Source: a virus (Duplodnaviria; Heunggongvirae; Uroviricota; Caudoviricetes). From it: a stretch of 64,000 nt of DNA. The DNA lies in IMG/VR virus record IMGVR_UViG_2724679538_000004, positions 1 to 64,000 of that record. One strand, written 5' to 3'. This document shows positions 1-64,000 of the stretch, one piece after another (position 1 is the first letter of the stretch; the number at the start of each line of letters is the position of its first letter). The notes beneath the pieces are model-generated. The model had not been told where the DNA came from. It did not search any database and saw only the letters and a program-made list of their open reading frames with translations. Both the position numbers and the translations under genes were made by a program.

Positions 1-275
1 GTGGGGCGAAGCACCGGCAGGCATCCACAAACAGTGAATATTATTCATCCTGTCGTCTTGTTGTAAAAAAGAATGGTTCTGTAATTTATGACAAATCGAC
101 CAACGATGTTACAGCCATTTACACAGGTATCATGGATATGCCTGCTGGTAGAGGAGCACTAAAACTGGAGTTTTCAGTTTCTGCGTCAAACGGGAATTAT
201 CATCCTTCAGCGACTATCAGTGATCTACTAGTCATTGTGACGAAAAAAGCGACGGCTGGGATATCAATTTCATAG
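1..275 (+). CDS. partial CDS (3' end, 5' end outside window); hypothetical, possibly virion structural
   Basis: Frame open from window edge to TAG 273-275 (..SDLLVIVTKKATAGISIS*); directly upstream of tail fibre gene. Confidence 0.4.
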   Translation, partial: GAKHRQASTNSEYYSSCRLVVKKNGSVIYDKSTNDVTAIYTGIMDMPAGRGALKLEFSVSASNGNYHPSATISDLLVIVTKKATAGISIS

Positions 276-303
276 TGGCAAAAAATTATTCTATAGTGGA
301 AAA

Positions 304-321
304 TAGGTAAGTACTTAGCTA
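304..321. repeat. palindromic intergenic motif A copy (TAGGTAAGTACTTAGCTA)
   Basis: Matches recurrent TAGGTAAGTACTTACCTA element; 45 bp upstream of fibre start. Confidence 0.7.
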
Positions 322-366
322 TCAATGTGGGCATGGATGCCCACATTTTAAGGAGTGTAAAAGTAG

Positions 367-3300
367 ATGTGGTACAGGGAAGGTACTATTACCTTTACGC
401 AAGGTAAATCTACGCTTGTAGGCGTAGGCACAAAATGGAATATGACCGAGAATGGCGTTCTGCCTGGAATGATCGTCATTGGGCCAGATAATAAGCTGTA
501 TGAAATTAAACGCGTCATCAGCGACACTAATTTGACGCTAGTCGAGGCTTATACAGGAGAAACCCAAAGCGAAGTCCCTTGTCGTATTATCACCACTTAT
601 GAAGGCGATTTAACGCAATTCAGTGCTCGGTTTACGGCATTAATGAATCGTATGTCTGCCGATTCAAAGACAATGCGTAGTTGGTTGACAGCTCTTGATG
701 AGGTGACAATCGAGCGTGAAGACGGCACAGAAGTGACCGTTAAGCCTCTGATGCAGATCGTCAACGAACATAATGAAAACGTTGAGTGGTATAAAAATAA
801 CACTGACGCAATTGATGCCGCTGGCGACAAAGCTCGTGAAGCTGCGGCCAGTGCTGCGGTGGCAGCAGAAAGCGCCAATACCGCTGGAGAAAAAGCCTCT
901 CAAGCGTCTCAAAGTGCATCCGCTGCGGCAGATTCACAAAGTGCTGCAAGCGCGAGCGCAACTGCTGCAAAAAAATCTGAAACAAACGCAGAATCAGCAT
1001 ATGTAGCGGCAGCAGAATCAGCATCTTTGGCGTCGACTAAAGCATCGGAGGCGTCCACATCTGCGTCCAGTGCCTCTGCATCTAAGGATGCGGCTAAACT
1101 ATCAGAGACTAACGCTTCATCGAGTGCAAACGCGGCGGCATCATTTGCAACAGAAGCTGAAAATGCGTCTAAGGCAGCAAAAACATCAGAGACAAACGCA
1201 AAAGCATCTGAAACGGCCGCCGAACAGAGTGCATCATCTGCAAACAGTTCTAAATCTGCGGCGGAGGCGTCTGCGAGCGAAGCCTCTGCAAGCGCTGATA
1301 GTGCTTCATCAAGTGCAACTGCGGCAGGAAAGTCTGCGGAAAGCGCGTCGACATCAGCGGCAACAGCTACCGCAAAAGCGACAGAAGCGACGGAACAGGC
1401 GACGTTGGCCAGTGCCTCAGTTACAGCAGCAAAGACATCGGAAGAAAATGCTAAGGCTTCTGAAAAAAATGCTCAGGCATCAATGATCGCGGCGGCGGCA
1501 TCAGCTGAATCGGCAGCAAGTTCAGCAACGGAGGCTGTATCTTCTAAGGATGCGGCAGTGACAAAGGCAACAGAGGCAGCAGAGTCAGCTTCAACCGCGA
1601 CAACAAAGGCAAGTGAGTCCTCCGCCAGTGCTGATGCGGCAGCGAAGAGCAAAACAGCTGCGGAATCAGCGGCAACAAGAGCGGAATCAGCGGCTGAACG
1701 AGCAGAAGACATTGCGGCGGCAGTAGGGATTGAAGACGCAACTCTGACAACAAAAGGTGTTGTGAAGCTTAGTAGCGCAATCAACAGCGAGTCTGAGGAA
1801 CTGGCAGCTACGCCGAAAGCGGTAAAGGCAGCCTATGATTTGGCCAACAGCAAGTATACAGCACAGGACTCAACTACAGCTCAAAAGGGACTTGTCCAAC
1901 TTAGCAGTGATATCAATAGCGGTAGCGAAGCTTTTGCGGCCACACCAAAGGCGGTAAAAGCCGCATACGACAACGCTGAAACACGCCTTCGGAAAGACCA
2001 GAACGGCGCAGATATACCTGGGAAAGACACCTTCGTAAAAAATATTGGCGCGGCGAAAGCTGCCAGCGGCAATATCAGCATCGGAGGGGACAGCAATAAC
2101 TGGACGACGGCGCAATTTATCGAGTGGCTGGAGTCTCAAGGGGCGTTCAATCATCCATATTGGATGTGCAAAGGCTCCTGGGCTTACGCTGCCAATAAAA
2201 TCATCACGGATACCGGTTGTGGAAATATACAACTTTCTGGCGCTGTAGTTGAGGTTATGGGGGTTCGAGAGGCTATGACTATTCGCGTCACCACCCCCAC
2301 GACCGCAACGAACGGCGGAACCGTCAAGGCTCAGTTTACCTACATCAACCACGGTGACGCTTATGCGCCAGGCTGGAGACGCGACTTTAATCGAGCTGGC
2401 GATTCAATGTCAGGCCAATTGACTTTGGCGAATATGTCGCAGCCATTAAGATCACCAGGAGGTGGTATATTTGCCAATGATGGCAACGTGTATATCAATA
2501 AACAGGGTTTTGCTGGATGGATCGATGCGCTCTTTTTGAAATTAACCGGAGGCACTTTAACTGGTCCTCTTGCATTCCAAAATTCAAACGGCAAAGCATT
2601 TAGGGTGATGACGGATCATACACCTTCACTAAATACTTATATGCAAATATGGGGTGAATCTTCAAGGCCAACGGTTATTGAATTAAAAGATGAGAAGGGT
2701 TATCACTTTTACAGCCAAAGAAACACTAATGACTCTATTACAATGAGTATTAATGGTGAGGTGGTTTCCAGATCAGCAAATGCTTTCCGTGCCGCATACG
2801 GGAATTATGGCTTTTTCATTCGAAATGACGGAACGACTACTTATTTCCTACTAACCAATTCAGGTGATCCGCTTGGTGGGTGGAGTGGCTTGCGTCCATT
2901 GTACATTAATAACTCAACAGGACGAGTAACGTTTGGAAATGGCGTTGATATTAATAATGGGGCAGTAATTAACGGTGGTGTTGGACTGGGGGTGACTAAC
3001 GCTCTTGGCGGAAACTCTATTGTTTTAGGCGATAATGATACGGGCTTTAAACAGAACGGTGATGGCATTCTTGATGTTTATGCAAATAATGCCCATGTTT
3101 TTCGGTTCGTTAATGGCACGCTGCAAAGCCTTAAGCCATTGAGTGTAACAGGGGATATTGCGTCAAGTGCATGGGTTTACGCCAACCGTTATTCTATCAA
3201 CAGCGGATCTGGCGCATGGATTGATATGCGGAACCAGAACGTCATTTTCGGGAAGAATGCTGTAAGCACAAGCTCTGCACAGGCGTTGTTGAGACAAGAC

Positions 3301-3756
3301 CACGCGGATCGCAAATTCTTTGTGGGGGGCTTGGGAAACAGTCAGTTTGGCTTTTACATGATCAACAACTCACGTACAGCAAATGGCACGGATGCCAACG
3401 CATATCTCCAAAATGATGGTACTTGGGTTTGTGGAGGTAATGGTAACTTTAACGATGTTTATATCCGCTCTGATGCCAGACTTAAAAGTAATTTCGCACC
3501 GATTAAAAATGCTCTGAGTAAAGTGAAAGCACTGAGCGGATTAATTTACGATAAAAGGGAAAATTTTCAATCTAGTACGATTCGCCGTGAGGCGGGGGTT
3601 GTTGCTCAGGAACTCCAAAAGGTTTTACCAGAAGCTGTTTCAGCTTACAAAGATGCAAATGGCGAAGATGTTCTGACTATTTCAAATTCTGCGCAAATAG
3701 CACTTCTTATTGAGGCTGTTAAAGAGCTGGCAGCAATCATTGAACAAAAAATATGA
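367..3756 (+). CDS. tail fibre protein with C-terminal S74-type intramolecular chaperone domain
   Basis: 1129 aa; long Ala/Ser-rich low-complexity repeats; two TPKAVKAAYD phage fibre repeats; C-terminus SDARLKSNF...GVVAQELQKVLPEAV...AVKELAAII matches S74 chaperone pattern; RBS AAGGAG upstream. Confidence 0.85.
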   Translation: MWYREGTITFTQGKSTLVGVGTKWNMTENGVLPGMIVIGPDNKLYEIKRVISDTNLTLVEAYTGETQSEVPCRIITTYEGDLTQFSARFTALMNRMSADSKTMRSWLTALDEVTIEREDGTEVTVKPLMQIVNEHNENVEWYKNNTDAIDAAGDKAREAAASAAVAAESANTAGEKASQASQSASAAADSQSAASASATAAKKSETNAESAYVAAAESASLASTKASEASTSASSASASKDAAKLSETNASSSANAAASFATEAENASKAAKTSETNAKASETAAEQSASSANSSKSAAEASASEASASADSASSSATAAGKSAESASTSAATATAKATEATEQATLASASVTAAKTSEENAKASEKNAQASMIAAAASAESAASSATEAVSSKDAAVTKATEAAESASTATTKASESSASADAAAKSKTAAESAATRAESAAERAEDIAAAVGIEDATLTTKGVVKLSSAINSESEELAATPKAVKAAYDLANSKYTAQDSTTAQKGLVQLSSDINSGSEAFAATPKAVKAAYDNAETRLRKDQNGADIPGKDTFVKNIGAAKAASGNISIGGDSNNWTTAQFIEWLESQGAFNHPYWMCKGSWAYAANKIITDTGCGNIQLSGAVVEVMGVREAMTIRVTTPTTATNGGTVKAQFTYINHGDAYAPGWRRDFNRAGDSMSGQLTLANMSQPLRSPGGGIFANDGNVYINKQGFAGWIDALFLKLTGGTLTGPLAFQNSNGKAFRVMTDHTPSLNTYMQIWGESSRPTVIELKDEKGYHFYSQRNTNDSITMSINGEVVSRSANAFRAAYGNYGFFIRNDGTTTYFLLTNSGDPLGGWSGLRPLYINNSTGRVTFGNGVDINNGAVINGGVGLGVTNALGGNSIVLGDNDTGFKQNGDGILDVYANNAHVFRFVNGTLQSLKPLSVTGDIASSAWVYANRYSINSGSGAWIDMRNQNVIFGKNAVSTSSAQALLRQDHADRKFFVGGLGNSQFGFYMINNSRTANGTDANAYLQNDGTWVCGGNGNFNDVYIRSDARLKSNFAPIKNALSKVKALSGLIYDKRENFQSSTIRREAGVVAQELQKVLPEAVSAYKDANGEDVLTISNSAQIALLIEAVKELAAIIEQKI

Positions 3757-3818
3757 TAATGTTGGAGAGGCTAAAGCCTCTCCCATAATAAACTGTCATA
3801 ATATTTGAGAGGGTTATT

Positions 3819-4601
3819 GTGTCAATTACAAAAGTTCCTGGATGGATAGGATCATCAGCGGTTTCAGAAACAGGGCAACGTTGGATGAGTGCTGCCCGCA
3901 CCACAGTCCAATTGTCCGCAGCAGGAAATATGTCACAGATGGGTGGTAGGTCAAAAGAGATTTACTACTCAATAGGGGCTAATCACAATTATAACAAAGA
4001 CACATTAATATCATATTTACGCTCCGTTGGCTCTACACCTGTAGTAGTTACTATTACAGGGGATTTAGTTTCTATAAGCAGTACAGTCCCTTGTCTTGAC
4101 TTTCCGGGTGACTTATCAAACTCATATATTAACCTCGTAATTAATAGTGGAGTTACCGTATATGGACGAGGTGGTAACGGGGGTAACAAAAGTAATGGTG
4201 CTGCTGGGGGAACTGCCATAAATAATGGAATTGGGACTCGTTTACGTATTACAAACAATGGAGCTATAGCCGGTGGTGGTGGTGGCGGCGGTGCTACCTA
4301 TGTGAAATCAAGTCTTTCAGATGGAGTATATGGTGGTGGCGGCGGCAGACCATTTGGTACTCGTGGTGCTTCTTCTGGCCCCATGAGTTCAAATTCCACA
4401 GACGCTACTTTAACAGCGGCTGGTAAAGGTGCGGTGTCAAAGGGAACTGGTGGCGCAGGTAATGGTGGCAACGTGGGTGCCGCTGGCTCTAACGGATATG
4501 GTGGTGGGACAATGTATAATGGTGGTGCAGGGGGCAAAGCGGTGGCAGGTAGTGCGCCAACATGGATTTCAGTTGGGTCGATATATGGCGCTCGTGTGTA
4601 A
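3819..4601 (+). CDS. gp38-like glycine-rich tail fibre adhesin
   Basis: GTG start with RBS; N-terminus VPGWIGSSAVSETGQRWMS resembles T2-type gp38 (from memory); poly-Gly runs (GGGGGGG, GGGGG) separating variable segments. Confidence 0.65.
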   Translation: MSITKVPGWIGSSAVSETGQRWMSAARTTVQLSAAGNMSQMGGRSKEIYYSIGANHNYNKDTLISYLRSVGSTPVVVTITGDLVSISSTVPCLDFPGDLSNSYINLVINSGVTVYGRGGNGGNKSNGAAGGTAINNGIGTRLRITNNGAIAGGGGGGGATYVKSSLSDGVYGGGGGRPFGTRGASSGPMSSNSTDATLTAAGKGAVSKGTGGAGNGGNVGAAGSNGYGGGTMYNGGAGGKAVAGSAPTWISVGSIYGARV

Positions 4602-4612
4602 GTACTTACCTA
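4597..4612. repeat. motif A copy
   Basis: TGTAAGTACTTACCTA overlapping stop codon of gp38-like gene. Confidence 0.7.
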
Positions 4613-4675
4613 CAAAAATGGAAAGAATTGTGGTATAAATTCGCCATCCCGATTTGACTTTTCATGGAGGAAAAC

Positions 4676-4999
4676 ATGTCGAACGAGATGGCGGGAGTTA
4701 CAACTGAACAGGTTGAACGCATCGCCTCAATCGTTGCTCGGGAAGTCGTAGGCAAATTAGGTAAAGAAATACGCGAGGAAATTGGCCAGGAGGTCAACGA
4801 CCAGCTTAAAACCTATTTTGGCGATATGACACCAGCGCAACACAGTATCCAACACTCCAACCTGGACAAGCTTCTTAATCGGCTGGATTCAATTTCAAGC
4901 GGCTTCTTTGGCGGCGTTATTTCAAAAATAACGTCGTTCCTTATTACCGCTCTGATTTTGGGTATTGCTGCTTATGGCGTCAAAAATGGACTGAAATAA
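4676..4999 (+). CDS. membrane protein with C-terminal TM helix; possible holin-like lysis protein
   Basis: GGAGG RBS 5 nt upstream of ATG 4676; single C-terminal hydrophobic helix ITSFLITALILGIAAYGV; position at head of lysis cassette. Confidence 0.35.
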   Translation: MSNEMAGVTTEQVERIASIVAREVVGKLGKEIREEIGQEVNDQLKTYFGDMTPAQHSIQHSNLDKLLNRLDSISSGFFGGVISKITSFLITALILGIAAYGVKNGLK

Positions 5000-5012
5000 C
5001 AGGAGATCAAGG

Positions 5013-5705
5013 ATGAACACTCCAAGAGGTATTCGAAACAACAACCCAGGCAACCTTGATAAAGGTTCTCCGTGGCAAGGTTTAGTTGATAATCCGAATG
5101 AGCCGCGCTTTTGCACTTTCATAGATCCTGTTTGGGGGATTCGTGCATTAGCAGTGACGCTTATCACCTACCACGACAAACGTCGGGCTAAGGACGGTTC
5201 CAGCATAGATACTATCCGTGAAGTTATCGAACGCTGGGCGCCGCCTTCCGAAAACAATACGGCCGCATATGTGAAGGAAGTATCGAAAGCAGTAGGCGTT
5301 GATCCAGATACGGTTATCAACTTGCACAGGTACGACACTCTGCGTCCGCTGGTTGAGGCCATTATTCGTCATGAAAATGGCCGCGGTCCTCTCAAGACGA
5401 AAAATACCTGGTATTCAAATGAGGTCATCAACGAAGGCCTTCGTAGAGCTGGTGTTGTGAAGCCAGTGACGGCAGTTACCACTGTTCCAGTCACTAAAGA
5501 GACTGCCGGTGCTACAGTCACCGCAGGCATTGGCCTTGCACAGATTGCTGATGTTATGCCTCAAGTTTCTGCCGCAATGGACAAAGCTCAAGGCCATATC
5601 TCAAGTGGAGATACGGTACGCATCATTTTTGGCGTAGCTACCATCCTTGTGGCGGCGTTCATTGCCTGGTCCCAGGTTCGCAAGCATCAAAATGGATTAG
5701 TGTAA
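5013..5705 (+). CDS. lysis-cassette protein with NNNPGNL motif and C-terminal TM anchor (possible endolysin)
   Basis: AGGAG RBS; conserved-looking N-terminal RNNNPGNLDKGSPWQG; C-terminal hydrophobic segment; immediately upstream of spanins. Confidence 0.35.
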   Translation: MNTPRGIRNNNPGNLDKGSPWQGLVDNPNEPRFCTFIDPVWGIRALAVTLITYHDKRRAKDGSSIDTIREVIERWAPPSENNTAAYVKEVSKAVGVDPDTVINLHRYDTLRPLVEAIIRHENGRGPLKTKNTWYSNEVINEGLRRAGVVKPVTAVTTVPVTKETAGATVTAGIGLAQIADVMPQVSAAMDKAQGHISSGDTVRIIFGVATILVAAFIAWSQVRKHQNGLV

Positions 5706-5707
5706 GT

Positions 5708-5959
5708 ATGTTTGGCGGCCTGTTTTTCAAAGTTAAATCCGCTTTGTTCACTCTGGCCGCCGTCATTCTCGTCCTTGTCGGCGCATATTCCTATGGTGGG
5801 TATATGGTCAGGCGAAGTATGGAAGAGAAAGAACGGCGGGAAGATAACAAACGTCTTCAAAGCACAGTGGAAGTGGTGAATGAGACGAACAGTCAAATAC
5901 GTCAGAAAGATGCTTCTGCCGTTCATCGTGAGCTGCATGATAAGTGGTTGCGTCATTAA
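5708..5959 (+). CDS. i-spanin (Rz-like inner membrane spanin)
   Basis: N-terminal TM helix then charged coiled-coil-like region; o-spanin ORF begins inside its 3' end in another frame. Confidence 0.7.
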   Translation: MFGGLFFKVKSALFTLAAVILVLVGAYSYGGYMVRRSMEEKERREDNKRLQSTVEVVNETNSQIRQKDASAVHRELHDKWLRH

Positions 5960-6095
5960 GCCACAAACCACCAGCGTGTTGTTCTGCGATGGCGCTGAGC
6001 CTATATATATCAGCAATGACGATGTAATGACCGAAGAAACCGAACGCCAAATCCTTTTTCACAATACGATGGGAGAGAGAGTTTGCGGTTGGTGA
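5910..6095 (+). CDS. o-spanin (Rz1-like outer membrane lipoprotein)
   Basis: Signal peptide MLLPFIVSCMISGC with lipobox ISGC; overlaps i-spanin out of frame. Confidence 0.7.
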   Translation: MLLPFIVSCMISGCVIKPQTTSVLFCDGAEPIYISNDDVMTEETERQILFHNTMGERVCGW

Positions 6096-6131
6096 GGTTG
6101 ACAACTCCCCTCAATGAGGGGAGTTACAATT

Positions 6132-6650
6132 TTATTCGAACAATTTTTCGATAGATTTTGTTGGATAGAACAAAGAACGCTCGTTGTTACCAACAAGCTG
6201 AATAAAGCCTAAACTTTTATAAAAAGCCCTGGCATTATCATTCAACGCCTCAACGAAAAGTCCATGAATACCTACAGCAAGAGAGGCATTGTACACAACG
6301 CGCATTGCATGTGTTACAAGCATTGAGCCAAGTCCTTGACCTTGAAGAGATTTGTCTAAAGCCAGCCTGCCTAAAGTGACACTTGGTACATTCCGATAAG
6401 GCACTTTCTTTTGTTGACTCCTTGAAGGTAAGGCCTCCTTCTCAAAGCAGCTGCCTGACAAAGTGTAATAGCCTAATACTCTTGGCTTTTCTTCTTTGGT
6501 GCAAAGGACATAAGCCCGAAGAATTTTGCCCTCATGCTGTCTTTTCAGGTGGTTGGTTAAAAATGCGTTTAGTGACTCTTCGCCGCAATCAAAACCATTC
6601 AGATCATAATCTTTCTCTCCAGAGAAAATCTCTATCGTCGTATTGCCCAC
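6132..6650 (-). CDS. GNAT acetyltransferase toxin (TacT/KacT-like)
   Basis: 172 aa, GNAT-like motifs (QGQGLG); immediately downstream of DUF1778-like antitoxin in same operon. Confidence 0.7.
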   Translation of the reverse strand: MGNTTIEIFSGEKDYDLNGFDCGEESLNAFLTNHLKRQHEGKILRAYVLCTKEEKPRVLGYYTLSGSCFEKEALPSRSQQKKVPYRNVPSVTLGRLALDKSLQGQGLGSMLVTHAMRVVYNASLAVGIHGLFVEALNDNARAFYKSLGFIQLVGNNERSLFYPTKSIEKLFE

Positions 6651-6657
6651 GAGTAAA

Positions 6658-6927
6658 CTACTCCATGCTTTTCAGACGATCAGCAGCCCGTTTCAGCTTA
6701 TCGTTCGGTGCCGGAGGATTGCTTATAGCATCCATAACCAGATTCCAGGATTCCTCACTTAGAATCAGTCTACGGTGTTGTTCTATAACTTTCGCGGCAC
6801 GTTCAGAGGCACTGCTAACCATGAACTGGGTAATGCTCTGGTTAGACATTGCGGCAGCTTCCTCGATGATGCTTTTATCGTCATCGGTTAATCTCAAATC
6901 GATGCGCTGCTTTTTCAGTGCTGACAT
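6658..6927 (-). CDS. DUF1778/RHH-type antitoxin (TacA/KacA-like)
   Basis: 89 aa, precedes GNAT toxin with 7-bp gap; typical TA architecture. Confidence 0.65.
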   Translation of the reverse strand: MSALKKQRIDLRLTDDDKSIIEEAAAMSNQSITQFMVSSASERAAKVIEQHRRLILSEESWNLVMDAISNPPAPNDKLKRAADRLKSME

Positions 6928-7195
6928 GTGTTCCCCCTGATGGCCAGTGATGCAGGAAGGCCATCAATATCCTCTATTCAAACTGAGTTTTCGACTCAAA
7001 GGTTACTTTACAGGGCTATAGCCCATTGCGTATGTGTCATCAAATTGTGTACGGCAAATTACCGTACCTGTAATATAGAGGCCATTGTTACTTTTTTCAA
7101 CAGACAAATGAACACTGGAACTATCAGCAGTCTCTAACAACCTACCATTTAACCTTTACACCGTAGCCGTAGGCATTTAGGCTATAACGCATATA

Positions 7196-7216
7196 AGAAA
7201 ACAAATTGTTTCAAAC
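7196..7216. promoter_or_regulatory. motif B palindromic operator/promoter element
   Basis: AGAAAACAAATTGTTTCAAAC upstream of parA. Confidence 0.5.
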
Positions 7217-7244
7217 GACAAATATATACGTAAGGGACTCTCCA

Positions 7245-7913
7245 ATGACGAAGATCATTGTGGTTGGTGGAACAAAAGGCGGCCCCGGTAAATCTACCGT
7301 TGCCCAGCAAATCGCAGTTTGTCTCAAGATCAAAAAGAAAAAGAAAGTTCAAATCACCGATATTGATATTCAACGCACCACAACAAGCTGGTGCGAAGAC
7401 CGGCGTCAGAATGAAGAACTTGAGCTAATTCCATTCGCCTATGTGCCGGACGATATCGTTAAACACATCAAATCGCTTAAAGGGCGCTACGATTATGTTG
7501 TTATTGATGCTGGGGGCTTTGACTCCGAAATCCAACGACACGCAATGCTGTTGGCCGATTTCGTCGTTATCCCACTACGTCCTAAGCGTCGGGATTTGAA
7601 GTCGTTGCGTGATATTGATCCGATAGTTGATAACGTTCGCATCATTAACGACAAAGTGAAGGTCCGCGCGGTCATGAACCAATGCCCGGCTCTGCCATCA
7701 CAAGTGTCCCGCATTCTGGCAGCCAAAGAGATCGTTGAGACGTTTGGCATCGAATCTGCGCCAGTCAACCTGTACAACCGCAACGTCTATGACGACGCAG
7801 AAGAATCAGGTCGCTCTATCTTTGAAATGACAGGTAGTGAGCGTGACAAGAAGGCGGAAGCTGAGTTTGAAGAGTTTGTAGATTATCTATTGAGTCTGGA
7901 GGAAGAAGAATAA
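7245..7913 (+). CDS. parA: ParA-type partition ATPase
   Basis: Deviant Walker A KGGPGKST near N-terminus (MTKIIVVGGTKGGPGKST); RBS AAGGGA; followed by small overlapping partner gene. Confidence 0.8.
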   Translation: MTKIIVVGGTKGGPGKSTVAQQIAVCLKIKKKKKVQITDIDIQRTTTSWCEDRRQNEELELIPFAYVPDDIVKHIKSLKGRYDYVVIDAGGFDSEIQRHAMLLADFVVIPLRPKRRDLKSLRDIDPIVDNVRIINDKVKVRAVMNQCPALPSQVSRILAAKEIVETFGIESAPVNLYNRNVYDDAEESGRSIFEMTGSERDKKAEAEFEEFVDYLLSLEEEE

Positions 7914-8272
7914 TGTCCATGAAAATGGGAGACCTTGCAAAGCGCACTGAGCCTACTACACAGGTCAAAAACAACACGCCGTTGCGCCAGCCAGTCAGAC
8001 CACAGGGCCGCCCAACTCGTGGTAAAGAAAAAATCAAAAGCCGTACTATGTCGCTGGAAGACGAGTACTTTGAACTTCTGGAGATGATGAAATGTATCCC
8101 TCGTTTTGAGAAGTTCACACGTTCTGACGTTATTCGTGCAGCCATTTTCCATCTTGCTGAAAAATCGCCGCAAGAAATCGAAGATATCGTGAAACTGAAC
8201 GATGCAATTACAGCTGCCGACGTCACTATGCGTACTGATGAAATCAAACGTGAGCTGATGAAGAAAGGTTAA
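7913..8272 (+). CDS. putative partition centromere-binding protein (ParG/ParB-like)
   Basis: 119 aa, start overlaps parA stop (TAATG); basic N-terminus, position typical of partner of small ParA. Confidence 0.45.
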   Translation: MSMKMGDLAKRTEPTTQVKNNTPLRQPVRPQGRPTRGKEKIKSRTMSLEDEYFELLEMMKCIPRFEKFTRSDVIRAAIFHLAEKSPQEIEDIVKLNDAITAADVTMRTDEIKRELMKKG

Positions 8273-8324
8273 AAATGATGCATTGGCGTTAACGTTAACA
8301 GTGCGCCAATGCATCATAACAGTG

Positions 8325-9143
8325 TCAGACTAATGCCGCGCTAATACTGCGTTCAGTCTTGCCCACTCCCACCTTCACAAAAGGGCTACCGTAGCTTGGT
8401 GGTTTCTTGATTAATTTTCCTACGTATAGTTCTCTAATATGTTCATCGGCTATTCTGCCAACAAATTCATAACGTTTGGTATCAGGGCTAAGAGCTATAT
8501 CTCGTGTAAAGTACTGCTGAGAACCGGCTTTGACCCAGCATTCTATCTGATAAACCTCCATTATTAGCCCACCATATGTAGCGTAGGCATATTTGAGATT
8601 CTCATCTCTGGGAACCTTTGCCCATACGCCACGCGTAGCTTCATATAATGCCAGAGCGGACATTCCTGACTTGTAGGTGCTGTTTAGCAGAAAGGCTAAT
8701 CCGGCGTGCTCAGGAGCAATTTCAGTTTCCTCTTGTAGAACTAAGTGATGGTAGGCATCCAGTGATATTCTTCCCATCAGGGAACCACTTCCTCGTACTT
8801 TATTAGTTAGTTCTCCAACCCCCATAAGATCAATGCATGTTGCCTCAACAAGTTTGGCTGTGCTTTCATCCATGCCATGACGAAGAATATCTATGCCTAA
8901 TTTCTTTTGCGCCAAAAGTTCTTTGATTCGTCTTGATTTAGGAGAATCATCGAGGTACTTGATGTGGTCAAGACAACGAGTCGATTTGCCTTTTCCTATG
9001 TAAAACGGTCTTTTCATCTTGTCTTCTGTATCATAGAGACAGTAAACATAGTATTTAGCCTTATCCAACGATTTCGCGTACACCGATAAATCGTACATTG
9101 TTTCGTCCCTTAGCAACTGAATAATGCGTTCTATTTTACACAT
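8325..9143 (-). CDS. GIY-YIG domain nuclease
   Basis: YYVYCLYD..(7)..PFYIGKGKSTR matches GIY-YIG core with conserved Arg and downstream Glu; C-terminal 160 aa unassigned. Confidence 0.55.
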   Translation of the reverse strand: MCKIERIIQLLRDETMYDLSVYAKSLDKAKYYVYCLYDTEDKMKRPFYIGKGKSTRCLDHIKYLDDSPKSRRIKELLAQKKLGIDILRHGMDESTAKLVEATCIDLMGVGELTNKVRGSGSLMGRISLDAYHHLVLQEETEIAPEHAGLAFLLNSTYKSGMSALALYEATRGVWAKVPRDENLKYAYATYGGLIMEVYQIECWVKAGSQQYFTRDIALSPDTKRYEFVGRIADEHIRELYVGKLIKKPPSYGSPFVKVGVGKTERSISAALV

Positions 9144-9332
9144 AAGTATTTAATTAACTGTAAAATTTCTGGGTGTCTAAGACGACAACTTAAACCTGCT
9201 TCTGTATATATATTTAATAAGTTACTTATTATTTATATACAGAAGCAGGCTCTTTAAAGTACACGTCAGAACAACTCCCTTCTGTTTCTACTTCCAAAAA
9301 CAAGCACCAGTCGCTATGATTCGCTCAAAATG

Positions 9333-9352
9333 ATAAGTAAGTAGTTACCTAT
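9333..9352. repeat. motif A copy
   Basis: ATAAGTAAGTAGTTACCTAT abutting ATG 9351. Confidence 0.7.
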
Positions 9353-10106
9353 GAGCGCGAATCATATGAGTCAAATTTTTTTTAACACTATAGATAACGA
9401 CCAGTACGACTTCATGACTGAATGGGACACCTGCGTTATGGACAAGTGGGTAGCTGACAACATCGGTCTGTCACGTTGTAAAGACGAGGCAGAATTGTTT
9501 GAGACGAAGTGGTTTGATTACCGCGACATGCATCCGCTCATGGCTACATGTTTGTTCACAGAGGCATACAAGCGCCAGTACGCCAATATCATGCTGACAC
9601 ATGGTCGTGAGCATTTTGAAACAGCGCCATATTGCACTGGACTAAAGCGTTTGCCCTACCAGGAGTTGTCCGCTGCAAACAAAACTTCTTTATGGAAAGC
9701 ACGCCAGTTTGCGGATCAGTACTGCTGCACATATGACTACTTCATTTCAACCGTTCTCTCTGCTGCCGCAACGCGTCTGTGGGACAAGTTGCCTCGACCA
9801 CAGCATCTATGGCAGCCAGAGCTAATTGAAATTTTCGAGAATAAGTTAGCTAAGCGATCGTTAACCCGTCTGGAAGACTCTCTGGTGAGCTTTAAGCACA
9901 TGGGCGACACGCAATATAACCCGATTCAGGAACGTTATTTTGAGTGGGTTCTGGAGCGTTTACGTGGTGTTGCCCGTGATAAGCGGATTCGAACAATCTT
10001 TTCAGCTATCTGGCTTATGGAAATAGTGCCAGAGCGCCTTATTTACGCCCACTTCCCAGAAGAACTGGAAGAAGCGCGGCGATTCGTTGATCCCCTGTCT
10101 CATTAA
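9351..10106 (+). CDS. hypothetical protein (possible replication accessory/helicase loader by position)
   Basis: 251-aa ORF immediately upstream of helicase gene; no motif recognised. Confidence 0.4.
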   Translation: MSANHMSQIFFNTIDNDQYDFMTEWDTCVMDKWVADNIGLSRCKDEAELFETKWFDYRDMHPLMATCLFTEAYKRQYANIMLTHGREHFETAPYCTGLKRLPYQELSAANKTSLWKARQFADQYCCTYDYFISTVLSAAATRLWDKLPRPQHLWQPELIEIFENKLAKRSLTRLEDSLVSFKHMGDTQYNPIQERYFEWVLERLRGVARDKRIRTIFSAIWLMEIVPERLIYAHFPEELEEARRFVDPLSH

Positions 10107-10114
10107 TAAATACT

Positions 10115-10134
10115 AGAAAACAATTTGTTTAAAA
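10115..10134. promoter_or_regulatory. motif B element
   Basis: AGAAAACAATTTGTTTAAAA 16 bp upstream of helicase RBS. Confidence 0.5.
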
Positions 10135-10149
10135 GACAAAGGAAAGCAC

Positions 10150-11490
10150 ATGACCGAACTTTGCCATACAGGACGCGGTTTGTCAGAGGAGTTTGACGAT
10201 GACTTCCAGAACAGACTTGCGGCTTATTATTGTCGCGATCATGAGTTCTTGACTCGTGCAGGAGACCTTGTAGCGCCTAATCAATTTGAAAATGCAGCCA
10301 ATGCCATACTGGTAAATATGGTTTCTGGCTATTACCGGATGTACAAAAGCGCACCGTCGTCTTCTGCAATTCTGGATATGCTTAAGCGTGCGAAACGCGA
10401 TAAGACCATCCGCGAAGAACTCTTCGCCGACGTTGTTGCGGCGTTTAAGCGCATCCTTGCAGAGAAGCTGTCTGATACCTCGTACATGGTTGACCAGGTA
10501 TCGACTTTTGCAAAAAGCGTGGCGTTTGATGAAGCTCTGATTAAGGCTGCTGAGCTGAAAGAAAAGGGTGACTTTCAGGGGGCTATGGCAATCATGGCTA
10601 AAGTTCAGCAGATCGGATCGAACGAAGCGACCGGAATCTATGATTATTACACCTCAGCAAGTGAGCGGTTGAAAGCACGTGAATATGAGGCTTCAGCGGA
10701 GTATGTGCCAAACAGCATTACTACTGGACTGCCGCTGCTTGACAGGTTGCTGTACCAAAAAGGCTGGGCAAAGCGAGAAATGGTCCTCTTCATGGGATTC
10801 GCTAAGTCCGGTAAATCGACCGCAATGGGTGAGTTTTCCATTAACGCAACGCTCGCAGGCCACAATGTTCTGTATCTTTCGCTGGAGGTTCACACCACCA
10901 TTTTAGCCGACCGTTTCGATGCGAGGTTGTCGGAAACTGAAATGTCCAAGCTGGTGGAACGGCGCGATGATGTTCATCGTAAGTTGGCAGAGTTGGGAGC
11001 CACAAAGGGGATTGGCAGCTTATGGGTTGTTGAACGCCCATCAGGAAGTATGTCACCGGCAGATTTGGACCGTATGCTTAACAGCATGAAAGCCAATGGC
11101 ATGGTGCCTGACATGGTTGTCGTCGACTACGCAGATCTGATGCGTGCCAGCTATGACCTGCGTGATGATCGCGCCAACATACGTAGTATCTATACCGATT
11201 TACGTGCGCTCTATGACAAGCATAACGTTGCTGGCATCACTGCGTCACAGACAAACCGTGAGGGTGGGGCGTCAGAAGTGGCTACTATGATGCACGCTGC
11301 TGATAACATTGAAAAAGTTCGTATTGCCGACCTTGTTATCACCATCAACAAAACAGAAGAGGAAGAAGCGAAAGGCGAAGCTCGTCTCTACTTTGCTGGT
11401 TCGCGTAACCAGCAAGGTGGCATCAGTATTCGCGTTAAGCAAAACCTTGAACAAATGCGCTTTATCGAGCGCATTATGGACGTCACCTAA
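10150..11490 (+). CDS. DnaB-like replicative DNA helicase
   Basis: Walker A GFAKSGKST, RecA-like C-terminal domain with arginine-finger region; RBS AAAGGAAAGCAC. Confidence 0.8.
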   Translation: MTELCHTGRGLSEEFDDDFQNRLAAYYCRDHEFLTRAGDLVAPNQFENAANAILVNMVSGYYRMYKSAPSSSAILDMLKRAKRDKTIREELFADVVAAFKRILAEKLSDTSYMVDQVSTFAKSVAFDEALIKAAELKEKGDFQGAMAIMAKVQQIGSNEATGIYDYYTSASERLKAREYEASAEYVPNSITTGLPLLDRLLYQKGWAKREMVLFMGFAKSGKSTAMGEFSINATLAGHNVLYLSLEVHTTILADRFDARLSETEMSKLVERRDDVHRKLAELGATKGIGSLWVVERPSGSMSPADLDRMLNSMKANGMVPDMVVVDYADLMRASYDLRDDRANIRSIYTDLRALYDKHNVAGITASQTNREGGASEVATMMHAADNIEKVRIADLVITINKTEEEEAKGEARLYFAGSRNQQGGISIRVKQNLEQMRFIERIMDVT

Positions 11491-11495
11491 AAAAA

Positions 11496-11527
11496 AGCGT
11501 GGAGAAAGCCCTCCACGCTTGATTTCA
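11496..11527 (+). terminator. rho-independent terminator
   Basis: Hairpin AGCGTGGAG-aaagcc-CTCCACGCT followed by T-rich tract. Confidence 0.55.
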
Positions 11528-11572
11528 TTGAAGAAACTAACTTTCTTTTGCCAAACCACAAAAGAAAAACAC

Positions 11573-12754
11573 ATGAGCCTCTATGTTATATCAACACCGA
11601 GGCTGGTCACAATATTGCCTGTTAAAAGTGAAATTGTCGTGAGTGAGCTGAGAGAACTTATTTCAGAACTGGATTTCGAACAGTGGTTAGATACTGAGGG
11701 CATTATCTATCGGCGTGGCGGTGTAAGTGCCAAAGGGCGTGAGGTAAATATTAAAGAGTGCCCTGTATGTGGAAGTACTAACTGGAAGGTTTATTTCAAT
11801 CTTAACAATGGGGTAGGTAAATGTTTTGCTGGCGACCATCCAGAAGAAATTCAGTTTAACAAGCTGGTATTCCTTAAGCACTACAGCGGTAAATCACGCA
11901 GAGACTTTGAGGAATATGTCCAGAACGCGCTGCTTTCGCAGGGATGGGCACCGAAGAAAGAAGAGATTGTACTTGTCAGCGAAGTCGAGTTAGAAGGACC
12001 AGTCGCTCTCCCTCGTCATTACGAACTTCCCATAGATGGTCGTTTGCCTGACTATTTGGTCGAACGCCACATTACACCAGAGATGGCACGGTACTTCGAT
12101 CTCCGATACTGCGTGGAAGGCAAACACGCTTATGTTGATCCCTATACAGATCAAGTGAAAGGTCAGGTATTTGATATGAGAATCCTGATACCTGTATACG
12201 ATCTAGATGGCGTGATGAAAACGTTTCAGGGGCGAGATATCACTGGAGAAGCTGAACGACGTTATCTATTCCCAATGCAATTACCAGCTTCCGGCAAATT
12301 CCTTTACAACGGCCACAATGCAGTAGGCAAACAGACTGTCGTTGTATGCGAAGGCGCATTCGACGTTATGGGCGTCAAACGTGCCATCTTTTCCGAAGAG
12401 ACTTTGCGCGAGTACGTAGAGCCAATTGGAACGTTCGGGATGCATTTATCTGGGACCACTACGCAAGATGCAGAAGACCAGCTTGGGGCATTCCTGACTT
12501 TAAAGGCGAGCGGATTACGTAATGTGATCATGATGTGGGACAGCGAAAAGCAAGCGATACGTAACACGATGTCTGCGGCAAGGCGGCTAACAAGCATTGG
12601 TCTGAATGTGAAAGTCGCCTGTCTTGGAGAAGAAGGACTCGACCCCGGCGATGCAACGCCGGAGCAGATCATCAAAGCCTACTATCGCGCCAAACCGTAT
12701 ACCAAACAGTTAGAACTGTTAAGCAAGATCAAAGGCATAGCGGCATTAGTTTGA
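11573..12754 (+). CDS. DNA primase (zinc ribbon + TOPRIM)
   Basis: CPVCGSTNW..CFAGDH zinc-binding motif; TOPRIM-like VVVCEGAFD and MMWDSEKQ; start chosen at ATG 11573 with conserved AAAAGAAAAACAC leader. Confidence 0.75.
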   Translation: MSLYVISTPRLVTILPVKSEIVVSELRELISELDFEQWLDTEGIIYRRGGVSAKGREVNIKECPVCGSTNWKVYFNLNNGVGKCFAGDHPEEIQFNKLVFLKHYSGKSRRDFEEYVQNALLSQGWAPKKEEIVLVSEVELEGPVALPRHYELPIDGRLPDYLVERHITPEMARYFDLRYCVEGKHAYVDPYTDQVKGQVFDMRILIPVYDLDGVMKTFQGRDITGEAERRYLFPMQLPASGKFLYNGHNAVGKQTVVVCEGAFDVMGVKRAIFSEETLREYVEPIGTFGMHLSGTTTQDAEDQLGAFLTLKASGLRNVIMMWDSEKQAIRNTMSAARRLTSIGLNVKVACLGEEGLDPGDATPEQIIKAYYRAKPYTKQLELLSKIKGIAALV

Positions 12755-13891
12755 AGTGGTGTCGGTCACGTACACATTGACCGAAAATGATTTAACCTCT
12801 GTTTTGAAATTATCCGTCATTACAGCAAGATAGGCATTCTTGGTATCTCTGAACTGTTTCAGGATGATTTGTACATTATCCGTGCAAACAAAAGAGGTGG
12901 CAAGATTGCCCCCTTTCTCTGAAAAATCTTTCAAAAATGTACAGTCGGCTTTGCCGCCATTGGCGGTAAAGGTGGCATCGTCTCCCTGCCAGATAAATGT
13001 TGCGTTAACGCCTTTATCAATAGATTTTGCAATGAGCCGCTGGGTGGCGGATTTTGCTTTAGGGTTTGCAGCTGGTGGTTGATATTTACCGCTTTCTTTC
13101 AGTTCCGCAATGTAATCACAGCCTTTTTTATCTTCTTTATCGCAAGCAGCCTGATAAAGCTCTGCTGCTTTTTTATAGTCCTTTTTAACACCCTCCCCAT
13201 TCTCATACATTATGCCAAGATTTGTCATGGCATCGGCGTTTCCGAGTTCAGCAGCTTTTTTATACCACTTAATTGCTTCGGCATCGTTGCGTTTAACACC
13301 TAAACCGTCATCGTATAAGGTGCCTAATGCGAACATGCCATCTGAACTACCTTGATCCGCCGCTTTTTTGTAATAAGTAAAAGCTTTTTTATAACTCTTT
13401 TGTACACCTTTACCATATTGGTAATACACACCAAGAAGGTAGCTAGCTTTAACATACCCGGCATCAGAGGCTAATTTGAAGTATTTAATGGCGAGCGCAT
13501 GATCTACTTTACCAAGCATCCCCTTTTGATAAATAGCACCAAGATTGTTGTAGGCTCTACCTTCACGAGCATCTCCCGCAAGTTTGTAGTACTCAACAGC
13601 TTTATTTAAGTCTTTATCTACACCCTCGCCAAATGTGTACATAACCCCAAGTGCATAATATGCTACTTTGTCTCCCTTTTCTGCAGCGAGATCAATCCAC
13701 TTCTTGGCCTCAACTACATCCTTATCAAAACCATTGATACCATCAAAATAATTTGTACCTAACTCACTTTGAGCTGCGGCATTTCCCGCGGTAGCGGCTT
13801 CTATCAGTGTTTGCTTATTGTCTGCGTTAGCGAATCCAGCACCAAAAAGTAAAGTTAATGCCAGCAACGATGATGGTTTTATGAATTTCAT
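12746..13891 (-). CDS. secreted Sel1-like repeat (SLR/TPR-like) protein
   Basis: Signal peptide MKFIKPSSLLALTLLFGAGFANA; at least five repeats of the type A.YYLG.MY..G.GV.KD...A..WYKKAA; opposite strand to neighbours. Confidence 0.75.
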   Translation of the reverse strand: MKFIKPSSLLALTLLFGAGFANADNKQTLIEAATAGNAAAQSELGTNYFDGINGFDKDVVEAKKWIDLAAEKGDKVAYYALGVMYTFGEGVDKDLNKAVEYYKLAGDAREGRAYNNLGAIYQKGMLGKVDHALAIKYFKLASDAGYVKASYLLGVYYQYGKGVQKSYKKAFTYYKKAADQGSSDGMFALGTLYDDGLGVKRNDAEAIKWYKKAAELGNADAMTNLGIMYENGEGVKKDYKKAAELYQAACDKEDKKGCDYIAELKESGKYQPPAANPKAKSATQRLIAKSIDKGVNATFIWQGDDATFTANGGKADCTFLKDFSEKGGNLATSFVCTDNVQIILKQFRDTKNAYLAVMTDNFKTEVKSFSVNVYVTDTTSN

Positions 13892-14123
13892 ATTTTTTGT
13901 TCTGTTGATATAGGATGAACAGTTTAGACGCGGCAAGCGTCAAGTTTGCGAAAAGAGTACTTAAATTTAGTTATTCTGTCAGCTTTGTTAATATAGTTTA
14001 TGGTTGGTAAAGTTAATAGATAACTAATAACTATAAGAAATAATGAGTTGTTCAATTATTGTGATACAACTCGTGTTTTGGTTAACTAATACCTACGATA
14101 AATATAAATTAAGGAAAGTCAAA

Positions 14124-14537
14124 ATGAGCCAAAATAAGCTGATTTTAACAGGGGCTTTATTGTCCTTGTTTGCTTTAGTTGGGTGTAAACCTACAGACGA
14201 GAAGGCTATTACTTTGGGCCAGCAGGCAATTGCGGATGATATGAAAGATCCCACATCAGTGATGTTTAGGAAAGATAAGTTTGTCAGGACTGATCATGAT
14301 GATGGTAGTGTTACCGGTTTTGTATGCGGTGAATTGAACGCAAAAAATGGCTTTGGTGCATACGTGGGCTATCACTCATATGTTGTTGAACTCGAGATGA
14401 AGCCAAAGGGCATGTTTTCAAAAGGGGTGGTATACAAAATCCTCTCGAAGTCATTGGCACCAAATGACCCTCATGATTTACAACGTTATAAGCAGATCTA
14501 CAGACAGATGTGCAATAGTGAGGCTGTAGCTCATTAA
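14124..14537 (+). CDS. small lipoprotein (possible superinfection-exclusion type)
   Basis: Signal peptide with lipobox LVGC; RBS AAGGAAA; 137 aa. Confidence 0.55.
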   Translation: MSQNKLILTGALLSLFALVGCKPTDEKAITLGQQAIADDMKDPTSVMFRKDKFVRTDHDDGSVTGFVCGELNAKNGFGAYVGYHSYVVELEMKPKGMFSKGVVYKILSKSLAPNDPHDLQRYKQIYRQMCNSEAVAH

Positions 14538-14600
14538 TTGGAATGCCGGGCATATCTTATGCCTGGCTTCTTCGCATAGGAAACTATTTCGCCTGGCTTT

Positions 14601-14620
14601 ATAAGTAGATACTTACTTAC
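14601..14620. repeat. motif A copy
   Basis: ATAAGTAGATACTTACTTAC. Confidence 0.6.
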
Positions 14621-14661
14621 AAATCTGTAAGAATACTATCAGCTGTTAGTCAGGAGTTGGT

Positions 14662-15444
14662 ATGAAAGACGAATTTCAGAAATTAGCCTGCGATATCATC
14701 GATAAGTCCTGTGTGAAAATCGACGATGGTGCTCGTGCAGATATTATGAATAGCGCAGTCAAGGTGGCAATGAATCATATCGCTACTCGTATGGAGGAGA
14801 TCCCGCAGCCAGGATTGCCTTACATGAAGGTCCAATTACATGTTTGGGGACAGTCTTCTGGTTTGCCACGTTCTGCGTTGGCTGTGTTTATTAGCAAAGC
14901 AGACGCTAGTTCGCTTAAAACTCAGATAGGGGTATGGTTTGAAGGCAAAGTCATCTATACAAGTACCATGTTTTGTTATCAGAGCGACGAACACATTGAG
15001 GAGGCTATTCAGGAATCAATCCACAAGATGCGCAAAATGGCTGTGCTGGAACAGAATTCCAACTATGAAGAGTTCTTGCAGTCGATAAAAGAAGAAAAAA
15101 ATCTCGAACTAAAAGCCGATTTCGTTACTCCAGCAAAACTGTTGGATATTTTGATTAATCAGGGCGTTAACGATGCCTTAATTCATCTCAGAGAGACGGC
15201 ATATGGAACCCTTTGCGACATGTGCCGGAGCCAGACGGATCTCGTTAGTATCGTTGTTGACACGGGAAAGGCTTGTGATGGTGCTATGGTGAACTTTGCA
15301 GGCAAGGTAGTTAGACTGGCTAACGAATTGCCTATGATAAAGCAAGAGACCAAATCATACGTTACCAATCACGTTAAAGAGCTGCTTGAACCTTATCGAT
15401 TTGAAAGCGATCAAAACAAGATGATCGCTTGGGGAACCTGGTAA
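14662..15444 (+). CDS. hypothetical protein
   Basis: 260-aa ORF with AGGAG RBS; followed by terminator. Confidence 0.5.
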   Translation: MKDEFQKLACDIIDKSCVKIDDGARADIMNSAVKVAMNHIATRMEEIPQPGLPYMKVQLHVWGQSSGLPRSALAVFISKADASSLKTQIGVWFEGKVIYTSTMFCYQSDEHIEEAIQESIHKMRKMAVLEQNSNYEEFLQSIKEEKNLELKADFVTPAKLLDILINQGVNDALIHLRETAYGTLCDMCRSQTDLVSIVVDTGKACDGAMVNFAGKVVRLANELPMIKQETKSYVTNHVKELLEPYRFESDQNKMIAWGTW

Positions 15445-15460
15445 GTATCCATTCTCACTC

Positions 15461-15486
15461 AAAAGCCCTTTCGGGCTTTTTTTGAA
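15461..15486 (+). terminator. rho-independent terminator
   Basis: AAAAGCCC-ttt-CGGGCTTTTTTTG. Confidence 0.7.
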
Positions 15487-15494
15487 ACGAATTT

Positions 15495-15510
15495 CGTAAG
15501 TAAGTACAAG
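15495..15510. repeat. motif A copy (partial)
   Basis: CGTAAGTAAGTACAAG. Confidence 0.5.
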
Positions 15511-15522
15511 ATTATTTTTACT

Positions 15523-15984
15523 ATGGGCGAGAGAATAAAACTATCAAAAATCCCTTCAATTTCAGGCAATAATGGTTATTCGCTTCGTTGCAAAGAGGTA
15601 CAGATAAACGGCAATGACGCGTACTGTAGTTACACAGTCTGCCAGCACACCATTTTGGCATACAAAGAAAATCGCCTTCCTGCCCATTCTTTTAAGTCAT
15701 GTGCAACTGCCATTAAAGCAGGCAAATGCAGTGCGCTCAAAATGATGGTGGAGGAGATTCGTAAGGCGGAATCTATTTATTTTATTGATATGACCGGGCT
15801 GATCCGGGAGGTAGAAAACACCAACAAAAACAAAGCTGCGATCATCCGTAAACGTGACACCGTAACCATTAGCAAGCTGGTTAAGCGTTCTCTAAAGACT
15901 GATGCTGGAACGCCGGAATCTCAAGCGCCGATCTCAGATGTTTATTCGGCGCTCATGGAAGAAGTAACAAAAGAAAACACATGA
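15523..15984 (+). CDS. hypothetical Cys-rich protein
   Basis: 153-aa ORF, several Cys in N-terminal half. Confidence 0.4.
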   Translation: MGERIKLSKIPSISGNNGYSLRCKEVQINGNDAYCSYTVCQHTILAYKENRLPAHSFKSCATAIKAGKCSALKMMVEEIRKAESIYFIDMTGLIREVENTNKNKAAIIRKRDTVTISKLVKRSLKTDAGTPESQAPISDVYSALMEEVTKENT

Positions 15985-16012
15985 ATACCGATCAACCTGT
16001 GGAGGTAAAACA

Positions 16013-17335
16013 ATGGAAAAGTTGATCGCTCTTAAGCACAAACTAGATGAGATGAAGCCAATGGGCACTAACGCCAAGAAAGAGGCGTTGGCCAGTTTGG
16101 ATGACTTTGAGCAGAGCATGGTCTCGCTAATGCTAAACCCATTCATTCGATTCGGTGTGAAGAAGTACAAAGTGGCCGAGCCTCTCGATACTTCCGTACC
16201 TGGCGACCAGAATGTAGTAGAGCTGCTGGAGAAGCTGGCCGCACGCGAACTGACCGGAAACGCGGCCATTACTGCTGTCGAATCACTCGTTGCCTTAATG
16301 TGCGCTGACGGGCAGGACGTGTTTCGTCGCTTCCTGCTGAAAGATCCGAAAGCCGGTGTTGGCATTAGTCTTTGCAACAAGGTTTTTAAAAATCCAATTC
16401 CCAAGTTCGAGGTCCAACTGGCGTCTCCGTATAAGGAGAAAGGCGACAAATACCCATTCAAACCAAATCCAAAGGCTAAGTGGCCGATGATTGGCAGTCT
16501 TAAGCTCGATGGTTTGCGAGTAATTTGTGAGGTTATTGTTGACGAGGAAGAGGTTAACTTCCTTTCTCGTACCGGTAATCCAATTACGTCTCTCGATCAC
16601 CTTAAGCCAGCCATGCTCGAATTAGGCAAACTTTCAGGCCACAAACACATCTTCTTCGATGGTGAAGGAACAGCAGGTTCATTTAACCAGTCCGTATCTG
16701 CATTGCGTAAGAAGAACGTGCAGGCAATTGGCGCAATTTATCATGTTTTCGACTTCTTCCTGCCGGAATGGCGAACACAGGCTAAATCTAAAGAGTATGC
16801 GAAGACAGGTATGAAGCTGAAAGAGCGCCTGGCTATGTTAGTGGCGTTGTTCAAAAACGATCGCAACGAAGTTTACGCACAAGACATACACCTACATCCG
16901 TTCTACATCATCCATAGCCACGAAGACTTCATCGAACGCTTCATGAAACGCCTGGACGATAACGAAGAAGGGGAGATGGGTAAAGATCCGAACTCTGTTT
17001 ACGAGTTTAAACGTACCCGCAGCTGGTGGAAGTTAAAAGACGAAGATTCAGAAGATGGTGAAATTATCGATTTTGAGCCGGGCGACCCGGACTCTGGTTT
17101 TGCCAACACGCTCGGAAAAATTGTTATTCGTCTTGAAAACGGTGTGATTGTTCGTGCAAGCGGCATTAAGCATAAATATCTGGACGAGATCTGGAACAAC
17201 AAAGAGAAGTACCGCGGTCGTATTGTCGAAGTTCATTGTCACGAGAAAACGCCGGATGGCAGCTTACGCCACCCGCGACTTAAATGGCCGCGTTGCTTAC
17301 GCGATACCGAGGACCGAATTGGGGATAAAGAATGA
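16013..17335 (+). CDS. ATP-dependent DNA ligase
   Basis: Adenylation motif I KLDGLR (GSLKLDGLRVI); GGAGG RBS. Confidence 0.75.
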   Translation: MEKLIALKHKLDEMKPMGTNAKKEALASLDDFEQSMVSLMLNPFIRFGVKKYKVAEPLDTSVPGDQNVVELLEKLAARELTGNAAITAVESLVALMCADGQDVFRRFLLKDPKAGVGISLCNKVFKNPIPKFEVQLASPYKEKGDKYPFKPNPKAKWPMIGSLKLDGLRVICEVIVDEEEVNFLSRTGNPITSLDHLKPAMLELGKLSGHKHIFFDGEGTAGSFNQSVSALRKKNVQAIGAIYHVFDFFLPEWRTQAKSKEYAKTGMKLKERLAMLVALFKNDRNEVYAQDIHLHPFYIIHSHEDFIERFMKRLDDNEEGEMGKDPNSVYEFKRTRSWWKLKDEDSEDGEIIDFEPGDPDSGFANTLGKIVIRLENGVIVRASGIKHKYLDEIWNNKEKYRGRIVEVHCHEKTPDGSLRHPRLKWPRCLRDTEDRIGDKE

Positions 17336-17511
17336 TGCTCGGCTGGATGATTGTATTTTTGGTTGTCGGTATTGTTATCGGCAGTCTGGTGACGTCCAGC
17401 TGCATTAACGACTACGTAAATTCGGATGTTATGGAGAGACGCGGCCGCATTTATCGCATTGTGGATATCACTCACACGGTGAAGGAGATTAAGGATGATC
17501 GTACTAAGTAA
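17332..17511 (+). CDS. small membrane protein (59 aa)
   Basis: ATG overlaps ligase stop; hydrophobic N-terminus MMLGWMIVFLVVGIVIGSLV; below the ORF-track size cutoff. Confidence 0.4.
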   Translation: MMLGWMIVFLVVGIVIGSLVTSSCINDYVNSDVMERRGRIYRIVDITHTVKEIKDDRTK

Positions 17512-17707
17512 ACGGGAGAAGGAAACGCTTCATGAAATCAGTAAGTGGCCGGAGTTCCCTGAATTCTGGAAACCTAAAACACGAGCCAGATTAGAGCGGT
17601 TGGGATTGGTTGCAAACGTGTCTGAAACATGTTGTTCAGCCAACTACCAGTTAACCCACAAAGGGAGAGGATTGCTACAGCAGCTGATAGAAACAGGAGC
17701 GTTATAA
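17495..17707 (+). CDS. hypothetical small protein
   Basis: 70 aa, overlaps neighbours at both ends (coupled). Confidence 0.4.
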   Translation: MIVLSKREKETLHEISKWPEFPEFWKPKTRARLERLGLVANVSETCCSANYQLTHKGRGLLQQLIETGAL

Positions 17708-17859
17708 TGATTCCATACATCTCATTAGCTTTTATGGCTGGATTCCTCATCGGCTTCGGCATCTGTCGTGATTTGATTAAGCAGGAGCTTAAAACCAAAA
17801 CACTATGCATCGGTAAGCGTGTGTATCGAGTTGTTCATGAAACAAAGGTGAGAAAATGA
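17707..17859 (+). CDS. small membrane protein (50 aa)
   Basis: TAATG overlap with upstream ORF; hydrophobic MIPYISLAFMAGFLIGFGI. Confidence 0.4.
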   Translation: MIPYISLAFMAGFLIGFGICRDLIKQELKTKTLCIGKRVYRVVHETKVRK

Positions 17860-18161
17860 GCAATCTAACTTCTTGGGAATGGTGGCTGGTAAGCTATTTT
17901 GTGGCTGCCGGAGTCGGATTTGCCTTTTACGTAGGTCTGTTAGTCGTAAAACTACTACTGATTAGATTTGCTAGTCATAAACGTATTGACGATGGTCTGT
18001 GGCGTCTGGGGTCTCTTGTTGAGATTCACTACGGCCAACTTAAGGAGAACGAAACTATCACTATACAAGCGAAACGATTTACCGCCACAATCACGAGGAC
18101 TCCTGATCAGAAAGGCGCTTTGATCAAAAAAGTTGCAACTAAAACTCTTGCTGAAAAATAA
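17856..18161 (+). CDS. membrane protein
   Basis: 101 aa, ATGA overlap; TM segment WWLVSYFVAAGVGFAFYVGLLVV. Confidence 0.5.
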   Translation: MSNLTSWEWWLVSYFVAAGVGFAFYVGLLVVKLLLIRFASHKRIDDGLWRLGSLVEIHYGQLKENETITIQAKRFTATITRTPDQKGALIKKVATKTLAEK

Positions 18162-18178
18162 GTATTTACTTACTTATT
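18157..18178. repeat. motif A copy
   Basis: AATAAGTATTTACTTACTTATT overlapping stop codon. Confidence 0.6.
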
Positions 18179-18922
18179 TTTTATGTATAAGATTTCTTTG
18201 TTTTCGTTGAAGTGCGACTTTTTGAACTTAAATACAAGTGCAAACGAAGAAGTCTATCTGGCAGTAGCTTAAGAGGCCAAACACCAGCGAGGTCAGTTTC
18301 CAGCCTCGTTACCAAAATGGGACACACTGAGCGAGTGTGATTGCAGAACGCAGGAGGGGCATTCATGTTCCCTCCGATGAAGTAACAGGATGGACGGTTA
18401 ATAGATTTCCACATTCACTTAACCTCCCGGACTCTTGGTTGTTGACCGTCCATCCTGTTACGTCATTTTGTTTAATTATGTCGTTTATTCTGGGTTAAAA
18501 GCGGCGACGTAGCCCGGCTGGTGTGGTTAGCCAGCGCATAACGTTGAGGTCATTGCATTTTTATCAATTCTAAGGTTCTATTCACAGAGATACCGGCGAG
18601 CGTTGATATGTAACATGTTGGGCAAACATTCAATCGGAGTAGTGGCCTCAACGTTGTGAAGACAGGATTGTTGTGTAGGTTTAACCACTGTTGCCATTGG
18701 TGCCTGTTTTCACAACAAATGATTCCATACATCACATTGTATAAATTACAAAGTAGGTGCTGTCCTCAAAAACATCATCTACTTAAAGATTTTGCCTTCT
18801 ATTGAGCGAAGTCGAAAACGTCTGGCACTAACGAAAAGTGCAAGTAGCGGTACGTTTCCTGGCAGAAACTAACACCGCCGCGATTGGCACTGTTGAGTAA
18901 TAAATACTGGCAGTGCTGAATT

Positions 18923-18997
18923 GATGGTGTAGCTCAGCGGTAGAGCAGTTGGCTGTTAACCAACTGGTCGGTGGTTCGAATCCACCCACCATCGCCA
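18923..18997 (+). tRNA. tRNA-Asn (anticodon GTT)
   Basis: Hand-folded cloverleaf: acceptor GATGGTG/CACCATC, D-stem GCTC/GAGC, anticodon loop CTGTTAA, T-arm GGTGG-TTCGAAT-CCACC, encoded CCA. Confidence 0.85.
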
Positions 18998-19002
18998 ATT
19001 TA

Positions 19003-19089
19003 GGGGAGTTAGTCCGTAGAGGTAGCGGTGTAGACTGTAAATCTACTGTCATTGCGACTCGGGTGGTTCGACTCCATCACTCCCCACCA
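19003..19089 (+). tRNA. tRNA-Tyr (anticodon GTA), long variable arm
   Basis: Acceptor GGGGAGT/ACTCCCC, anticodon arm GTAGA-CTGTAAA-TCTAC, T-loop GGTTCGACTCC, encoded CCA. Confidence 0.75.
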
Positions 19090-19093
19090 AATT

Positions 19094-19169
19094 GCCGGTT
19101 TAGCTCAGTTGGTAGAGCAGTCGCTTTGTAAGCGAATGGCCAGCGGTTCAAGTCCGTTAACCGGCACCA
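19094..19169 (+). tRNA. tRNA-Thr (anticodon TGT)
   Basis: Acceptor GCCGGTT/AACCGGC, D-arm TAGCTCAGTTGGTAGAGC, anticodon loop TTTGTAA, T-loop TTCAAGT, encoded CCA. Confidence 0.75.
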
Positions 19170-28867: not shown

Positions 28868-31800
28868 ATGAAGGCACTGATGGTTAGAACTGACTTTTCA
28901 CTTGGAGAGTCAGCTCTAAAAGCAGAAAACGCGGTGAAGATTGCCAGAGAAGCTGGCTACACCGCTGTAATTTCAGCAGATAGCATGAACATTGCGAGTG
29001 TTATTCCACTACAACGCGCCGCTGGTGACGACATGGCGGTAATTTGTGGTGTGAAACTAAACATTGTTGATGATCCCACATACGAGCACCGGGCTAAACT
29101 TGCTAAAGAGTCTATGGGATGTATGGAATCATTAGAGCGTGGGCGGAACTACTCGTTTACCGCACTAATTAAAAATGAGCAGGGATATCGCGACATCTGC
29201 GAACTAATGACGGTGGCAAACACACGAGAACAGTTCTACTTTGTGCCCCGTCTCTCGCTCGATCAGTTGGTTTCTACATATGCCAAAGGCAACATCATCC
29301 TGCTCACTTCCGACATCGGTAGCGTGTTCCAACGCAACGATTTTGCAAAAATCATAAGCTCACTGATTACAGCGGGTGGAAAAGACAACTTCTATAGTGT
29401 GGTTTATCCGCACCCTACCCCATTCTACGACCAGATTAACGTCCGGGCGATGAAAGTCGCCAGCGCACTGAAAATAGAGCCAGTGGCGTTCTATCCCGCT
29501 TATTACGAATCGATCGACGATGCAGACATTAAAGACATTGCGCACATGGTTACGAACAACATCAAAATCGACCAGCCGCATCGTCTGCGTATTCCCCACC
29601 AGCGAGATAACGCCGTCAATGGTCGCCGCCATCTCCTTGAGGCTCTTAAAGCCTTCTCCGTTCGCATGGATGTGCCGGTGACAGCTTCAATGGCCTCCAC
29701 GACACAGGACGCCATTATCGAAGCCTGCACGTGGCGCTGGCATGAATTGCCACCAGCACTTCCTAAGATGGCGGACGACGAGCCTGTAACTCTGATGAAG
29801 CTGGCTGTTGCGGGGCTGCGCAAACGTCTTACTACAAAAGAGTTTGGTTATACACCACCGGCTTCTGAGCACCGAGTGTATGTTGATCGCCTTAAGTACG
29901 AAATGGACACGCTGACCCGCCTGGGATTTTGTGGTTACTTCCTGATGGTACGCGATCTGATGAATCACAGCCGTGAAACAGGCATTCCTGTCGGGCCTGG
30001 TCGTGGTTCCTCTGCTGGTTCTCTGGTGGCATGGTGCATAGGCATAACCAACGTCGATCCTATCCGTCACGGTCTTCTGTTTGAGCGTTTCATCAACCCT
30101 GAGCGTCTCGACTTACCGGATGCGGATCTGGATTTCAGCCAGGCTCGTCGTCATGAGGTGATCGAGTATCTGAATGAGCGCTATGGCGAAGATTACGTTG
30201 CCGGCATTCCAAACTTCACCTATCTGGGCGCGGCATCTGCGCTGCGTGACACTGCACGTATTTACGGTGTCGATGCTGCGGATATGGCGGTATCCAAAGA
30301 GTTCAAGAATCTGGAGGACGATAGTCTGTCGCTGGAAGAGCTGCGCGAGCAACTGGCTAGCCTGGACAAATACGCCACGAAAAACCCGGAAGCATTCAAA
30401 GCGGCGTGTAAGTTGCAAAGCCTGATGCGTGGTTTTGGTCGTCACGCTGCGGGGATGATCGTCGCTGGCGTTCCATTAGTAGAGCGCACGCCCGTCGAGC
30501 TGCGTGGCAATGCTCGATGTATTGCGTTCGATAAACGTTACTGCGAGGCGATGGGGCTGATTAAGTTGGACGTTCTCGGTCTGGCAACGCTCGATCTTCT
30601 GGATAGCGCGAAACGCTACATCAAAGAGAGTACCGGGGAAGACATCAATCTCGACGCTATCCCACTGGACGATCGCAAGGTTCTGGATGGGTTCGCTGCA
30701 GGGTACACGCAGGGCGTATTCCAGCTGGAGTCCGGCCCCATGCGTAAGCTGCTTAAAGATCTGGGCGGTGGCATCGAGCCAATGAGCTTCAAAACCGTTG
30801 TCGCCACGACCGCCCTCTTCCGACCTGGACCGATTCAATCCGGCATGTTGGATGACTATGTTTCCGTTGCGAAAGGATTTATGACGCCTACATCGCTACA
30901 TCCTGTCTTGGATGAACTGACCTCTGAAACAAATGGAGTGATTCTCTATCAGGAACAAACGATGAACGCAACAAGGCTTCTTGCTGGTTTCACAATGGCC
31001 GAGGCGGATGGTGTGCGTTCAGCAATCGGTAAGAAGAACATGGAAAAGATGAGGAGCATGGGTGAGAAATTTGTCATTCAGGCTCAAGCTGGGTGGATCG
31101 ACGTAGAGCTTGAAAATGGCGCAATACAACGGATTCATCGCGCAGAACATTTTAAATGCGAGGACGGTACTCTGAGGACAGTTGAAGAGGCGTTGGAGCA
31201 TGGAGTGAAGCTGCCCATGCCAGTTGTGCGCGTTACAACGTCACATCCAGGTCTGTCTGAGACGAAGGCAAAAGAGATATGGACTGCATTTGAGAAAAAC
31301 GGAGCCTATCAGTTCAATAAATCACACTCAGTTGCTTATTCTTTAATCAGTTATCAGTCTATGTGGCTAAAGACGCACTACCCTGCTGAGTTCTTCGCAG
31401 CTGCGCTCACCATTCTGGGCGAGGATAAGCATCAGGGGCTGGTGAAGGATGCGCTGACCTATGGCATTCGCGTATTGCCACCAGACGTTAATGTGTCATC
31501 TAACCGAATTGAGATCCGCACACTCGAAGACGGCAGTCAGGCACTGTATGCGCCATTCTCTGCTGTTAAAGGTTGTTCTGAAAATGGTTGTCAGGCAATT
31601 ATGCGTGCGCGTGAGAAAGTTGGTGGCAAATTCGAGTCAGTGGCACAATTCGATGAAGCGGTCGAGAAGCGTGCATGTAACAGTCGTGTACGCGAGTCGC
31701 TTCATAAAGTAGGGGCTTTTGCGTCAATTGAGTCAGGCAGTCTGCCAGCAACTGATCCTGAACGACTGCGCGACCAGGCTGAGCTGATGGGCAATCTCGT

Positions 31801-32386
31801 TATTGACGCTGTTAAAGCATCACGTCCGTTCGAAATGAATCCTAAGCGTTCTGCCGAAATTAACGTACTTATGACACGTATGGCGGCTGAAATGGGCTTG
31901 GGTGAGGAGTTGATACGCCCGACTATTGGTATTAAACCCAAAATCATGATCATTCTGGACAATGCGAACGGCAATGACGCTCGTACCGGCTACTTCATGG
32001 AGAACGGATACGACGACTTTAAGGCAAAACTACTGACAGTTGGAGATCTGCGCATGGGCGATCTTTATGTCACGGGTGTTTGTAAGAAGGTTAAGGACAA
32101 AGAGAAAGACTATACCAAAGACGAGATAGGCCAGTTCACAGACTTTATGCGGGAAGAAATTAATCTTGTACGACCAACCTACATTTTGACGTGTGGTAGT
32201 CGTTCAACCGCACTATTTAACAATAAGAGTAAACCATCAGATCTGATTGGTCGTAAGGAGTACTTCCCAGAGCTTGATGCAACCGTCTTCTACGGATTTA
32301 ACCCGAATATCCTGTACTTCCGACCGGAAGAAGGAGAGCGACTGGAGGCCATTCTGGCTGATATCGCGGAGACAATAAATAAGTAA
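28868..32386 (+). CDS. DNA polymerase III alpha-type (DnaE-like) replicative polymerase
   Basis: 1172 aa; core motifs GLIKLDVLGLATLDLL and YQFNKSHSVAY; N-terminal PHP-like region; unusual C-terminal 180 aa. Confidence 0.8.
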   Translation: MKALMVRTDFSLGESALKAENAVKIAREAGYTAVISADSMNIASVIPLQRAAGDDMAVICGVKLNIVDDPTYEHRAKLAKESMGCMESLERGRNYSFTALIKNEQGYRDICELMTVANTREQFYFVPRLSLDQLVSTYAKGNIILLTSDIGSVFQRNDFAKIISSLITAGGKDNFYSVVYPHPTPFYDQINVRAMKVASALKIEPVAFYPAYYESIDDADIKDIAHMVTNNIKIDQPHRLRIPHQRDNAVNGRRHLLEALKAFSVRMDVPVTASMASTTQDAIIEACTWRWHELPPALPKMADDEPVTLMKLAVAGLRKRLTTKEFGYTPPASEHRVYVDRLKYEMDTLTRLGFCGYFLMVRDLMNHSRETGIPVGPGRGSSAGSLVAWCIGITNVDPIRHGLLFERFINPERLDLPDADLDFSQARRHEVIEYLNERYGEDYVAGIPNFTYLGAASALRDTARIYGVDAADMAVSKEFKNLEDDSLSLEELREQLASLDKYATKNPEAFKAACKLQSLMRGFGRHAAGMIVAGVPLVERTPVELRGNARCIAFDKRYCEAMGLIKLDVLGLATLDLLDSAKRYIKESTGEDINLDAIPLDDRKVLDGFAAGYTQGVFQLESGPMRKLLKDLGGGIEPMSFKTVVATTALFRPGPIQSGMLDDYVSVAKGFMTPTSLHPVLDELTSETNGVILYQEQTMNATRLLAGFTMAEADGVRSAIGKKNMEKMRSMGEKFVIQAQAGWIDVELENGAIQRIHRAEHFKCEDGTLRTVEEALEHGVKLPMPVVRVTTSHPGLSETKAKEIWTAFEKNGAYQFNKSHSVAYSLISYQSMWLKTHYPAEFFAAALTILGEDKHQGLVKDALTYGIRVLPPDVNVSSNRIEIRTLEDGSQALYAPFSAVKGCSENGCQAIMRAREKVGGKFESVAQFDEAVEKRACNSRVRESLHKVGAFASIESGSLPATDPERLRDQAELMGNLVIDAVKASRPFEMNPKRSAEINVLMTRMAAEMGLGEELIRPTIGIKPKIMIILDNANGNDARTGYFMENGYDDFKAKLLTVGDLRMGDLYVTGVCKKVKDKEKDYTKDEIGQFTDFMREEINLVRPTYILTCGSRSTALFNNKSKPSDLIGRKEYFPELDATVFYGFNPNILYFRPEEGERLEAILADIAETINK

Positions 32387-32392
32387 TAAAGA

Positions 32393-32418
32393 AAACCCGC
32401 CTGTTGGCGGGTTTATAA
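32393..32418 (+). terminator. rho-independent terminator
   Basis: AAACCCGCC-tgtt-GGCGGGTTT. Confidence 0.65.
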
Positions 32419-32689
32419 AGAATTATGGCGCTTGTTGAGGAAGTCACTCCTCTTACGCACTTTGTTTTGCCATGCCGGCAGTTAGCTTCTGCCTTTGACT
32501 ATTCATGCGGCAACCCCGCATTTCGCCACAATGGGCAATTCACTTTAATGGAATAAACTGGCCGTTGTGTCGATTTAATTAGCATGGCCTTACCATGCTA
32601 ATTTATTCAACTTGTACAATCCTACAAATCTATCCACTCAGGCTTACACCGTCTTCGTTATTGTAGAAATGAGGATCATCAGCGTTGAA

Positions 32690-32905
32690 TCAGCTTAGAG
32701 CAACGACATTTGCTGCTGCTGGGCCTTTAGCCCCATTCTCGATAGAGAATTCGACCTGCTGGCCTTCTTCCAAAGTGCGGAAATTATTACTCTGAATTGC
32801 CGAAAAATGTACAAAAACATCTTTACTGCCATCAGCAGGAGAAATAAAGCCAAAGCCTTTATCAGAGTTAAACCATTTTACTAAACCAGTCATTTTATTA
32901 GACAT
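32690..32905 (-). CDS. cspA: cold-shock protein (CspA family)
   Basis: [38 protein letters not shown] near-identical in pattern to E. coli CspA; long untranslated leader upstream. Confidence 0.85.
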
Positions 32906-33234
32906 AGATATTACCTTCTTAATTTTGTGAGCCACATAGTGCGGCGAGAATTTGATCTGTATAGATTGGGACTTACTTAGGCACTTAAGGAGGAGACTCA
33001 CGAAGAAGGGAAATCAGAAGATAACACTGAACTGAGACTGCTTTACTAAAACTGCTTACATAAGGTCTGTCTTGCAAACCAACGATGCTATTAACGCATA
33101 CCCTTTCTTTTCATGCAACCTTTATTTTTCAAAGATAACTAATTTTTGTCACCGTTGGTTTAGTAAACGTTAACGAACCAGACGATGACAGACACCTTTA
33201 CAGAGAACAGATGCCCGCCAATTGGCGGGCATCA

Positions 33235-33798
33235 TTATGCGCATTTCGCAATATCTTTGCGGCGTTTAATCAGTTTCTCAGCAATTTGCTCTATTTCGTT
33301 GAAATCTTTCGAGACGCTGTTTCGAAGCGCCAGATTCCATTTACTCAAAGTTCGGGCATTTTGGACAATCTGATCGCCCTCTTTAAGTCGTCCGTTATTC
33401 ATGAGCCATTCAGCCACATCAGCCCAATCCCACAGAGGCGACTGGCCTTTTATGCGTTGTACAGGGCAAGGGAAGTCGCCGCTTCCGCGCTTACCGTCTT
33501 TGAGCAACGCCACAGCCTGGCGAGACAGGTCTGTCAGTTCCGCGATATCGCTTAAGCCCACAAGAGCCGAGTCGACGGATTCAACAATTGCACCGATACC
33601 GGCTGATTCAATATTGTCGACCGCAGATGCGATAGCTGCATCAAGTGATTGTGCTTCGCGGTCAAATTCTACATAGACGGAGTTTCCATATGCGCAAATT
33701 AGCGCATCGTCACAGCCGTTTTGGTACAGCGCGTCTTCCAGTCCTTCCGTCTCATACGATACGCCTGAGAGCGTCAGAGTGAAGTTATAAAGCGCCAT
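33235..33798 (-). CDS. hypothetical protein (possible HicB-like partner)
   Basis: RBS AAGGA before ATG 33798; downstream of small ORF on same strand. Confidence 0.4.
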   Translation of the reverse strand: MALYNFTLTLSGVSYETEGLEDALYQNGCDDALICAYGNSVYVEFDREAQSLDAAIASAVDNIESAGIGAIVESVDSALVGLSDIAELTDLSRQAVALLKDGKRGSGDFPCPVQRIKGQSPLWDWADVAEWLMNNGRLKEGDQIVQNARTLSKWNLALRNSVSKDFNEIEQIAEKLIKRRKDIAKCA

Positions 33799-33858
33799 AG
33801 TATTCCTTTGAAGATAGTTGGACAGTTTCTGCAAAAGGCGGCTATTGCCGCCTTGAAA

Positions 33859-34083
33859 TCATTTACAACGATCAACCGTTCGTTTGATCTGTTTGGCATG
33901 GTTTTCGGTATTACCCGGAGTCGACCATACGCTCATTTGGTGAGTTTTGTGTTCACCTTCTGGATTACCGCATCGCAGTCTGCAAAAACAATGCGCAGAA
34001 CCACCAGCTGCTACCCAGATCCAGCCTTTACTTAATGCATAGTCAATGGCTGCTTGAATATGCTTATTCGGATGTTGCTTCAT
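33859..34083 (-). CDS. small hypothetical protein (possible HicA-like)
   Basis: 74 aa with GW..GGSAH segment; upstream of 33235-33798 in same orientation. Confidence 0.3.
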   Translation of the reverse strand: MKQHPNKHIQAAIDYALSKGWIWVAAGGSAHCFCRLRCGNPEGEHKTHQMSVWSTPGNTENHAKQIKRTVDRCK

Positions 34084-34338
34084 TCGCCTCCGATAATAGT
34101 ATTCTATTCACAGTGTTGACATCTGTCAACGGCGACTGAATTTCATCCGTTCATGCCACACCACCCATCCATCTCATGTATGTGACCTAAAGATGGTCAG
34201 CACAGCTTACCAAAATAAGACAACTACTTACCTTCGCCGATCTCAATATTTTCCCCTGAACAAAGTTGACATCACTCCATAAGCCCGTTCACTGTTTGAT
34301 ATAATTGATACAGATTTCATAAGTAGGAACCTATTAGA

Positions 34339-34770
34339 GTGAACACTGATATTTTTTCTAAAATCATGGCCGATCTGGAGTTCGACCGCGACAATCTTGA
34401 GGAAGTATGGCGTAAGCAGCCACGGCTTTTAATGGAGTATGGGTCAAAGCTAGCGCAGGCAGATCGAGATGTTGCAGAGGCTAAACTCTCACTCGAAGCA
34501 GTAGAAGCAAAGCTATATGACACAGAACGTAAGAACCTGAGTATGAACGGAATTAAATTCAATGAATCCGTTCTTGAGGCAAAGGTAAAGACTAATCCAC
34601 AGTACCTTTCTAAGCGACAAAAACTAGATGACGCCAGATACATTGCCGACATGTACAAACATGCCGTTGCTGCCTTTTCGCATCGTCGAGACATGATAGT
34701 CCAGGCGTCAAAAATGGCGATATCTGAGCTGGAACGCCTTGGCGCTGAACGCTTTATCAGCTCCCGATAA
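34339..34770 (+). CDS. hypothetical protein (possible UvsY-like recombination mediator)
   Basis: 143 aa, GTG start; weak resemblance to UvsY pattern and position next to SSB. Confidence 0.3.
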   Translation: MNTDIFSKIMADLEFDRDNLEEVWRKQPRLLMEYGSKLAQADRDVAEAKLSLEAVEAKLYDTERKNLSMNGIKFNESVLEAKVKTNPQYLSKRQKLDDARYIADMYKHAVAAFSHRRDMIVQASKMAISELERLGAERFISSR

Positions 34771-34778
34771 AATAATCT

Positions 34779-34805
34779 AGATAATAAGTAAGTACTGATC
34801 TATTA
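34779..34805. repeat. motif A copy
   Basis: AGATAATAAGTAAGTACTGATCTATTA. Confidence 0.6.
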
Positions 34806-34885
34806 TTTTCGCGCTCGTGAGAGCCACGATGAAACCAACGCCCAAAGCGCTTAGCGCCATTGGCCAAAATCACAACAAGGAGAAA

Positions 34886-35890
34886 CACATGTCAAAGTCA
34901 TTGCTTGATTTGCTTAACAAAACTCGTGAAGACATTGCCGCCAAACGTGGCAATAAAGTTGATTTAACTCGTTTAAAAGATGGTAACAACTACATTCGTA
35001 TCTTCCCGAATAAAGACGACCCAAACGGTAAGTTCTTCCAGACTTTCGGTATGCACTACGTTAAGTATCAGAACGAGGAAGGTAAAGAAGCAACCAACGC
35101 TTATATTTGTGAGCAACATACTCACGGTCGCGCTTGTCAGCTATGCGAAATGGTGATGGAAGGTCGCGCTCGTCACAAGGGTAACAAAGCAATGGAAGAA
35201 CGCATCGGTCAAATGCGTGCTACTCCTCGCTACCTGGTAAACGGCATTCTTTCAGCTCGTGAGGATTTCGCCGATGCAGAGAAATGCCAGTTAATCGAAC
35301 TGCCGTCAACTGTATTCGATGATATCTGCAAAGCAATCACCGAAGACATCGCTGACGATATCGGCAATCCACTTAGCAAAGAGGAAGGCTACGCATTCCT
35401 GATTAAGCGTACAGGGTCTAATCGTGACACCAAATATGATGTTTCACCGAAGCGGAAAGTCTTCAAAGGCGACATCGAGGATAAATTCTGGAACACCCAA
35501 CATGATCTGATCGCATACGCAAATCAGGCTGACGAAACTCGCCTTCTGTCGACTGTTCGCACTATGGGACGTCTGATTGGTATCGCAGCACCAGCCACCG
35601 CAGCATCTGCGCCAGCCATTGCATCCACGGCAAAAGCCTCTACTGCTGCATTACCAGGATTCGGCTCTGTAACTGGTCATACGGAAGGATCAGCTACTGT
35701 AGCCACCGCTCACACTCCAAAATCCGAACCTACCAGCCTGGTAGAAGAGGAAGTCATGCGTGCAGCTGAGGCTGAGTTTAAACCAGAAACCAGCGCAGTA
35801 TCTGCGGCCGTAACAGCAAGCGAAGCCGCTGAGTCTGTGCAGGAAGACGAAGGTCTGGATGACCTACTGAGAGAACTGGACTCTCTGTAA
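34886..35890 (+). CDS. gp32-like single-stranded DNA-binding protein
   Basis: IRIFPNKDD and His/Cys cluster (HTHGRACQLC) recalling T4 gp32 zinc site; acidic C-terminal tail EDEGLDDLLRELDSL. Confidence 0.5.
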   Translation, partial: HMSKSLLDLLNKTREDIAAKRGNKVDLTRLKDGNNYIRIFPNKDDPNGKFFQTFGMHYVKYQNEEGKEATNAYICEQHTHGRACQLCEMVMEGRARHKGNKAMEERIGQMRATPRYLVNGILSAREDFADAEKCQLIELPSTVFDDICKAITEDIADDIGNPLSKEEGYAFLIKRTGSNRDTKYDVSPKRKVFKGDIEDKFWNTQHDLIAYANQADETRLLSTVRTMGRLIGIAAPATAASAPAIASTAKASTAALPGFGSVTGHTEGSATVATAHTPKSEPTSLVEEEVMRAAEAEFKPETSAVSAAVTASEAAESVQEDEGLDDLLRELDSL

Positions 35891-35906
35891 TCCCATTACG
35901 TGACCA

Positions 35907-35936
35907 GTAAGGCGTCTACGGACGCCTTACTTTTTG
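35907..35936 (+). terminator. rho-independent terminator (GGCGTC family)
   Basis: GTAAGGCGTC-tacg-GACGCCTTAC TTTTT. Confidence 0.7.
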
Positions 35937-35950
35937 GAAGGAGTATACCG

Positions 35951-36895
35951 GTGAATTATCTCTTAGTTGACGGTAACAGTCTGGGCTATTACCACCAGCA
36001 ATCTGACAAGTTACATAACGGGGAAATGGAAGTACAAGCTGCGTTCGGCTTCGTTAAAAACGTTCGTCGCTATGCCTCCATCCTCCATGCCAGACCAATG
36101 ATTCTTTGGGACGGATTTAGCGACAAGCGACGCGACTTTTACCCTGATTACAAAGCAAATCGCGACGACGATCCTGATATGAAAAAGATGAAGGAAGGCT
36201 TTGCTGTCCAGAAGCCATACATCCTCAAAATGATGACCGCGCTTGGTGTTAACCAAATCATTGCAAAAGATGCAGAAGCGGATGATCTGGCTGGGATGCT
36301 GGTATCCCGTATGGCACCGCAGCCAACCGTTGAACACATCTATCTGTTAACAGGCGATAGCGACTGGCTTCAGTTAGTTCGCGAAAACGTAAGCTGGGTA
36401 AGCCTGCGTGAAGACGCCAAAAACAAGCAGGTTAATTTTGAGCAATTTGCGGAGCTGACAGGATTCGCTACACCTCGCGCATTTTTGGAAGCAAAAGCAT
36501 TACAGGGCGATAAATCGGACAACATTAGCGGTGTTGGTGGCATTGGGACTGGCGGCGCGAAAGAGCTGCTGCATGAATGGGGAAGCGTCGCAACGATGGT
36601 ACGCGGCATCAACGACGGCTCAATCGTTGTTGACAAAGGACGCCATAAAACCGCCTTCAACAAACTAGCGAAGAATGCCTTCAACGAGAAAACAGGCTGT
36701 CGAATGCTCGAAGCGTTCAAGAGAAACATCACGCTAATGAACCTGATTGAGACGAAGTTTCCGCCGACCGAAATCGAAACAATCAAAGGCAATCGTGACG
36801 TTAAAGCATTCGAACAACTGTGCTACGAGCTGAATTTTCGTTCGTTCCTTGAAGACCTTGAAGTGTTTGTTCTTCCATTCGAAAGGTATTGCTAA
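35951..36895 (+). CDS. 5'-3' exonuclease / flap endonuclease
   Basis: LLVDGNSLGYY N-terminal motif and H3TH motif GDKSDNISGVGGIGTGGAKELL; GTG start after AAGGAG RBS. Confidence 0.8.
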   Translation: MNYLLVDGNSLGYYHQQSDKLHNGEMEVQAAFGFVKNVRRYASILHARPMILWDGFSDKRRDFYPDYKANRDDDPDMKKMKEGFAVQKPYILKMMTALGVNQIIAKDAEADDLAGMLVSRMAPQPTVEHIYLLTGDSDWLQLVRENVSWVSLREDAKNKQVNFEQFAELTGFATPRAFLEAKALQGDKSDNISGVGGIGTGGAKELLHEWGSVATMVRGINDGSIVVDKGRHKTAFNKLAKNAFNEKTGCRMLEAFKRNITLMNLIETKFPPTEIETIKGNRDVKAFEQLCYELNFRSFLEDLEVFVLPFERYC

Positions 36896-37161
36896 TGCTT
36901 AAATCAATTATTAATGGCGCTACAACCACCCCTGCCCAACTGGCAAAAGAGATTGTCTTTTATCATGGTGAGTACGCTGTCATCGCACTGCCATCAATTC
37001 TGGGAGCTGCCGGAATGAAAGCTACAGATCGCGAGTTTGGATTAGTCAGTGAGCAGGTCGTAAAAATCCTCGCTCGTGTATCCAGACTCCTTAACCATGA
37101 TGCGATTTCATTCGACGAATCCGCCGCTTTAAAACGAATCAACGAAACAAAAGGAGCCTGA
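36889..37161 (+). CDS. hypothetical protein
   Basis: 90 aa, coupled (TAATG) to upstream gene. Confidence 0.4.
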   Translation: MLMLKSIINGATTTPAQLAKEIVFYHGEYAVIALPSILGAAGMKATDREFGLVSEQVVKILARVSRLLNHDAISFDESAALKRINETKGA

Positions 37162-37163
37162 TC

Positions 37164-38237
37164 ATGGCAAAAGGAAAATCCCCACTGGCACTTGCTCTTA
37201 AAAAGAAAATCGGTAGCAACGATGAAATTCAAAAAGTAACCCATTGGATTGATACAGGCTTTCCCCCGTTAAACAAAGCTATTTCTGGTCGTTACGATGG
37301 TGGTTTCCCATGTGGTCGTATCGTCGAAGTATTTGGTCCTCCAAGTGCAGGGAAAACGTTCCTTGCAACAGCAGCGATGATCTCCGCTCAAAAACAAGAT
37401 GGTCTGGCGGTATTCCTCGATCATGAAAACAGTTTTGACGTTGGCCTGGCTGTAGCCAATGGCCTGAACGCAGATGAGGATGACGGTCAGTGGGTATACA
37501 AGCAGCCAGATACCTTCGAAGACTCTGTAGAGTTGATCGGCACTATTCTTAAATTGGTTCGTGATGAAGAGCTTATCCCTGAATCAGCGCCTATCTGTAT
37601 CGTGGCTGACTCCCTTGCGTCTATGGTTCCGAACTCCAAAGCCGAGAAGTTCGAAAAGATGGCAGAAGGCACTGCCAAAGACAAAGATCAGCTAAACATG
37701 AACGACAATACGGCACTGGCTCGTGCGACGAGTGCGAACTTCCCTACTCTGGCTTTGTGGGCACGCAAATACAACGCCTGCATCATCTTCTTGAATCAGG
37801 TTCGCACAAAAATCGGTGTAATGTTTGGCGACCCTACTACGTCACCAGGCGGCGATTCACCGAAGTTCTACGCTTCTGTACGTATCCGTCTTGGTGCATC
37901 GGTGATGAAGGATGGTAAAGAGAAGATCGGCCAGGACGTAGGCGCAGAGTGCATCAAAAACAAAGTCGCACCACCGTATGGCAAATGTACCTGGAAATTC
38001 TACTTCGATCCTACTCGTGGCCTCGACGTTATCGAATCGCTCGTCGAGTACATGCTGGAAGAAGGATACCTGCCAAAGAACGCCAGCGGGCGAGTTGAAA
38101 TTGGTGACAAGAAATACACCAAATCGCAGATCGTCGAGATGTATCGGGAGAAGCCATTAGCAGAAATCATTTCTGCGTTACAGGCGATAGATGACCGACG
38201 AGAGAAGACATCACCAACAGAAGAACTAGAAGATTAA
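37164..38237 (+). CDS. recA: RecA-like recombinase
   Basis: Walker A GPPSAGKT; FLNQVRTKIGVMFGDPTTSPGG..KFYASVR matches RecA core. Confidence 0.85.
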   Translation: MAKGKSPLALALKKKIGSNDEIQKVTHWIDTGFPPLNKAISGRYDGGFPCGRIVEVFGPPSAGKTFLATAAMISAQKQDGLAVFLDHENSFDVGLAVANGLNADEDDGQWVYKQPDTFEDSVELIGTILKLVRDEELIPESAPICIVADSLASMVPNSKAEKFEKMAEGTAKDKDQLNMNDNTALARATSANFPTLALWARKYNACIIFLNQVRTKIGVMFGDPTTSPGGDSPKFYASVRIRLGASVMKDGKEKIGQDVGAECIKNKVAPPYGKCTWKFYFDPTRGLDVIESLVEYMLEEGYLPKNASGRVEIGDKKYTKSQIVEMYREKPLAEIISALQAIDDRREKTSPTEELED

Positions 38238-38242
38238 TTATC

Positions 38243-38268
38243 AGGCGTCCAAACGGACGCCTTTTTTG
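38243..38268 (+). terminator. rho-independent terminator (GGCGTC family)
   Basis: AGGCGTCC-aaac-GGACGCCT TTTTTG. Confidence 0.75.
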
Positions 38269-38282
38269 TATGTTGAAAATGT

Positions 38283-38298
38283 ATAAGTACTTACTTAT
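38283..38298. repeat. motif A copy
   Basis: ATAAGTACTTACTTAT. Confidence 0.6.
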
Positions 38299-38330
38299 TA
38301 TTAGCACACAATAACCACATAGGAAAACAC

Positions 38331-38531
38331 ATGATCAAACTCTATCTTATGGCAGTAGTTACAGGTCTATCTGTAGTTTTCATCTACTGTTTGCTGGTTC
38401 CGTCGCTGATCTCTGCTAAAAGCGACATTGCCGTAATGCTTGGAATCATCGTTGCTTTTGGTGCTCCTGTGATCGGGTTTATTGCAGGTCGTAAGTTTCT
38501 AAAGTCACTCATCAATTCGAAGGAGAAGTAA
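38331..38531 (+). CDS. small two-TM membrane protein (NfeD-like partner?)
   Basis: 66 aa, two hydrophobic helices; 4 bp upstream of SPFH gene. Confidence 0.45.
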   Translation: MIKLYLMAVVTGLSVVFIYCLLVPSLISAKSDIAVMLGIIVAFGAPVIGFIAGRKFLKSLINSKEK

Positions 38532-38534
38532 GTA

Positions 38535-39365
38535 ATGAAGAAAGGTTTACTGGCAGTGATCGTGGCCGCTGTTTGCACAATGGGTCTTACTGGCTGTGAT
38601 CGCGTAGAGCCAGGATACGTTGGCATCAAGGTAAACAAATTAGGTGAAGACAAAGGGATTGGTGAAGTAGTTGGTGTTGGTCGCCAATGGACAGGTCTTA
38701 ACACCGAACTTTACGTATTCCCGACCTTCAAACAAATGAAGACCTACGACGAGCCGTTCACATTCCAGATGAGTGACGGTACTGCTATTGGTCACAAAAT
38801 TGGCGTTGCGTATCTGGTTAATCGTGACAAGGTAACGACGGTGTTCCAGACCTATCGCAAAGGCGTAGACGATATCACCGAATCAGATCTGCGTCAGAAA
38901 ATTGCCGACTCTCTAAACCGTTTGGCCAGCCGTATGACCACTGACGCATTTATCGACGGTGGTAAGGCACAATTGCTGGACAACGCACTGAAAGATATTC
39001 AGAAAGAGATGTCTCCGGTTGGTATTGAGGTACTGAGCCTGTCATGGGTTGGAAAGCCTGATTACCCAAAAACCGTCATAGAATCTATCAACGCCAAAGT
39101 AACGGCTAACCAGCGTACTCTGCAACGTCAGCAGGAAGTAGAACAACGTAAAGCTGAGGCGAATATGCTGCGTGAACAGGCTAATGGTGAAGCTGATGCT
39201 ATCCGTGCTCGTGCGCAGGCAGAAGCAGACGCCATTCGTCTGCGCGGTGAAGCTCTGCGTCAGAACCCTAACGTTATGGAACTGGAAGCCATCAATAAAT
39301 GGAATGGTCAGTTACCGCAGTACATGACTCAAGGCGCTAACACTCCTTTCATTACAGTGAAATAA
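38535..39365 (+). CDS. SPFH/band-7 domain lipoprotein
   Basis: Lipobox LTGC; SPFH-like core and C-terminal coiled coil rich in QRQQEVEQRKAEA. Confidence 0.6.
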   Translation: MKKGLLAVIVAAVCTMGLTGCDRVEPGYVGIKVNKLGEDKGIGEVVGVGRQWTGLNTELYVFPTFKQMKTYDEPFTFQMSDGTAIGHKIGVAYLVNRDKVTTVFQTYRKGVDDITESDLRQKIADSLNRLASRMTTDAFIDGGKAQLLDNALKDIQKEMSPVGIEVLSLSWVGKPDYPKTVIESINAKVTANQRTLQRQQEVEQRKAEANMLREQANGEADAIRARAQAEADAIRLRGEALRQNPNVMELEAINKWNGQLPQYMTQGANTPFITVK

Positions 39366-39383
39366 CTCTACTTAAGAAGATCA

Positions 39384-39409
39384 GGCGTCCAGTTGGACGC
39401 CGTTTTTTT
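39384..39409 (+). terminator. rho-independent terminator (GGCGTC family)
   Basis: GGCGTCC-agtt-GGACGCC GTTTTTTT. Confidence 0.75.
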
Positions 39410-39428
39410 GTTGTTATTATCACCATCA

Positions 39429-39448
39429 AGAAAACAATTTGTTTAAAA
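39429..39448. promoter_or_regulatory. motif B element
   Basis: AGAAAACAATTTGTTTAAAA. Confidence 0.5.
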
Positions 39449-39461
39449 GGAGAAGTAAACC

Positions 39462-39887
39462 GTGACAGCAATTAAGAAACTCTACGATGCCGCAAACGCA
39501 GCTCTGGATGTTATTGATGATGAAGTATCAAAAGGCTTTCCTGAACCTGATTGGGCGCATCAGCTACGAAACGCTATAGCTGAAATGAGTCCTCCAGAGC
39601 CAACGCCTGACGAGGCTGACTGGCAGCGATTCATCCGTATGTACGCTGAGGAAATCGGACCAACGCCAACGGCGGAACAAGCAATGCTACTGAAATACTT
39701 TAAAGAGGCTGGGGAAGATTTGCCAATCGACGAATCGGCACACTGGTTTCACTGCGCATGGCGCAAGTACGACGTGATCTACACCCGTGGAATGGGCAGT
39801 AAAGATATGGTTGTGTGGCATCTTCTACATATAGATAGAGCCGTTGATAACGTAATCGAAAAGTTCTTCCCTAATGAAGAAGATTGA
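39462..39887 (+). CDS. hypothetical protein
   Basis: 141 aa, GTG start after GGAGAAG. Confidence 0.4.
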   Translation: MTAIKKLYDAANAALDVIDDEVSKGFPEPDWAHQLRNAIAEMSPPEPTPDEADWQRFIRMYAEEIGPTPTAEQAMLLKYFKEAGEDLPIDESAHWFHCAWRKYDVIYTRGMGSKDMVVWHLLHIDRAVDNVIEKFFPNEED

Positions 39888-39906
39888 TGCCCTTTTTGGC
39901 GAGAAG

Positions 39907-39921
39907 ATAATAAGTAAGTAC
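39907..39921. repeat. motif A copy (partial)
   Basis: ATAATAAGTAAGTAC. Confidence 0.5.
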
Positions 39922-39941
39922 AAATCACAAAAGGAAAGCAC

Positions 39942-40217
39942 ATGAAAACTCTGGTTCAAATTTCAGCAAGTTTAGGCTGCGCTACTCACCCAATGTTCAT
40001 CTTGAACTGCGAAGGTCTTGATGAAGGAGAGATTGACGCACTTGTCGACCGTATTCTCATTGAATACACGGGGCATGATGCGAGTAATGTTTTTGTTGAT
40101 AGTAACGGTGTCTACAGATGTAACAGTGATTGCTGGTATAGAGAAGACGTTAAAAACATTAGCGATGAAGATGCAGAGCACCTGGAGCGCATTCTTGGCA
40201 TTCCTACATTGAAGTAA
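39942..40217 (+). CDS. hypothetical protein
   Basis: 91 aa; AAAGGAAAGCACATG initiation region. Confidence 0.45.
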   Translation: MKTLVQISASLGCATHPMFILNCEGLDEGEIDALVDRILIEYTGHDASNVFVDSNGVYRCNSDCWYREDVKNISDEDAEHLERILGIPTLK

Positions 40218-40432
40218 ATTTACACTACGATATATATAAGTTAGCATTTACCTATCATGAAGATATATTTAGAAGCCATCTTGCTTATATTATCAACAAT
40301 GTTTGTCTTGGATTGTATGTTTACAGGTGTAATCCGCAGCGTTCTTTCCCCTGTCAACGAAGTAGTAATCAATTCGTTGGCCGTTGTACTCCTCTTCAAT
40401 TCTGCTTTTAAGGTGATTTACGAGGTAGCTGC

Positions 40433-40768
40433 GTGAAGGCGATAACTTTCTCACTAGTGTTTCTATCATCTTTGGTAATGGCGGATACCTCTGTTTATGA
40501 GTGCGATATGTCAGTTGCCAGTATCAACAAAGGCGCGATCACCAACATCACAAAGGCGCCATATGGCGCAATGGTAGTGGACAGCGGTGACCAGTTTTAC
40601 GTCCTTCGTGATGATCGTGTTTTGTCATCTCCTCATCTTTCGGATCGGAATGGCAAACTGACCGGAGTAGGAGAAGACCACTTCACATACAACAAATACC
40701 AGGGCTTTTATGGCATTCACGCTTCTACAAAAAGCTACCTTTTCGATGACTGCAAGGAGATTGGATAA
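40433..40768 (+). CDS. hypothetical secreted protein
   Basis: N-terminal signal peptide MKAITFSLVFLSSLVMA. Confidence 0.45.
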   Translation: MKAITFSLVFLSSLVMADTSVYECDMSVASINKGAITNITKAPYGAMVVDSGDQFYVLRDDRVLSSPHLSDRNGKLTGVGEDHFTYNKYQGFYGIHASTKSYLFDDCKEIG

Positions 40769-40980
40769 TGGCGGTGACACTGGCAGGTCTGGAAATCGAG
40801 AAAACAAGCGGATACTGGCGTTCCAAAGGATTCAAAAAAGCCAGCATACAAGATCGGCTAGAGCGTGAAGATGGATACATCATCCACCAGCGCAAGGAGT
40901 GGAGAATGGTTGATCCTGAGACTGGTAAGCTCGCAACGAAGGCTCAGACACTCTGGGGTTTATTGAAGAAAATTCACTGA
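40768..40980 (+). CDS. hypothetical protein
   Basis: 70 aa, ATG overlaps upstream stop. Confidence 0.35.
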   Translation: MAVTLAGLEIEKTSGYWRSKGFKKASIQDRLEREDGYIIHQRKEWRMVDPETGKLATKAQTLWGLLKKIH

Positions 40981-40988
40981 TAACACCA

Positions 40989-41468
40989 ACCACTGCGGTG
41001 AGTAGTCTGCTCACCGCATTCGTATCCAGCTCATTATCCACTGTAGTCAGTAACAAAACCTTCCTACATATCTGCTAACCACTGTAGCGAGTAGACAGCC
41101 TTTCATTCGCATCAAACAACCACTATGGTGAGTATTGGAGTGAGATGTCCAGCGGGTATCCACTATGGTGAGTAAGCCTTTGCTGTTTTCAGTGGATATC
41201 CACTCGCCACAGTGGATACGCTCAAAGATGAGGGCGACAACAACCACTATAGACAGTAAATTTTCCAAGATACCCAGTGACCACTAACCTCGCAGCCCTT
41301 GTTTCATCAGTGTTAGTGATCACTAACATTTAATTCAGTATTTGCATTCTACTGCCTACAGTGGTTATCAACAGATAACGATACTCACTATAGTGGATAG
41401 CGAATTACAGATATAAGTAAGGCTCACTACAGTGGATAGTGAGCCTTACTACTAACTACAGTGGTTGG
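40989..41468. repeat. iteron array downstream of repA (incA-like copy-control locus)
   Basis: About 11 copies of CCACT(A/G)(T/C)(A/G)GTG(A/G)GTA-type repeats, several in inverted pairs. Confidence 0.7.
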
Positions 41469-41469
41469 G

Positions 41470-42525
41470 CTATTTGCGAGTCTTTGCCTTGCGCAACTCT
41501 TCGAGAAGCGCCAGTTCTTCTTTACTCAACATGACCATTTTGCCTTCTTTTTCGTCAGGCGCAACGTCGATAATGTCATCTTGATTCTCATCTGGGAGGC
41601 TATATTCCGTCTCATCATTATCGATTTTTGTTGATATTTGTGCCTGGCGTAACTTTGGCCGCCTATAGTGGATGACGAAGTAGACCGAGTTTCCGCGCTT
41701 AACTTCCGTGTAATCGAGATATCCTATCTCTCGCAGCTGTTCCATAGCCTTTCTTACCGTCGCATTCTGAGTAATAGTGCGACTTGTCAGATTAAGTCTG
41801 GCGCGTAAACGGGCTAGTGATATTGGTGCCGGATCAGGCGGCAAACTTTCAATAAAAGTATAAAGCGCCTGAGCGGATTCTTTTCTTGAGAGTTCGTTTA
41901 TAGCCCGGAGTTGCAGAAGAACCTTTTTGTCGAACTGGTAGAGTTCGAAAATCTTGGGATCTGCTTTCAGTTCGACCGTATCGTGCTTGACACTATATTT
42001 TGCCGTTTGCACAAGATGCGTTACGTAAAACTCATCAGAGCCTTTGCTACGGAACGAGATGGTATTTGTGGCAATACGGCTTAGCGAACTGTCCAGGCGT
42101 TTGCGTAACTTCGCTGATGACCTGGCGGTCGGAATGCCACACAGCCTTACAAACTCAACGAACGGCAACGTGACGGTATCGCCAACGACCTTGTGTTTGG
42201 CAAACGCGTGGATTATTCCCACCCACGTTTTAAAGTCGTTATCCATATCAAGCCGAAGGCCAGAGATCCTTATGTCTTCGTACCCTTCTGCTTTTGCCAG
42301 AGACAGCTGTTTGAGTTCAGCAGAGGCATCCATAGAGACCATTTGCCCCTTTCTTCCTCTGGATGTCGATTTCAGCGTCGGAACGAAGAGGCCCAGACGC
42401 ATCAAAGCAACAGGCTGAACAGTGTTATTAGTGTTAGGAACCAACGTAACAACTTCGCCTGTCTTTTTATCTGTTTCTGAAAATGCTTCAACGATCGCTA
42501 TGTTTTTATTGCCGTTTTCGCTCAT
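41470..42525 (-). CDS. repA: iteron-binding plasmid replication initiator (RepA/Rep_3-like)
   Basis: 351 aa, flanked on both sides by arrays of its presumptive binding repeats; C-terminal winged-helix-like region. Confidence 0.7.
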
Positions 42526-42569
42526 TCCAAATGTCTCTTGTTATTCGACGGCTTTGGTGGCCTTTGCTG

Positions 42570-42691
42570 ATTACAGTGGATAGTAGCACTCATCACAGCG
42601 GTTATCCTACCGTCTATAGTGGTTTTTCTCCTCTCTATAGTGGTTGCTTTGCTCCCTATAGTGGATTATTTGCTCTCTATAGTGGATATCG
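42570..42691. repeat. iteron array upstream of repA (about 6 copies, 21-22 bp phasing)
   Basis: CTCTATAGTGG(A/T)T repeated at helical spacing. Confidence 0.8.
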
Positions 42692-42799
42692 ATCATGTCT
42701 GAAGGCAGATGGCACAACGGTTTGAGGTGGGCGGGGATCTTATTGGGTCTTTATGGGTCTCTTTGGTTCTCTTTGTGATCTGAATTACTGGATCGGGCC

Positions 42800-42808
42800 T
42801 GTGGATAA
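42800..42808. promoter_or_regulatory. DnaA box
   Basis: TGTGGATAA (reverse complement of TTATCCACA) between iteron arrays, next to AT-rich stretch. Confidence 0.6.
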
Positions 42809-42967
42809 AAATCAGAGGATTACAAGAACAGGTAACTCTACTCTTCTGTGGATATTTAAGGACATAAGAATCATGACTAAGAGTAGAGTTTAAAATATAT
42901 CTATGTGTATCAGTATGTTAATGAAGAATTAAGTCATTAAGTTATCCATAAAAGACAATGTGCTCTA

Positions 42968-43072
42968 CTCTCTACAGTGGATATATACAGCTCTCCAGAG
43001 TGGTTGTTTTACTCTTCATAGCGGTTATTCTGCTCTCTACAGAGGTTACTTTGCTCTCCATAGTGGATGGCA
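42968..43072. repeat. iteron array (5 copies, 22-bp phasing)
   Basis: CTCTACAGTGGAT, CTCCAGAGTGGTT, CTTCATAGCGGTT, CTCTACAGAGGTT, CTCCATAGTGGAT. Confidence 0.8.
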
Positions 43073-43109
43073 ACACCCTTTCAGACCAGTAACCGCAACG
43101 CCTGGAGGC

Positions 43110-43181
43110 GATCGGGGATCTCTTTGGATCTTCTGTTTGATCTTACTTGGGATCTCTTATTTGGATCTATCCAGTGGATAA
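43110..43181. other. GATC-bearing direct repeats plus DnaA-box-like site (origin-type element)
   Basis: Five (T)TGGATCT-like units each with GATC; AGTGGATAA at 43173-43181. Confidence 0.55.
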
Positions 43182-43268
43182 CTGGGATAAGTAAAACAGG
43201 CAAATGCAGATTAAGGTATGCCTAATGAGTTATCGTAGCATCGGCTAATAACTACTGAAAAAACGATT

Positions 43269-43913
43269 ATGGATCTAAAACGCACGCGCTGGGTTCGTCG
43301 TCTTGAGGACGGCTCCTACACCATCGAATCAAATTCCAACCTGAATAAGCAGAAGTTACTTTGTGATATCTGCGGTATAGCAGCGAAGTGCCCGATCTAC
43401 GAAACCAGAATTAAACTTGATAAGGCTGGTGTGAACTTTCATTTGAATAGTTGTATCAGGTACGTTCCATTGCTCGCATTTCGTAAACCGATCATCGGAT
43501 TGGATGCGCCCTACTTCAACACACTCCGTTCAGGAGTAACGTGGCGAGATCGTTTATCACCAGACAAACTGATTTGCCTTGTATCCGCAGATACAGGAAA
43601 AATCATCCGTTTTGGGAAAGTAGACAAGGTTTACTCAGGCCCAGTTGACGAGATGTTGCGGAAACACAGCCGGTTTAATCACCTCTGCATGGGTGGTGAG
43701 AAAATCGAGAAAGTTGAAGAAGTGATCCGCAAATCCTACGGACACTTCCTGACCAAAGATAGCCTGCTCACTGCAATCTACATCAGACATGTAAAACGTG
43801 AGTTCGACCTTGAATACCATAGCGAAGAAGAACTGAACCTTGTCGATCCACGTCCTAAAGCTGGCGTCATAAACATAAACGCAGCGCGTAAAAAGCCCAC
43901 TGACGCACTGTAA
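43269..43913 (+). CDS. hypothetical protein
   Basis: 214-aa ORF. Confidence 0.45.
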   Translation: MDLKRTRWVRRLEDGSYTIESNSNLNKQKLLCDICGIAAKCPIYETRIKLDKAGVNFHLNSCIRYVPLLAFRKPIIGLDAPYFNTLRSGVTWRDRLSPDKLICLVSADTGKIIRFGKVDKVYSGPVDEMLRKHSRFNHLCMGGEKIEKVEEVIRKSYGHFLTKDSLLTAIYIRHVKREFDLEYHSEEELNLVDPRPKAGVININAARKKPTDAL

Positions 43914-44035
43914 CCCTCCAGAACGCATAATGGCGTAGAGTTTAACTACGCCTCATCAAAATCGCTCTCATGACGTTCTACAGTGTCACTGTCTGATTTT
44001 TAGCCACATATAAAAGCAAAGTTACGCCATTTGGA

Positions 44036-44057
44036 ATAGGTATATACTTACTTATAA
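44036..44057. repeat. motif A copy
   Basis: AATAGGTATATACTTACTTATA. Confidence 0.6.
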
Positions 44058-44167
44058 ATCTTGTATATTAAGGCGCTCGTTTCATTCCTAACATACCGTT
44101 ATGCATAGTTGTTTACCTTCTTATTACTCTTAAAATTTGTATCAAAATAACCACAAAGGAAAAACAC

Positions 44168-45253
44168 ATGACTTTGCCATACGGCGTCATTTCTGACTGC
44201 CACTACCACAAATGGGATGCGTTCTCCACGACGAACGCTGAGGGGCTTAACTCCAGACTTGAAATACAGTTGGAAGCAACGAAAGAAGCAGCCATCGCCA
44301 TGAAGAAGGCCGGTTGTAAGTACATGTTGGTTGCCGGTGATACATTTCACGTCCGAGGAACTGTGTCCCCTTCTGTTCTGCATTACGTAACTGAAACGTA
44401 CAAGTGGATTATCAATGAGCTTGATTTGACAGTAGTAATGCTGGCCGGTAATCACGATCTTGAAACTAACGATTCAGTATATAGCGCCAACGCAGCGGCA
44501 TCGCTGAGTTCTATCGGCGTGGTAATCGTATGTGGCAAGCGCCCACACTCAATCAAAATCGGTGATGTCACTGTTCATCTGATTAGCTGGCGTAACAATC
44601 ATGCGGAGCTTATCAGCGATCTGAAAGCATTACGCAAAAGCGTAGAAGGCGACAACCACGACGTGGTTATCCATACATCCATTAACAAAGCCATTCCAAC
44701 AATGCCTGACGTCGGTATCGACGCGCAGGAGCTAAAGGATATCGGTTTTCGTCTTGTACTTAGTGGGCATTACCACAATCACAAAGAAGTCATTCCTGGA
44801 GTTATCAGTGTCGGTGCACTGACTCATCAGAATTGGGGAGATGTTGGATCTCTGGCGGGATATATGATCGTAAACCCAGACGGCAGTTTCAGTCACTACG
44901 AAACCAGTGCGCCTAAATTCATTAACCTGGAAGATGATGTTGCTGATGACCAGATTCGCGGCAACTACGTGCGCTTCCGTGCCGTAATCGAGAACGACGA
45001 GGAAGGCATTAAGTACCAGAATATCCTCAAAACAATGGGTGCGAAAGGTGTTGTGTGCAACTTCATCCGTAAATCATCAATGATGGAAGGTACAGCCAGC
45101 ACAACTGAAACCAGCAAAATTGATAGCCTGGGAGAGTCTGTATCTGCTTACTGCAAAATTGTTCACGATACTGACGGTGGTTTTGAACTAAGCAAGCTGG
45201 ACACCTTGTGTCAGGAGATCCTTACCGAAGCTGAGAGTTCGGAGACCGTATGA
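44168..45253 (+). CDS. SbcD/Mre11-like nuclease (calcineurin-like phosphoesterase)
   Basis: Metallophosphatase motifs SDCHYH, VAGDTFH, LAGNHD, GHYH. Confidence 0.8.
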   Translation: MTLPYGVISDCHYHKWDAFSTTNAEGLNSRLEIQLEATKEAAIAMKKAGCKYMLVAGDTFHVRGTVSPSVLHYVTETYKWIINELDLTVVMLAGNHDLETNDSVYSANAAASLSSIGVVIVCGKRPHSIKIGDVTVHLISWRNNHAELISDLKALRKSVEGDNHDVVIHTSINKAIPTMPDVGIDAQELKDIGFRLVLSGHYHNHKEVIPGVISVGALTHQNWGDVGSLAGYMIVNPDGSFSHYETSAPKFINLEDDVADDQIRGNYVRFRAVIENDEEGIKYQNILKTMGAKGVVCNFIRKSSMMEGTASTTETSKIDSLGESVSAYCKIVHDTDGGFELSKLDTLCQEILTEAESSETV

Positions 45254-45468
45254 CCAGTAAATATTACGGAAGGATCAGATGGTGCACCGGGGCCATGACG
45301 CGTTTGCGCCGCGGCGAAGTCGTAATGGTTCAGAAATCGAACTTCAAAAATGATGCTCGTCTTTTGAAATATCTTAATAGCCTCGCCAGAAAAGGCCTGC
45401 TGGACAGCACTGATTTTCCTTCACACAAAGAATTTCGCATGACCGAAGAGCAAAAAAGTCGTTTCTGA
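45250..45468 (+). CDS. hypothetical small protein between sbcD and sbcC homologues
   Basis: 72 aa, ATGA overlap with upstream gene. Confidence 0.4.
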   Translation: MTSKYYGRIRWCTGAMTRLRRGEVVMVQKSNFKNDARLLKYLNSLARKGLLDSTDFPSHKEFRMTEEQKSRF

Positions 45469-45477
45469 GAGGCGTTA

Positions 45478-47394
45478 ATGAAATTTCTAAAACTCCAGGT
45501 AGAAAATTTTATGGCGCTGGCAAGCGCCGAAGTAGATTTAGACCAACGAGGCTTGGTACTCATTCAGGGTGTTAACAGCGGCGATTCTTCTGCGGCCAGC
45601 AATGGCGCTGGTAAATCTACTTTGATGAACAGCCTGATGTGGTGTCTGTATGGCGAAACTGCGCATGGAGTCAAAGGTGACGACGTGCTGTCTACAGGCT
45701 ACGAGAAAAACTGTCGTGTAATGGTGACTGTTGAGGATGAAGGCAAGAGATACGCGATCATTCGTCACCGTAAACACAAAGAGTTCAAGAACCGGCTGAT
45801 CATCCGCGGTGAAGACGGTGACATGACCAAAGGCAAGGACACGCTGACGCAGGAGTTCGTTGAACGTCTGATTGGTGCATCGAAAGAGGTGTTCATGGCG
45901 TCTATCTACGCCAGTCAGGAAGCAATGCCAGATCTACCTGGGATGTCCGACAAAAACCTCAAAACCATCGTAGAAGAGGCCGCTGGTGTAGACAGACTAA
46001 CACGCGCTTACGCCATCGCTCGTGAACGTGCTAATGCAGCTGCCGCACGAATGGATGTTGTCAAAACCAAAATAGAGTCGGCCATTTCCACTATTGAGTC
46101 CACACAGTCCGAAATTGATTCCGCAAAAGCCTCTTCTGAGTCATGGGAAAAAGAACGTTCTAAGCGCTATGACGATGCCCTGGCTGGGTTGGCCAGTGCC
46201 GAGGTCGAATTAACGGAAGTCGAGCTTGAGATCCGCACTCTTCCCGAGCAAATCCGTGATACCGAGAAGGCAATCGAAAGTGAGCGCAATAAATTGGCAT
46301 CAAAAGAAGAGCATGATGCTAAGTTGCTCAAAGTTCGAGGTGCGATAACTGACATTCGGTCCAGCATCAAAGCTACAGAAAGAAGCCAAAATGACGCGAT
46401 GAATCGTGCCCGTAGTTTCAAAAACAAAGCGGAAGAGGTCAACACTAAAGTTGGCGCTCCATGCCCAACGTGTGGCAAAGCTTACTGCGAGGAAGATTTG
46501 TCAACCGTGAAGGAAAGCTTCATCGAACAAGCGCGGCAGGAGATTGGGCAGGCGAAAACGCTGGCTGAGACTATGGCTAAGCACAAATCGCATCTTGAGA
46601 AAGCATTAGGCATCGAAGCTGCTCTCGTCAAAGCCACACCTGATGTGAGCGCCATCATTACCAGAATCGAAGAGCTTACGAAGCAACTTTCTTCTCTACG
46701 CCATCGGGAGAAAGAGGTTGCTGCTATTGAGTCGCTTGTTGCTCGTGCTCGTGCTGATGTTGAGCGGATCACCAAAGAGATTAACCCGTTTATTGCTCTT
46801 ATCGCGAGACACGAGGAAAGCCTTGCGACACGCAAATCAGCGTACAAGTCATTGAAAGACGAATTGAAGGCCATTCAGGAGCAATCATTGCTGTTAGAGA
46901 AAGCTCGTCAGGTTTATTCGCCAGCAGGGGTACGCTCTCACATTTTGACGTCAGTTACGCCCTTCCTTAATGCACGTACCGCTGAGTATCTCAATACGTT
47001 GTCTGACGGGAATATTACTGCTGAGTGGTCGACGATGGATGTCACTAAAAAAGGTGAGTATCGCGACAAATTCAACATTAGTGTGCAGAAGAAAGGTTCA
47101 AGTAAGTCGTTCCAGACCCTCTCTGGTGGTGAGAAGCGGAAGGTTCGCATTGCGTGTTCTTTGGCATTGCAAGATCTGGTCAGTAACCGGGCGAGTAAAA
47201 ACATCGATTTGTTTATCGGCGACGAAATTGACGATGCACTCGATACAGCCGGTCTTGAGCGCCTCATGGGTATTCTGGAGTCCAAAGCTCGCGAGCGGGG
47301 TACTGTGCTGATTATCTCCCATAAAGAGATGAAGTCATGGTTCCGGGAAACGATCACTGTCGAAGTTAAAGAGGGGCGCAGCTATGTCGTTTAA
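45478..47394 (+). CDS. SbcC/Rad50-like ATPase
   Basis: Walker A NGAGKST, signature LSGGEKRK, central coiled coil with zinc hook CPTC. Confidence 0.85.
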   Translation: MKFLKLQVENFMALASAEVDLDQRGLVLIQGVNSGDSSAASNGAGKSTLMNSLMWCLYGETAHGVKGDDVLSTGYEKNCRVMVTVEDEGKRYAIIRHRKHKEFKNRLIIRGEDGDMTKGKDTLTQEFVERLIGASKEVFMASIYASQEAMPDLPGMSDKNLKTIVEEAAGVDRLTRAYAIARERANAAAARMDVVKTKIESAISTIESTQSEIDSAKASSESWEKERSKRYDDALAGLASAEVELTEVELEIRTLPEQIRDTEKAIESERNKLASKEEHDAKLLKVRGAITDIRSSIKATERSQNDAMNRARSFKNKAEEVNTKVGAPCPTCGKAYCEEDLSTVKESFIEQARQEIGQAKTLAETMAKHKSHLEKALGIEAALVKATPDVSAIITRIEELTKQLSSLRHREKEVAAIESLVARARADVERITKEINPFIALIARHEESLATRKSAYKSLKDELKAIQEQSLLLEKARQVYSPAGVRSHILTSVTPFLNARTAEYLNTLSDGNITAEWSTMDVTKKGEYRDKFNISVQKKGSSKSFQTLSGGEKRKVRIACSLALQDLVSNRASKNIDLFIGDEIDDALDTAGLERLMGILESKARERGTVLIISHKEMKSWFRETITVEVKEGRSYVV

Positions 47395-48112
47395 ATTAAG
47401 CCGCTCGCAGTTTTTGCAGGTGTTTGCGGTGATGCAGTCAATAAAACTGATCAATGAACATACCTACAATGGTGCGGCACCAGGCATTATGTGGGGCAGC
47501 AATAATATCGACAAAGCGCAATTTGCTCAGTTGATTGGCCTAATATCCGAGACACCATTGATGCAAAGTTTGAAATCCCTGCCGTCTGGATGTACTGCCC
47601 CGATCTTGATCAATCCTTTTGTTGAAGGTGGATATATTCCCGACACCGGACCTGGGTTTATTGCAACCCATGAAAATGAAGGTCTTAACATTAAAAGCGA
47701 CGCGTACTTTGGGGCAATGGATGCACATATCTGTATGGCTTTCACGAACCTTATTCGATTTGCCAATAAGCGAGCGGATAGTTTGGCATCGCCAGGTGAT
47801 GGTTTTACCGGTTTCCTTATCGAAAGAAGGGATAAAAAGTACAGTGCGGACAAACTACAGTTCATTGGGAAGTATGGAGAAAATGCAGAAATCGAACTAC
47901 AGCTACCTCATGTTTTAGCAAACAATAGCGCAGACAGTAGGCTGTTGATGGATATCATGCGTCATTTCATTCTGGAAAGCGTTAAACATGTCGACGATAA
48001 GGCCGTCGCGCACAATACCGAATCTTTTGACTTCGCAACATTGCAAACGGCAACAGTGGTCAAATCGTTAGAGACGAGATTATTGGAAAACCCTGTATGG
48101 GGAACATGGTAA
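47384..48112 (+). CDS. hypothetical protein
   Basis: 242-aa ORF overlapping sbcC end. Confidence 0.45.
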   Translation: MSFKLSRSQFLQVFAVMQSIKLINEHTYNGAAPGIMWGSNNIDKAQFAQLIGLISETPLMQSLKSLPSGCTAPILINPFVEGGYIPDTGPGFIATHENEGLNIKSDAYFGAMDAHICMAFTNLIRFANKRADSLASPGDGFTGFLIERRDKKYSADKLQFIGKYGENAEIELQLPHVLANNSADSRLLMDIMRHFILESVKHVDDKAVAHNTESFDFATLQTATVVKSLETRLLENPVWGTW

Positions 48113-48121
48113 GGAGGCCAT

Positions 48122-48691
48122 ATGAGTAAAAAAATCAGCGTAGTTGGTGTAGACCCTTCAATGAGCAACTTTGGGCTTGCTGTGGGCACTTTAGACCTTG
48201 AAACGGACGAACTTGAGATTCAAGGCCTTACTCTTGTGGAAACTAAAGCGGGAAGCAACAAAAAGACGGTCCGCGTAAACAGCGACGATCTGCGCCGCGC
48301 GAACGAAATCTGGCGTGCAGCCAAGCCCATAATCGAGAAGGCTCAGATGGTGTTTTGCGAATTGCCGGTTGGTAGCCAGTCCAGTCGTGCGCAAACTTCA
48401 TACGGCATCTGCATTGGCGTACTAGCGTGTGTGGACAAGCCATTGATACAGGTCACACCAAACGAAATCAAACATTTTGTCGGTAACAAACTTACTACGT
48501 CGAAAGAAGAAATTATCCAGTGGGCTACGAAAAAACACCCTAAAGCACCGTGGTTGCGTCGTAAGCAATCTGGACAGGATGTGCTCGTGAATAAAAACGA
48601 ACATTTGGCTGATGCTGTGGCAGCCATCCATACCGGTATGCAAACAGATCAGTTCCGTCAGGTACGTGAAATGCTCAAGTCACTTATATAA
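48122..48691 (+). CDS. RuvC-like Holliday junction resolvase
   Basis: N-terminal ISVVGVDPSMSNFGLAV and C-terminal NEHLADAVAAIH resemble RuvC catalytic motifs; AAGGAGG RBS. Confidence 0.65.
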   Translation: MSKKISVVGVDPSMSNFGLAVGTLDLETDELEIQGLTLVETKAGSNKKTVRVNSDDLRRANEIWRAAKPIIEKAQMVFCELPVGSQSSRAQTSYGICIGVLACVDKPLIQVTPNEIKHFVGNKLTTSKEEIIQWATKKHPKAPWLRRKQSGQDVLVNKNEHLADAVAAIHTGMQTDQFRQVREMLKSLI

Positions 48692-48700
48692 ACCAGATTG

Positions 48701-48720
48701 ATAGGTAAGTACTTATCTAT
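48701..48720. repeat. motif A copy
   Basis: ATAGGTAAGTACTTATCTAT. Confidence 0.75.
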
Positions 48721-48765
48721 TAACATGGGCCACTACATTTAGTGGCCCTTTTTATTTGGTGATAC

Positions 48766-51081
48766 ATGATAAGCATCGTAAAACGTAACGGCCAAACAGA
48801 GCCGTTATCCGAAGAAAAATACAACCGCGTCGTAATGTATGGCGTAGAAGGTATTCGTGGCGTAAGCGCATCAGCTGTAGCAATGGGAGCTGCGGCCAGT
48901 ATTTTTGATGGGATGACCACCAGCCAGTTGCATGAGGCTTTGGTTAAATCTGCTGCGGACCTAATCTCTCCAGAGACACCAAACTACTCACAAGTAGCCG
49001 CACGTCTGAACATTTTCAAAATCCGCAAGCATGCATTCGGTCAATACGACTATCCGAATTTCTATCAACACATTGTTAAAAATGTCAACAAAGGCGTTTA
49101 TGACGCAGATCTACTGAAATACTACTCGGTCGAAGAAATAGAGGAGCTTGGCATATACATTAAGCCTAAGCGTGATGAGCTTTTTGGTTATGCAGCTACT
49201 GTTCAGCTACATAGCAAATACCTTGTCCAGAATCGTGTGACTGGAGAAATCTACGAGGGGCCACAACATATTTATATGCTGGTGGGCATGTGTCTGTTCC
49301 AGAATTGGGAAGACGACTGCGCTGGCAAAACTCGTATGGAGATGGTCAAAGGCTTCTATGACATCACCAGTACGTTCAAATTGTCCTTGCCGACCCCAAT
49401 CATGGCAGGCGTTCGTACTCCTACTCGCCAGTTCTCCAGTTGTGTGCTGATTGAGTCTGGGGATAGTCTGAAAGGGATTAGTGCAGCTTCAGCCGCAATT
49501 ATCGACTACGTTTCACGTCGTGCTGGAATTGGTATTGGTTTTGGCCGCATACGTGCGCTGGGAAGTGAGATCCGCAATGGTGAAGCCACCCATACCGGAG
49601 TTCTTCCATTCCTGAAGCATTTCCAGACTGCTGTTAAATCTTGCTCGCAAGGTGGTGTTCGTGGTGGAGCAGCAACAGCGTTTTACCCGATCTGGCATCT
49701 TGAAGTTGAAAGTCTGCTGGTGGTGAAAAACAACCGAGGTATCGAGGAAAACCGTGTTCGCCATCTTGATTACGGAGTAATGATCAATCGCCTCATGTAT
49801 CGCCGACTTGTTCGAGGCGAGAACATTACTCTGTTCAGTCCGCATGATGTGCCTGATATGTACGAAGCCTTCTTTACAGATCAGGATCTGTTTGAAAAGC
49901 TGTACCATAAATACGAAGCCGATGATTCAATCCGCAAGAAGTCAGTACCTGCCGTTGAGCTGTTTTCATCTCTGATGCAGGAACGAGCGTCCACTGGCCG
50001 CATTTATATTGCGAACGTCGACCATATTAATGAGCATGGTGCTTTTATTCCTGCTCTTGCACCTGTTCGTCAGTCAAACCTGTGCATGGAGATCACCCTA
50101 CCCACTCGTCCACTGACATTTACCGACGATCCGAACGGTGAGATCGCGCTGTGCACTTTATCAGCTTTTAACCTAGGAGCCATCCGTTCACTGGAGTCTC
50201 TTAAAGAGGTTGCGTTCTATGCCGTGGCTGCACTGGATTCGCTACTGGATTATCAAGACTATCCGATGGATGCAGCGAAAGTGCCTGCCAAAGCTCGTCG
50301 TAGCCTGGGGATTGGTGTAACCAACTTTGCTTATTACCTGGCAAAGAATGGCGTTCGTTATTCTGATACCGCTGGCAATAAACTGGTGCATGAAACGTTT
50401 GAAGCTATCCAGTATTACCTTCTTGATGCCAGTTGCCGACTTGCGGAAGCAAAAGGTGAATGTGACTGGTTTGAGCAGACCAGGTACGCAATTGGCCAGT
50501 TGCCGATCGACCACTACCGTTCTTCATTAGACGAAAGTGACGAAACTAACTTTGAATTAAAGATGCCGTGGGAAGAACTGCGTGAACGAATTGCAAAACA
50601 CGGCCTTCGCAATTCCACGCTGACGGCACAAATGCCATGTGAGACTTCCAGCCAGATCACTAACTCCACCAACGGCATTGAACCGCCTCGTGGCCCGGTG
50701 TCAGTGAAATCTTCTAAGGACGGCATCGTCAAGATGGTCGTGCCTGAGTTTGAAAAATTGAAGGAACAGTATGAATACCTGTGGGATATGCCGGACAACC
50801 GCGGCTATCTGACAAAGGTGGCGATCATCCAGAAGTTCTTCGACCAGGCTATTTCAGCCAATACCAACTATGACCCTTCTCGCTTTGAAGGCGATAAAGT
50901 TCCAATGATGACGCTACTGTCAGATTTGCTTCTTGCCTACAAGATGGGAGTTAAAACGCTTTACTACCACAACACCAGAGATGGTGCAGGAAAGCGTGAT
51001 GACGACGAACCGCAGAATCCACTGGCGCAAGCTGTAGCCGTCGAGCCAGAAGATGAGTGCGACGGAGCCTGCAAAATCTGA
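48766..51081 (+). CDS. nrdA: ribonucleotide reductase large subunit (class Ia NrdA)
   Basis: 771 aa, N-terminal ATP-cone-like region (IVKRNGQTEPLSEEK), catalytic-region motifs incl. NLCMEI and C-terminal Cys pair. Confidence 0.85.
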   Translation: MISIVKRNGQTEPLSEEKYNRVVMYGVEGIRGVSASAVAMGAAASIFDGMTTSQLHEALVKSAADLISPETPNYSQVAARLNIFKIRKHAFGQYDYPNFYQHIVKNVNKGVYDADLLKYYSVEEIEELGIYIKPKRDELFGYAATVQLHSKYLVQNRVTGEIYEGPQHIYMLVGMCLFQNWEDDCAGKTRMEMVKGFYDITSTFKLSLPTPIMAGVRTPTRQFSSCVLIESGDSLKGISAASAAIIDYVSRRAGIGIGFGRIRALGSEIRNGEATHTGVLPFLKHFQTAVKSCSQGGVRGGAATAFYPIWHLEVESLLVVKNNRGIEENRVRHLDYGVMINRLMYRRLVRGENITLFSPHDVPDMYEAFFTDQDLFEKLYHKYEADDSIRKKSVPAVELFSSLMQERASTGRIYIANVDHINEHGAFIPALAPVRQSNLCMEITLPTRPLTFTDDPNGEIALCTLSAFNLGAIRSLESLKEVAFYAVAALDSLLDYQDYPMDAAKVPAKARRSLGIGVTNFAYYLAKNGVRYSDTAGNKLVHETFEAIQYYLLDASCRLAEAKGECDWFEQTRYAIGQLPIDHYRSSLDESDETNFELKMPWEELRERIAKHGLRNSTLTAQMPCETSSQITNSTNGIEPPRGPVSVKSSKDGIVKMVVPEFEKLKEQYEYLWDMPDNRGYLTKVAIIQKFFDQAISANTNYDPSRFEGDKVPMMTLLSDLLLAYKMGVKTLYYHNTRDGAGKRDDDEPQNPLAQAVAVEPEDECDGACKI

Positions 51082-51140
51082 CATATGGTGGGGGATATCC
51101 CCACCTTCTCTTTGATTTGTAAGCCTTGTTTAAACACATA

Positions 51141-51160
51141 AGATAACAACTTGTTTAAAC
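51141..51160. promoter_or_regulatory. motif B element (plus half-copy at 51124-51137)
   Basis: AGATAACAACTTGTTTAAAC. Confidence 0.5.
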
Positions 51161-51186
51161 ACACCAAAAAGCAAAAGGAAAAACAC

Positions 51187-52329
51187 ATGTCATATTCAAC
51201 GTTCCGTTTGGGTGCTAATGATGCAACCAAAGAGCCTATGTTCCTCGGACAATCTGTCAACGTGGCACGTTACGATCAGCAAAAGTACCGTGATTTTGAA
51301 AAGTTGATTGAACGTCAATTGTCTTTCTTCTGGCGGCCAGAAGAAGTTGATATTTCAAGCGATCGCATCGACTTCAATACGAAGCTGCGGGACCACGAAC
51401 GTCACATTTTCCTGAGTAATCTCCGTTATCAAACGTTACTCGATTCAGTTCAGGGACGTAGCCCAAATGCAACGCTGCTGCCGCTTATCTCTATCCCTGA
51501 ACTGGAAACGTGGATTGAAACGTGGTCTTTCTCTGAGACTATCCATAGCCGCAGCTACACCCACATTATTCGTGGCATGGTGGATGACCCTAGCATTGTT
51601 TTTGACGGTATTGTTACGGATGAAGAAATCATCAACCGAGCGATCAGTATCTCTGCTGAATATGACAGGCTTTATGGGATGACCTGCGATCGCCAGTCGT
51701 TAGGTGAGAAGGAATTTGAGCGTCTGTACGTAAATGAATATGGCTGGGAGCCATACCCTTTGCAACGTCAGCTTTTCCGCACGTTGGTGTCTATTAATGC
51801 GCTTGAGGCGATCCGTTTCTACGTAAGTTTTGCATGTACGTTTGCCTTTGGCGAACGGAAGTTGCTTGAGGGTAACACCAAAATTATGCGCTTTATTGCC
51901 CGTGATGAAGCTCTGCATTGCGAGGGAACAGAACGTATGATCCGCTTCATGCGTACAGGTCGCGAAGGTTTATTGTGGAAAGAGATTGCTGCTGATGAAG
52001 AAAATGTCATTTACGACACCATGAAATCAGTCGCCGAACAAGAAATGAACTGGGCAGACTATCTCTTCAAAGATGGCTCAATGATTGGTTTAAACGCAGA
52101 GATTCTCAAAAGCTACGTAAAGTACCGCACCAATCTGGCTATGAATCGTCTTGGCCTTAAGGCGTTATTCCCAGAAGTTACCAGTGATCCGCTGGTCTGG
52201 ATGAATAAGTGGCTATTGACCGACACACTGCAAATCGCACCACAAGAGGCAGAGCAAAGCACATATCTGGTAGGTCAGATCGATTCTACCGTAGACAAAG
52301 CCTCACTGAGTCAGTTCGCGGACCTGTAA
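51187..52329 (+). CDS. nrdB: ribonucleotide reductase small subunit (NrdB)
   Basis: Di-iron/tyrosyl radical protein pattern ([24 protein letters not shown]); follows nrdA. Confidence 0.85.
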
Positions 52330-52407
52330 GCCTATAAATTGCGTTATGTGGCCTGGTAACGCTGGGCCACAATGGAGCACAAGTTCTAATAAAGGAAAGA
52401 AAACGAT

Positions 52408-53283
52408 ATGAATTTTACCAAACTGAAAGACCACCTAAAGATTGCCACGGATCGTCTCGTTGGTTTCAAGGCTGAACCATATGAAATCAATGAAGGTCAC
52501 GTTATGGCGACGGAAGCTATTTACCAAATGGTCGATCAGTTTCATGAACTCTTTCAACACCCGCGTCGTGTGGTGCCAACACCGGAATTACTTCGTCTCC
52601 GTGCCAGATTGATTCATGAGGAAGCTGTAATAGAAGGCATCCCAGCCGCACAAAAAGGAGACATTGAGCAGCTGCTGGATGCAATGGCTGATTTTCTCTA
52701 TGTAGGTGTAGGCACAATGGTCGCAGTTAAAGGTGGTATTTCTACAGGTATGACTTACTACACGCAGGAACAAAGCATTGATCGCTTTATTGAGACATTC
52801 TTTGTGCCTCAGAATACTGTGTTCGATGACATGGCTATTCCATTCAAAGAAGCTCAGCAGGCGGCTGTGATGCTTGAAGAGTTGGCTGACAAACTTGAAA
52901 AGAAAACCATGAGAGATCCTGAACTGATTCAGGAGCTACGCCGTGTAATGAATAAAATTTACGTCGCGTGCATGATGACATATCGACTCGCTGATTTCTT
53001 GGGTGTCGATGTTGTTGAGCTGGTACGTGAGATTCATCGTTCCAACATGACTAAATTATGGCCTGCGGATATGGAAGAGCGCCAAAAGGCTGTAGAGAAC
53101 TGCAAATACGACAAACACGATCTAAGTTTTCGCCATGCGGACGGGACAGACATGATGATAGGCTTTCGTGTTTCAGATGGAAAAATACTCAAATCGCCAA
53201 CATACAGTGACGTTGATCTTACTGCGTTTGTAGCGCAGGCGAAGTCTTCTGCAATATATGATGAAGTTAAAAAATTATTGTAG
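52408..53283 (+). CDS. hypothetical protein, possible MazG-like NTP pyrophosphohydrolase domain
   Basis: HEEAVIEG..GDIEQLLDAMADFLYV resembles MazG EExxE..D motif region; context of nucleotide metabolism genes. Confidence 0.35.
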   Translation: MNFTKLKDHLKIATDRLVGFKAEPYEINEGHVMATEAIYQMVDQFHELFQHPRRVVPTPELLRLRARLIHEEAVIEGIPAAQKGDIEQLLDAMADFLYVGVGTMVAVKGGISTGMTYYTQEQSIDRFIETFFVPQNTVFDDMAIPFKEAQQAAVMLEELADKLEKKTMRDPELIQELRRVMNKIYVACMMTYRLADFLGVDVVELVREIHRSNMTKLWPADMEERQKAVENCKYDKHDLSFRHADGTDMMIGFRVSDGKILKSPTYSDVDLTAFVAQAKSSAIYDEVKKLL

Positions 53284-53296
53284 GTAGTTACTTATG
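53281..53296. repeat. motif A copy
   Basis: TAGGTAGTTACTTATG overlapping stop codon. Confidence 0.6.
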
Positions 53297-53427
53297 TGTG
53301 TATATTAATTTTGTGTACTAACTACACCTGGTAAGAGAATCTTCGTATATTTTGGTGGCCATGTGCCACCATTTTTTTTGTCATCTGGTCTTGCCTGGTT
53401 TTCGCGTGTAAACTCTCACTTATGAAT

Positions 53428-53448
53428 AATAGGTATGTACTTATCTAT
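53428..53448. repeat. motif A copy
   Basis: AATAGGTATGTACTTATCTAT. Confidence 0.7.
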
Positions 53449-53465
53449 CTTTTTGTGGGGTTTAT

Positions 53466-54569
53466 GTGTCTCTTCTATTGAATGGTGAGCATACGAATGG
53501 CCAGGTGGCTAATACATCGTATGCAAAAGTAATTGAAACGGTACTTAAATCAGGCGTGAAAGCAGGAGATCGGACTGGTACTGGCACTACGAGTGTTTCT
53601 TACGTTCCATCCTACTACTTACTGACTGGCGGCTCTGTTCCGTTGATTTCAGGGAAGGCTGTGAATTTAAAACCGCTTCTGGTTGAGCTGGAGTGGTATC
53701 TCAAAGGAACAGGCAACATCCAGTTCCTGAAAGACAATGGCGTCAAAATTTGGGATGCCTGGGCTGATGAAAATGGCGATTTAGGACCGGTTTATGGCAA
53801 GCAATGGCGTCGGTGGGAAGACACCCGCATCGTTAGCAATAGTGAGTATTTAAAAAAAATCGACACGTTGCGTGAGCGCGGATACAAGGTCGAGGGGTAT
53901 CTGGGCATAAGTGAAGATCGCGTTGTGTTGTCCCGTGAAATCGACCAGCTACAGCGTATCGTCGACACACTGCGTACCAATCCTACCGATCGTCGTATTC
54001 TGCTTAATGCGTGGAATGTTGGCGAGTTGGAAGATATGAAGTTGCCACCTTGTCACTTTGTCTTTTCTCTGTGGAGTCGTGAGCTGGACTTTAAGACCCG
54101 GCTGACGATGGCCACCGACATAGGCATCCAACACAATCGCTACGGCCACGAATCCATTTACACCCAGATGCTGTGTCTTCTGGAACGTGATGGAGGTATT
54201 ACAGAGAACATGCTGGACGAGCTGGGCATCCCGAAACGTATTCTGAACTCCTGTCTTGTGCAGCGTAGCGTCGATACTTTCGTTGGTATGCCTTTCAATA
54301 TCGCTGGTTATGGCATTCTCACTCACTTCCTCGCAAAGATCACCGGCCATATGGCTGGCGCATTCGTACATTTTGGTTTTGACGTTCATTTATACGACAA
54401 CCATATGGAAGGCGTTGAGGAACTGCTGAATCGCGAACCGCCAAAAGAGTCCGACCCTGTTGTCATCTTCCCGCATGAGTGGGCTGAGTTAGATGACTTC
54501 AAGTGGGAAGGTGTTCAGATTCTTGGCTATTCACCACTTCCGTGGATCAAGGTTCCAGTGGCGGTGTGA
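53466..54569 (+). CDS. thyA: thymidylate synthase (ThyA) with two insertions
   Basis: DRTGTGT, IWDAWADENGDLGPVYGKQWR, LPPCH, MPFNIAGY motifs; about 100 aa longer than E. coli ThyA. Confidence 0.85.
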   Translation: MSLLLNGEHTNGQVANTSYAKVIETVLKSGVKAGDRTGTGTTSVSYVPSYYLLTGGSVPLISGKAVNLKPLLVELEWYLKGTGNIQFLKDNGVKIWDAWADENGDLGPVYGKQWRRWEDTRIVSNSEYLKKIDTLRERGYKVEGYLGISEDRVVLSREIDQLQRIVDTLRTNPTDRRILLNAWNVGELEDMKLPPCHFVFSLWSRELDFKTRLTMATDIGIQHNRYGHESIYTQMLCLLERDGGITENMLDELGIPKRILNSCLVQRSVDTFVGMPFNIAGYGILTHFLAKITGHMAGAFVHFGFDVHLYDNHMEGVEELLNREPPKESDPVVIFPHEWAELDDFKWEGVQILGYSPLPWIKVPVAV

Positions 54570-54570
54570 T

Positions 54571-54984
54571 ATGGCCAGAGGGATGTATGTACTGTGTGAA
54601 ATCGATGATGTGCTGGCGAACGTCAGCCATCGTAAGTCGGTGCCTGAATCTGATGCAGGGGCTTTTATTGCAGGTGATGAACTCATCTTTCCAACCAGCC
54701 GCATGTTGCGTGGTTTTGCTCGCTCTGGTGCTGAGATCGTGCTTATCAGCCGTCGCTCCGAGTCTCTTGAAGGCCAGACAAAACGCTGGTTGAAAGACTT
54801 TGGTGTTGATTACGACTGGCTTCACCTTGTTCCTGATGGTGTCAGTTTTGAAAAGCACATCAAACGCACGCTTGCTGAGCACAAGGGTGAGTTGCTGATA
54901 GCTGCGCTGATCCACGATCCGCGATTGCGATCGACTTTAGCCAATTATCACCAACGCCCCATTATTTATGAGGTAAGCCAATGA
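54571..54984 (+). CDS. hypothetical protein (possible small hydrolase)
   Basis: 137 aa from ATG 54571 just after thyA stop; no firm motif. Confidence 0.35.
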   Translation: MARGMYVLCEIDDVLANVSHRKSVPESDAGAFIAGDELIFPTSRMLRGFARSGAEIVLISRRSESLEGQTKRWLKDFGVDYDWLHLVPDGVSFEKHIKRTLAEHKGELLIAALIHDPRLRSTLANYHQRPIIYEVSQ

Positions 54985-55457
54985 GGATGATTGCAGCTGT
55001 AGGACGCAACTATGAAATTGGCATAGGAAACGTACTCCCCTGGCGTTGCCCAACAGACATGAAATTGTTCAAGCGGCTAACTCAAAACGCAAGTGTAGTG
55101 ATGGGGCGTAAGACGATGGAAAGTCTGAAACGCCCACTGCCTGAGCGCCACAACCTTGTATTAACGCGCTCACAAGGTCATATGCCGAATGGGTTTTACT
55201 CTGCTTGCGTGGAAGACGTGCTAAAGCTTCCAGAGCCTATCTGGGTAATTGGAGGCGGGCAGATTTATTCAACTCTTATGCCTTACGTAGAAGAAATATG
55301 GCTTTCACATATAGGTGTTGATGTGCCAAACGCAGATGCATTCTTCCCTGTAGAGCTGATGCGCACATTGGGATTTGCTCCAGTGGAGACGGCATATACG
55401 CAACGACAGAGTGAGGAAGAACCTGGATTTTTGCAGATTGTATACAGAAGGGCGTAA
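54981..55457 (+). CDS. folA: dihydrofolate reductase
   Basis: MIAAVGRNYEIG..LPW..P.D...FK..T....VVMGRKT and VIGGGQIY motifs. Confidence 0.85.
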   Translation: MRMIAAVGRNYEIGIGNVLPWRCPTDMKLFKRLTQNASVVMGRKTMESLKRPLPERHNLVLTRSQGHMPNGFYSACVEDVLKLPEPIWVIGGGQIYSTLMPYVEEIWLSHIGVDVPNADAFFPVELMRTLGFAPVETAYTQRQSEEEPGFLQIVYRRA

Positions 55458-56101
55458 TGGATTACCGAATTGGGATCACTGGTGTACAGGGCAGTGGTAA
55501 AACAACCCTGGCAAAATACATCGACAAACACTTTGGCATTCCGTATGTGGATGCCGGGGTTGGCAGACTTATGAGTAGCTTAGGTGTGAAGGTTGGCGCA
55601 AAAATGCCGCTTTACGAGCGTCTTCAAATTCAGATGGAGATTGCAAAGCACATCGAAGTGATTACCCGTGGGGTTGAAGGCTTTGTGATTGATCGAACTC
55701 CTGCTGATGTTATGGCTTACACGCTAGATCTTGTTGGGCAAACCAATGAAGAGAGGTGTATCGAGTTAGCAATCGACATTGAAAGGTTTTGCCACGATAC
55801 GGCAATTTCAAATTTCAATGCCATAGCTGGTTTACGCCCGGGAGTCACATTGACCGACGACGACTTCAAACGTGAACAGAGAGGTTCTCTTGATCGTCTC
55901 TATGTTGCTCGTATAGACGCTCTTATGTGTGGGGAATTAACCAAAATCCACCTGCATCCGCAGAGGGGAGATCTGCAAACATTTATTATTTCAGAGCGGT
56001 ATCGAACAGTCGAAGCAAGAGCCAGATCCGTGTTCAGGATGATTGATAACGCCGTTGAAAAAATTGAAAAAAGATTCAGTGGCCGCGTGACCGTTCATTG
56101 A
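55457..56101 (+). CDS. P-loop kinase, probably (d)NMP kinase
   Basis: Walker A GITGVQGSGKTT at N-terminus; nucleotide metabolism context. Confidence 0.45.
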   Translation: MDYRIGITGVQGSGKTTLAKYIDKHFGIPYVDAGVGRLMSSLGVKVGAKMPLYERLQIQMEIAKHIEVITRGVEGFVIDRTPADVMAYTLDLVGQTNEERCIELAIDIERFCHDTAISNFNAIAGLRPGVTLTDDDFKREQRGSLDRLYVARIDALMCGELTKIHLHPQRGDLQTFIISERYRTVEARARSVFRMIDNAVEKIEKRFSGRVTVH

Positions 56102-56162
56102 AAATTGTTCGCCTCTCCAATATTGCAACAATAGAACTCTCAAAATGGATTAAGGATAAAAA

Positions 56163-56582
56163 ATGTTTACTGAAACGCTGCTGGAAGATGAGCTTGATCG
56201 GAAAACGACAGAGGCTCTTATTCGCGTGGCAGACGAACATTCCAGGTCGCTTCTAAGTGATCGAGAGGCTCGTTTGGTAATTCGCGCCATATTTGAAACG
56301 GTGCAAGGACTTGTTGGAGCGCAAGTTGGTGAAGCCGTTAATTTTGCAATGAATCAATTCAGTGGCGAAGCCAAGAAGCCACTGTTCCCTATGCATCTGA
56401 AGCTCGCGAATGGAACGGTGTTGTATGTTTCTGTTTGTCTTGATAATAACCAAATAAACGTACTCAATGTGACATCTGGCGAATGGCGCGATCCGGTTGT
56501 TTGCGAAAGTGGTGAAGAAGCATTGAAGAAAGCAGCTCAGTTTGTGCGTAGCGCATTGCTGAAAGGCGCGAAGAAGTTGTAA
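56163..56582 (+). CDS. hypothetical protein
   Basis: 139-aa ORF with AAGGA RBS. Confidence 0.45.
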   Translation: MFTETLLEDELDRKTTEALIRVADEHSRSLLSDREARLVIRAIFETVQGLVGAQVGEAVNFAMNQFSGEAKKPLFPMHLKLANGTVLYVSVCLDNNQINVLNVTSGEWRDPVVCESGEEALKKAAQFVRSALLKGAKKL

Positions 56583-56591
56583 GGAGTATTA

Positions 56592-57149
56592 ATGGCTACG
56601 TTAGTCGCTGGTATCGATATTGAGTCTACAGGGCTGGATTTCAGATCTGGTCATAAAATCATTGAAATTGCCATTACTCGTTATGAACTGGAGTCGCAAT
56701 CACACATCGATAACCTTGTAATGCGTTTTAATCCGCGTCGCAGCATTGATCCAAAAGCCCAGGCGGTTCATGGCATTTCTCTCGAAGATCTGGCAACCGA
56801 ACCGTTGCTGTCTGACCATGCAAAAAAGATTGCCGATTACATGGGTACATGTAGTGCATGGGTTGCGCATAACGGCGAAGCGTTTGACATTCCATTCATT
56901 CGTCACGAGTTTTCAGGGTATGGGATTGTATTATCGGACATACCACTAATAGACACTATGCTATCAGGTTTATGGGCTACCGAAGATGGCAAGCGTCCTC
57001 GTCTGGAAGAATTGGCGTTTTCACTTGGTTTTATTTATGACCATAAAAAGGCACACAGTGCATTGTATGACACTGATCTGATGATGAAGTGTTTCTTTAA
57101 GGCAAGAGATAAATACGGTTTTTTCAAACTGCCTTTTGAATCAGTATAA
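56592..57149 (+). CDS. DEDDh 3'-5' exonuclease (DnaQ/epsilon-like)
   Basis: Exo motifs GIDIESTG, HNGEAFD, HSALYDTD. Confidence 0.8.
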   Translation: MATLVAGIDIESTGLDFRSGHKIIEIAITRYELESQSHIDNLVMRFNPRRSIDPKAQAVHGISLEDLATEPLLSDHAKKIADYMGTCSAWVAHNGEAFDIPFIRHEFSGYGIVLSDIPLIDTMLSGLWATEDGKRPRLEELAFSLGFIYDHKKAHSALYDTDLMMKCFFKARDKYGFFKLPFESV

Positions 57150-57461
57150 CTTTAAACAAAGCCTACTTTTTACGGAGTAGGCTTTGTCAATACTAAAAGT
57201 ATGCAACAAACAGCCTGGCGTATTCTACAACTGCAACAACACATTTAATTATAAAACTGCCTATGTTACCTTTTTGCGACGGGATTCCAAAAATACAGTT
57301 CTTGTGGGCCTGATGGTATATTTACAAGCCAAAAATTGCGAACAGGACCAACAATGCGCCTTCTATTTATTTCCTGCCTGTAATTAACACTTTTCCGCCT
57401 GATAGGTTTCATCAAAATATACACAGTGACGAAACAACTTAACAACTGACAGGAGCACGAA

Positions 57462-58253
57462 ATGAGTGTCGTTGAAAATGCAGTATTGAAAGATGACCTT
57501 GATGAACTGACAGCAATGCTTCAAGCGCTTGATGAACCAGTGCAAAAGGCGTCGCGGGTAGAAAATACAGATGAAATTGACAACTTACTTGAAGGACTGG
57601 ATTCAGGTATTGCAGTAAGTTCCGATGACATTGTAGGGGAAGTGATAGACGCTGAGGTCTCTGGTGATTTTAGCTTTGCGTTAAATGAGTTAGAAATTGA
57701 ACATGAGTCATTAAATGTAAACGATAAAGAAGAAGAGGAAAAAATTGAGTCTGATATATCTCAAAATAAAATAATTTCTGTTTCAGAGGAACAAATTAGC
57801 AGGTCAGATAAAGGAAAAAATAACAACAAAAAAATCCGTTCCACAAGAGGTCCACGCTTTACACTGGACGACAAAGAACAGTCATTTTTTGAAAATGCAG
57901 GCCTCGATAAAGAATCATTCCTTGCAGCTTATGAAAAAGCACCAGTTAAGGCAAAGGATAAGGTTTTGAATTTATTAAACTGGTTTAGTGGTGGTCCAGA
58001 TATTAGTGTTTATACAGTAATATCATTGCGTCACATTATTGAGGCTAATGTGGCTACAAGTAACAGTATTAAAATTGCTTTGATGAGCAATCCTGAAAAA
58101 CCTTATCCACTCAACACAGCATCAACGCAGGCCGGTCAGATGATGGCTGTTTTTCCTGCTACTGGAGTCGCTTTACGAGAAGGTGGAAATCTTACACTGA
58201 ATGTGGAGTCGCCGATCATTAAGAAGTTTAAAGCGGAGTACACTATTGGATGA
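57462..58253 (+). CDS. hypothetical protein with highly acidic N-terminal half
   Basis: 263 aa; first 100 residues dominated by Asp/Glu; AGGAG RBS. Confidence 0.5.
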   Translation: MSVVENAVLKDDLDELTAMLQALDEPVQKASRVENTDEIDNLLEGLDSGIAVSSDDIVGEVIDAEVSGDFSFALNELEIEHESLNVNDKEEEEKIESDISQNKIISVSEEQISRSDKGKNNNKKIRSTRGPRFTLDDKEQSFFENAGLDKESFLAAYEKAPVKAKDKVLNLLNWFSGGPDISVYTVISLRHIIEANVATSNSIKIALMSNPEKPYPLNTASTQAGQMMAVFPATGVALREGGNLTLNVESPIIKKFKAEYTIG

Positions 58254-58330
58254 AGTTCCCCTACTCAAAATAAAGCCCATAGAGAGCATTTTGTTGCTGG
58301 GTAAGCCAATCGCATACCCAGCACTAAAAA

Positions 58331-58374
58331 AACGCGTCAGAAAGCTTCTCGTGCACGTTCTGACGCGTTTTTTA
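58331..58374 (+). terminator. rho-independent terminator
   Basis: ACGCGTCAGAA...TTCTGACGCGT followed by TTTTTTATT. Confidence 0.65.
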
Positions 58375-58404
58375 TTGGTTGATATGCATTTGAGGAAATG
58401 AAAA

Positions 58405-58425
58405 AATAGGTAAGTAGTTACCTAT
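58405..58425. repeat. motif A copy
   Basis: AATAGGTAAGTAGTTACCTAT. Confidence 0.75.
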
Positions 58426-58438
58426 ACGGAGTGATTCA

Positions 58439-59032
58439 ATGATAGCGGCTGAGAAAATTAAAAAACGAGAGCGTGACCCTTCTCTTAGAGATCTATGGCG
58501 CACACCTCAATGGTTGTTTAACGCTATCCAGAAATACTTAGGTGTTCAATTCGATGTGGACGTTGCCTGCAACAAAGACAACGCTCTTCTTGCAAATTAC
58601 ATAGGCGTGGAGCGTGATGCTTTGAAAAGCAACTGGGGAGAACCGGGCACTATAGCATTCCTAAACCCGCCCTACTCGAAAATTTCCCCGTGGATCGAGG
58701 CCGCAATACGCGAACAAGCACGAGGTGTCACTACAGTTATGCTTATACCACAATCCCTTGATACAAAATGGTATGAGCGGGCCACTGAGCACGCAAACGA
58801 AACGGTTATTCTGTCTGGAGGTCGTGTGGCTTTCGTGGAACCAGACGTTAATTTGGGATTTGTGGAGGTAAACATTAACCCTGGTGGAAGTATGCTTCTG
58901 ATTTTTAGAGGCTTTTGTCAGGGAGCTGGACACACGATTAGAAAAATTCCTCTGGCGGTGTTGAAACAGCTGGGGGGTTATGATCCTGCCAATGTTTCCA
59001 GAAAGAAAAGAACATACAAGAAGGCAGCTTAA
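58439..59032 (+). CDS. DNA N6-adenine methyltransferase (phage Dam-type)
   Basis: Catalytic NPPY motif (FLNPPYS); 197 aa. Confidence 0.75.
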   Translation: MIAAEKIKKRERDPSLRDLWRTPQWLFNAIQKYLGVQFDVDVACNKDNALLANYIGVERDALKSNWGEPGTIAFLNPPYSKISPWIEAAIREQARGVTTVMLIPQSLDTKWYERATEHANETVILSGGRVAFVEPDVNLGFVEVNINPGGSMLLIFRGFCQGAGHTIRKIPLAVLKQLGGYDPANVSRKKRTYKKAA

Positions 59033-59214
59033 GTTCTGTCTGGGAGTGTTCTTGGACCTGCTTCTGTATAAATAAATACATACTAATATATTAATATACA
59101 GATGCAGGTTTTTTGTAGCAAACGTGCCAGACCTTGACAACATCCCAGAACCCACTAGAAACCCTCCCCAGACGCTCTAGAATCAATTTTGAGTAGCAAA
59201 GTAAGGAAACACAC

Positions 59215-59445
59215 ATGGTCTATCAAACAAACGTTGTAGCGCTCGTTGAGAGCGATTTTCTAGCCCAGGCGCGTGAAATGCTTAAAGATCGCGAGCGGGC
59301 GTTTAATTTGTATGAATGGGCACTCAAATGCCTACATCTTGGCGAGCATAAAGAACTTGTTGAACAGCTGTTAGGTGAGTTGATTAATGAGGTGTTTGCC
59401 TTAAACGTCCAGCTACATGGGCGAGAAAGTAACCAACCCCAATAA
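59215..59445 (+). CDS. hypothetical protein
   Basis: 76 aa; AAGGAAACACACATG initiation region. Confidence 0.4.
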   Translation: MVYQTNVVALVESDFLAQAREMLKDRERAFNLYEWALKCLHLGEHKELVEQLLGELINEVFALNVQLHGRESNQPQ

Positions 59446-59464
59446 TAGATAAGTACCTACTATT
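59444..59464. repeat. motif A copy
   Basis: AATAGATAAGTACCTACTATT. Confidence 0.65.
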
Positions 59465-60044
59465 CATATTATTTATCTTAAGTGATAGGATACTATAGTT
59501 TTCAGTCCATGTACTGGAGACTCGACCTGATGGGTGGAGGGTAGCGTCACTGGCGTCAGGTTTAAAAAAAAGCTCACTACCAGCGTAGAACCGGTGCCGT
59601 TTAGGCGCTGGGGAAGGGGGAACCAGAGTGAGCAGAGACAAGGGTCACTTTATGATTGTCGAGTCTGGGAAGTTCGAGAGGTTGAATCCAGTACTCCCCT
59701 TCATAAAGTGTGGGAAGATCTCGGTTCTGGGATGCTGTCATCCATAACTTCCCAAGCTTAAGCTGGCAGTAGACTTAAGCCATAACTTTTCAGGTTATGA
59801 AACGACCAGGTTGGTGAGGAACTTTTGTACTCACCTCCCTGGGAGGATATTACCTGAAAAGACAACCTCTCACTTCGTTCGAGGTGAACTTCACTCACTT
59901 CGTTCGTTCAGTTCAGATTAATTAAAAACCTCTTCTGGGAAGTAAGGTTTTAAAAAATAAATTTATTATTAATAAGTTATAACACGCACGCGTGTGCGCA
60001 CGCGCGAGGAAAAAATCGGCGCGGCGCTTGATTCAGGAGTTTAT

Positions 60045-60641
60045 ATGACGACGAAGACACCAGCCCGATCGCAAGCAAAAACTCTCAAAAAAGCCAAAAA
60101 CAAAAATTCTCCCCGCACCAATCACACAACGCCTGTCGTAGAGTTCAATCCCCAGCTTAAAACCGTGAAAATCTTTAGTGATGGCTCTTGCCTTAAAAAT
60201 CCGGGTGGTCCTGGCGGTTACGGTATCGTTCTCCAGTATCGTGGTGAGGAACGCGAGTTCTCAGATGGTTTTCATAGCACCACTAATAACCGCATGGAGA
60301 TGATGGGCGCACTCATCGGGCTGGAGCGTTTGAAATATCCATGCAACGTTATTTTGTACTCTGATAGCCAGTATCTGAAAAACGGCATGACACAGTGGAT
60401 GAAATGGTGGAAACGAAATGGATGGATGACTTCTGATAAAAAACCGGTAAAGAATGTTGATCTGTGGAAGCGTCTGGATGAGGCCGCAAGTCGACATAAT
60501 GTTCGCTGGAAGTGGGTTAAAGGCCATGCGGGACATCGTGAAAACGAGATCTGTGATCGTCTTGCTAAGATTGCAGCATTCACTGCCGCTGATACTCCAT
60601 TTAAAAAAGATTTAGGTTTTTTGAATCAAAATAGTAAGTAA
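60045..60641 (+). CDS. rnhA: ribonuclease H (RNase HI)
   Basis: [41 protein letters not shown] motifs; N-terminal basic extension; start set at ATG 60045 after CAGGAG. Confidence 0.85.
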
Positions 60642-60655
60642 GTATTTACCTATTA
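60630..60655. repeat. motif A copy
   Basis: AATAGTAAGTAAGTATTTACCTATTA overlapping RNase H stop. Confidence 0.65.
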
Positions 60656-60783
60656 TTTAGATTAAGGTATTCTGATCACCGTCAGGATGACAATGTGTCG
60701 GTGAGACACAGTTCCAGGATGGAACGGGAAAGGCGGCTGGTTAATGCCAGCCGCAACTCTTTCTGACACTGGATGGAGTCCTA

Positions 60784-61281
60784 ATGGCACGTCAAACCTA
60801 TTTCACTTCTGCAACTAAAAGCAAACGCCCACGCTCTTTACGTCAAATTTTGGCCGAGCTATTTAGCGGTCGCGCTTTGTCACGCCTTGATGAACTGGAG
60901 TCTACCGTTCAGTTGCTGACGAAACGTTTAGATGATCAAGCATCAGTCGTTGCGAATATGGGGGCGATTGTTACCTCTCGTTCTTCACGCGAGGCGAAAA
61001 AAGTACGTCCTTTAGTGAAGGAGAAAAATAACAAGGACAGTTCGAATGGAAAATTTTCAAAGAAAGAGGCTGAAACCAATGGCCTACGCTCTCATTTTGC
61101 TTTCACTGGCGACGGTAGCCGTCCCAGCAGGCCAGAGCCTTTTGATGCAGGATTCTTCCACCACACGTCAGCCGACGACAATTTCCACCGCTCCAGTGGA
61201 GCGTCCTGTCTCTCTGGATGGGATGTCGGTGGATGCGATACCTCAAGTTCATCCAGTTACTCTGGATCATGCTGCGATTAA
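60784..61281 (+). CDS. hypothetical protein (3' portion doubtful; overlaps next ORF in another frame)
   Basis: Good RBS GGAG and protein-like basic N-terminal 90 aa; C-terminal 70 aa low-complexity. Confidence 0.3.
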   Translation: MARQTYFTSATKSKRPRSLRQILAELFSGRALSRLDELESTVQLLTKRLDDQASVVANMGAIVTSRSSREAKKVRPLVKEKNNKDSSNGKFSKKEAETNGLRSHFAFTGDGSRPSRPEPFDAGFFHHTSADDNFHRSSGASCLSGWDVGGCDTSSSSSYSGSCCD

Positions 61282-61294
61282 GGCTGTTGCATGA
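61079..61294 (+). CDS. small secreted protein
   Basis: Signal peptide MAYALILLSLATVAVPA; RBS AGAGG. Confidence 0.4.
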   Translation: MAYALILLSLATVAVPAGQSLLMQDSSTTRQPTTISTAPVERPVSLDGMSVDAIPQVHPVTLDHAAIKAVA

Positions 61295-61479
61295 ACTGGC
61301 TTTCAAATCACTTTGGAAAAATTTGGCTGGTTATTGTGGCTCTCATGGCCGCAGGTTGGGTGTCAAACATTGTAAAACTCGTTTGCTCTGGGGATCTCCA
61401 GTTTCAGGCTGGAATGACTCTGGCTCGTGTAGTTGGGATTTTTATGTTTCCAGTCGGTTCGGTGCTTGGCTATTTCTAA
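61291..61479 (+). CDS. small membrane protein
   Basis: 62 aa, ATGA overlap; two hydrophobic helices. Confidence 0.4.
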   Translation: MNWLSNHFGKIWLVIVALMAAGWVSNIVKLVCSGDLQFQAGMTLARVVGIFMFPVGSVLGYF

Positions 61480-61538
61480 TGCGTGTCGGAGTTGAGGCTT
61501 TAGAAGCCATAGTTCATGTAATTCTGTTTACTTCACTT

Positions 61539-61558
61539 AGAAAACAACTTGTTTTGAC
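61539..61558. promoter_or_regulatory. motif B element
   Basis: AGAAAACAACTTGTTTTGAC. Confidence 0.5.
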
Positions 61559-61580
61559 AAATAACATATAGGAAAAACAC

Positions 61581-62006
61581 ATGTTAGGTTTCTTTAAAAA
61601 GAAAACTCGTAAAGCTGTTATCGAAGTCAAAAAAATGGAGAACCGTGATGCGGTTGAAGCCACTGTGTGGGGCGCGTATATGATCTCCTATTCCGATGGC
61701 ACATGCGATGCAAAAGAAATTTCCATTCTTGAGAAAACAATTGCAGCTCTGCCTGCGTTTTCTCCGTTTGCTGCTGAGATAGCCCAGATGAGTGCCAATA
61801 TCCGCGCTCAATACGAAGCCTCACCACGCCGAGCTAATGCTCAAGCTTTACGTGAACTGGCTGATGTGGCCGGGACTAATGATGCAGTAGATGTTCTGTG
61901 TCTGTGTATTGATATTGCCGATCAGGACGGTATTGGCGAGGAGGAAGAGTTGGTGTTGAAAAAAATCGCTCAGGCGCTCCAGCTTTCACTGGATGCTTAT
62001 CTCTAA
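61581..62006 (+). CDS. TerB-like domain protein
   Basis: Two ADG/DQDG...E motifs (YSDGTCDAKEISILEK, ADQDGIGEEEELVLKK) typical of TerB-like fold. Confidence 0.4.
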   Translation: MLGFFKKKTRKAVIEVKKMENRDAVEATVWGAYMISYSDGTCDAKEISILEKTIAALPAFSPFAAEIAQMSANIRAQYEASPRRANAQALRELADVAGTNDAVDVLCLCIDIADQDGIGEEEELVLKKIAQALQLSLDAYL

Positions 62007-62164
62007 TGCTTGAGAGATTCCGGCTTGTGATCGTCATTGCTCTTTTGGTGATGGCGGTGCTGGTGGATTTTACGGGAAAGATCATGTCTGTCATTTCTGA
62101 TGGCGTTCTTGTTGGTCTGGCGATCTACTTCGCTCGCCCTCTAATCCGTAATGCAAAGTGTTAA
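62006..62164 (+). CDS. small membrane protein (52 aa)
   Basis: ATG overlaps upstream stop; hydrophobic LVIVIALLVMAVLV; below ORF-track cutoff. Confidence 0.35.
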   Translation: MLERFRLVIVIALLVMAVLVDFTGKIMSVISDGVLVGLAIYFARPLIRNAKC

Positions 62165-62179
62165 TAACAAGGGCCGACT

Positions 62180-63022
62180 ATGGCCCTTTTGTTTCATGGA
62201 GCGCGTATGTTTGAGATTTCAACACTCACTTCTACTACCAAAGGTTTTCACGATAAGCCTTCAATGACCAGTCAGGAGATTGCCGAGTTGGTTGGCAGTC
62301 GTCACGACAGCGTTAAACGCACCATAGAACGGCTGGTAAAAACTGGCGTCATTACTTTTCCACCAATGGTGGAAAAGCCCACCGCAGGTCGCCCTTCGAC
62401 GATGTACCTGTTTGAAGGCGATCAGGGCAAACGAGACAGCATTGTCGTAGTTGCGCAGCTGTCGCCGGAATTTACGGCACGTTTAGTTGATCGCTGGAGA
62501 GAGTTGGAGTCCATATATGGCGCAGCTGTGACTCCAGCGATACCTCGTACCTACAAAGAAGCTCTTGTTCATTTGCTTCATCAGGTTGAAGAAAACGAGC
62601 GCCTTGAAAAGAAAAATGAGGCTTTGGAAGTAGCGCTGTCAAATGCAAAGCCAAAAGCCATTCTGATGGATACGATTTGCGGAACCGCAAATGAACTTTA
62701 CGGGCTTAATGAAGCTGGGCGCATTCTCGGTACATCTGGTGTTGTTATGGGGGAATTTCTGGATTCTCTTGGCGACGTTTATGTAAAGCGCAAATACACA
62801 ACTATCAATCGTCAGTTCTTGAAGGCTTTCATTGACCGTGGCTATGGGAAAAATGTCGTGATCGGAACTGGACGTAACCAGGCAAAATTCACCTTTAAGG
62901 GGCTTTGCTTTGCGGCTGTGAAGCTGATTGCCGCAGGAAAAATAACCGTCAACTCCATCGAATATGAACCGTGCCGGGAACATGTTGAGCGTGAATTGAA
63001 GGGCGCAAAAAGTCTTCATTGA
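62180..63022 (+). CDS. Rha-family phage regulatory protein / antirepressor
   Basis: MTSQEIAELVGSRHDSVKRTIERL matches Rha N-terminal motif; true start may be internal. Confidence 0.55.
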   Translation: MALLFHGARMFEISTLTSTTKGFHDKPSMTSQEIAELVGSRHDSVKRTIERLVKTGVITFPPMVEKPTAGRPSTMYLFEGDQGKRDSIVVVAQLSPEFTARLVDRWRELESIYGAAVTPAIPRTYKEALVHLLHQVEENERLEKKNEALEVALSNAKPKAILMDTICGTANELYGLNEAGRILGTSGVVMGEFLDSLGDVYVKRKYTTINRQFLKAFIDRGYGKNVVIGTGRNQAKFTFKGLCFAAVKLIAAGKITVNSIEYEPCREHVERELKGAKSLH

Positions 63023-63093
63023 TTTTCAACGTGGACACTCACCTTTTCATTGCGATTGTTCCCCTCTCCTAATCAGACACAATAAAGCCAATA

Positions 63094-63113
63094 AGAAAAC
63101 AACTTGTTTAATC
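63094..63113. promoter_or_regulatory. motif B element
   Basis: AGAAAACAACTTGTTTAATC. Confidence 0.5.
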
Positions 63114-63128
63114 ATCAAGGAAAAACAC

Positions 63129-63698
63129 ATGTGCGAGAAATGCAAAGCGATAGCTGATGAACAAAATGCCCTATTTGAAGAAATGGGTGCTAATGAGCTG
63201 GTAAAAATGTTAGCCATTCTTCGGGGAATAGAAGACGTTTCCATATTTGAGAGAGTGCTAACAGCACATAGTTTTAAGTCTACCTTTGAAGAGCCAATTC
63301 AGGTTGTCGCTTTGGCGCACCATTTTGGTGTTCATTATCTTGCTGAAAAAGAGCGAGCTAAAAAGTTGCAGGCGACTTTGGATATGGTGAGCGAGCCTCA
63401 ACGAACTCATGACGATAACAAGAGTGAGACGATTATTGCTGACAAAGATCGTGAAATTGCCGGACTCAAATCCTCTCTAACAATGTTGATGTCCGCAATG
63501 AACCTGGTGTCATCTCAGGCTGGCTTAAAAATGCCATCACTAAATAGCTATGATCCGATGGCAGTGCGCCAGCTGCTTGGTGCAATGGCTGATCAGCTTG
63601 ACGACACGAAAAATCGTATTGAAGATATGATGCGGGAACTTAGTCATCGTCATAATCTGACAACTCAGCCACATAAAGCTTTTCAAGTATCACATTAA
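63129..63698 (+). CDS. hypothetical protein
   Basis: 189 aa; N-terminal CEKC; AAGGAAAAACACATG initiation region. Confidence 0.45.
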   Translation: MCEKCKAIADEQNALFEEMGANELVKMLAILRGIEDVSIFERVLTAHSFKSTFEEPIQVVALAHHFGVHYLAEKERAKKLQATLDMVSEPQRTHDDNKSETIIADKDREIAGLKSSLTMLMSAMNLVSSQAGLKMPSLNSYDPMAVRQLLGAMADQLDDTKNRIEDMMRELSHRHNLTTQPHKAFQVSH

Positions 63699-63701
63699 TA
63701 A

Positions 63702-63724
63702 AAGGGGATTCGTCCCCTTTTTCC
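63702..63724 (+). terminator. rho-independent terminator
   Basis: AGGGGA-ttcg-TCCCCT TTTTCC. Confidence 0.65.
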
Positions 63725-63768
63725 TTACCTAAGTGAAATTTTAAAAATATTATTCTTTTTATATTATT

Positions 63769-64000
63769 TTAAATACCAGGATTAGATAAATTGTCTATGA
63801 ATGTGCGGGTGGTATTGACAAATCCAGACCCAGAAAAGCGCATAATGAAGCCGTTTTCATCAAAAGTTACGCTCTTTTTATTCATAAATTCATTAAAAAT
63901 ATGATTTGTGCCTGCTCTTGTTGAGGGATACCAATATATTCCCATATCACTGTCGCAGTCCTGATGCATGCGAACCTTTACACCGTTTATTTGCATGGGG
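63769..64000 (-). CDS. partial CDS (3' end; 5' end probably beyond window), AT-rich, hypothetical
   Basis: Open frame reaching window edge on - strand; AT-rich composition. Confidence 0.3.
   Translation of the reverse strand, partial: PMQINGVKVRMHQDCDSDMGIYWYPSTRAGTNHIFNEFMNKKSVTFDENGFIMRFSGSGFVNTTRTFIDNLSNPGI

Follow-up and report, generated by a model that had tools for sequence, protein, structure and literature searches.

What kind of element carries tail-fibre, lysis, replication and nucleotide-metabolism genes side by side with a plasmid replicon and its maintenance genes? The locus that raises this question (hereafter the window) comprises bases 1-64000 of JZWP02000006.1, a stand-alone contig of 109,798 bp from Escherichia fergusonii GTA-EF04. 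We consider it highly probable that the window represents 58% of a temperate siphovirus of ~110 kb that belongs to the SSU5 supergroup and is maintained in this strain as a circular, low-copy, non-conjugative plasmid. The gene content, the synteny, the anatomy of the iterons and origin, the circular topology and the plasmid-only location of the E. coli relatives are shown by the sequence analysis. An earlier note had proposed a phage-plasmid recalling SSU5 and pHCM2; syntenic similarity to known phage-plasmids and the plasmid-only relatives bear out the first part, and gene-by-gene collinearity with SSU5, pHCM2, pSLy3 and CP020118 the second. Scans with Pfam, PHROG and NCBIfam profiles placed every gene class that it named at definite coordinates, and most of the matches were strong.

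The contig terminus cuts gene J, so that the window opens with the C-terminal 90 codons of the gpJ tail-tip protein (3-275, plus strand; Ig_GpJ_C), whereas in the siblings L103 and L104 a full 1518-aa J gene continues uninterrupted into the window sequence. The sibling contig k119_159299 (109,332 bp), which comes from another assembly, shows 98.4-99.5% nucleotide identity to the element and is a circular permutation of it: the holin gene and the gene at window position 63129 map, both reversed, to 44,267 and 95,509, respectively, with joined ends predicting 95,146 for the latter. Two further stand-alone contigs, each of ~109 kb, have other start points. Since k119_159299 is a circular permutation of JZWP02000006.1, the molecule is judged to be circular and without chromosomal flanks, a deduction made via the permuted sibling rather than from joined ends of its own contig. 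Across 5,426 complete E. coli genomes, the segment from the replicon to SbcCD matched plasmids in 323 of 323 cases and chromosomes in none. The size of the element can be set beside those of the SSU5-related types (85-134 kb overall; SSU5_pHCM2, 94-126 kb; pSLy3, 85-134 kb; PMC12977533). SSU5-type phage-plasmids have been found solely outside the chromosome, and mitomycin C induces some of them, with packaging of their DNA (PMC9600943). In the pSLy3 strain, every plasmid had a read depth above 170x against 62x for the chromosome (PMC5009973).

A tyrosine recombinase (23246-24349, plus strand; Phage_integrase 4.2e-9) could in principle permit integration. Together with an excisionase-like regulator in the window, it would fit an ordinary prophage residing in the chromosome of E. 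fergusonii, with a contig break hiding the junctions. The data already contradict this reading, to which we assign a very low probability: the contig begins within gene J and shows no att site there, J is uninterrupted in the siblings, an equal-length sibling contig is circularly permuted, the E. coli genomes offer no chromosomal location, and closed circular plasmids carry this integrase as part of their backbone. Thus, where the earlier note had weighed a chromosomal location or a lack of similarity to known phage-plasmids as the contrary outcomes, we found a stand-alone contig with a permuted sibling and exclusively plasmid-borne matches, and similarity that is extensive and syntenic.

The iteron replicon claimed earlier proved to be centered on a RepA initiator of the Rep3 family and IncFIB pHCM2 type (41470-42525, minus strand; Rep3_N 1.2e-10, Rep3_C 1.3e-4), with ~100% amino acid identity to the RepA of the IncFIB-typed CP020118 and 91% to that of SSU5. 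About 23 iterons flank repA; the iteron 16-mer has 13 matches in the window versus 0.36 expected, all inside 41035-43069. Downstream of repA, ~12 iterons in both orientations form an incA-like control array (40985-41470), and upstream of it lie two tandem origin-like modules (42563-43181, plus strand) separated by an AT-rich spacer. In module A, 6 iterons recurring every 21 bp (42563-42690) are accompanied by a GATC-rich stretch and a perfect DnaA box (42800-42808), while module B has 5 iterons (42964-43070), six GATC sites within 55 bp and a near-DnaA box. The GATC sites of this origin region reach 5 or more per 100 bp, as they do nowhere else in the window, and SSU5 has retained both modules (81% nucleotide identity).

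The partition system of the earlier note held up in part. A small ParA (7245-7913, plus strand) is matched by the AAA_31, MipZ, CbiA and ParA profiles, whereas its 119-aa partner candidate (7913-8272, plus strand; phrog_5111, of unknown function) lacks a verified fold, with a weak aCcr1 (RHH) match (5e-4) and an AF2 model of pLDDT 65, and a search of the window for a parS array (centromere) found none. The toxin-antitoxin pair (6132-6927, minus strand) was recovered by profile matches as a TacT GNAT toxin (6132-6650; Acetyltransf_1 1.3e-8) and a TacA antitoxin (6658-6927; TacA1 1.8e-26); it is present in CP020118 and missing from SSU5, pHCM2 and pSLy3. A second candidate pair (21955-22919, plus strand) consists of an unknown 182-aa protein overlapping a YafO-family toxin (22494-22919; YafO_toxin 4.6e-21). 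The 182-aa protein is matched in 257 plasmid records, and among the matches listed, a YafO-family toxin is annotated under the match in 12 of 15. Convergent with the tyrosine recombinase is an HTH repressor (24344-24736, minus strand; HTH_31), and this pair is conserved in the circular plasmids pHCM2, pSLy3 and CP020118, with SSU5 lacking it. The integrase, the HTH repressor and the YafO candidate, like the four tRNAs, Dam and the csp gene described below, did not feature in the earlier note.

This maintenance set, namely RepA with its iterons, ParA, TacAT and the repressor, argues against the sequence being virulent phage DNA that accompanied the culture through pseudolysogeny or contamination. 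SSU5 was indeed isolated as a free phage, without the integrase/repressor segment, but the GTA-EF04 sequence derives from a purified isolate (PMC4832150) and hundreds of genomes carry the relatives as closed plasmids. We accordingly view a merely accompanying virulent phage as very improbable, and a maintained phage-plasmid as the preferred reading.

The claimed virion and lysis genes (tail fibre, gp38-like adhesin and spanins) are present with profile matches, the o-spanin being a candidate by its lipobox; the virion genes of the window are restricted to the fibre, the adhesin and the last 90 gpJ codons. All lie on the plus strand. The C-terminal third of the 1129-aa tail fibre (367-3756; Phage_fiber_2 1.8e-33, Gp34_trimer 6.7e-24, Peptidase_S74 5.7e-15) has 72% identity with the SSU5 fibre. 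Residues 1-147 of the gp38-type receptor-recognising adhesin (3819-4601; GP38 3.5e-70, Gp38_N 1.3e-14) are common to 87 plasmids annotated 'receptor-recognizing protein', with a variable C-terminus. A holin-like protein (4676-4999; phrog_5093, of unknown function), assigned by position, has 92.5% identity with the protein labelled 'putative holin' in SSU5. It is followed by an endolysin with a hydrophobic segment at its C-terminus (5013-5705; phrog_873 endolysin 2.2e-86), an Rz-like i-spanin (5708-5959; phrog_1026 Rz-like spanin 3.6e-21) and the overlapping lipoprotein o-spanin candidate (5910-6095; lipobox ISGC), which is 75% identical to an Rz1-like ORF of SSU5. The head, terminase and most tail genes are located beyond the window, and we assume their presence from the 109.8-kb extent and the relatives.

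As the main virion block falls outside the analysed window, the element might be a defective (cryptic) phage-derived plasmid with intact replication and segregation that no longer forms infectious virions. pHCM2 and pR444_B have long been termed cryptic plasmids, and one SSU5-like E. coli element was not inducible, yielding no virion DNA after mitomycin C (PMC9600943). We regard such decay as unlikely, if still worth considering. SSU5 shares 54 genes with the window, and for 53 of these, the lysis genes among them, the alignment spans at least 87% of the length with no internal stops; CobT is the exception (64% aligned), and the fibre and adhesin match SSU5 in part. Further, IS elements are absent from the window, and identical fibre and adhesin proteins occur in several independent samples and metagenomes, fitting a transmissible element.

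Every member of the phage-type replication, recombination and nucleotide-metabolism set named earlier was matched, all on the plus strand. A DnaB-like helicase (10150-11490; DnaB_C 1.1e-13) and a weakly matched primase (11639-12754; Toprim_2, dnaG 5.9e-9), with respectively 94% and 91% amino acid identity to SSU5, precede an ATP-dependent DNA ligase (16013-17335; DNA_ligase_A_M 5e-13), a glutaredoxin (21582-21827; Glutaredoxin 4.2e-11), a CobT-like VWA protein (25250-27358; CobT_C 3.3e-85, CobT 2e-22), a CobS-like AAA_5 ATPase (27452-28687; AAA_5 5.3e-16) and a DnaE-type polymerase alpha subunit (28868-32386; DNA_pol3_alpha 1.2e-72, with finger, HHH_6 and PHP domains). A recombination block (34339-38237) comprises a UvsY-like protein (weak, 3.8e-4), a gp32-type SSB (34817-35890; gp32 9.5e-66), a FEN (35900-36895; 5_3_exonuc_N 9.2e-26) and a RecA-like recombinase (37164-38237; RecA 2.5e-42). 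The block from SbcD to RuvC (44168-48691) holds SbcD (44168-45253; Metallophos 8.4e-10), SbcC (45478-47394; AAA_23, SMC_N), a 242-aa protein with no function assigned and a RuvC-like resolvase (48122-48691) matched by phrog_159 (9e-58) and by nothing in the Pfam scan. The nucleotide-metabolism block (48766-57149) encodes NrdA (48766-51081), NrdB (51151-52329), a MazG-like protein, ThyA (53466-54569), DHFR (54981-55457), a P-loop kinase-like protein and a DnaQ-like exonuclease (56592-57149); beyond it are a Dam-type N6-adenine methyltransferase (58439-59032; Dam 9e-38) and an RNase H (59994-60641; RNase_H 1.2e-45).

Between these blocks lie accessory genes. The slot adjacent to parA is variable, with relatives carrying differing candidate defence genes; here it holds a GIY-YIG protein, a PD-T4-3-like candidate defence gene (8325-9098, minus strand; LEM-3_GIY-YIG 2.4e-7, PADLOC PD-T4-3 5.3e-24). 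A tRNA cluster of Asn, Tyr, Thr and then Ser (18923-19902, plus strand; ARAGORN, Rfam) is split by a P1-derived upl/plp remnant (19158-19811; 87-90% nucleotide identity to P1 trnA-trnT-plp-upl). A 450-aa membrane protein (20084-21436, minus strand; phrog_18168) lies in a region of low GC (0.336 at 20001-22000) and is at best Abi-like (putAbiC 0.0026, under the cutoff), with no match in the PADLOC scan. A cold-shock gene with a cspA-type 5'UTR thermoregulator (32665-33083, minus strand; CDS 32690-32905; Rfam RF01766, 185.7 bits) is homologous to a region annotated cspG in relatives. A TerB-like and DUF3927 pair (61581-62164, plus strand; TerB 1.3e-7) is homologous to P1 tciA/tciB (84% amino acid identity to TciA, 43% to TciB), and a Rha-family regulator or antirepressor (62180-63022, plus strand; Phage_pRha 2.3e-7) is 84% identical to the SSU5 'anti-repressor Ant'. 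Small P1-derived modules thus sit inside the SSU5-type element.

Synteny at 78-90% nucleotide identity links the window to circular, non-mobilizable Escherichia plasmids of 107-115 kb, which number in the hundreds, and to the phages SSU5, Cyrano and CMS-2020a. Gene-level collinearity covers 54 of 74 genes in SSU5 (mean amino acid identity 78%), 56 in pSLy3 (83%) and 63 in CP020118 (86%). By these comparisons the element is nearer to the E. coli clade, with a pSLy3-like backbone and a pHCM2-type IncFIB RepA, than to SSU5 or pHCM2 themselves, which refines the kinship drawn earlier while keeping the family. CP020118 (E. coli AR_0104 plasmid unitig_6, NZ_CP020118.1; 111,212 bp, circular, IncFIB, non-mobilizable) keeps the gene order, is 99.3% identical in nucleotides over the RepA/iteron segment and also has the gp38-type adhesin, csp, the integrase/repressor pair and TerB/DUF3927. 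However, its backbone is merely ~85% identical, it has a KAP NTPase in place of the GIY-YIG gene beside parA, its tRNA/Grx slot occupant is just 32% identical to that of the window, and the Sel1 gene, the YafO pair and Rha are missing from it. Salmonella phage SSU5 (NC_018843.1), a proven siphovirus, is the type member of the supergroup. It shares the lysis cassette, ParA with its 119-aa partner, and the replisome, recombination and nucleotide-metabolism blocks, but its adhesin is a different one, its slot beside parA is filled by a DUF2971 gene, and it lacks the extra tRNAs, csp and TerB. The E. coli subgroup reference pSLy3 (NZ_CP015915.1; 114,472 bp) shares the TerB/DUF3927 pair typical of that subgroup, but its initiator belongs to the RepB family (rep_cluster_488), it carries a type I restriction-modification system as well as a group II intron, and it lacks gp38 and csp. 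Over its first 50 kb, pHCM2 of Salmonella Typhi CT18 (NC_003385.1), of the same IncFIB replicon type, preserves the integrase/repressor pair, glutaredoxin, the CobT/CobS-like pair, DnaE and the recombination block along with their order, but at lower identity (most shared proteins 80-95%), without gp38 and with PhoH and other cargo. P1 (NC_005856.1) shares the phage-plasmid lifestyle and the replicon logic of an initiator between origin and control iterons, with DnaA boxes, GATC methylation sites and its own Dam; it is, however, a myovirus with unrelated virion and backbone, and the shared DNA is limited to the small accessory modules.

From homology and anatomy we infer how the two states might work. 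In the plasmid state, RepA would bind the 21-bp-spaced iterons immediately upstream of repA and open the origin with its DnaA box and GATC cluster, methylatable by the element's own Dam, while the ~12 downstream iterons would keep the number of copies down through titration or handcuffing, the way RepFIB and P1 do. ParA and its 119-aa partner would segregate the copies, TacAT and perhaps the YafO pair would kill element-free cells, the tyrosine recombinase would most likely act in multimer resolution, and the neighboring HTH repressor would hold the lytic genes off. In the lytic state, the element would supply its own replisome (DnaB-like helicase, primase, DnaE, DnaQ-like proofreader, gp32 SSB, ligase, FEN and RNase H), recombination enzymes (RecA-like protein, SbcCD and RuvC-like resolvase) and dNTPs (NrdAB, glutaredoxin, ThyA, DHFR and MazG-like protein). 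Holin, endolysin and spanins would then lyse the host, and adsorption would depend on a fibre that is anchored by J and bears an exchangeable gp38 adhesin at its tip. The element is an ordinary representative of the well-known SSU5/pHCM2/pSLy3 family of gut bacteria.

Profile searches of about 70 ORFs recovered every gene class named in the earlier note, which had read the window as an SSU5/pHCM2-like phage-plasmid with virion, lysis, replication and nucleotide-metabolism genes alongside a plasmid maintenance set. Phage structural, lysis and replication genes are thus found with plasmid replication and partition genes on one replicon, the structural genes within the window being the end of gpJ, the fibre and the adhesin. 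The last 90 codons of gpJ (3-275) are followed by a fibre of 1129 aa with Phage_fiber_2, Gp34_trimer and Peptidase_S74 domains and by a gp38 adhesin (3.5e-70), whose N-terminal 147 residues are common to 87 plasmids and whose C-terminal part is variable. After gp38 come the lysis genes, coding for a holin-like protein, an endolysin and an Rz-like i-spanin; the o-spanin is probably encoded by a lipoprotein ORF that overlaps the i-spanin and contains an ISGC lipobox. The endolysin (5013-5705) has a hydrophobic, membrane-anchor-like C-terminal end (IIFGVATILVAAFIAWSQV), and its copy in a relative is annotated as a 'membrane protein'.

The replication complement comprises a DnaB-like helicase, a primase (weak matches), an ATP ligase, DnaE, a DnaQ-like exonuclease and RNase H. 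That for recombination comprises a gp32-type SSB, FEN, a RecA-like protein, SbcD, SbcC and a RuvC-like resolvase (PHROG match only). Nucleotide metabolism is represented by NrdA, NrdB, glutaredoxin, a MazG-like protein, ThyA, DHFR and a P-loop kinase-like protein. The thymidylate synthase (53466-54569, 367 aa) matches its Pfam profile of 266 positions in two stretches, suggestive of an insertion, and the SSU5 gene is of equal length. Maintenance genes code for a small ParA, a TacT/TacA pair and a Rep3-family RepA. Further, a CobT-like VWA protein adjoins its AAA_5 partner, and the element encodes Dam.

Comparison with known elements lent the phage-plasmid reading strong support, with extensive and syntenic similarity to SSU5 (phage NC_018843.1), pSLy3 and pHCM2, known members of the family, and to CP020118 (the circular IncFIB plasmid unitig_6 of E. 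coli AR_0104, NZ_CP020118.1). Megablast returned hundreds of Escherichia plasmids, 107-115 kb in size and non-mobilizable, and the phages CMS-2020a, Cyrano and SSU5, all in synteny with the window. Out of 74 window genes, 54 have counterparts in SSU5 (mean 78% aa identity; 78% nt over 45.6 kb), 56 in pSLy3 (83% aa; 83% nt over 47.4 kb) and 63 in CP020118 (86% aa; 85% nt over 53.8 kb). A wGRR-like proxy, computed from the window genes only, gave 0.57 for SSU5, 0.63 for pSLy3 and 0.73 for CP020118, all of them collinear with the window, and the first 50 kb of pHCM2 have the same gene order. This relatedness in gene repertoire places the element in the SSU5 supergroup of phage-plasmids (Pfeifer et al. 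2021; tyPPing 2026). It is closer to the pSLy3-like clade of E. coli than to either SSU5 or pHCM2, with a replicon of the pHCM2-type IncFIB kind.

By exact protein matches, the window corresponds to bases 1-64000 of JZWP02000006.1, a contig of 109,798 bp in assembly GCA_000968885.2, as the identical positions of the tail-fibre gene (367-3756) and RepA (~41.5-42.5 kb) in the two attest. Its source, Escherichia fergusonii GTA-EF04, is a chopped-kale isolate whose MiSeq reads were assembled with SPAdes; its genome announcement is silent on the element (PMC4832150). The G+C content of the window is ~0.45 versus 0.499 for the genome (PMC4832150). Phage-plasmids in E. fergusonii have been noted earlier in the literature.

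The start of JZWP02000006.1 falls inside gene J, and in two siblings (99.9% and 98.4% nt identity) a complete J of 1518 aa continues directly into window base 1. A sibling contig, k119_159299 (109,332 bp), from an unrelated ENA assembly, is 98.4-99.5% identical across two sampled segments. In it, the holin gene lies at 44,267 and the counterpart of the gene at window position 63129 at 95,509, both reversed. Proceeding 58,453 bp downstream of the holin gene passes beyond position 1 in that record; if its ends are joined, the position expected is 95,146, just 363 bp off that observed. The fit of these markers to joined ends implies that k119_159299 and JZWP02000006.1 are differing linearisations of one circle, the circularity being argued from two markers in this sibling. 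Two other stand-alone contigs (109,146 and 109,631 bp) differ again in their start points.

The earlier note had named a location inside a chromosome, with flanking att sites, as a finding that would speak against its reading. Chromosomal flanks are absent from both JZWP02000006.1 and k119_159299, and a search of 5,426 complete genomes of E. coli placed the repA-sbcC segment at 323 sites in 249 of them, all 323 on plasmids and none chromosomal. The permutation in the sibling and the plasmid-only E. coli locations argue, indirectly, for a circular extrachromosomal state. A prophage integrated in the chromosome was rejected; a contaminating virulent phage was likewise considered and rejected. 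SSU5-type elements have been extrachromosomal in all finds, with several induced and packaged (PMC9600943). At 109,798 bp, the contig is of a size seen in SSU5-related types, which span 94-126 kb for SSU5_pHCM2 and 85-134 kb for pSLy3 (PMC12977533).

The RepA protein (41470-42525, minus strand) is a Rep3-family initiator (Rep3_N 1.2e-10; Rep3_C 1.3e-4), with no match among PDB sequences. Kluyvera, Buttiauxella and Y. pestis have relatives of it at 90-91% identity, and Rahnella, Pantoea, Erwinia and Xenorhabdus at 62-77%. A 16-mer iteron consensus has 13 matches in the window at up to 3 mismatches, versus 0.36 expected by chance, all within 41035-43069, and 22 of the 28 window matches to a looser core motif fall in 40988-43059. 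Iterons flank repA on both sides: 11 of them, spaced at 21 bp, lie upstream, and ~12 in either orientation lie downstream (40988-41467). Six of the upstream iterons are immediately before repA (42563-42690, 21-bp spacing), followed by a GATC-rich stretch and the sole perfect DnaA box in the window (42800-42808). A spacer of 70% A+T separates this box from a second set of five iterons (42964-43070), beyond which come six GATC sites packed into 55 bp, and a near-DnaA box; in a scan of the whole window, this was the only site with at least 5 GATC per 100 bp. The origin-like module of iterons, GATC cluster and DnaA box is present in tandem duplicate (42563-43181), with the copies ~380 bp apart. 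SSU5 retains both modules (81% nt identity), which makes the duplication a trait of the family. In RepFIB and P1 oriR/incA the initiator gene lies between origin iterons and control iterons, accompanied by DnaA boxes and methylation sites, and the repA region of the window appears to share this arrangement.

Over 40963-43290 the window and CP020118 share 99.3% identity, versus ~85% for the flanking backbone, and CP020118 is typed IncFIB by MOB-suite; by this proxy, the replicon of the window would be of the IncFIB type. At the replicon position pSLy3 has a RepB-family initiator. This different initiator and the disparity between replicon and backbone identity imply that replicon modules are exchanged within the clade, the segment behaving, from these comparisons, as an exchangeable cassette. 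Exchange of replicon modules has been described in the phage-plasmid literature (PMC7969092).

The ParA protein belongs to the small (222-235 aa) Walker-type versions devoid of an N-terminal DNA-binding domain, as in type Ib partition systems, with AAA_31, MipZ, CbiA and ParA matches. Its gene (7245-7913) is translationally coupled to one for a 119-aa protein (7913-8272), whose role as ParA partner we infer. A single-sequence AlphaFold (AF2) model of the latter (pLDDT 65) has a disordered basic N-terminus followed by helices. Foldseek against PDB returned nothing at E<=0.001, phmmer against PDB returned chance matches only, and an RHH (aCcr1) match was sub-threshold (5e-4). A parS repeat array was not found in 6900-8400; a perfect 14-bp inverted repeat at 8275-8317 may be a terminator. 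In the TacAT pair (TacA1 1.8e-26; Acetyltransf_1 1.3e-8), a type II toxin-antitoxin operon on the minus strand, the TacA/DUF1778 antitoxin precedes the GNAT toxin by 7 nt. A second toxin, of the YafO family, has its start overlapped by 10 nt by a 182-aa protein with no family match (21955-22919). The latter matches 257 plasmid records, and most among the matches listed lie beside or over a gene annotated as a YafO-family toxin. The usual antitoxin partner of YafO is YafN, and the 182-aa protein may be an undescribed YafO antitoxin. Between yafO and the integrase gene, four exact tandem copies of TCAAAATC (22953-22984) may constitute a protein-binding site.

Several components have no SSU5 counterpart: TacAT, a GIY-YIG protein, a Sel1-repeat protein, a 450-aa low-G+C membrane protein, the glutaredoxin, the 182-aa protein with YafO, an integrase/repressor pair, a cold-shock gene with its thermoregulator UTR and a TerB/DUF3927 pair. 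The GIY-YIG protein matches the PD-T4-3 defence family (5e-24, PADLOC). It occupies a slot flanked by the parA operon and the phrog_2500 gene (window 8273-9365), the occupant of which differs among relatives (L113:10227-11933; L091:32677-33435; L104:9657-10754; L109:5881-6558). CP020118 has a KAP NTPase (matching PDC-S49) here and SSU5 a DUF2971 protein (matching PDC-S31); siblings have unknown proteins of 365 or 225 aa, or an empty slot. This slot looks like a defence hotspot. The 450-aa protein (20084-21436, minus strand) lies in an island of 33.6% G+C and has hydrophobic N-terminal segments and a sub-threshold putAbiC match (0.0026); in relatives, the proteins that occupy its slot share 32% identity with it or are unrelated. 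PADLOC gave no match for this protein, the 182-aa protein, YafO, the SPFH protein, the CobT/CobS-like proteins, TerB or TacT.

A bolder reading takes three variable slots, one next to parA, one separating the primase from the ligase block and one separating the tRNAs from the integrase, as dedicated anti-phage defence hotspots, with at least one window occupant being an undescribed defence or addiction system. Candidates for such a system are the 450-aa membrane protein, the pair of Sel1-repeat protein and adjacent 164-aa protein, and the pair of 182-aa protein and YafO; on this reading, the P1-derived modules would further support ongoing gene flow between unrelated phage-plasmid families. 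We consider this reading rather doubtful. The element, not characterised before, is best described as belonging to a large family that is already well documented, with nothing in the window departing from the known traits of that family.

Two segments are held in common with P1, namely 18919-19811, with trnA-trnT, a plp remnant and upl (87-90% nt identity), and 61581-62164, with tciA/tciB coding for TerB-like and DUF3927 proteins (TciA 84% aa identity). These point to exchange between phage-plasmid families. A fourth tRNA (19816-19902), called as Ser-TGA by ARAGORN, has a long variable arm, scores below the Rfam tRNA gathering threshold and weakly matches tRNA-Sec (41 bits); a sub-threshold STnc100 sRNA match (19666-19838) overlaps it. 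The cold-shock gene (71 aa; 32665-33083, minus strand) comes with a complete thermoregulator 5'UTR of the cspA type (185.7 bits in Rfam). Relatives in E. coli and E. albertii have the gene too; SSU5, pSLy3 and the first 50 kb of pHCM2 gave no match. Immediately before the CobT-like gene lies a perfect inverted repeat of 12 bp (25218-25250; CTGTACGAACAG / CTGTTCGTACAG) that may be a protein-binding site; a LexA box was ruled out, as the spacing is wrong.

Homology and anatomy together suggest a model for the two phases of the element. In lysogeny, RepA and host DnaA would fire the iteron origin, the iterons downstream of repA would cap copy number, ParA and the 119-aa partner would partition the copies, and TacAT would kill plasmid-free segregants. 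The tyrosine recombinase, a backbone gene in closed circular relatives, would most likely act in multimer resolution, and the convergent HTH repressor would keep the rightward replication operon off. Lytic growth would draw on the element's own replisome, recombination enzymes and dNTP supply, with lysis via holin, endolysin and spanins and adsorption via the fibre with its gp38 tip.

Outside annotation, the relevance of these findings is small: a contig from a 2016 E. fergusonii draft, whose mobile elements went uncommented, can now be labelled as a complete-length SSU5-supergroup phage-plasmid. Such elements transfer genes through infection instead of conjugation (CTX-M-15 among them, in close relatives), and recognising them in food isolates is useful for surveillance. 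The mosaic, which joins a pSLy3-like backbone to an IncFIB replicon of the pHCM2 type and to P1-derived accessory modules, with alternative candidate defence genes in one slot across relatives, illustrates the modular exchange that earlier work has described for phage-plasmids.

Follow-up and report, generated by a model that had tools for sequence, protein, structure and literature searches.

Dispersed control sites in other phages and plasmids

In mycobacteriophage L5, the repressor gp71 uses one operator at the early promoter and about 24 stoperators, most of which lie in short intergenic regions among both early and late genes (PMC5712189; PMC9283540). The repressor-site consensus differs among the related Cluster A phages, and lytic D29, derived by deletion of the repressor, has kept the sites (PMC5712189; PMC9283540). 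The ~100 kb plasmid prophage of P1 is silenced by C1 through operators that are scattered genome-wide and placed on sigma70 promoters in various registers, with copies at the repressor gene (annotated in NC_005856). The lambdoid cI/Cro systems (P22 C2, 434, and lambda) combine a repressor of the Xre/cI helix-turn-helix (HTH) fold with palindromic operators of about 14-18 bp on promoters and an autoregulated repressor gene. Dispersed palindromic sites also mediate global gene control on plasmids and phage-plasmids, as exemplified by RK2 KorA/KorB and N15 SopB.

The window analysed here (positions 1 to 64,000 of the IMG/VR record IMGVR_UViG_2724679538_000004) is an SSU5/pHCM2/pMT1-type phage-plasmid, and it carries a recurring 18-bp palindrome, which we named M1, with the consensus TAGGTAAGTACTTACCTA. 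We found no description of this motif in the searchable literature. M1 resembles the L5 gp71 system in its many, mostly intergenic sites and in the global prophage silencing proposed below, and SSU5, like D29, keeps its sites without the candidate repressor gene. However, a monomer binds the L5 sites, which are asymmetric, orientation-dependent 13-bp sequences, whereas M1 is an 18-22 bp palindrome, implying a dimer; the repressor families, hosts, and phage types are unrelated, and a block of elongation at M1 is only proposed. M1 shares the layout of the C1 operators, but these are asymmetric 17-mers, C1 comprises 283 aa and is not of the Xre type, and P1 late genes are controlled indirectly via Lpa, whereas M1 directly precedes structural and lysis genes. 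The likeness to the lambdoid systems lies in the repressor fold (modelled here), the palindromic sites on promoters, and autoregulation (proposed here); the lambdoid operators are grouped into two or three sets in the immunity region, whereas M1 is dispersed over about 25-30 places per genome. The RK2 and N15 sets consist of near-identical copies, often far from promoters, whereas M1 is degenerate and tied to gene starts.

Occurrence and placement of M1

The initial annotation had listed 19 copies of the element at a density described as beyond chance, and the repeat proved to be real. A pattern search allowing ≤3 mismatches retrieved 12 matches in the window, compared with 0.00 expected from 100 dinucleotide shuffles. 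In a separate window scan, 17 scan windows matched at ≤4 mismatches (null 0.16) and 25 at ≤5 mismatches (null 1.35), and a null drawn from AT-rich intergenic DNA only was as low as the other. The copies are degenerate: none in the window is perfect, and most have 1-5 mismatches. In full, the motif extends to a longer palindromic sequence of roughly (t)gaTAGGTAAGTACTTACCTAtc(a). A copy was located within 0-6 bases of all 19 listed positions; those at 15495 and 39907 are half-sites (left half with one mismatch, right half with five), and those at 53281 and 59444 are weak. A four-mismatch copy at 40237 was absent from the list.

The positional bias was likewise borne out, as 16 of the 17 copies at ≤4 mismatches were centred in intergenic DNA, which makes up 15.3% of the window (binomial p = 1.3e-12). 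The stricter statement that every copy is intergenic, with none inside long open reading frames (ORFs), did not stand, because a two-mismatch copy within a CobT-like ORF had been missed. The distance from M1 to the downstream start codon was 0-130 nt, with a median of about 40 nt. The sites and the features discussed with them are as follows (window coordinates; M1 sites are given without strand).

304..321, M1, 1 mismatch; before the tail-fibre gene (367), with a terminator-like hairpin after the site
4595..4612, M1, 2 mismatches; on the orf260 stop, before the holin gene, with a conserved TGnTATAAA 22 nt downstream
9334..9351, M1, 2 mismatches; 14 nt before the CY31 homologue (start 9366)
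14602..14619, M1, 4 mismatches; before the CY34 homologue
15497..15514, M1 half-site; left half TAAGTAAGT good, right half lost; directly before the CY35 homologue, with an orthologue in Cyrano
18159..18176, M1, 4 mismatches; where the CY39 homologue ends, before the tRNA cluster
21507..21524, M1, 2 mismatches; before the glutaredoxin gene
24344..24736, minus strand, Xre/cI-type HTH protein gene; probable start Met3, 128 aa
24758..24775, M1, 3 mismatches, none of them in the inner 14 bp; HTH gene promoter, about -7 to +11, beginning at the final base of the -10
24775..24802, minus strand, sigma70-like promoter of the HTH gene, TTTACA-N16-TAATAT
26088..26105, M1, 2 mismatches; within the CobT-like ORF
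27377..27394, M1, 4 mismatches; before the CobS-like gene
32962..32979, possible weak M1, 5 mismatches; identical sequence at Cyrano 50839
34785..34802, M1, 3 mismatches; forms the spacer of a conserved TAGATA-N17-TATTAT, before the gp32-like SSB gene
38280..38297, M1, 4 mismatches; forms the spacer of a conserved TTGAAA-N17-TATTAT, before membrane/stomatin genes and just after a terminator (38243-38262)
39911..39928, M1 half-site; before the CY59 homologue, preceded by GATAAT, the last T of which is motif position 1
40237..40254, M1, 4 mismatches; contains the -10 of a conserved promoter TTTACA-N17-TAG(C/T)AT, with the ATG of the CY60 homologue 2 nt past the site
44037..44054, M1, 3 mismatches; before SbcD
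48702..48719, M1, 1 mismatch; inside a conserved TTGATA-N17-TAACAT, followed by a terminator hairpin (48727-48748) and RNR alpha
53281..53298, weak M1, 5 mismatches; at the MazG-like gene stop
53430..53447, M1, 2 mismatches; past a terminator (53353-53371) and 18 nt before ThyX
58407..58424, M1, 1 mismatch; 14 nt before the Dam methylase gene, beginning at the last T of a conserved TTGnnA-N17-(TGn)AAAAAT
59446..59463, weak M1, 5 mismatches; before the CY81 homologue
60635..60652, M1, 2 mismatches; on the RNase H stop, before the CY83 homologue, the right half TTTACC being the -35 of the conserved TTTACC-N17-TATnnT of that gene

A second promoter motif class, M2 (AGAAAACAAnTTGTTTAA), was also observed, and the two classes were mutually exclusive.

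Conservation in related phage-plasmids

The suggestion that the element be sought in related phage-plasmids was fruitful. M1 sites stood out as conserved islands where the surrounding intergenic DNA had diverged, and they occupied orthologous positions in Cyrano, SSU5, Klebsiella pJN2-26, and Y. pestis pMT1. The copy inside the CobT-like ORF was kept in SSU5 (43662), pJN2-26 (91933), and Y. pestis pMT1 (17488), and it may be a stoperator-type site. pMT1 has eight M1 sites, all in the 27 kb that resemble SSU5; the further 23 kb that was retrieved contained none. The Rha protein, which had been put forward as a binder, is a poor candidate, as it is absent from Cyrano and pJN2-26, both of which keep M1.

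Acinetobacter and Rhizobium relatives have the same site layout with altered sequence: in these syntenic elements, the two half-sites show mirror-image changes. Plasmid NZ_CP155722 of Acinetobacter carries TCAGTCAGTACTGACTGA at 31 sites (null 0.3), and Rhizobium phage RHEph10 carries TCAGTCAATATTGACTGA at 10-40 nt before start codons. Each has a motif copy upstream of its own HTH homologue.

The spread of copies over the replicon and the 18-bp palindrome, close to parS in size, also suit a ParB/KorB-type loading or binding site for plasmid segregation or long-range silencing, for which RK2 KorB operators and dispersed N15 SopB sites are precedents. SSU5-type elements encode two ParB-like proteins beside the terminase region, outside the window; these genes are kept in Cyrano, SSU5, pJN2-26, and the Acinetobacter plasmid, and in all four M1 precedes the first of them. 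We nevertheless consider this explanation improbable, and the partition or nucleoid-protein site raised in the initial annotation is not favoured. The M1 copies vary in sequence and keep close to gene starts, whereas parS/OB sets are near-identical; the element has its own partition locus, consisting of ParA and a small protein (7245-8272); and pMT1 uses other partition genes while keeping M1 only in its phage-derived segment.

Symmetry of the site

A perfectly palindromic consensus between genes could also form an RNA or single-strand hairpin, acting as a terminator, an RNase processing site (one of the options first proposed), a stability element, or a translational operator. T-rich runs follow a few copies (e.g., pJN2-26 44027 and 344), and the phage-plasmid family encodes an RNA-binding FljA/Hfq-like protein. 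However, the arms paired at 469 of 567 positions, compared with 468.4 +/- 4.0 in shuffled half-sites, and among 155 deviating pairs, 98 were broken and 12 compensated. As the arms vary independently, with almost no compensatory changes, M1 points to a two-fold symmetric site for a dimeric protein and not a hairpin. The stem would have only seven A/U-rich pairs, there is no general downstream T-run, and genuine GC-rich terminators occur separately beside some copies. The pairing result brings the hairpin reading close to refutation, and we regard it as very improbable.

Overlap with sigma70-like promoters

M1 itself is not a sigma70 -35/-10 pair, as had been stated, yet -10-like hexamers abut both of its ends. 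Around 79 enteric M1 sites, sigma70 scores along the gene direction exceeded the antisense scores (6.78 vs 4.71 bits; Wilcoxon p = 1e-8), and the excess came chiefly from the -35 part. A conserved sigma70-like promoter was found in 11 of 22 orthologous M1 groups, with the motif in registers from -45..-28 to -4..+13; for example, M1 forms the spacer of TTGAAA-N17-TATnAT. A repressor can act from all these registers, whereas an activator cannot. Placement upstream of start codons, on conserved promoters and in one case over the HTH start site, supports the promoter or operator options of the initial annotation.

Of these, we favour dispersed operators, some possibly stoperator-like, of an HTH prophage repressor, comparable to P1 C1 and L5 gp71, and we give this reading an even chance of being correct. 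Several observations count against it. A convincing sigma70 promoter was not found in half of the orthologous groups, and the promoter region of CY46, the first rightward gene, has no M1 copy. In enterics, a -10-like hexamer occurs at fixed motif positions 17-22 (mean score +1.9), and in Acinetobacter such a hexamer ends at motif position 1 (forward +0.3 vs reverse -2.0). The M1 core AAGTACTT is similar to the -22 box found in P1 late promoters.

The adjoining hexamer and the P1-like core fit the main alternative, possible though rather doubtful, in which M1 is the recognition element of activator-dependent phage promoters lacking a -35, of the P1 late (Lpa) type. A phage activator made after induction would bind the palindrome near -19.5 and recruit host RNA polymerase to a weak -10 at positions 17-22, and the copy over the HTH gene start point would shut off the repressor. 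P1 late promoters have an inverted-repeat AAGT/ACTT just before the -10, no -35, and many late-operon copies; they read AAGT(G/T)ACTT, 4 nt, and TAnnAT, and M1 reads AAGTACTT, 3 nt, and TAT(c)AT, with no -35 there. In phages, a motif that stands before the majority of genes, early-type and late-type alike, is more commonly a promoter than an operator. No usable -35 was seen at the tail-fibre, portal, and holin sites. M1 is also asymmetric relative to transcription, the upstream half being better kept and two sites retaining the upstream half only, a bias that a purely symmetric operator does not predict. A gene of the CYRAN_123 family (a conserved small winged-helix protein encoded outside the window) lies directly before the terminase genes, like lpa in P1, and is kept in SSU5 and the Acinetobacter plasmid.

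On the other side, searches with tblastn, PHROGs, and Pfam turned up no Lpa homologue. The boxes also differ: that of P1 spans 9 bp around a central base and stands 4 nt from the -10, whereas M1 lacks a central base, stands 3 nt from the -10, and has six extra conserved bases per side. TAnnnT occupies positions 17-22 in only about half of the window's M1 sites. At the Dam, HTH, ParB, and CY60 genes, M1 lies downstream of or across a conserved -10, where an activator could not use it, and several copies occupy the spacer between -35 and -10 hexamers that are both good. At some RHEph10 genes, 10-12 nt, including a Shine-Dalgarno sequence (SD), separate the end of the motif from the start codon, which places the transcription start in or before the motif.

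The HTH gene as a candidate repressor

The Xre/cI-type HTH protein is the candidate prophage repressor and the most likely M1 binder; its fold is predicted to be Xre/cI-like from modelling. The link between the protein and M1 is circumstantial. The HTH promoter with M1 directly after it was invariant in 70 IMG/VR loci encoding 16 HTH variants, and the gene is oriented away from the lytic genes. In the LF82 lysogen, where nearly all plus-strand genes are silent, few genes are expressed, among them the Cyrano homologue (PMC9928086). The HTH gene was found in 873 PLSDB plasmids, and its counts per genus nearly matched those of plasmids with an SSU5-like backbone in Klebsiella (348/348), Escherichia (230/229), Enterobacter (92/92), Yersinia (63/63), and Salmonella (49/49).

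The virion isolate SSU5 lacks the HTH gene together with the whole int-HTH-CY46 block, but its roughly 26 M1 sites are as near to the consensus as those of Cyrano. Intact sites without the HTH gene fit a recent deletion and fit equally well a different, universally conserved binder; they were also counted in favour of an activator. The presence of the CYRAN_123 family in SSU5 and Acinetobacter counts against the HTH protein, as does the existence of M2 beside M1.

Under the favoured operator reading, we infer that the HTH protein binds M1 and represses upon binding. This dimeric, phage-encoded regulator would bind on or near the core promoters and start sites of most lytic units, occupying in the plasmid-prophage state about 20 sites in the window and about 25-30 per genome. 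Binding would occlude RNA polymerase at promoters, and at M1 copies without a promoter (in the CobT-like gene and between late genes), it would act like a stoperator and halt polymerase during elongation. The protein would limit its own synthesis via the copy over its own start site. If this is true, a single phage regulator, probably the prophage repressor, governs the whole 100-kb element through M1.

Number, position, and form of the M1 sites

A pattern search against a shuffled null, which had been proposed in the initial annotation, was performed for M1, the 18-bp dispersed palindrome with the consensus TAGGTAAGTACTTACCTA. The window contained 12 matches at up to three mismatches (0.00 expected), 17 at up to four (null 0.16), and 25 at up to five (null 1.35). 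A null built from intergenic DNA alone was as low as the whole-window null, and the two nulls together rule out chance or AT-richness as the source of M1. The intergenic bias reported for the element was reproduced, as the centres of 16 of the 17 sites with four or fewer mismatches were intergenic in a window that is only 15.3% intergenic (p = 1.3e-12).

Each position at which a copy had been claimed held one within a few bases, although the copies at 15495 and 39907 were half-sites and two others were weak. The statement that no copy lies inside a long ORF proved not strictly correct: a 2-mismatch copy at 26088, within the CobT-like ORF, had been overlooked, as had a 4-mismatch copy at 40237. 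In a logo made from 57 sites of three genomes, all 18 M1 positions were informative, with a palindromic A/T extension at positions 0 and 19. Of the two halves, the upstream one was regularly the better preserved, and at two sites it was the only one left, an asymmetry that counts against a plain operator reading.

The arms of M1 could pair at 469 of 567 positions in 63 distinct site sequences, compared with 468.4 +/- 4.0 in shuffled half-sites (P = 0.48). Among the 155 pairs deviating from the consensus, 98 were broken, 45 were G-T, and only 12 were double changes; thus, arm pairing in M1 is not under selection. The half-site shuffling test led us to reject hairpin elements (REP, intrinsic terminators, and RNase sites), and the suggestion of an RNA-processing site is not supported either, as pairing was not in excess over shuffled half-sites. 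The two halves are constrained independently to one consensus, as expected of a site bound by a two-fold symmetric protein dimer.

Conservation and lineage-specific variants

The window is 85-88% identical in nucleotide sequence to Escherichia phage Cyrano (pLF82), and Salmonella phage SSU5 and the Klebsiella SSU5-like phage-plasmids are more distant. Homologues of Cyrano genes 21-87 (denoted CY with the gene number; Cyrano annotation transferred) are covered, including those for tail fibre, lysis, ParA, helicase/primase/ligase, tRNAs, integrase, HTH (an Xre/cI-type protein encoded on the opposite strand), CobT/CobS-like proteins, PolIII alpha, T4-like recombination, RepA, and nucleotide metabolism. 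The four tRNA genes, with an M1 site upstream at 18159, are as follows:

18923-19169 and 19816-19902, tRNA-Asn (GTT), tRNA-Tyr (GTA), tRNA-Thr (TGT), and tRNA-Ser (TGA)

M1 was found in the same intergenic places in Cyrano, SSU5, and Klebsiella pJN2-26, including the structural-gene region beyond the window. Two copies in pJN2-26 were perfect. In alignments of 15 orthologous regions, M1 formed a conserved island in otherwise diverged spacers. Yersinia pestis pMT1 has eight M1 sites, all in its SSU5-derived 27 kb. These are the copy covering the promoter of the retained HTH gene and seven others (3071-26880), and the SSU5-derived segment lies beside the caf1 (F1 capsule) operon.

M1 was absent from the 107-kb plasmid of Acinetobacter baumannii (NZ_CP155722), which is syntenic with SSU5 and carries TCAGTCAGTACTGACTGA at 31 places (null 0.3). 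Rhizobium phage RHEph10, which is also syntenic and has 60% G+C, carries TCAGTCAATATTGACTGA approximately 15 times in 50 kb; this motif ends 10-40 nt ahead of start codons, with the Shine-Dalgarno sequence between. The differences among the three lineage-specific consensus sequences (enteric, Acinetobacter, and RHEph10) are mirror images in the two halves, and a dimeric regulator would therefore have changed its specificity together with the whole site set. The HTH recognition helix also differs between lineages as the site sequence does, and this co-variation is not attributable to one protein.

Promoter-like sequences at the M1 sites

A sigma70 weight-matrix scan of 79 enteric sites, in which orthologues are not independent, gave 6.78 bits in the gene direction versus 4.71 bits antisense (p = 1e-8), with the same trend in each genome; the gain came mostly from the -35 part. 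When scores were summed over orthologues, a conserved sigma70-like promoter overlapped M1 in 11 of the 22 orthologous site groups, in varying register. The remaining 11 groups had no convincing sigma70 promoter, and some of the sites lie inside genes (CobT-like and the 3' end of the portal gene). One fixed -35/-10 geometry around M1 was not found, the best -10 offsets clustering at -4, 17, 20, and 34. The registers were as follows:

Stomatin operon and gene 4, M1 forms the 17-bp spacer of TTGAAA-N17-TATnAT
gp32, M1 forms the 17-bp spacer of TAGATA-N17-TATnAT
RNR alpha, M1 lies within TTGATA-N17-TAACAT
CY60, the -10 lies inside M1 (TTTACA-N17-TAGTAT)
Dam, HTH gene, and ParB, M1 begins at the last base of the -10
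CY83, the right half of M1 supplies the -35 (TTTACC-N17-TATnnT)

The commonest layout in the Acinetobacter plasmid had the last base of a -10-like AAWAAT at motif position 1 and was seen solely in the gene direction, and RHEph10 had CTATnn-type hexamers a few bases upstream of its motif. At window 304-366 and 48702-48765, a -10-like hexamer comes after M1, and the next element is a canonical terminator (a GC-rich hairpin and a T-run), which leaves only 10-20 nt to the next start codon. This layout is kept in three to four genomes, and the order of motif and then hairpin recurs at five or more Acinetobacter sites. The predicted start lies within the 5' hairpin arm; transcripts arriving from upstream would thus end at this point, whereas newly started ones would not be terminated.

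These arrangements bear on the main rival to repressor operators, namely promoters read by an activator of the Lpa type, which we consider possible but not probable. A -10-like hexamer abuts M1, and the M1 core AAGTACTT is similar to the box of the P1 late promoters, AAGT(G/T)ACTT followed by 4 nt and TAnnAT. However, several M1 registers are incompatible with activation. The likeness is also incomplete: the Lpa-dependent late promoters of P1 have a 9-bp -22 box (AAGTnACTT), a 4-nt gap, and a TAnnAT -10, whereas the M1 core has 8 bp, lacks the central base, and is followed by a 3-nt gap, and TAnnnT is missing at that place in approximately half of the window sites. No Lpa homologue was detected; the four enteric genomes yielded no tblastn match to Lpa at E < 1, and the candidate small regulators belong to PHROGs and Pfam families other than those of Lpa (BPP1_LPA, phrog_1704).

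We also considered that M1 might be the core of an undescribed class of phage promoter rather than an operator, that is, a palindrome on the start region read by a conserved phage-specified factor and shared across the supergroup; this seems rather unlikely to us. Candidates for this factor would be, for example, a divergent sigma-like protein or a winged-helix protein of small size. In the interval from CobS to PolIII alpha, RHEph10 has a gene for a sigma-70 region-2 protein (29826-30461; Pfam E = 1.4e-8), and the Acinetobacter plasmid has at the same place an ORF with a weak match (79382-80065; E = 0.016) and probably also encodes a sigma-like factor next to CobS. The enteric elements have there (window 28690-28887) only a 65-aa ORF, whose match in RHEph10 is the Cys-rich N-terminal portion of the next gene. 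No sigma factor was retrieved from the enteric genomes by phmmer or HMM searches from RHEph10 gp045 and the Acinetobacter ORF, the sensitivity of which was poor given that these queries barely detect each other. If this reading were true, ~100-kb phage-plasmids from Enterobacterales (including pHCM2 and pMT1) to Acinetobacter and Rhizobium would share the promoter class with co-evolving specificity.

HTH as the candidate regulator

The preferred regulator for the operator reading is HTH (24344-24736, minus strand, 128 aa). Its gene has the promoter TTTACA-N16-TAATAT with an M1 copy (24758-24775) directly after it, starting at the last -10 base, and this arrangement was invariant in 70 IMG/VR loci encoding 16 protein variants. 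In Acinetobacter and RHEph10, the gene for the HTH homologue is likewise preceded by a copy of the motif of that lineage. A protein of Escherichia fergusonii, encoded on contigs of up to 110 kb, matches the window HTH with 100% identity. The AlphaFold model of HTH has a pLDDT of ~90 over residues 12-80, and the best structural matches were controller C-proteins, the N-terminal domains of 434 and lambda cI, and HigA. The enteric variants share the recognition-helix region (IGYKNANNLSLIKSG), which is different in the Acinetobacter and Rhizobium homologues. A search of IMG/VR for heteroimmune HTH variants with another motif, using patterns drawn from the recognition helix, returned only relatives of the same specificity. 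In the LF82 lysogen, the Cyrano HTH homologue was among the ~14 genes expressed above the prophage background, and + strand genes were nearly all silent (PMC9928086).

The HTH gene was found on 873 PLSDB plasmids, and its counts per genus nearly equal those of plasmids with the SSU5-like backbone. The virion isolate SSU5 lacks the integrase-HTH-CY46 block. Its tRNA-Asn gene is joined directly to the CobT-like gene (42525-42761; compare window 19170-25303), and integrase, HTH, and the small CY46 gene are present in the plasmid-form relatives examined (the window, Cyrano, pJN2-26, and pMT1). The loss of the block relative to these relatives and the genus-by-genus match of the PLSDB counts suggest that SSU5 is a lytic deletion derivative. 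Between SSU5 and the closest relative that has HTH, divergence is ~6%, and the M1 sites of SSU5 fall within the quality range of the others.

As the SSU5 sites are as good as those of the HTH-bearing relatives, they also fit an essential, universally conserved factor as the binder. One alternative candidate is the CYRAN_123 family, a small winged-helix protein encoded just upstream of the terminase genes and kept in SSU5 and the Acinetobacter plasmid. Binding by ParB-like proteins is a remote prospect; ParB-like genes do occur in the family, outside the window, but the copies of M1 are degenerate in sequence and closely coupled to gene starts, whereas parS-type copies are near-identical. The Rha-like protein (orf280, 62180-63022), which had also been put forward as a binder, is rejected because Cyrano and pJN2-26 lack orf280 and keep the motif.

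The simplest model, to which we give even chances, is that M1 and HTH form a multi-operator repressor system. An HTH dimer would occupy M1 at or beside the promoters of most lytic units, possibly block elongation at promoter-less sites, and regulate its own gene through the M1 copy on the start site. Such designs have precedents. The C1 operators of P1 are dispersed over its genome (annotated in NC_005856), and gp71 of mycobacteriophage L5 acts through one operator and ~24 intergenic stoperators, the consensus of which varies among relatives (PMC5712189; PMC9283540). D29 is a lytic repressor-deletion derivative that kept its sites (PMC5712189; PMC9283540), and SSU5 would be its counterpart. 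Membership in the P1 system itself does not apply, as C1 operators are asymmetric 17-bp sites of the ATTGCTCTAATAAATTT type accompanied by a C1 homologue, whereas the M1 palindrome is not related to them and its candidate regulator, of 128 aa, is of the Xre type.

A dispersed set of regulator-binding sites in a temperate phage is a known kind of system, while the M1 set, spread over a very large phage-plasmid supergroup in lineage-specific variants, appears to be new. Full-text literature searches with motif strings and for SSU5/pHCM2 regulation retrieved no description of M1, and nothing was found in the searchable literature on the wiring of the SSU5-type lysis-lysogeny decision. SSU5-type elements are among the commonest phage-plasmids of Enterobacterales (>800 PLSDB records with the backbone); they include pHCM2-type plasmids of S. 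Typhi, pMT1 of Y. pestis, and elements carrying resistance genes. For these elements, M1 gives a ready map of transcription units and a candidate repressor-operator pair. The mirror-image half-site changes across Enterobacterales, Acinetobacter, and Rhizobium offer a natural series for the co-evolution of a regulator and ~30 sites. If multi-site silencing is confirmed, the design of P1 and the Cluster A mycobacteriophages would gain a third group, one that is unrelated to both and very widespread.

A second dispersed motif

Another dispersed motif, M2 (AGAAAACAAnTTGTTTAA, with the palindromic core AAACAAnTTGTTT), precedes the starts of ParA, helicase, CobT, CY58, RNR beta, TciA, and CY87 by 9-35 nt. 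Its copies are at the following window positions:

7196, M2, 18 bp
10115, M2, 18 bp
25269, M2, 18 bp
39429, M2, 18 bp
51141, M2, 18 bp
61539, M2, 18 bp
63094, M2, 18 bp

M2 belongs to a cassette of ~60 nt in Cyrano, SSU5, and pJN2-26, consisting of a -35-like hexamer, GCCTTtt, GATAAT, 10 nt, M2, SD, and ATG, so that M2 covers roughly +4 to +21 of canonical sigma70 GATAAT promoters. Nineteen Cyrano intergenic gaps contain M1, 12 contain M2, and none contains both; together they mark about half (31 of 63) of the gaps that precede + strand genes and measure 40 bp or more. Several of the genes with M2 in front belong to the small group of + strand genes that the LF82 lysogen expresses. Neither Acinetobacter nor RHEph10 showed a counterpart of M2.

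Other features of the window

The region 20000-22000 is a low-G+C island (33.6% vs ~45%) that is absent from Cyrano and contains, on the minus strand, an ORF of 450 aa whose AbiC-like match is weak; the island is probably an accessory or defence insertion. An ORF at 8325-9143 (minus strand, 272 aa) with a LEM-3-like GIY-YIG nuclease domain has no Cyrano homologue and may be a mobile nuclease insertion; weak M1-like sequences flank it at 9143 and 9211. A perfect 12-bp inverted repeat (CTGTACGAACAG / CTGTTCGTACAG, 9-nt loop) lies at 25218-25250 between CY46 and the M2/CobT promoter, and its 3' arm is kept in Cyrano, SSU5, and pJN2-26.

From homology and the positions of M2 or M1, the longest-ORF starts of the CobT-like (25250) and CY31 (9351) genes are probably wrong, the real starts being 25304 and 9366. 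A translation-initiation cassette, (A)AGGAAAAACACATG, is present at nine gene starts (11567, 15975, 28862, 34883, 38325, 44162, 51181, 61575, and 63123), and the sequence and spacing from SD to ATG, which are identical, suggest a ribosome-binding module that is strongly selected or copied.

Follow-up and report, generated by a model that had tools for sequence, protein, structure and literature searches.

Why should a tail fibre gene that ends in a self-cleaving chaperone domain be followed directly by a gene for a gp38-like protein? The question arises in a 64,000-nucleotide stretch of a caudoviral record (IMG/VR IMGVR_UViG_2724679538_000004; the window), in which two open reading frames on the + strand, as are the other features of the locus, encode the fibre (367–3756) and its glycine-rich neighbour (3819–4601). 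The original prediction held that an S74 domain normally makes a separate chaperone unnecessary and that a gp38-like gene is nonetheless present. This framing is wrong. As an adhesin rather than a chaperone, T2-type gp38 docks once the intramolecular chaperone (IMC) has been removed, so that co-occurrence of S74 and gp38 is the rule. In S16, T2 and T6, IMC removal creates the gp38 docking site (PMC7917993, PMC3157838), and in T2 and T6 the cleaved gp37 is then capped by a gp38 in which four hypervariable segments (HVS) lie between five glycine-rich motifs (GRM) (PMC3157838). Since IMC release exposes the gp38 docking face in T2, T6, K3 and S16, the pairing is canonical; the same order of S74-gp37 and gp38 genes is found in K3, in T4-like contigs L006 and L007 and in pLAO59, and the pairing is also seen in SSU5. 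The unusualness of the cassette, a standard T2/S16-type arrangement, was therefore overstated. We consider it highly probable that the two genes form a T2/S16-type receptor-binding cassette that gives an SSU5-like phage-plasmid its side tail fibre and works as proposed below, in a setting less familiar than the T-even one.

The locus and its host element

The element is an SSU5-like phage-plasmid carrying a J-like gene, the fibre, gp38, lysis genes, a toxin-antitoxin system and ParA, in a gene order that agrees with those of SSU5 and pLAO59. Its backbone (the J-like gene, fibre, lysis genes, ParA, a Rep3 initiator, a DnaB-like helicase, DNA polymerase III alpha, CobT and RNR) was confirmed by Pfam and is ~89% identical at the nucleotide level to E. 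coli plasmids of ~100–110 kb. The window opens with the 3' end (3–275) of the J-like central tail fibre/tip gene, which precedes the side fibre and whose frame-3 translation ends in ATAGISIS and a stop. Its product differs at 4 of the 90 residues compared from the C-terminus of a 1518 amino acid GpJ-like protein (Pfam Phage_Tail_Tip and Ig_GpJ_C) encoded upstream of the same fibre on another contig (L004). The fibre and gp38 ORFs are present as earlier described, and both are intact; the scores of their family matches, given below, far exceed what chance would produce. Searches of the whole window with gp38 and the N- and C-terminal parts of the fibre (tblastn) did not reveal a further adhesin or any alternative segment of the fibre; with neither a second cassette nor an invertible segment in the window, a Mu/P1-style invertible switch is excluded. 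Further along, a 450 amino acid ORF of low GC content (20084–21436) gave no match with PADLOC or Pfam.

The side tail fibre and its cleavage site

Pfam, PHROGs and PDB matches, together with segment composition, show the 1129 amino acid fibre to be a mosaic. An SSU5-type N-terminal anchor (aa 1–150, nt 367–816; phrog_3299 and phrog_22609) is followed by a rod rich in alanine (38%) and serine (22%) (aa 150–455), two Phage_fiber_2 repeats (aa 459–540; 1.8e-33), a Mu S-like segment (aa 535–678; PDB 8ju3/5yvq), a T4 gp34-like trimerisation domain (aa 757–847; PDB 4uxe/5nxh, Pfam Gp34_trimer 6.7e-24) and a distal shaft that resembles those of Mu S and P7 S' (aa 916–1034). Tandem Repeats Finder detected no DNA repeat in 300–4700; the rod is therefore a low-complexity protein segment rather than a DNA repeat array. 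The fibre is 86% identical in amino acid sequence to that of pLAO59 and 46% to SSU5_021.

The last 95 residues (aa 1035–1129, nt 3469–3753) make up the Peptidase_S74 IMC. Pfam PF13884 matches aa 1035–1091 of 1129, at the extreme C-terminus (E 5.7e-15; 55.8 bits against a cut-off of 22), which bears out the expectation of an auto-cleaving domain of this type, cleavage itself being taken from homologues. The predicted nucleophile, Ser1035, is the TCT codon at 3469–3471 within DVYIR/SDARLK (the slash marks the predicted cut), and with Lys1040 five residues on, S1035-D-A-R-L-K1040 matches the motif S-D-x-R-x-K. Serine, aspartate and lysine are invariant in 7/7 aligned fibres (alignment A4), and the motif aligns with the S16 gp37 cleavage site S/SDRRIK (PDB 6f45_A), in agreement with the cut originally placed in RS/DARLK. 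Ser-Lys dyads are known from endoNF. When the A4 profile was run against PDB, the matches were to S16 gp37 (6f45_A, 3e-19), MYRF (7dc3, 3e-9) and the phi29 gp12 IMC (3gud, 8.8e-5). The comparison proposed earlier with T5 pb1 and the K1F endosialidase gave a different outcome: neither T5 pb1 nor endoNF/K1F was retrieved from PDB by single-sequence or profile search at E<=1, where only S16 gp37, a tail fibre (8jov), MYRF and phi29 gp12 appeared, making them distant relatives only.

The strand DVYIR (aa 1030–1034, nt 3454–3468) is predicted from alignment to be left as the C-terminus once the fibre has matured by cleavage and to act as the docking face for gp38. It aligns with DLNVS in S16, NVYIR in K3 and DVYIR in SSU5, each directly before the cleavage serine, the position for which this role has been described in S16 and the fPS phages (PMC7917993). 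Because the shaft leading up to the tip is like Mu S and unlike S16 gp37, the docking geometry is assumed from the last ~five residues only.

The same shaft could be read as a sign of two receptors, with aa 916–1034 binding LPS and gp38 adding a protein receptor. The likeness of aa 916–1020 to the C-terminal region of Mu S (5yvq, E 8.9e-36 with a C-terminal query) and the 65.6% match to P7 Sv' would fit such a division of labour, as would the reported use of the LPS core by SSU5. The homology ends before the extreme tip of Mu S, however, chain residues 448–504 having no counterpart here, and in S16 and T2 it is gp38 alone that is described as the specificity determinant (PMC7917993, PMC3157838). 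We regard a second, shaft-borne receptor activity as unlikely and favour a fibre whose specificity lies in gp38.

The gp38 adhesin

Judged by its sequence matches and a structural model, the product of 3819–4601 (GTG start, 260 amino acids, 59 of them glycine) is a full-length T2/S16-type gp38 adhesin (PF05268 and PF21721). Pfam finds GP38 over aa 47–260 (3.5e-70, profile positions 1–218 of 218) and Gp38_N over aa 1–41 (1.3e-14), PHROGs finds phrog_2056 (2.3e-89), and S16 gp38 (PDB 6f45_D) matches over the whole length (E 1.9e-47), so that the earlier identification of a T2-type gp38 with glycine motifs and variable loops, and the relationship to T2/S16 gp38 that it called for, both hold. An AlphaFold (AF2) model (pLDDT 92.2) predicts a polyglycine-II sandwich and, in Foldseek, matches 6f45_D (E 7e-21, TM 0.78/0.82) and PP01 gp38 (9v85, E 1e-19). 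The same gp38, without any difference, is present on three contigs that were assembled independently, which rules out an assembly artefact.

On the basis of the Gp38_N match and nucleotide identity, the protein divides into an N-terminal part (aa 1–107, nt 3819–4139), comprising an attachment domain with Trp9 and Trp22 and a linker, and a receptor-binding domain (4140–4601) that, by homology and the model, carries the glycine-rich motifs, variable loops and predicted sandwich. In one alignment (A1) W9 and W22 are invariant, and in a second, of 47 sequences (A2), their conservation is at least 90%; a docking role has been described for the N-terminal tryptophans of gp38 (PMC7917993). In both alignments the glycine columns are invariant and the loops between them vary, the layout of five GRM with variable segments being taken from PMC3157838.

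Might the protein act only as an assembly chaperone outside the virion, in the manner of T4 gp38 or lambda Tfa, while the fibre itself binds the receptor? T4 gp38 and lambda Tfa do hold the same gene position (PMC3157838), and several homologue records are labelled 'distal long tail fiber assembly catalyst' or 'tail assembly protein', but the 'assembly catalyst' labels are inherited from T4 naming. Membership of the T2-type adhesin family, the structural match to the S16 and PP01 adhesins and the retention of both docking tryptophans and of the GRM/HVS layout all speak against such a role, and Pfam at E<=0.01 returned GP38 and Gp38_N only, with no match to a T4 gp38/lambda Tfa-type chaperone family. 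The fibre, moreover, has its own IMC. A chaperone-only role is very improbable in our view. For annotation, a fibre that ends in an S74 domain is not thereby the receptor binder, and where a PF05268 gene follows it, the small protein is to be taken as the specificity determinant.

A model for tip assembly

By analogy with the T-even systems, three copies of the 1129 amino acid fibre would trimerise, aided by the C-terminal IMC, after which each chain would cut itself at Arg1034/Ser1035 by means of the Ser1035/Lys1040 dyad and the 95-residue chaperone would depart. The three exposed DVYIR strands would then form a flat tip on which a single 260-residue gp38 could dock through its N-terminal domain, with Trp9 and Trp22; the S16 structure (6f45) contains three gp37 chains and one gp38 chain. 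The C-terminal glycine-rich sandwich would present its variable loops to a host surface receptor and so determine host range. In this scheme gp38 would be an adapter with a swappable head, the adapter half staying with the resident fibre, and the original suggestion of an exchangeable adhesin that caps the tip of the mature fibre is upheld insofar as homology and the chimeric structure of gp38 (below) speak for it. Cleavage, 3:1 docking, presence in the virion, receptor binding and receptor class are all carried over from S16, M1 and T6 homologues that are only 42–55% identical. On the same analogy the receptor is most likely an outer-membrane protein. SSU5 has been reported to use the LPS core, so a protein receptor cannot be taken for granted. 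Expression of S16 gp37 reportedly made use of gp57A, a helper chaperone of T-even phages.

Comparison with known systems

S16 gp37–gp38, the long tail fibre tip of a Salmonella phage, is alike in its C-terminal S74 IMC, its S-D-x-R-x-K motif, its gp38 gene directly downstream and the N-terminal tryptophan prongs and polyglycine-II sandwich of gp38 (the latter predicted here), and probably also in the 3:1 ratio of chains. It differs in belonging to a virulent T4-like myovirus rather than a phage-plasmid that is temperate, SSU5-like and equipped with a J-like tip; its gp38 is ~42% identical, and its gp37 is not what the Mu S-like shaft ahead of the tip resembles here. The T2, T6, K3 and M1 adhesins likewise cap a processed fibre with a protein of ~260 amino acids, five glycine-rich motifs and four variable segments. 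The C-terminus of K3 gp37 reads NVYIR/SDIRLKSNF against DVYIR/SDARLKSNF here, and K3 also has a hairpin between the two genes. By contrast, T6 and M1 gp38 are 49–55% identical to the present protein, the gp38 gene here starts with GTG after a longer, 62-nt spacer, and the fibre is attached by its N-terminus to the tail of a siphovirus and not to gp36.

Salmonella phage SSU5 (SSU5_021/SSU5_022), the plasmid-prophage prototype, shares the order of tail protein, fibre, adhesin, lysis genes and ParA, a fibre tip ending NDVYIR/SD plus IMC and a homologous adhesin N-domain. Its adhesin is, however, only 178 amino acids long, lacks the glycine-rich sandwich and is 35% identical over aa 8–102 only, and the fibres are 46% identical overall. 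T5 pb1, an L-shaped fibre, and the endosialidase K1F/endoNF have a C-terminal S74 IMC (the same Pfam family) that is cleaved off after trimerisation, as predicted here, but in these the mature fibre or spike itself binds the receptor and there is no separate adhesin gene. Mu S/U and P1/P7 S share a highly similar distal shaft (5yvq residues 324–447; P7 Sv'), whereas Mu and P1 have a receptor-binding tip of their own, with a separate Tfa-type chaperone to fold it and DNA inversion to switch it; the present chain would instead be cut and capped by gp38.

Exchange of the gp38 head

The gp38 gene is a chimera of an N-terminal part from the phage-plasmid lineage and a head shared with T4-like phages. 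Nucleotides 3819–4130 are 93–100% identical to pLAO59 and 59.6% to uncultured T4-like contig L006, whereas nucleotides 4161–4560 match gene 38 of L006 at 388/400 positions (97.0%) and pLAO59 at 48–78% only. A second T4-like contig gives a similar match to the head, the flanks of which drop to ~60–66% against L006, and the breakpoints coincide with the outermost glycine-rich motifs or lie just outside them. A second swap is apparent in the head common to phage-plasmid P0009 and the RB49-like phage JSE. In T2 and T6 gp38, recombination near the conserved motifs swaps specificity (PMC3157838), and the present head (nt ~4161–4560) was most probably exchanged recently with T4-like lytic phages by the same route.

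That the cassette is instead a decaying mosaic relic, with S74 or gp38 non-functional and the J-like central fibre alone adsorbing, has very little probability. Some siphoviruses can do without side fibres, as does lambda PaPa, which has no functional stf (cited in PMC3157838), and some database homologues are partial (P0048, P0059, P0077), but here both ORFs are intact with catalytic and docking residues conserved, the identical gp38 recurs on the three contigs, relatives occur in 87 PLSDB plasmids and 217/5426 complete E. coli genomes, and the swapped head stays in frame at 12/400 nt from the T4-like copy.

It is likely that the S74-fibre/gp38 pair is a host-range currency common to virulent T4-like myoviruses, temperate SSU5-like phage-plasmids and a T5-pb9-like siphovirus element, the head moving recently and repeatedly by recombination at glycine-rich motifs. 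Two cases speak for this: a 97% identical head sits on adapter halves that are only ~60% identical, and P0009 and JSE share a head. Cultured phages (INPHARED, megablast and blastn) hold nothing above ~66% nucleotide identity to 4161–4560, and PLSDB and E. coli RefSeq searches gave no plasmid match, so the receptor cannot be read off by similarity and may be a new one.

The cassette itself is not without precedent: 87 PLSDB plasmids already have genes labelled "receptor-recognizing protein", and the SSU5 fibre ends in the same tip, its adhesin being shorter. The open-access literature yielded no paper on the S74-fibre/gp38 cassette in phage-plasmids, one hit naming both subjects in its reference list only. 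What is added here is the chimeric gp38, the known mechanism being unchanged. Shuffling at glycine-rich motifs, known within T-even phages, links lytic T4-like phages to temperate plasmid-prophages of Enterobacteriaceae, and receptor specificities, and bacterial resistance to them, would thereby be shared across lifestyles. If so, plasmid-prophages, which can carry resistance genes, could gain the receptor specificities of lytic phages and vice versa, which is relevant to the design of phage-therapy cocktails and to predicting the strains that plasmid-prophages can reach.

As to the direction of transfer, GC3 is lower in gp38 (0.29–0.33) than in the fibre (0.40) or endolysin (0.45) and nearer to T4-like values (0.22–0.26), a hint of T-even origin, though too faint to be claimed.

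The intergenic region

The 62-nt gap that separates the end of the fibre gene from the gp38 start contains a stem-loop, GGAGAGGC-TAAA-GCCTCTCC (3764–3783), lying upstream of the gp38 ribosome-binding site GAGAGGG (3807–3813). The RNA fold of 3745–3835 has an energy of -26.4 kcal/mol (z = -5.0 against shuffles). A promoter/terminator scan of 1–6200 gave counts that did not differ from those of shuffled sequence and passed over the hairpin, a structure without a T-run. GC-rich hairpins of different sequence occupy the same position in K3 and in L006 and L007, and the K3 record labels its own a potential transcription terminator, an annotation by which the stem-loop here may have a terminator-type function.

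The fibre tip and the gp38 adhesin

Pfam matches in the 1129 amino acid fibre (367–3756) comprise Phage_fiber_2, Gp34_trimer and, at the C-terminal end, the Peptidase_S74 intramolecular chaperone (aa 1035–1091, E = 5.7e-15). The original prediction placed self-cleavage at the serine encoded at 3469–3471, and this position proves exact: the codon is that of Ser1035, in the context NDVYIR/SDARLKSNF, which HMMER aligns to DLNVS/SDRRIKKDI of phage S16 gp37 (PDB 6f45_A), a reported cleavage site (PMC7917993). Yersinia fPS phages have DVYIR/SDGRLK at the cleavage site (PMC7917993), whilst K3 gp37 has NVYIR/SDIRLKSNF and the fibre of Salmonella phage SSU5 (SSU5_021) has DVYIR/SDRRSK at the same site. 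The serine, the aspartate and the lysine five residues on are invariant in all seven fibres aligned. Against the PDB, a profile built from these seven matches S16 gp37 at 3e-19, the MYRF domain at 3e-9 and the chaperone domain of phi29 gp12 at 8.8e-5. Together with the Pfam match, these profile matches bear out the S74 domain proposed for the fibre end.

The next gene (3819–4601, GTG start) encodes a 260 amino acid protein that had been described as T2-type gp38-like, with poly-Gly motifs and variable loops. It matches Pfam GP38 across the full profile (3.5e-70) and Gp38_N (1.3e-14), and comparison with T2/S16-type gp38 recovers the relationship, with S16 gp38 (6f45_D) matched end to end (E = 1.9e-47). 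When gp38 proteins from T6, M1, JSE and other phages are aligned with it, Trp9 and Trp22 are invariant and the glycine-rich blocks are conserved, the loops between them being variable, as had been proposed. An AlphaFold model built from 47 homologues (pLDDT 92.2) gives a predicted structure that matches S16 gp38 (E = 7e-21, TM 0.78/0.82) and also the PP01 gp38 receptor-binding domain. Each detail of the original observation is thus borne out.

It had been supposed that a fibre with a built-in chaperone and a second, small protein sit uneasily together. There is no such tension, since gp38 of the T2 type is an adhesin and no relative of the chaperones T4 gp38 and lambda Tfa. The substance of the original reading, a mature tip capped by an adhesin, is correct, and the locus follows the textbook T2/S16 design, its sequence, predicted fold and synteny being shown here. 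Both T4-like contigs retrieved encode gp37 with Peptidase_S74 followed directly by gp38, and in PDB 6F45 a single gp38 chain accompanies three of gp37; this pairing and chain ratio make a mechanism of trimerisation, cleavage, capping and binding the most likely. By analogy with the homologues, our source for the cleavage, the docking, the place in the virion and the class of receptor, fibre chains would trimerise and self-cleavage between Arg1034 and Ser1035 would release a 95 amino acid chaperone. One gp38 would then dock via its Trp-bearing N-domain onto the three DVYIR strands, and the variable loops of its glycine-rich sandwich would bind the receptor.

A stable stem-loop (3764–3783, z = -5.0) occupies the gap that separates the fibre stop codon from the ribosome-binding site of gp38. 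K3 and the two T4-like contigs (L006 and L007) carry a GC-rich hairpin of other sequence at the same position, labelled a potential terminator in the K3 database record. We infer that the stem-loop and the GTG start may cut gp38 output toward a 1:3 ratio.

Fibre architecture

Judged by its segmental similarities, the fibre is a mosaic. An SSU5-type anchor (aa 1–150) is followed by a rod rich in Ala and Ser (aa 150–455), with no tandem repeat at the DNA level, two Phage_fiber_2 repeats (aa 459–540), a segment like the Mu S chimera 8ju3 (aa 535–678), T4 gp34-like (aa 757–880) and S16 gp37-like (aa 877–911) segments, and a segment resembling both the Mu S C-terminal region (5yvq residues 324–447) and P7 Sv′ (aa 916–1020). 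In Mu the shaft carries its own receptor-binding tip, whereas here a Mu/P1-type shaft ends in a T2-type cleave-and-cap tip.

A 300-nt block at 2767–3066, covering the last part of the gp34-like domain and what follows it, is 85.7% identical to L004, a near-identical contig, against 95–100% for the flanking blocks, and is a further small recombination patch within the fibre.

The phage-plasmid and its relatives

The gene order of the window is that of SSU5, the plasmid-prophage prototype, and of the E. coli plasmid pLAO59, and E. coli plasmids of ~100–110 kb have a backbone about 89% identical to it; the element is therefore an SSU5-like phage-plasmid. The window opens with the final 91 codons (nt 3–275) of a gene for a J-like central tail fibre; their product closely matches the end of a 1518 amino acid GpJ-like protein encoded on a metagenome contig of 109 kb, where it precedes the same fibre. 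The fibre gene is next, in the side-fibre position. In the stretch from the stop codon of the J-like gene (275) to the start of the fibre gene (367) lies a perfect 22-bp palindrome (325–346, ATGTGGGCATGGATGCCCACAT), followed by TTTT and the fibre ribosome-binding site AAGGAG (350–355); it could be a weak terminator or attenuator, or an operator.

Beyond gp38 are an ORF in the holin position (4664–4999), an endolysin-like ORF (5013–5705) and an overlapping Rz/Rz1-like pair (5708–6095). A toxin–antitoxin pair on the minus strand (6132–6927), whose toxin is a GNAT acetyltransferase and whose antitoxin is of the TacA/DUF1778 type, sits directly between this lysis cassette and a ParA-like gene that begins at 7206; the pair is kept in pLAO59, L004 and two other contigs (L005 and L008) but not at that position in SSU5. 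The rest of the window encodes a DnaB-like helicase, ligase, tyrosine recombinase, CobT, DNA polymerase III alpha, a Rep3 initiator, an SbcC-like ATPase and ribonucleotide reductase.

In PLSDB, gp38-like genes occur in 87 plasmids from Escherichia, Enterobacter, Citrobacter, Salmonella and Shigella, nearly all non-mobilizable and, among the matches listed, mostly of 105–120 kb; PGAP names the product "receptor-recognizing protein". Part of the fibre/gp38 region is matched in 217 of 5426 complete E. coli genomes, almost always on plasmids. SSU5 has the same fibre tip and chaperone, followed by a 178 amino acid "tail fiber adhesin" that shares only the N-terminal docking domain with the gp38 described here and lacks the glycine-rich head. 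The cassette is thus already annotated in databases, although an open-access literature search found no paper on it in phage-plasmids.

Origin of the gp38 head

Nucleotide comparisons show that gp38 is a recent chimera of a phage-plasmid N-terminal part and a head shared with T4-like phages. In codon alignment, nt 3819–4130 are 93–100% identical to pLAO59 versus 59.6% to gene 38 of L006, where the context is gp34, gp36, gp37, gp38, holin T, AsiA, MotA and Ndd. Over nt 4161–4560, identity to L006 is 97.0% (388/400) and to L007 similarly close, against just 48–78% to pLAO59; in the final 41 nt of the gene, identity to L006 is back down to 66%. The breakpoints fall at the first glycine-rich motif, YGRGGNGG (4151–4201), and just past the last (4531–4562), and T-even adhesin swaps have been described at such sites (PMC3157838). 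An assembly artefact is ruled out, because three contigs, each assembled independently, carry the identical protein.

A second swap is seen in P0009, a gp38 homologue in the same phage-plasmid context, whose head is 95% identical in amino acid sequence to the head found in JSE, an RB49-like phage, the N-domains being 68% identical. The third context, in an E. coli assembly (GCA_012483855.1, DABACS010000030.1, 706–5777), is a siphovirus-like element that has a T5 pb9-like distal tail protein and a J-like tip. Here a 158 amino acid ORF separates the S74 fibre from gp38; the cassette therefore also occurs, in variant layout, in a third phage type. Amongst INPHARED cultured phages the head has no match above ~66% nucleotide identity, so similarity gives no pointer to the receptor. 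This swap of a receptor-binding head between lifestyles is the sole part of the locus that merits a short follow-up.

Other features

P0083, a gp38 cluster of 155 members, is found on a 171-kb contig and carries the NCBI name "receptor-recognizing protein [Bacillus cereus]", most likely because a Bacillus assembly was contaminated with T-even phage. Within the window, a low-GC island (20001–22000, GC 0.336 versus ~0.45 across the window) contains a 450 amino acid ORF (20084–21436, minus strand) with no match in Pfam or PADLOC, which may be acquired cargo. A 396 amino acid Sel1-repeat protein (12746–13936, minus strand; six repeats, E = 1.3e-53), encoded on the opposite strand amid replication genes, is an unusual passenger on a phage backbone. 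The SMC/SbcC-like ATPase (45478–47394, plus strand) also matches the PADLOC LmuB (Lamassu) model (6.9e-25) and is probably not a defence gene but an SbcCD-type recombination nuclease.

Follow-up and report, generated by a model that had tools for sequence, protein, structure and literature searches.

The GNAT/DUF1778 toxin–antitoxin modules TacAT, ItaRT, AtaRT2 and GmvAT share one chemistry, the acetylation of aminoacyl-tRNA, and the toxins of clade A have a common substrate profile (PMC9177977). Two described systems are of particular relevance here: AtaR-AtaT of Escherichia coli O157:H7, a chromosomal pair located between panM and livJ (PDB 6AJM, 6AJN, 6GTS), and KacA-KacT of Klebsiella pneumoniae (PDB 5XUN, 5ZGN), whose operon carries a palindrome across the start site that is contacted by the antitoxin residues R8, D10 and R12 (PMC6698736). 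In the E. coli phage Cyrano (pLF82), a homologue named "KacT toxin" is reported to be a moron expressed in the lysogen, with RNA-seq showing transcription exceeding the local background 35-fold for the toxin and 60-fold for the antitoxin (PMC9928086).

Judged by its sequence, a gene pair in the viral DNA analyzed here (the window, the whole stretch of 64,000 nucleotides) is an intact GNAT/DUF1778 type II toxin–antitoxin operon of the AtaRT/KacAT sub-clade. This is known biology, an ordinary and well-studied family that is already annotated in relatives. We consider it highly probable that an AtaRT/KacAT-type operon with a tRNA-acetylating toxin, autorepression and, most likely, a role as addiction cargo jointly explain the locus.

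The antitoxin–toxin operon

The open reading frames confirm a bicistronic arrangement on the - strand, antitoxin first and toxin second, with a short gap of 7 nt between them (Table 1). The antitoxin matches Pfam PF08681 (TacA1/DUF1778) over residues 8-86 (1.8e-26, 92.3 bits where the cut-off is 21), the toxin exceeds the cut-off in four GNAT Pfam families, including Acetyltransf_1, _7 and _10, and every NCBIfam match for the pair falls under its cut-off. In a search against the sequences of solved structures in the PDB, the antitoxin finds full-length matches in KacA (1.3e-41; 79% identity) and AtaR (1.4e-40; 77% identity), and the toxin finds AtaT (5.2e-79) and KacT (1.9e-74), the remaining solved GNAT toxins reaching 5e-22 or weaker. 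The family matches of both reading frames are far above chance level. Coordinates, Pfam and structure matches thus agree with the earlier note, which had proposed an 89-aa ribbon-helix-helix/DUF1778 antitoxin preceding a 172-aa GNAT toxin; its TacAT/KacAT-like organization also stands, narrowed by the strength of the PDB matches to the AtaT/KacT sub-clade, the "clade A" of PMC9177977, a placement based on similarity scores.

Table 1. Positions of the operon, its predicted control elements and the adjacent partition genes in the window
Feature	Position	Strand	Details
GC-rich hairpin where Rz1 and the toxin gene converge	6103..6125		left edge of the cassette
Toxin, predicted AtaT/KacT-type GNAT aminoacyl-tRNA N-acetyltransferase	6132..6650	-	172 aa, GTG start
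Antitoxin, AtaR/KacA-type DUF1778 protein	6658..6927	-	89 aa, ATG start, GGGGGA before the start
Leader, operator to antitoxin ATG	6928..7048	-	~121 nt, vs 26 nt in chromosomal ataRT
Leader repeat TGATGGCC-N13-GGCCATCA	6938-6966	-	abuts the Shine-Dalgarno sequence
Leader palindrome GGGCTATAGCCC	7013-7024	-	within the leader
Candidate operator palindrome GTACGG-N7-CCGTAC	7049..7067		19 bp; - strand reads GTACGGTAATTTGCCGTAC
Predicted sigma-70-like promoter	7072..7100	-	TTGAAA 7100-7095, 17 nt spacer, TATATT 7077-7072
Partition operon (context, outside the module)	7245..8272	+	divergent from the pair
ParA ATPase	7245-7913	+	ORF 7206-7913
ParA partner	7913-8272	+	119 aa; labeled "parG" in the earlier note

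The antitoxin has the predicted layout of an N-terminal ribbon-helix-helix DNA-binding domain followed by a C-terminal toxin-neutralizing domain. Alignment places the DNA-contact residues R8, D10 and R12 intact in the former, and 32 of the 44 residues of the latter are identical to AtaR; among the functional and interface positions described for KacA (PMC6698736), 21 of 26 are identical.

The toxin aligns with AtaT without a gap over the span 2-171, at 70.0% identity. The catalytic Y144 and the acetyl-CoA-site G108 are both present, as are Y85, R95, F30, H34, R37, S76, S78, K81 and K82; all catalytic and dimer-interface residues are kept, and so are the AtaT residues that have been tested (list in PMC7595197), which are invariant among nine clade members. 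Some differences fall on tRNA contacts: of the ten acceptor-stem contact residues of helices alpha1 and alpha3 (H34, R37, R40, R71, S76, K77, S78, K79, K81 and K82), six are unaltered, two carry conservative changes (R71K and K77R) and two lose a positive charge (R40E and K79Q). Because four contact positions are altered, the substrate preference could be shifted.

Compared with phage-plasmid homologues, the toxin has a dN/dS of 0.06 and the antitoxin of 0.064, which indicates strong purifying selection on both genes. An identical toxin is encoded on 21 contigs, GCA_000968885.2 among them, in the same gene context. Generic GNAT Pfam matches, taken by themselves, would permit the protein to be a non-toxic acetyltransferase, or the locus a decayed toxin–antitoxin remnant, and the sub-threshold NCBIfam matches point the same way; set against the gapless 70% identity to a proven toxin, the complete catalytic and dimer-interface residues, the purifying selection on both genes, and the conserved cognate antitoxin and operator, such a reading is highly improbable.

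By analogy with its relatives, the toxin dimer would transfer the acetyl group of acetyl-CoA to the alpha-amino group of aminoacylated tRNAs, bringing translation to a stop. Like those of AtaT, KacT and AcaT, its likely substrates would be Gly-tRNA together with tRNAs charged with hydrophobic or aromatic amino acids (Trp, Tyr, Phe and initiator Met). The C-terminal domain of the antitoxin would wrap around the toxin, blocking both acetyl-CoA binding and toxin dimerization.

Promoter, operator and leader

The predicted promoter, found by a consensus scan only, matches 10 of 12 consensus positions, and its -35 and -10 hexamers are unchanged in the aligned sequences of Cyrano and pGS04EC-1. The candidate operator begins 5 nt downstream of the -10 hexamer and probably spans the transcription start. 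It occurs a single time in the 64-kb window, where 0.03 occurrences would be expected by chance, and the chromosomal ataRT operator, ATGTACGGT-N5-ACCGTACAT, has identical half-sites at identical spacing. The palindrome accompanies the module on phage-plasmids and at chromosomal loci, in several genera: every fetched locus of the clade has a single copy, 26-148 nt ahead of the antitoxin ATG, except for a Brenneria locus (L018) that has no exact match to it. At the sequence level, this arrangement agrees with what has been described for kacAT (PMC6698736) and would fit an operon that is autoregulated at its promoter through a palindromic operator. As in the characterized relatives, a hexamer of two toxins and four antitoxins sitting on the palindrome would repress the operon, and an excess of toxin over antitoxin would derepress it.

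The long leader is conserved and is confined to the phage-plasmid copies of the pair. Besides the palindrome and the repeat listed in Table 1 it carries a GAGT/ACTC hairpin, and it might add a layer of control specific to the element. A structured regulatory RNA in the leader was considered and rejected, the 154-nt fold being no better than shuffled sequence (z = -1.34), and an Rfam scan near the pair returned no family. At the other end of the cassette, the GC-rich hairpin read on the + strand consists of a 10-bp stem followed by ACAATTTTAT (dG -19.4 kcal/mol, z = -4.1) and resembles an intrinsic terminator serving the lysis cassette on that strand; read on the - strand, it has no U-tract.

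Phage-plasmid setting and role

Phage-plasmids of the SSU5/pHCM2 type are common among Enterobacteriaceae, and resistance genes are part of the cargo of some. The window is itself a phage-plasmid of this type, since it encodes RepA and ParA as well as structural and lysis proteins of a phage, and its backbone matches SSU5-like plasmids and phages at ~84%; carriage of the pair on a phage-plasmid, as the earlier note had it, is thereby supported. RepA shares 99.7% and HicB 100% identity with the Cyrano counterparts, which suggests an origin in Escherichia or a near relative. The pair occupies a slot between the lysis cassette and parA that is variable among these elements: SSU5 itself carries unrelated genes there, whereas in an Enterobacter relative the slot is filled by a clade-A pair that has diverged. 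HicAB provides a second toxin–antitoxin module on the element, and a PD-T4-3-like GIY-YIG protein, a candidate defense gene, lies 1.4 kb from the pair. Phd/Doc, which is present in pGS04EC-1, is absent from the window.

The divergent neighbor is ParA, by its matches to PHROG ParA-like (1.8e-53), NCBIfam ParA_partition (3.3e-35; 121.5 bits, under the 180-bit cut-off) and Pfam AAA_31/MipZ/CbiA. Its true start is probably the ATG at 7245; ParA homologues are 221-222 aa long. The proximity of the pair to parA and parG described earlier is correct for ParA and for the presence of a 119-aa gene beyond it, but that gene has no match to ParG in Pfam and nothing meaningful in NCBIfam or in the PDB sequence search. 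A single-sequence AlphaFold model of the partner, in which a disordered stretch (residues 1-47) precedes three helices (48-60, 70-84 and 86-118), is of low confidence (pLDDT 65); it would be compatible with a ribbon-helix-helix fold and is not evidence for one. Between 6900 and 8400 there is no centromere-like tandem array, and the direct repeats are weak two-copy families. The motif GGCTATARC is enriched, with 4 matches against 0.56 expected, two of which are the two strands of one palindrome. Of the intergenic region, nothing but 7141-7244 has a DNA-level counterpart on plasmids of Enterobacter, Citrobacter and Cronobacter, and these ~100 parA-proximal base pairs are best assigned to the partition locus and not to the cassette, whose edges we place at ~6100 and ~7140.

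The pair is found on ~145 SSU5-like plasmids of Escherichia and Shigella, where it is annotated "GNAT family N-acetyltransferase / DUF1778", and on phage Cyrano; the carriers include commensal, animal and environmental isolates. In a scan of species-representative genomes, the relatives were all chromosomal and more distant, at 66-69% identity, and came from Enterobacter, Cedecea and Brenneria. Within the phage-plasmids, the cassette has a dS of 0.22-0.41 and the flanking backbone genes of 0.6-2.7, that is, 2-5 times higher, and the low divergence of the cassette therefore suggests that it has been exchanged between SSU5-like lineages.

What, then, does the pair do for the element? From its context, it would be cargo expressed in the plasmid (lysogenic) state of the SSU5-like phage-plasmid, and most likely an addiction module that penalizes loss of the element and complements ParA partition and HicAB. 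The replicon has a plasmid state, the pair neighbors the partition locus, and published RNA-seq shows lysogenic transcription of its homologue in Cyrano (PMC9928086). Post-segregational killing and plasmid stabilization, as the earlier note envisaged, are plausible in this setting. For the window's own copy, toxicity, neutralization, substrates and stabilizing effect are all read across from relatives, and a literature search found no stability experiment on this copy or on SSU5-like elements. As the element already carries ParA partition and HicAB, the share of the pair in its stability may be small.

The same setting invites two further roles, both of which the earlier note had raised. Infection by another phage might free the toxin, so that translation stops and the infection aborts, protecting the lysogen population and with it the phage-plasmid. 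The variable cargo slot, the expression of the Cyrano homologue in the lysogen and the nearby candidate defense gene would suit such anti-phage activity or superinfection exclusion, and other tRNA-targeting toxins are known defense effectors. However, no PADLOC defense model matches either protein at E <= 0.01, the literature search found no link between GNAT/DUF1778 toxins, this clade's included, and phage defense, and no sensor or trigger is evident; abortive infection is accordingly unsupported, and we regard an anti-phage function as the main role of the pair as improbable. Alternatively, transient activity of the toxin might serve the host, yielding non-growing cells that tolerate antibiotics or survive in macrophages and thereby favoring the element indirectly. 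Antibiotic tolerance has been associated with KacT, and the occurrence of persisters in macrophages with TacT (PMC9431474, PMC11205521), AtaT is reported to raise EHEC virulence (PMC7957018), and LF82, the host of Cyrano, is an intracellular pathogen. Yet these are analogies, drawn mostly from over-expression; nothing in the sequence separates persistence from addiction, and the module is spread over commensal, animal and environmental isolates. A persistence factor, which would stand on the likeness to KacT and TacT, thus finds no support, and a main role in stress, persistence or virulence deserves little credence. Addiction remains our preferred reading.

Chromosomal ataRT and other known systems

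Only one question goes beyond the routine, namely whether the likeness in operator and antitoxin lets the element communicate with the chromosomal ataRT of many E. coli. Among 5,426 complete E. coli genomes we count 1,626 chromosomal places with ataRT, corresponding to ~30%, so that ~70% lack it. Since the operator half-sites and the DNA-reading residues are shared and the antitoxins are 77% identical, chromosomal AtaR could repress the incoming module, neutralize it, or both, and in the ~30% of E. coli that carry ataRT the addiction could be blunted. If such cross-talk is real, it would amount to anti-addiction and would decide from which hosts the phage-plasmid can be lost; in the other direction, the antitoxin of the element could silence the ataRT of the host. 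That the two loci form one cross-talking regulatory network is a tentative idea, and we lean against it.

Taken further, the pair would be selfish cargo whose addiction is largely canceled by chromosomal AtaR, through operator binding and neutralization, and which persists by recombinational mobility instead of by stabilizing its carrier. The identical half-sites and R8/D10/R12, the 32 of 44 neutralizing residues shared with AtaR and the low dS of the cassette would all be expected under this scenario, and Klebsiella provides a documented case in which a chromosomal GNAT pair and a plasmid-borne one cross-neutralize (PMC9431474). In the same work, however, most non-cognate GNAT pairs tested did not cross-neutralize (PMC9431474), and most E. 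coli genomes have no ataRT with which to cancel the addiction. Co-residence with another copy, at most ~72 of 301 plasmid copies where ~90 would be expected in a rough estimate that ignores phylogeny, is in these aggregate counts a weak deficit at most. We therefore hold this scenario to be unlikely and retain addiction cargo as the working explanation.

For annotation, the gain is an ataRT/kacAT-type toxin–antitoxin operon with a predicted promoter, operator and cassette edges, and it adds detail on the means by which SSU5/pHCM2 phage-plasmids are maintained: the element combines ParA partition, at least two toxin–antitoxin modules (the pair and HicAB) and one candidate defense gene.

Among the known systems, the modules of other clades are the most distant. 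TacAT (Salmonella), ItaRT, AtaRT2 and GmvAT have the two-gene architecture and the domain families in common with the window's pair; they fall in clades B and D and are narrowly specific, for Gly or for Ile/Leu, and the PDB E-values for GNAT modules of other clades are 1e-12 to 1e-22, compared with 1e-79 for AtaT. KacAT is far closer (toxin E = 2e-74, antitoxin 79% identical), with the same R8, D10 and R12, 21 of 26 antitoxin positions and a palindromic operator at the promoter. It differs in being chromosomal, in that conditional cooperativity has been demonstrated for KacAT only, and in that, where KacA R77 contacts KacT E110 and R147, the window's pair resembles AtaRT in having K77 with S109 and S146.

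AtaRT is like the window's pair in gene order, in the gap of 6-7 nt, in the sequence of both proteins (toxin 70% and antitoxin 77% identical), in toxin Y144, G108, Y85 and R95, in antitoxin K77, in a small toxin residue at 109 and in toxin S146, and in GTACGG/CCGTAC half-sites at the same spacing. Unlike AtaRT, which is chromosomal and whose operator lies 26 nt from the ATG, the window's pair resides on a phage-plasmid with its operator 121 nt away; its toxin starts with GTG and carries R40E, R71K, K77R and K79Q, and the DNA identity between the pairs is only ~66%. Closest of all are Cyrano CYRAN_26/27 and the ~145 plasmid pairs, which share slot and orientation (lysis cassette, pair, parA) as well as promoter, operator and leader, with toxins 94-95% and antitoxins 97% identical. 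Their toxin has 173 aa as opposed to 172 aa in the window, and the surrounding backbone is 75-87% identical, so the window represents a different SSU5-like lineage.

Identity and conservation of the gene pair

Both open reading frames of the GNAT/DUF1778 pair described in the earlier note are found on the - strand, exactly at the position given there, with the antitoxin ahead of the toxin (see table), and database matches bear out their family identity while sharpening it to a clade with a defined operator. The antitoxin matches Pfam PF08681 (TacA1/DUF1778; 1.8e-26, 92 bits, cut-off 21), and the toxin scores above the cut-off for four GNAT families. A search of all PDB sequences gives gap-free alignments of toxin residues 2–171 with AtaT of E. 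coli O157:H7 (5.2e-79) and KacT of K. pneumoniae (1.9e-74), the remaining solved GNAT toxins lying at 5e-22 or worse; for the antitoxin, KacA (1.3e-41) and AtaR (1.4e-40) match from end to end. By these matches, the pair is more specifically an AtaRT/KacAT-type than a TacAT-type module. The family is structurally and biochemically well characterized and the pair is known biology of low novelty; about 145 plasmid records already annotate this same pair at the same position, and a published phage-plasmid genome names it.

Features of the window, with coordinates and strand
Feature	Position	Strand	Remarks
Glycine-rich protein, 260 aa	3819-4601	+	5' of holin
Strong hairpin	6103-6125		between convergent Rz1 and toxin genes; dG -19.4 kcal/mol, z = -4.1
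Toxin ORF, 172 aa	6132-6650	-	GTG start, 7 nt past antitoxin
Antitoxin ORF, 89 aa	6658-6927	-	ATG start, GGGGGA just 5'
Perfect 12-bp palindrome	7013-7024		GGGCTATAGCCC; within the operon's long leader
Predicted operator, 19-bp palindrome	7049-7067		GTACGGTAATTTGCCGTAC on - strand; 5 nt 3' of -10 hexamer
Sigma-70-like promoter	TTGAAA 7100-7095, TATATT 7077-7072	-	17-nt spacer; 5' of antitoxin
Near-copy of leader palindrome	7180-7188		GGCTATAAC; by parA promoter
ParA partner, 119 aa	7913-8272	+	
GIY-YIG protein, 272 aa	8325-9143	-	directly after partition genes
Four tRNA genes	18923-19902	+	Asn(GTT), Tyr(GTA), Thr(TGT), Ser(TGA)
cspA thermoregulator, Rfam RF01766	32665-33083	-	full-length match
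HicA/HicB	33238-34083	-	second toxin–antitoxin module
RepA	41473-42525	-	

The toxin is 70.0% identical to AtaT. Relative to the AtaT residues whose mutation lowers or abolishes toxicity (PMC7595197), it keeps the catalytic Y144 and the acetyl-CoA-site G108, together with Y85, R95, F30, H34, R37, S76, S78, K81, and K82, and this unchanged set does not vary in an alignment of nine clade members, taken from phage-plasmids and from Escherichia, Enterobacter, Cedecea, and Brenneria chromosomes. The four changes, R40E, R71K, K77R, and K79Q, all fall on tRNA acceptor-stem contacts. The antitoxin shares 77% identity with AtaR and 79% with KacA, and 21 of the 26 KacA positions tied to DNA reading, tetramerization, or toxin binding (PMC6698736) are identical in it, including R8, D10, R12, M65, I68, and L78; position 77 is an AtaR-like lysine, and the toxin retains antitoxin-facing partners such as Y47, F69, F132, F161, and S166. 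Compared with the E. coli phage-plasmid homologues, the toxin has a dN/dS of 0.058–0.062 and the antitoxin one of 0.064, which places both genes under strong purifying selection. Between lineages across the clade (the window and comparison loci L001, from phage Cyrano, L003, L013, and L035), pairwise identity is 72–90% for antitoxins versus 59–70% for toxins, an inversion of what type II modules usually show, with the Enterobacter phage-plasmid pair as the extreme (antitoxin 90%, toxin 64%).

By homology, the toxin would be an acetyl-CoA-dependent aminoacyl-tRNA N-acetyltransferase. Toxins of clade A, the AtaT/KacT sub-clade that also holds AcaT, acetylate Gly-tRNA as well as tRNAs that carry a hydrophobic or aromatic residue, block translation, and are counteracted by over-expressed Pth (PMC9177977, PMC7595197). 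A like substrate profile is probable for the window toxin; R40E and K79Q each remove a positive charge and might alter the preference, an effect that is not predictable from sequence. Neutralization and repression would follow the AtaR/KacA heterohexamer model (PMC6698736). The element also carries its own tRNA-Tyr, which pairs G4-C69, A5-U68, and G6-C67, whereas for that of E. coli three G-C pairs in a row are reported at these positions, the recognition determinant of AtaT. One may therefore speculate that the element's tRNA-Tyr might be a poorer substrate for its own toxin.

The phage-plasmid and its variable slot

The window is an SSU5/pHCM2-type phage-plasmid. Its first 25 kb match non-mobilizable Escherichia plasmids of ~106–120 kb, Cyrano/pLF82, and phage CMS-2020a at ~84% identity, with Salmonella phage SSU5 a more distant match. 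Around the pair, holin, endolysin, and Rz/Rz1 (+) are followed by toxin and antitoxin (-), then ParA and its 119-aa partner (+), the GIY-YIG protein (-), helicase, and primase. Relatives differ in what fills the slot that separates the lysis cassette from parA. SSU5 has two unrelated + strand genes there, about 145 Escherichia/Shigella plasmids and three phage records carry the pair at 90–93% DNA identity, and in Enterobacter hormaechei p4-20710 the slot is filled, in like orientation, by a diverged pair that belongs to the same clade. The exact toxin protein occurs on 21 public contigs, with like neighbors in all. Since cross-genus DNA sharing in the intergenic region is limited to the parA-proximal ~100 bp (7141-7244), the cassette of gene pair and control DNA spans about 6100 to about 7140. 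It is closer to its E. coli counterparts than its flanks are, in both identity (91–95% versus 75–87%) and dS (0.22–0.41 versus 0.6–2.7), which suggests that the cassette was swapped between SSU5-like lineages.

The genome is mosaic: RepA is 99.7% and HicB 100% identical to those of Cyrano, while the lysis, partition, and replication genes around the pair (4600-10100) show only 75–87% DNA identity to it. The HicA/HicB module corresponds to CYRAN_50/51 of Cyrano, with HicA 96% identical, and the Phd/Doc pair of pGS04EC-1 is absent from the window. The RF01766 match (185.7 bits, gathering score 78) indicates a cspA-like cold-shock gene with its regulatory 5' UTR. The glycine-rich protein has a counterpart on identical-context contigs matching Pfam GP38/Gp38_N, a T-even-type tail-fibre adhesin; its gene has no DNA match in Cyrano or pGS04EC-1, and lineages therefore differ in their tail-fibre tip module.

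The earlier note placed the pair beside parA/parG. The ParA assignment is well supported by sequence matches (NCBIfam ParA_partition at 3.3e-35, under the model's curated cut-off; PHROG ParA-like at 1.8e-53; several Pfam families). For the ParG label, no supporting match was found: the partner has no ParG match in Pfam and no match in the PDB, its only matches being SSU5_034 and a PHROG of unknown function. Its single-sequence AlphaFold model, a low-confidence fold (pLDDT 65), has a disordered N-terminal stretch of 47 residues followed by three helices, and would at most be compatible with a ribbon–helix–helix centromere-binding protein. The label “RelE/ParE putative toxin” on the Cyrano homologue (L001 9014-9373) looks unfounded: nothing in these searches supports it, and the 119-aa partner has no Pfam match.

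A proposed addiction role and its alternatives

We infer that the pair acts as an addiction module, the post-segregational killing role suggested earlier, because the element lives as a plasmid (with RepA and ParA, and with a reported copy number of about 5.5 per cell for Cyrano), the pair adjoins the partition genes, and lysogens transcribe the Cyrano homologue, with toxin and antitoxin at 35x and 60x the prophage background (PMC9928086). No stability, toxicity, or defence experiment on any SSU5-like copy was found in the literature searched. Phage defence, the abortive-infection role also raised, finds no support for the pair in either the PADLOC search or that literature, and a part in persistence or virulence would follow by analogy only. 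The neighboring GIY-YIG protein (Pfam LEM-3-like GIY-YIG, 2.4e-7) scores 5.3e-24 with PD-T4-3, a PADLOC model for candidate defence genes. In other SSU5-like elements, another gene takes its place (DUF2971 in SSU5 and p4-20710).

A more interesting caveat to the addiction role is anti-addiction, in which chromosomal ataRT, counted at 1,626 chromosomal locations across 5,426 complete E. coli genomes, cross-talks with the phage-plasmid pair. Cross-repression is likely, considering that the two share operator and DNA-reading residues. Cross-neutralization is possible: AtaR and the window antitoxin, 77% identical overall, agree at 32 of 44 residues in the neutralizing domain, and one Klebsiella chromosome–plasmid GNAT pair did cross-neutralize, although most non-cognate pairs tested there did not (PMC9431474). 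By an estimate from aggregate counts, uncorrected for phylogeny, no more than about 72 of the 301 plasmid-borne copies have another copy in their genome, versus about 90 expected under independence; this deficit is a weak signal.

Control DNA of the operon

The hairpin beyond the toxin gene has a T-run on the + strand only, and thus resembles a terminator serving the lysis cassette. Upstream, the leader from operator to ATG is 120–121 nt in phage-plasmid copies versus 26 nt in chromosomal ataRT. The phage-plasmid leader is conserved and contains small palindromes; its predicted fold is not significant, and it matched no Rfam family. The 12-bp palindrome is invariant in homologues; it and its near-copy might serve the ParA partner, or some other regulator, as a binding site.

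The operator pattern GTACGG-N7-CCGTAC occurs once in the 64-kb window versus 0.03 expected by chance. It is single-copy, 26–148 nt 5' of the antitoxin start, in nearly all fetched clade loci (ten phage-plasmid loci, chromosomal ataRT, Enterobacter, Cedecea, Brenneria, and the Enterobacter hormaechei phage-plasmid); among these, the exact pattern was not found in one Brenneria locus (L018). The half-sites are invariant among loci, and the central spacer is variable and AT-rich. In a Nocardia cyriacigeorgica locus (L024 3637-3655), the pattern lies 85 nt 5' of a gene for a DUF1778 protein, and the GNAT partner there shares only 35% identity with the window toxin; half-site conservation may extend far outside the AtaT/KacT clade.

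Autoregulation by the toxin–antitoxin complex at the predicted operator is well supported at the level of sequence. The window pattern agrees with the published KacAT–DNA structure, in which a palindrome across the transcription start, with a compressed AT-rich center, is read by R8/D10/R12 (PMC6698736). The p4-20710 pair has diverged from that of the window (toxin 64%, antitoxin 90% identical), and its operator half-sites are the same. Chromosomal ataRT of O157:H7 carries ATGTACGGT-N5-ACCGTACAT just 5' of ataR, with the same GTACGG/CCGTAC half-sites and spacing as the window operator.
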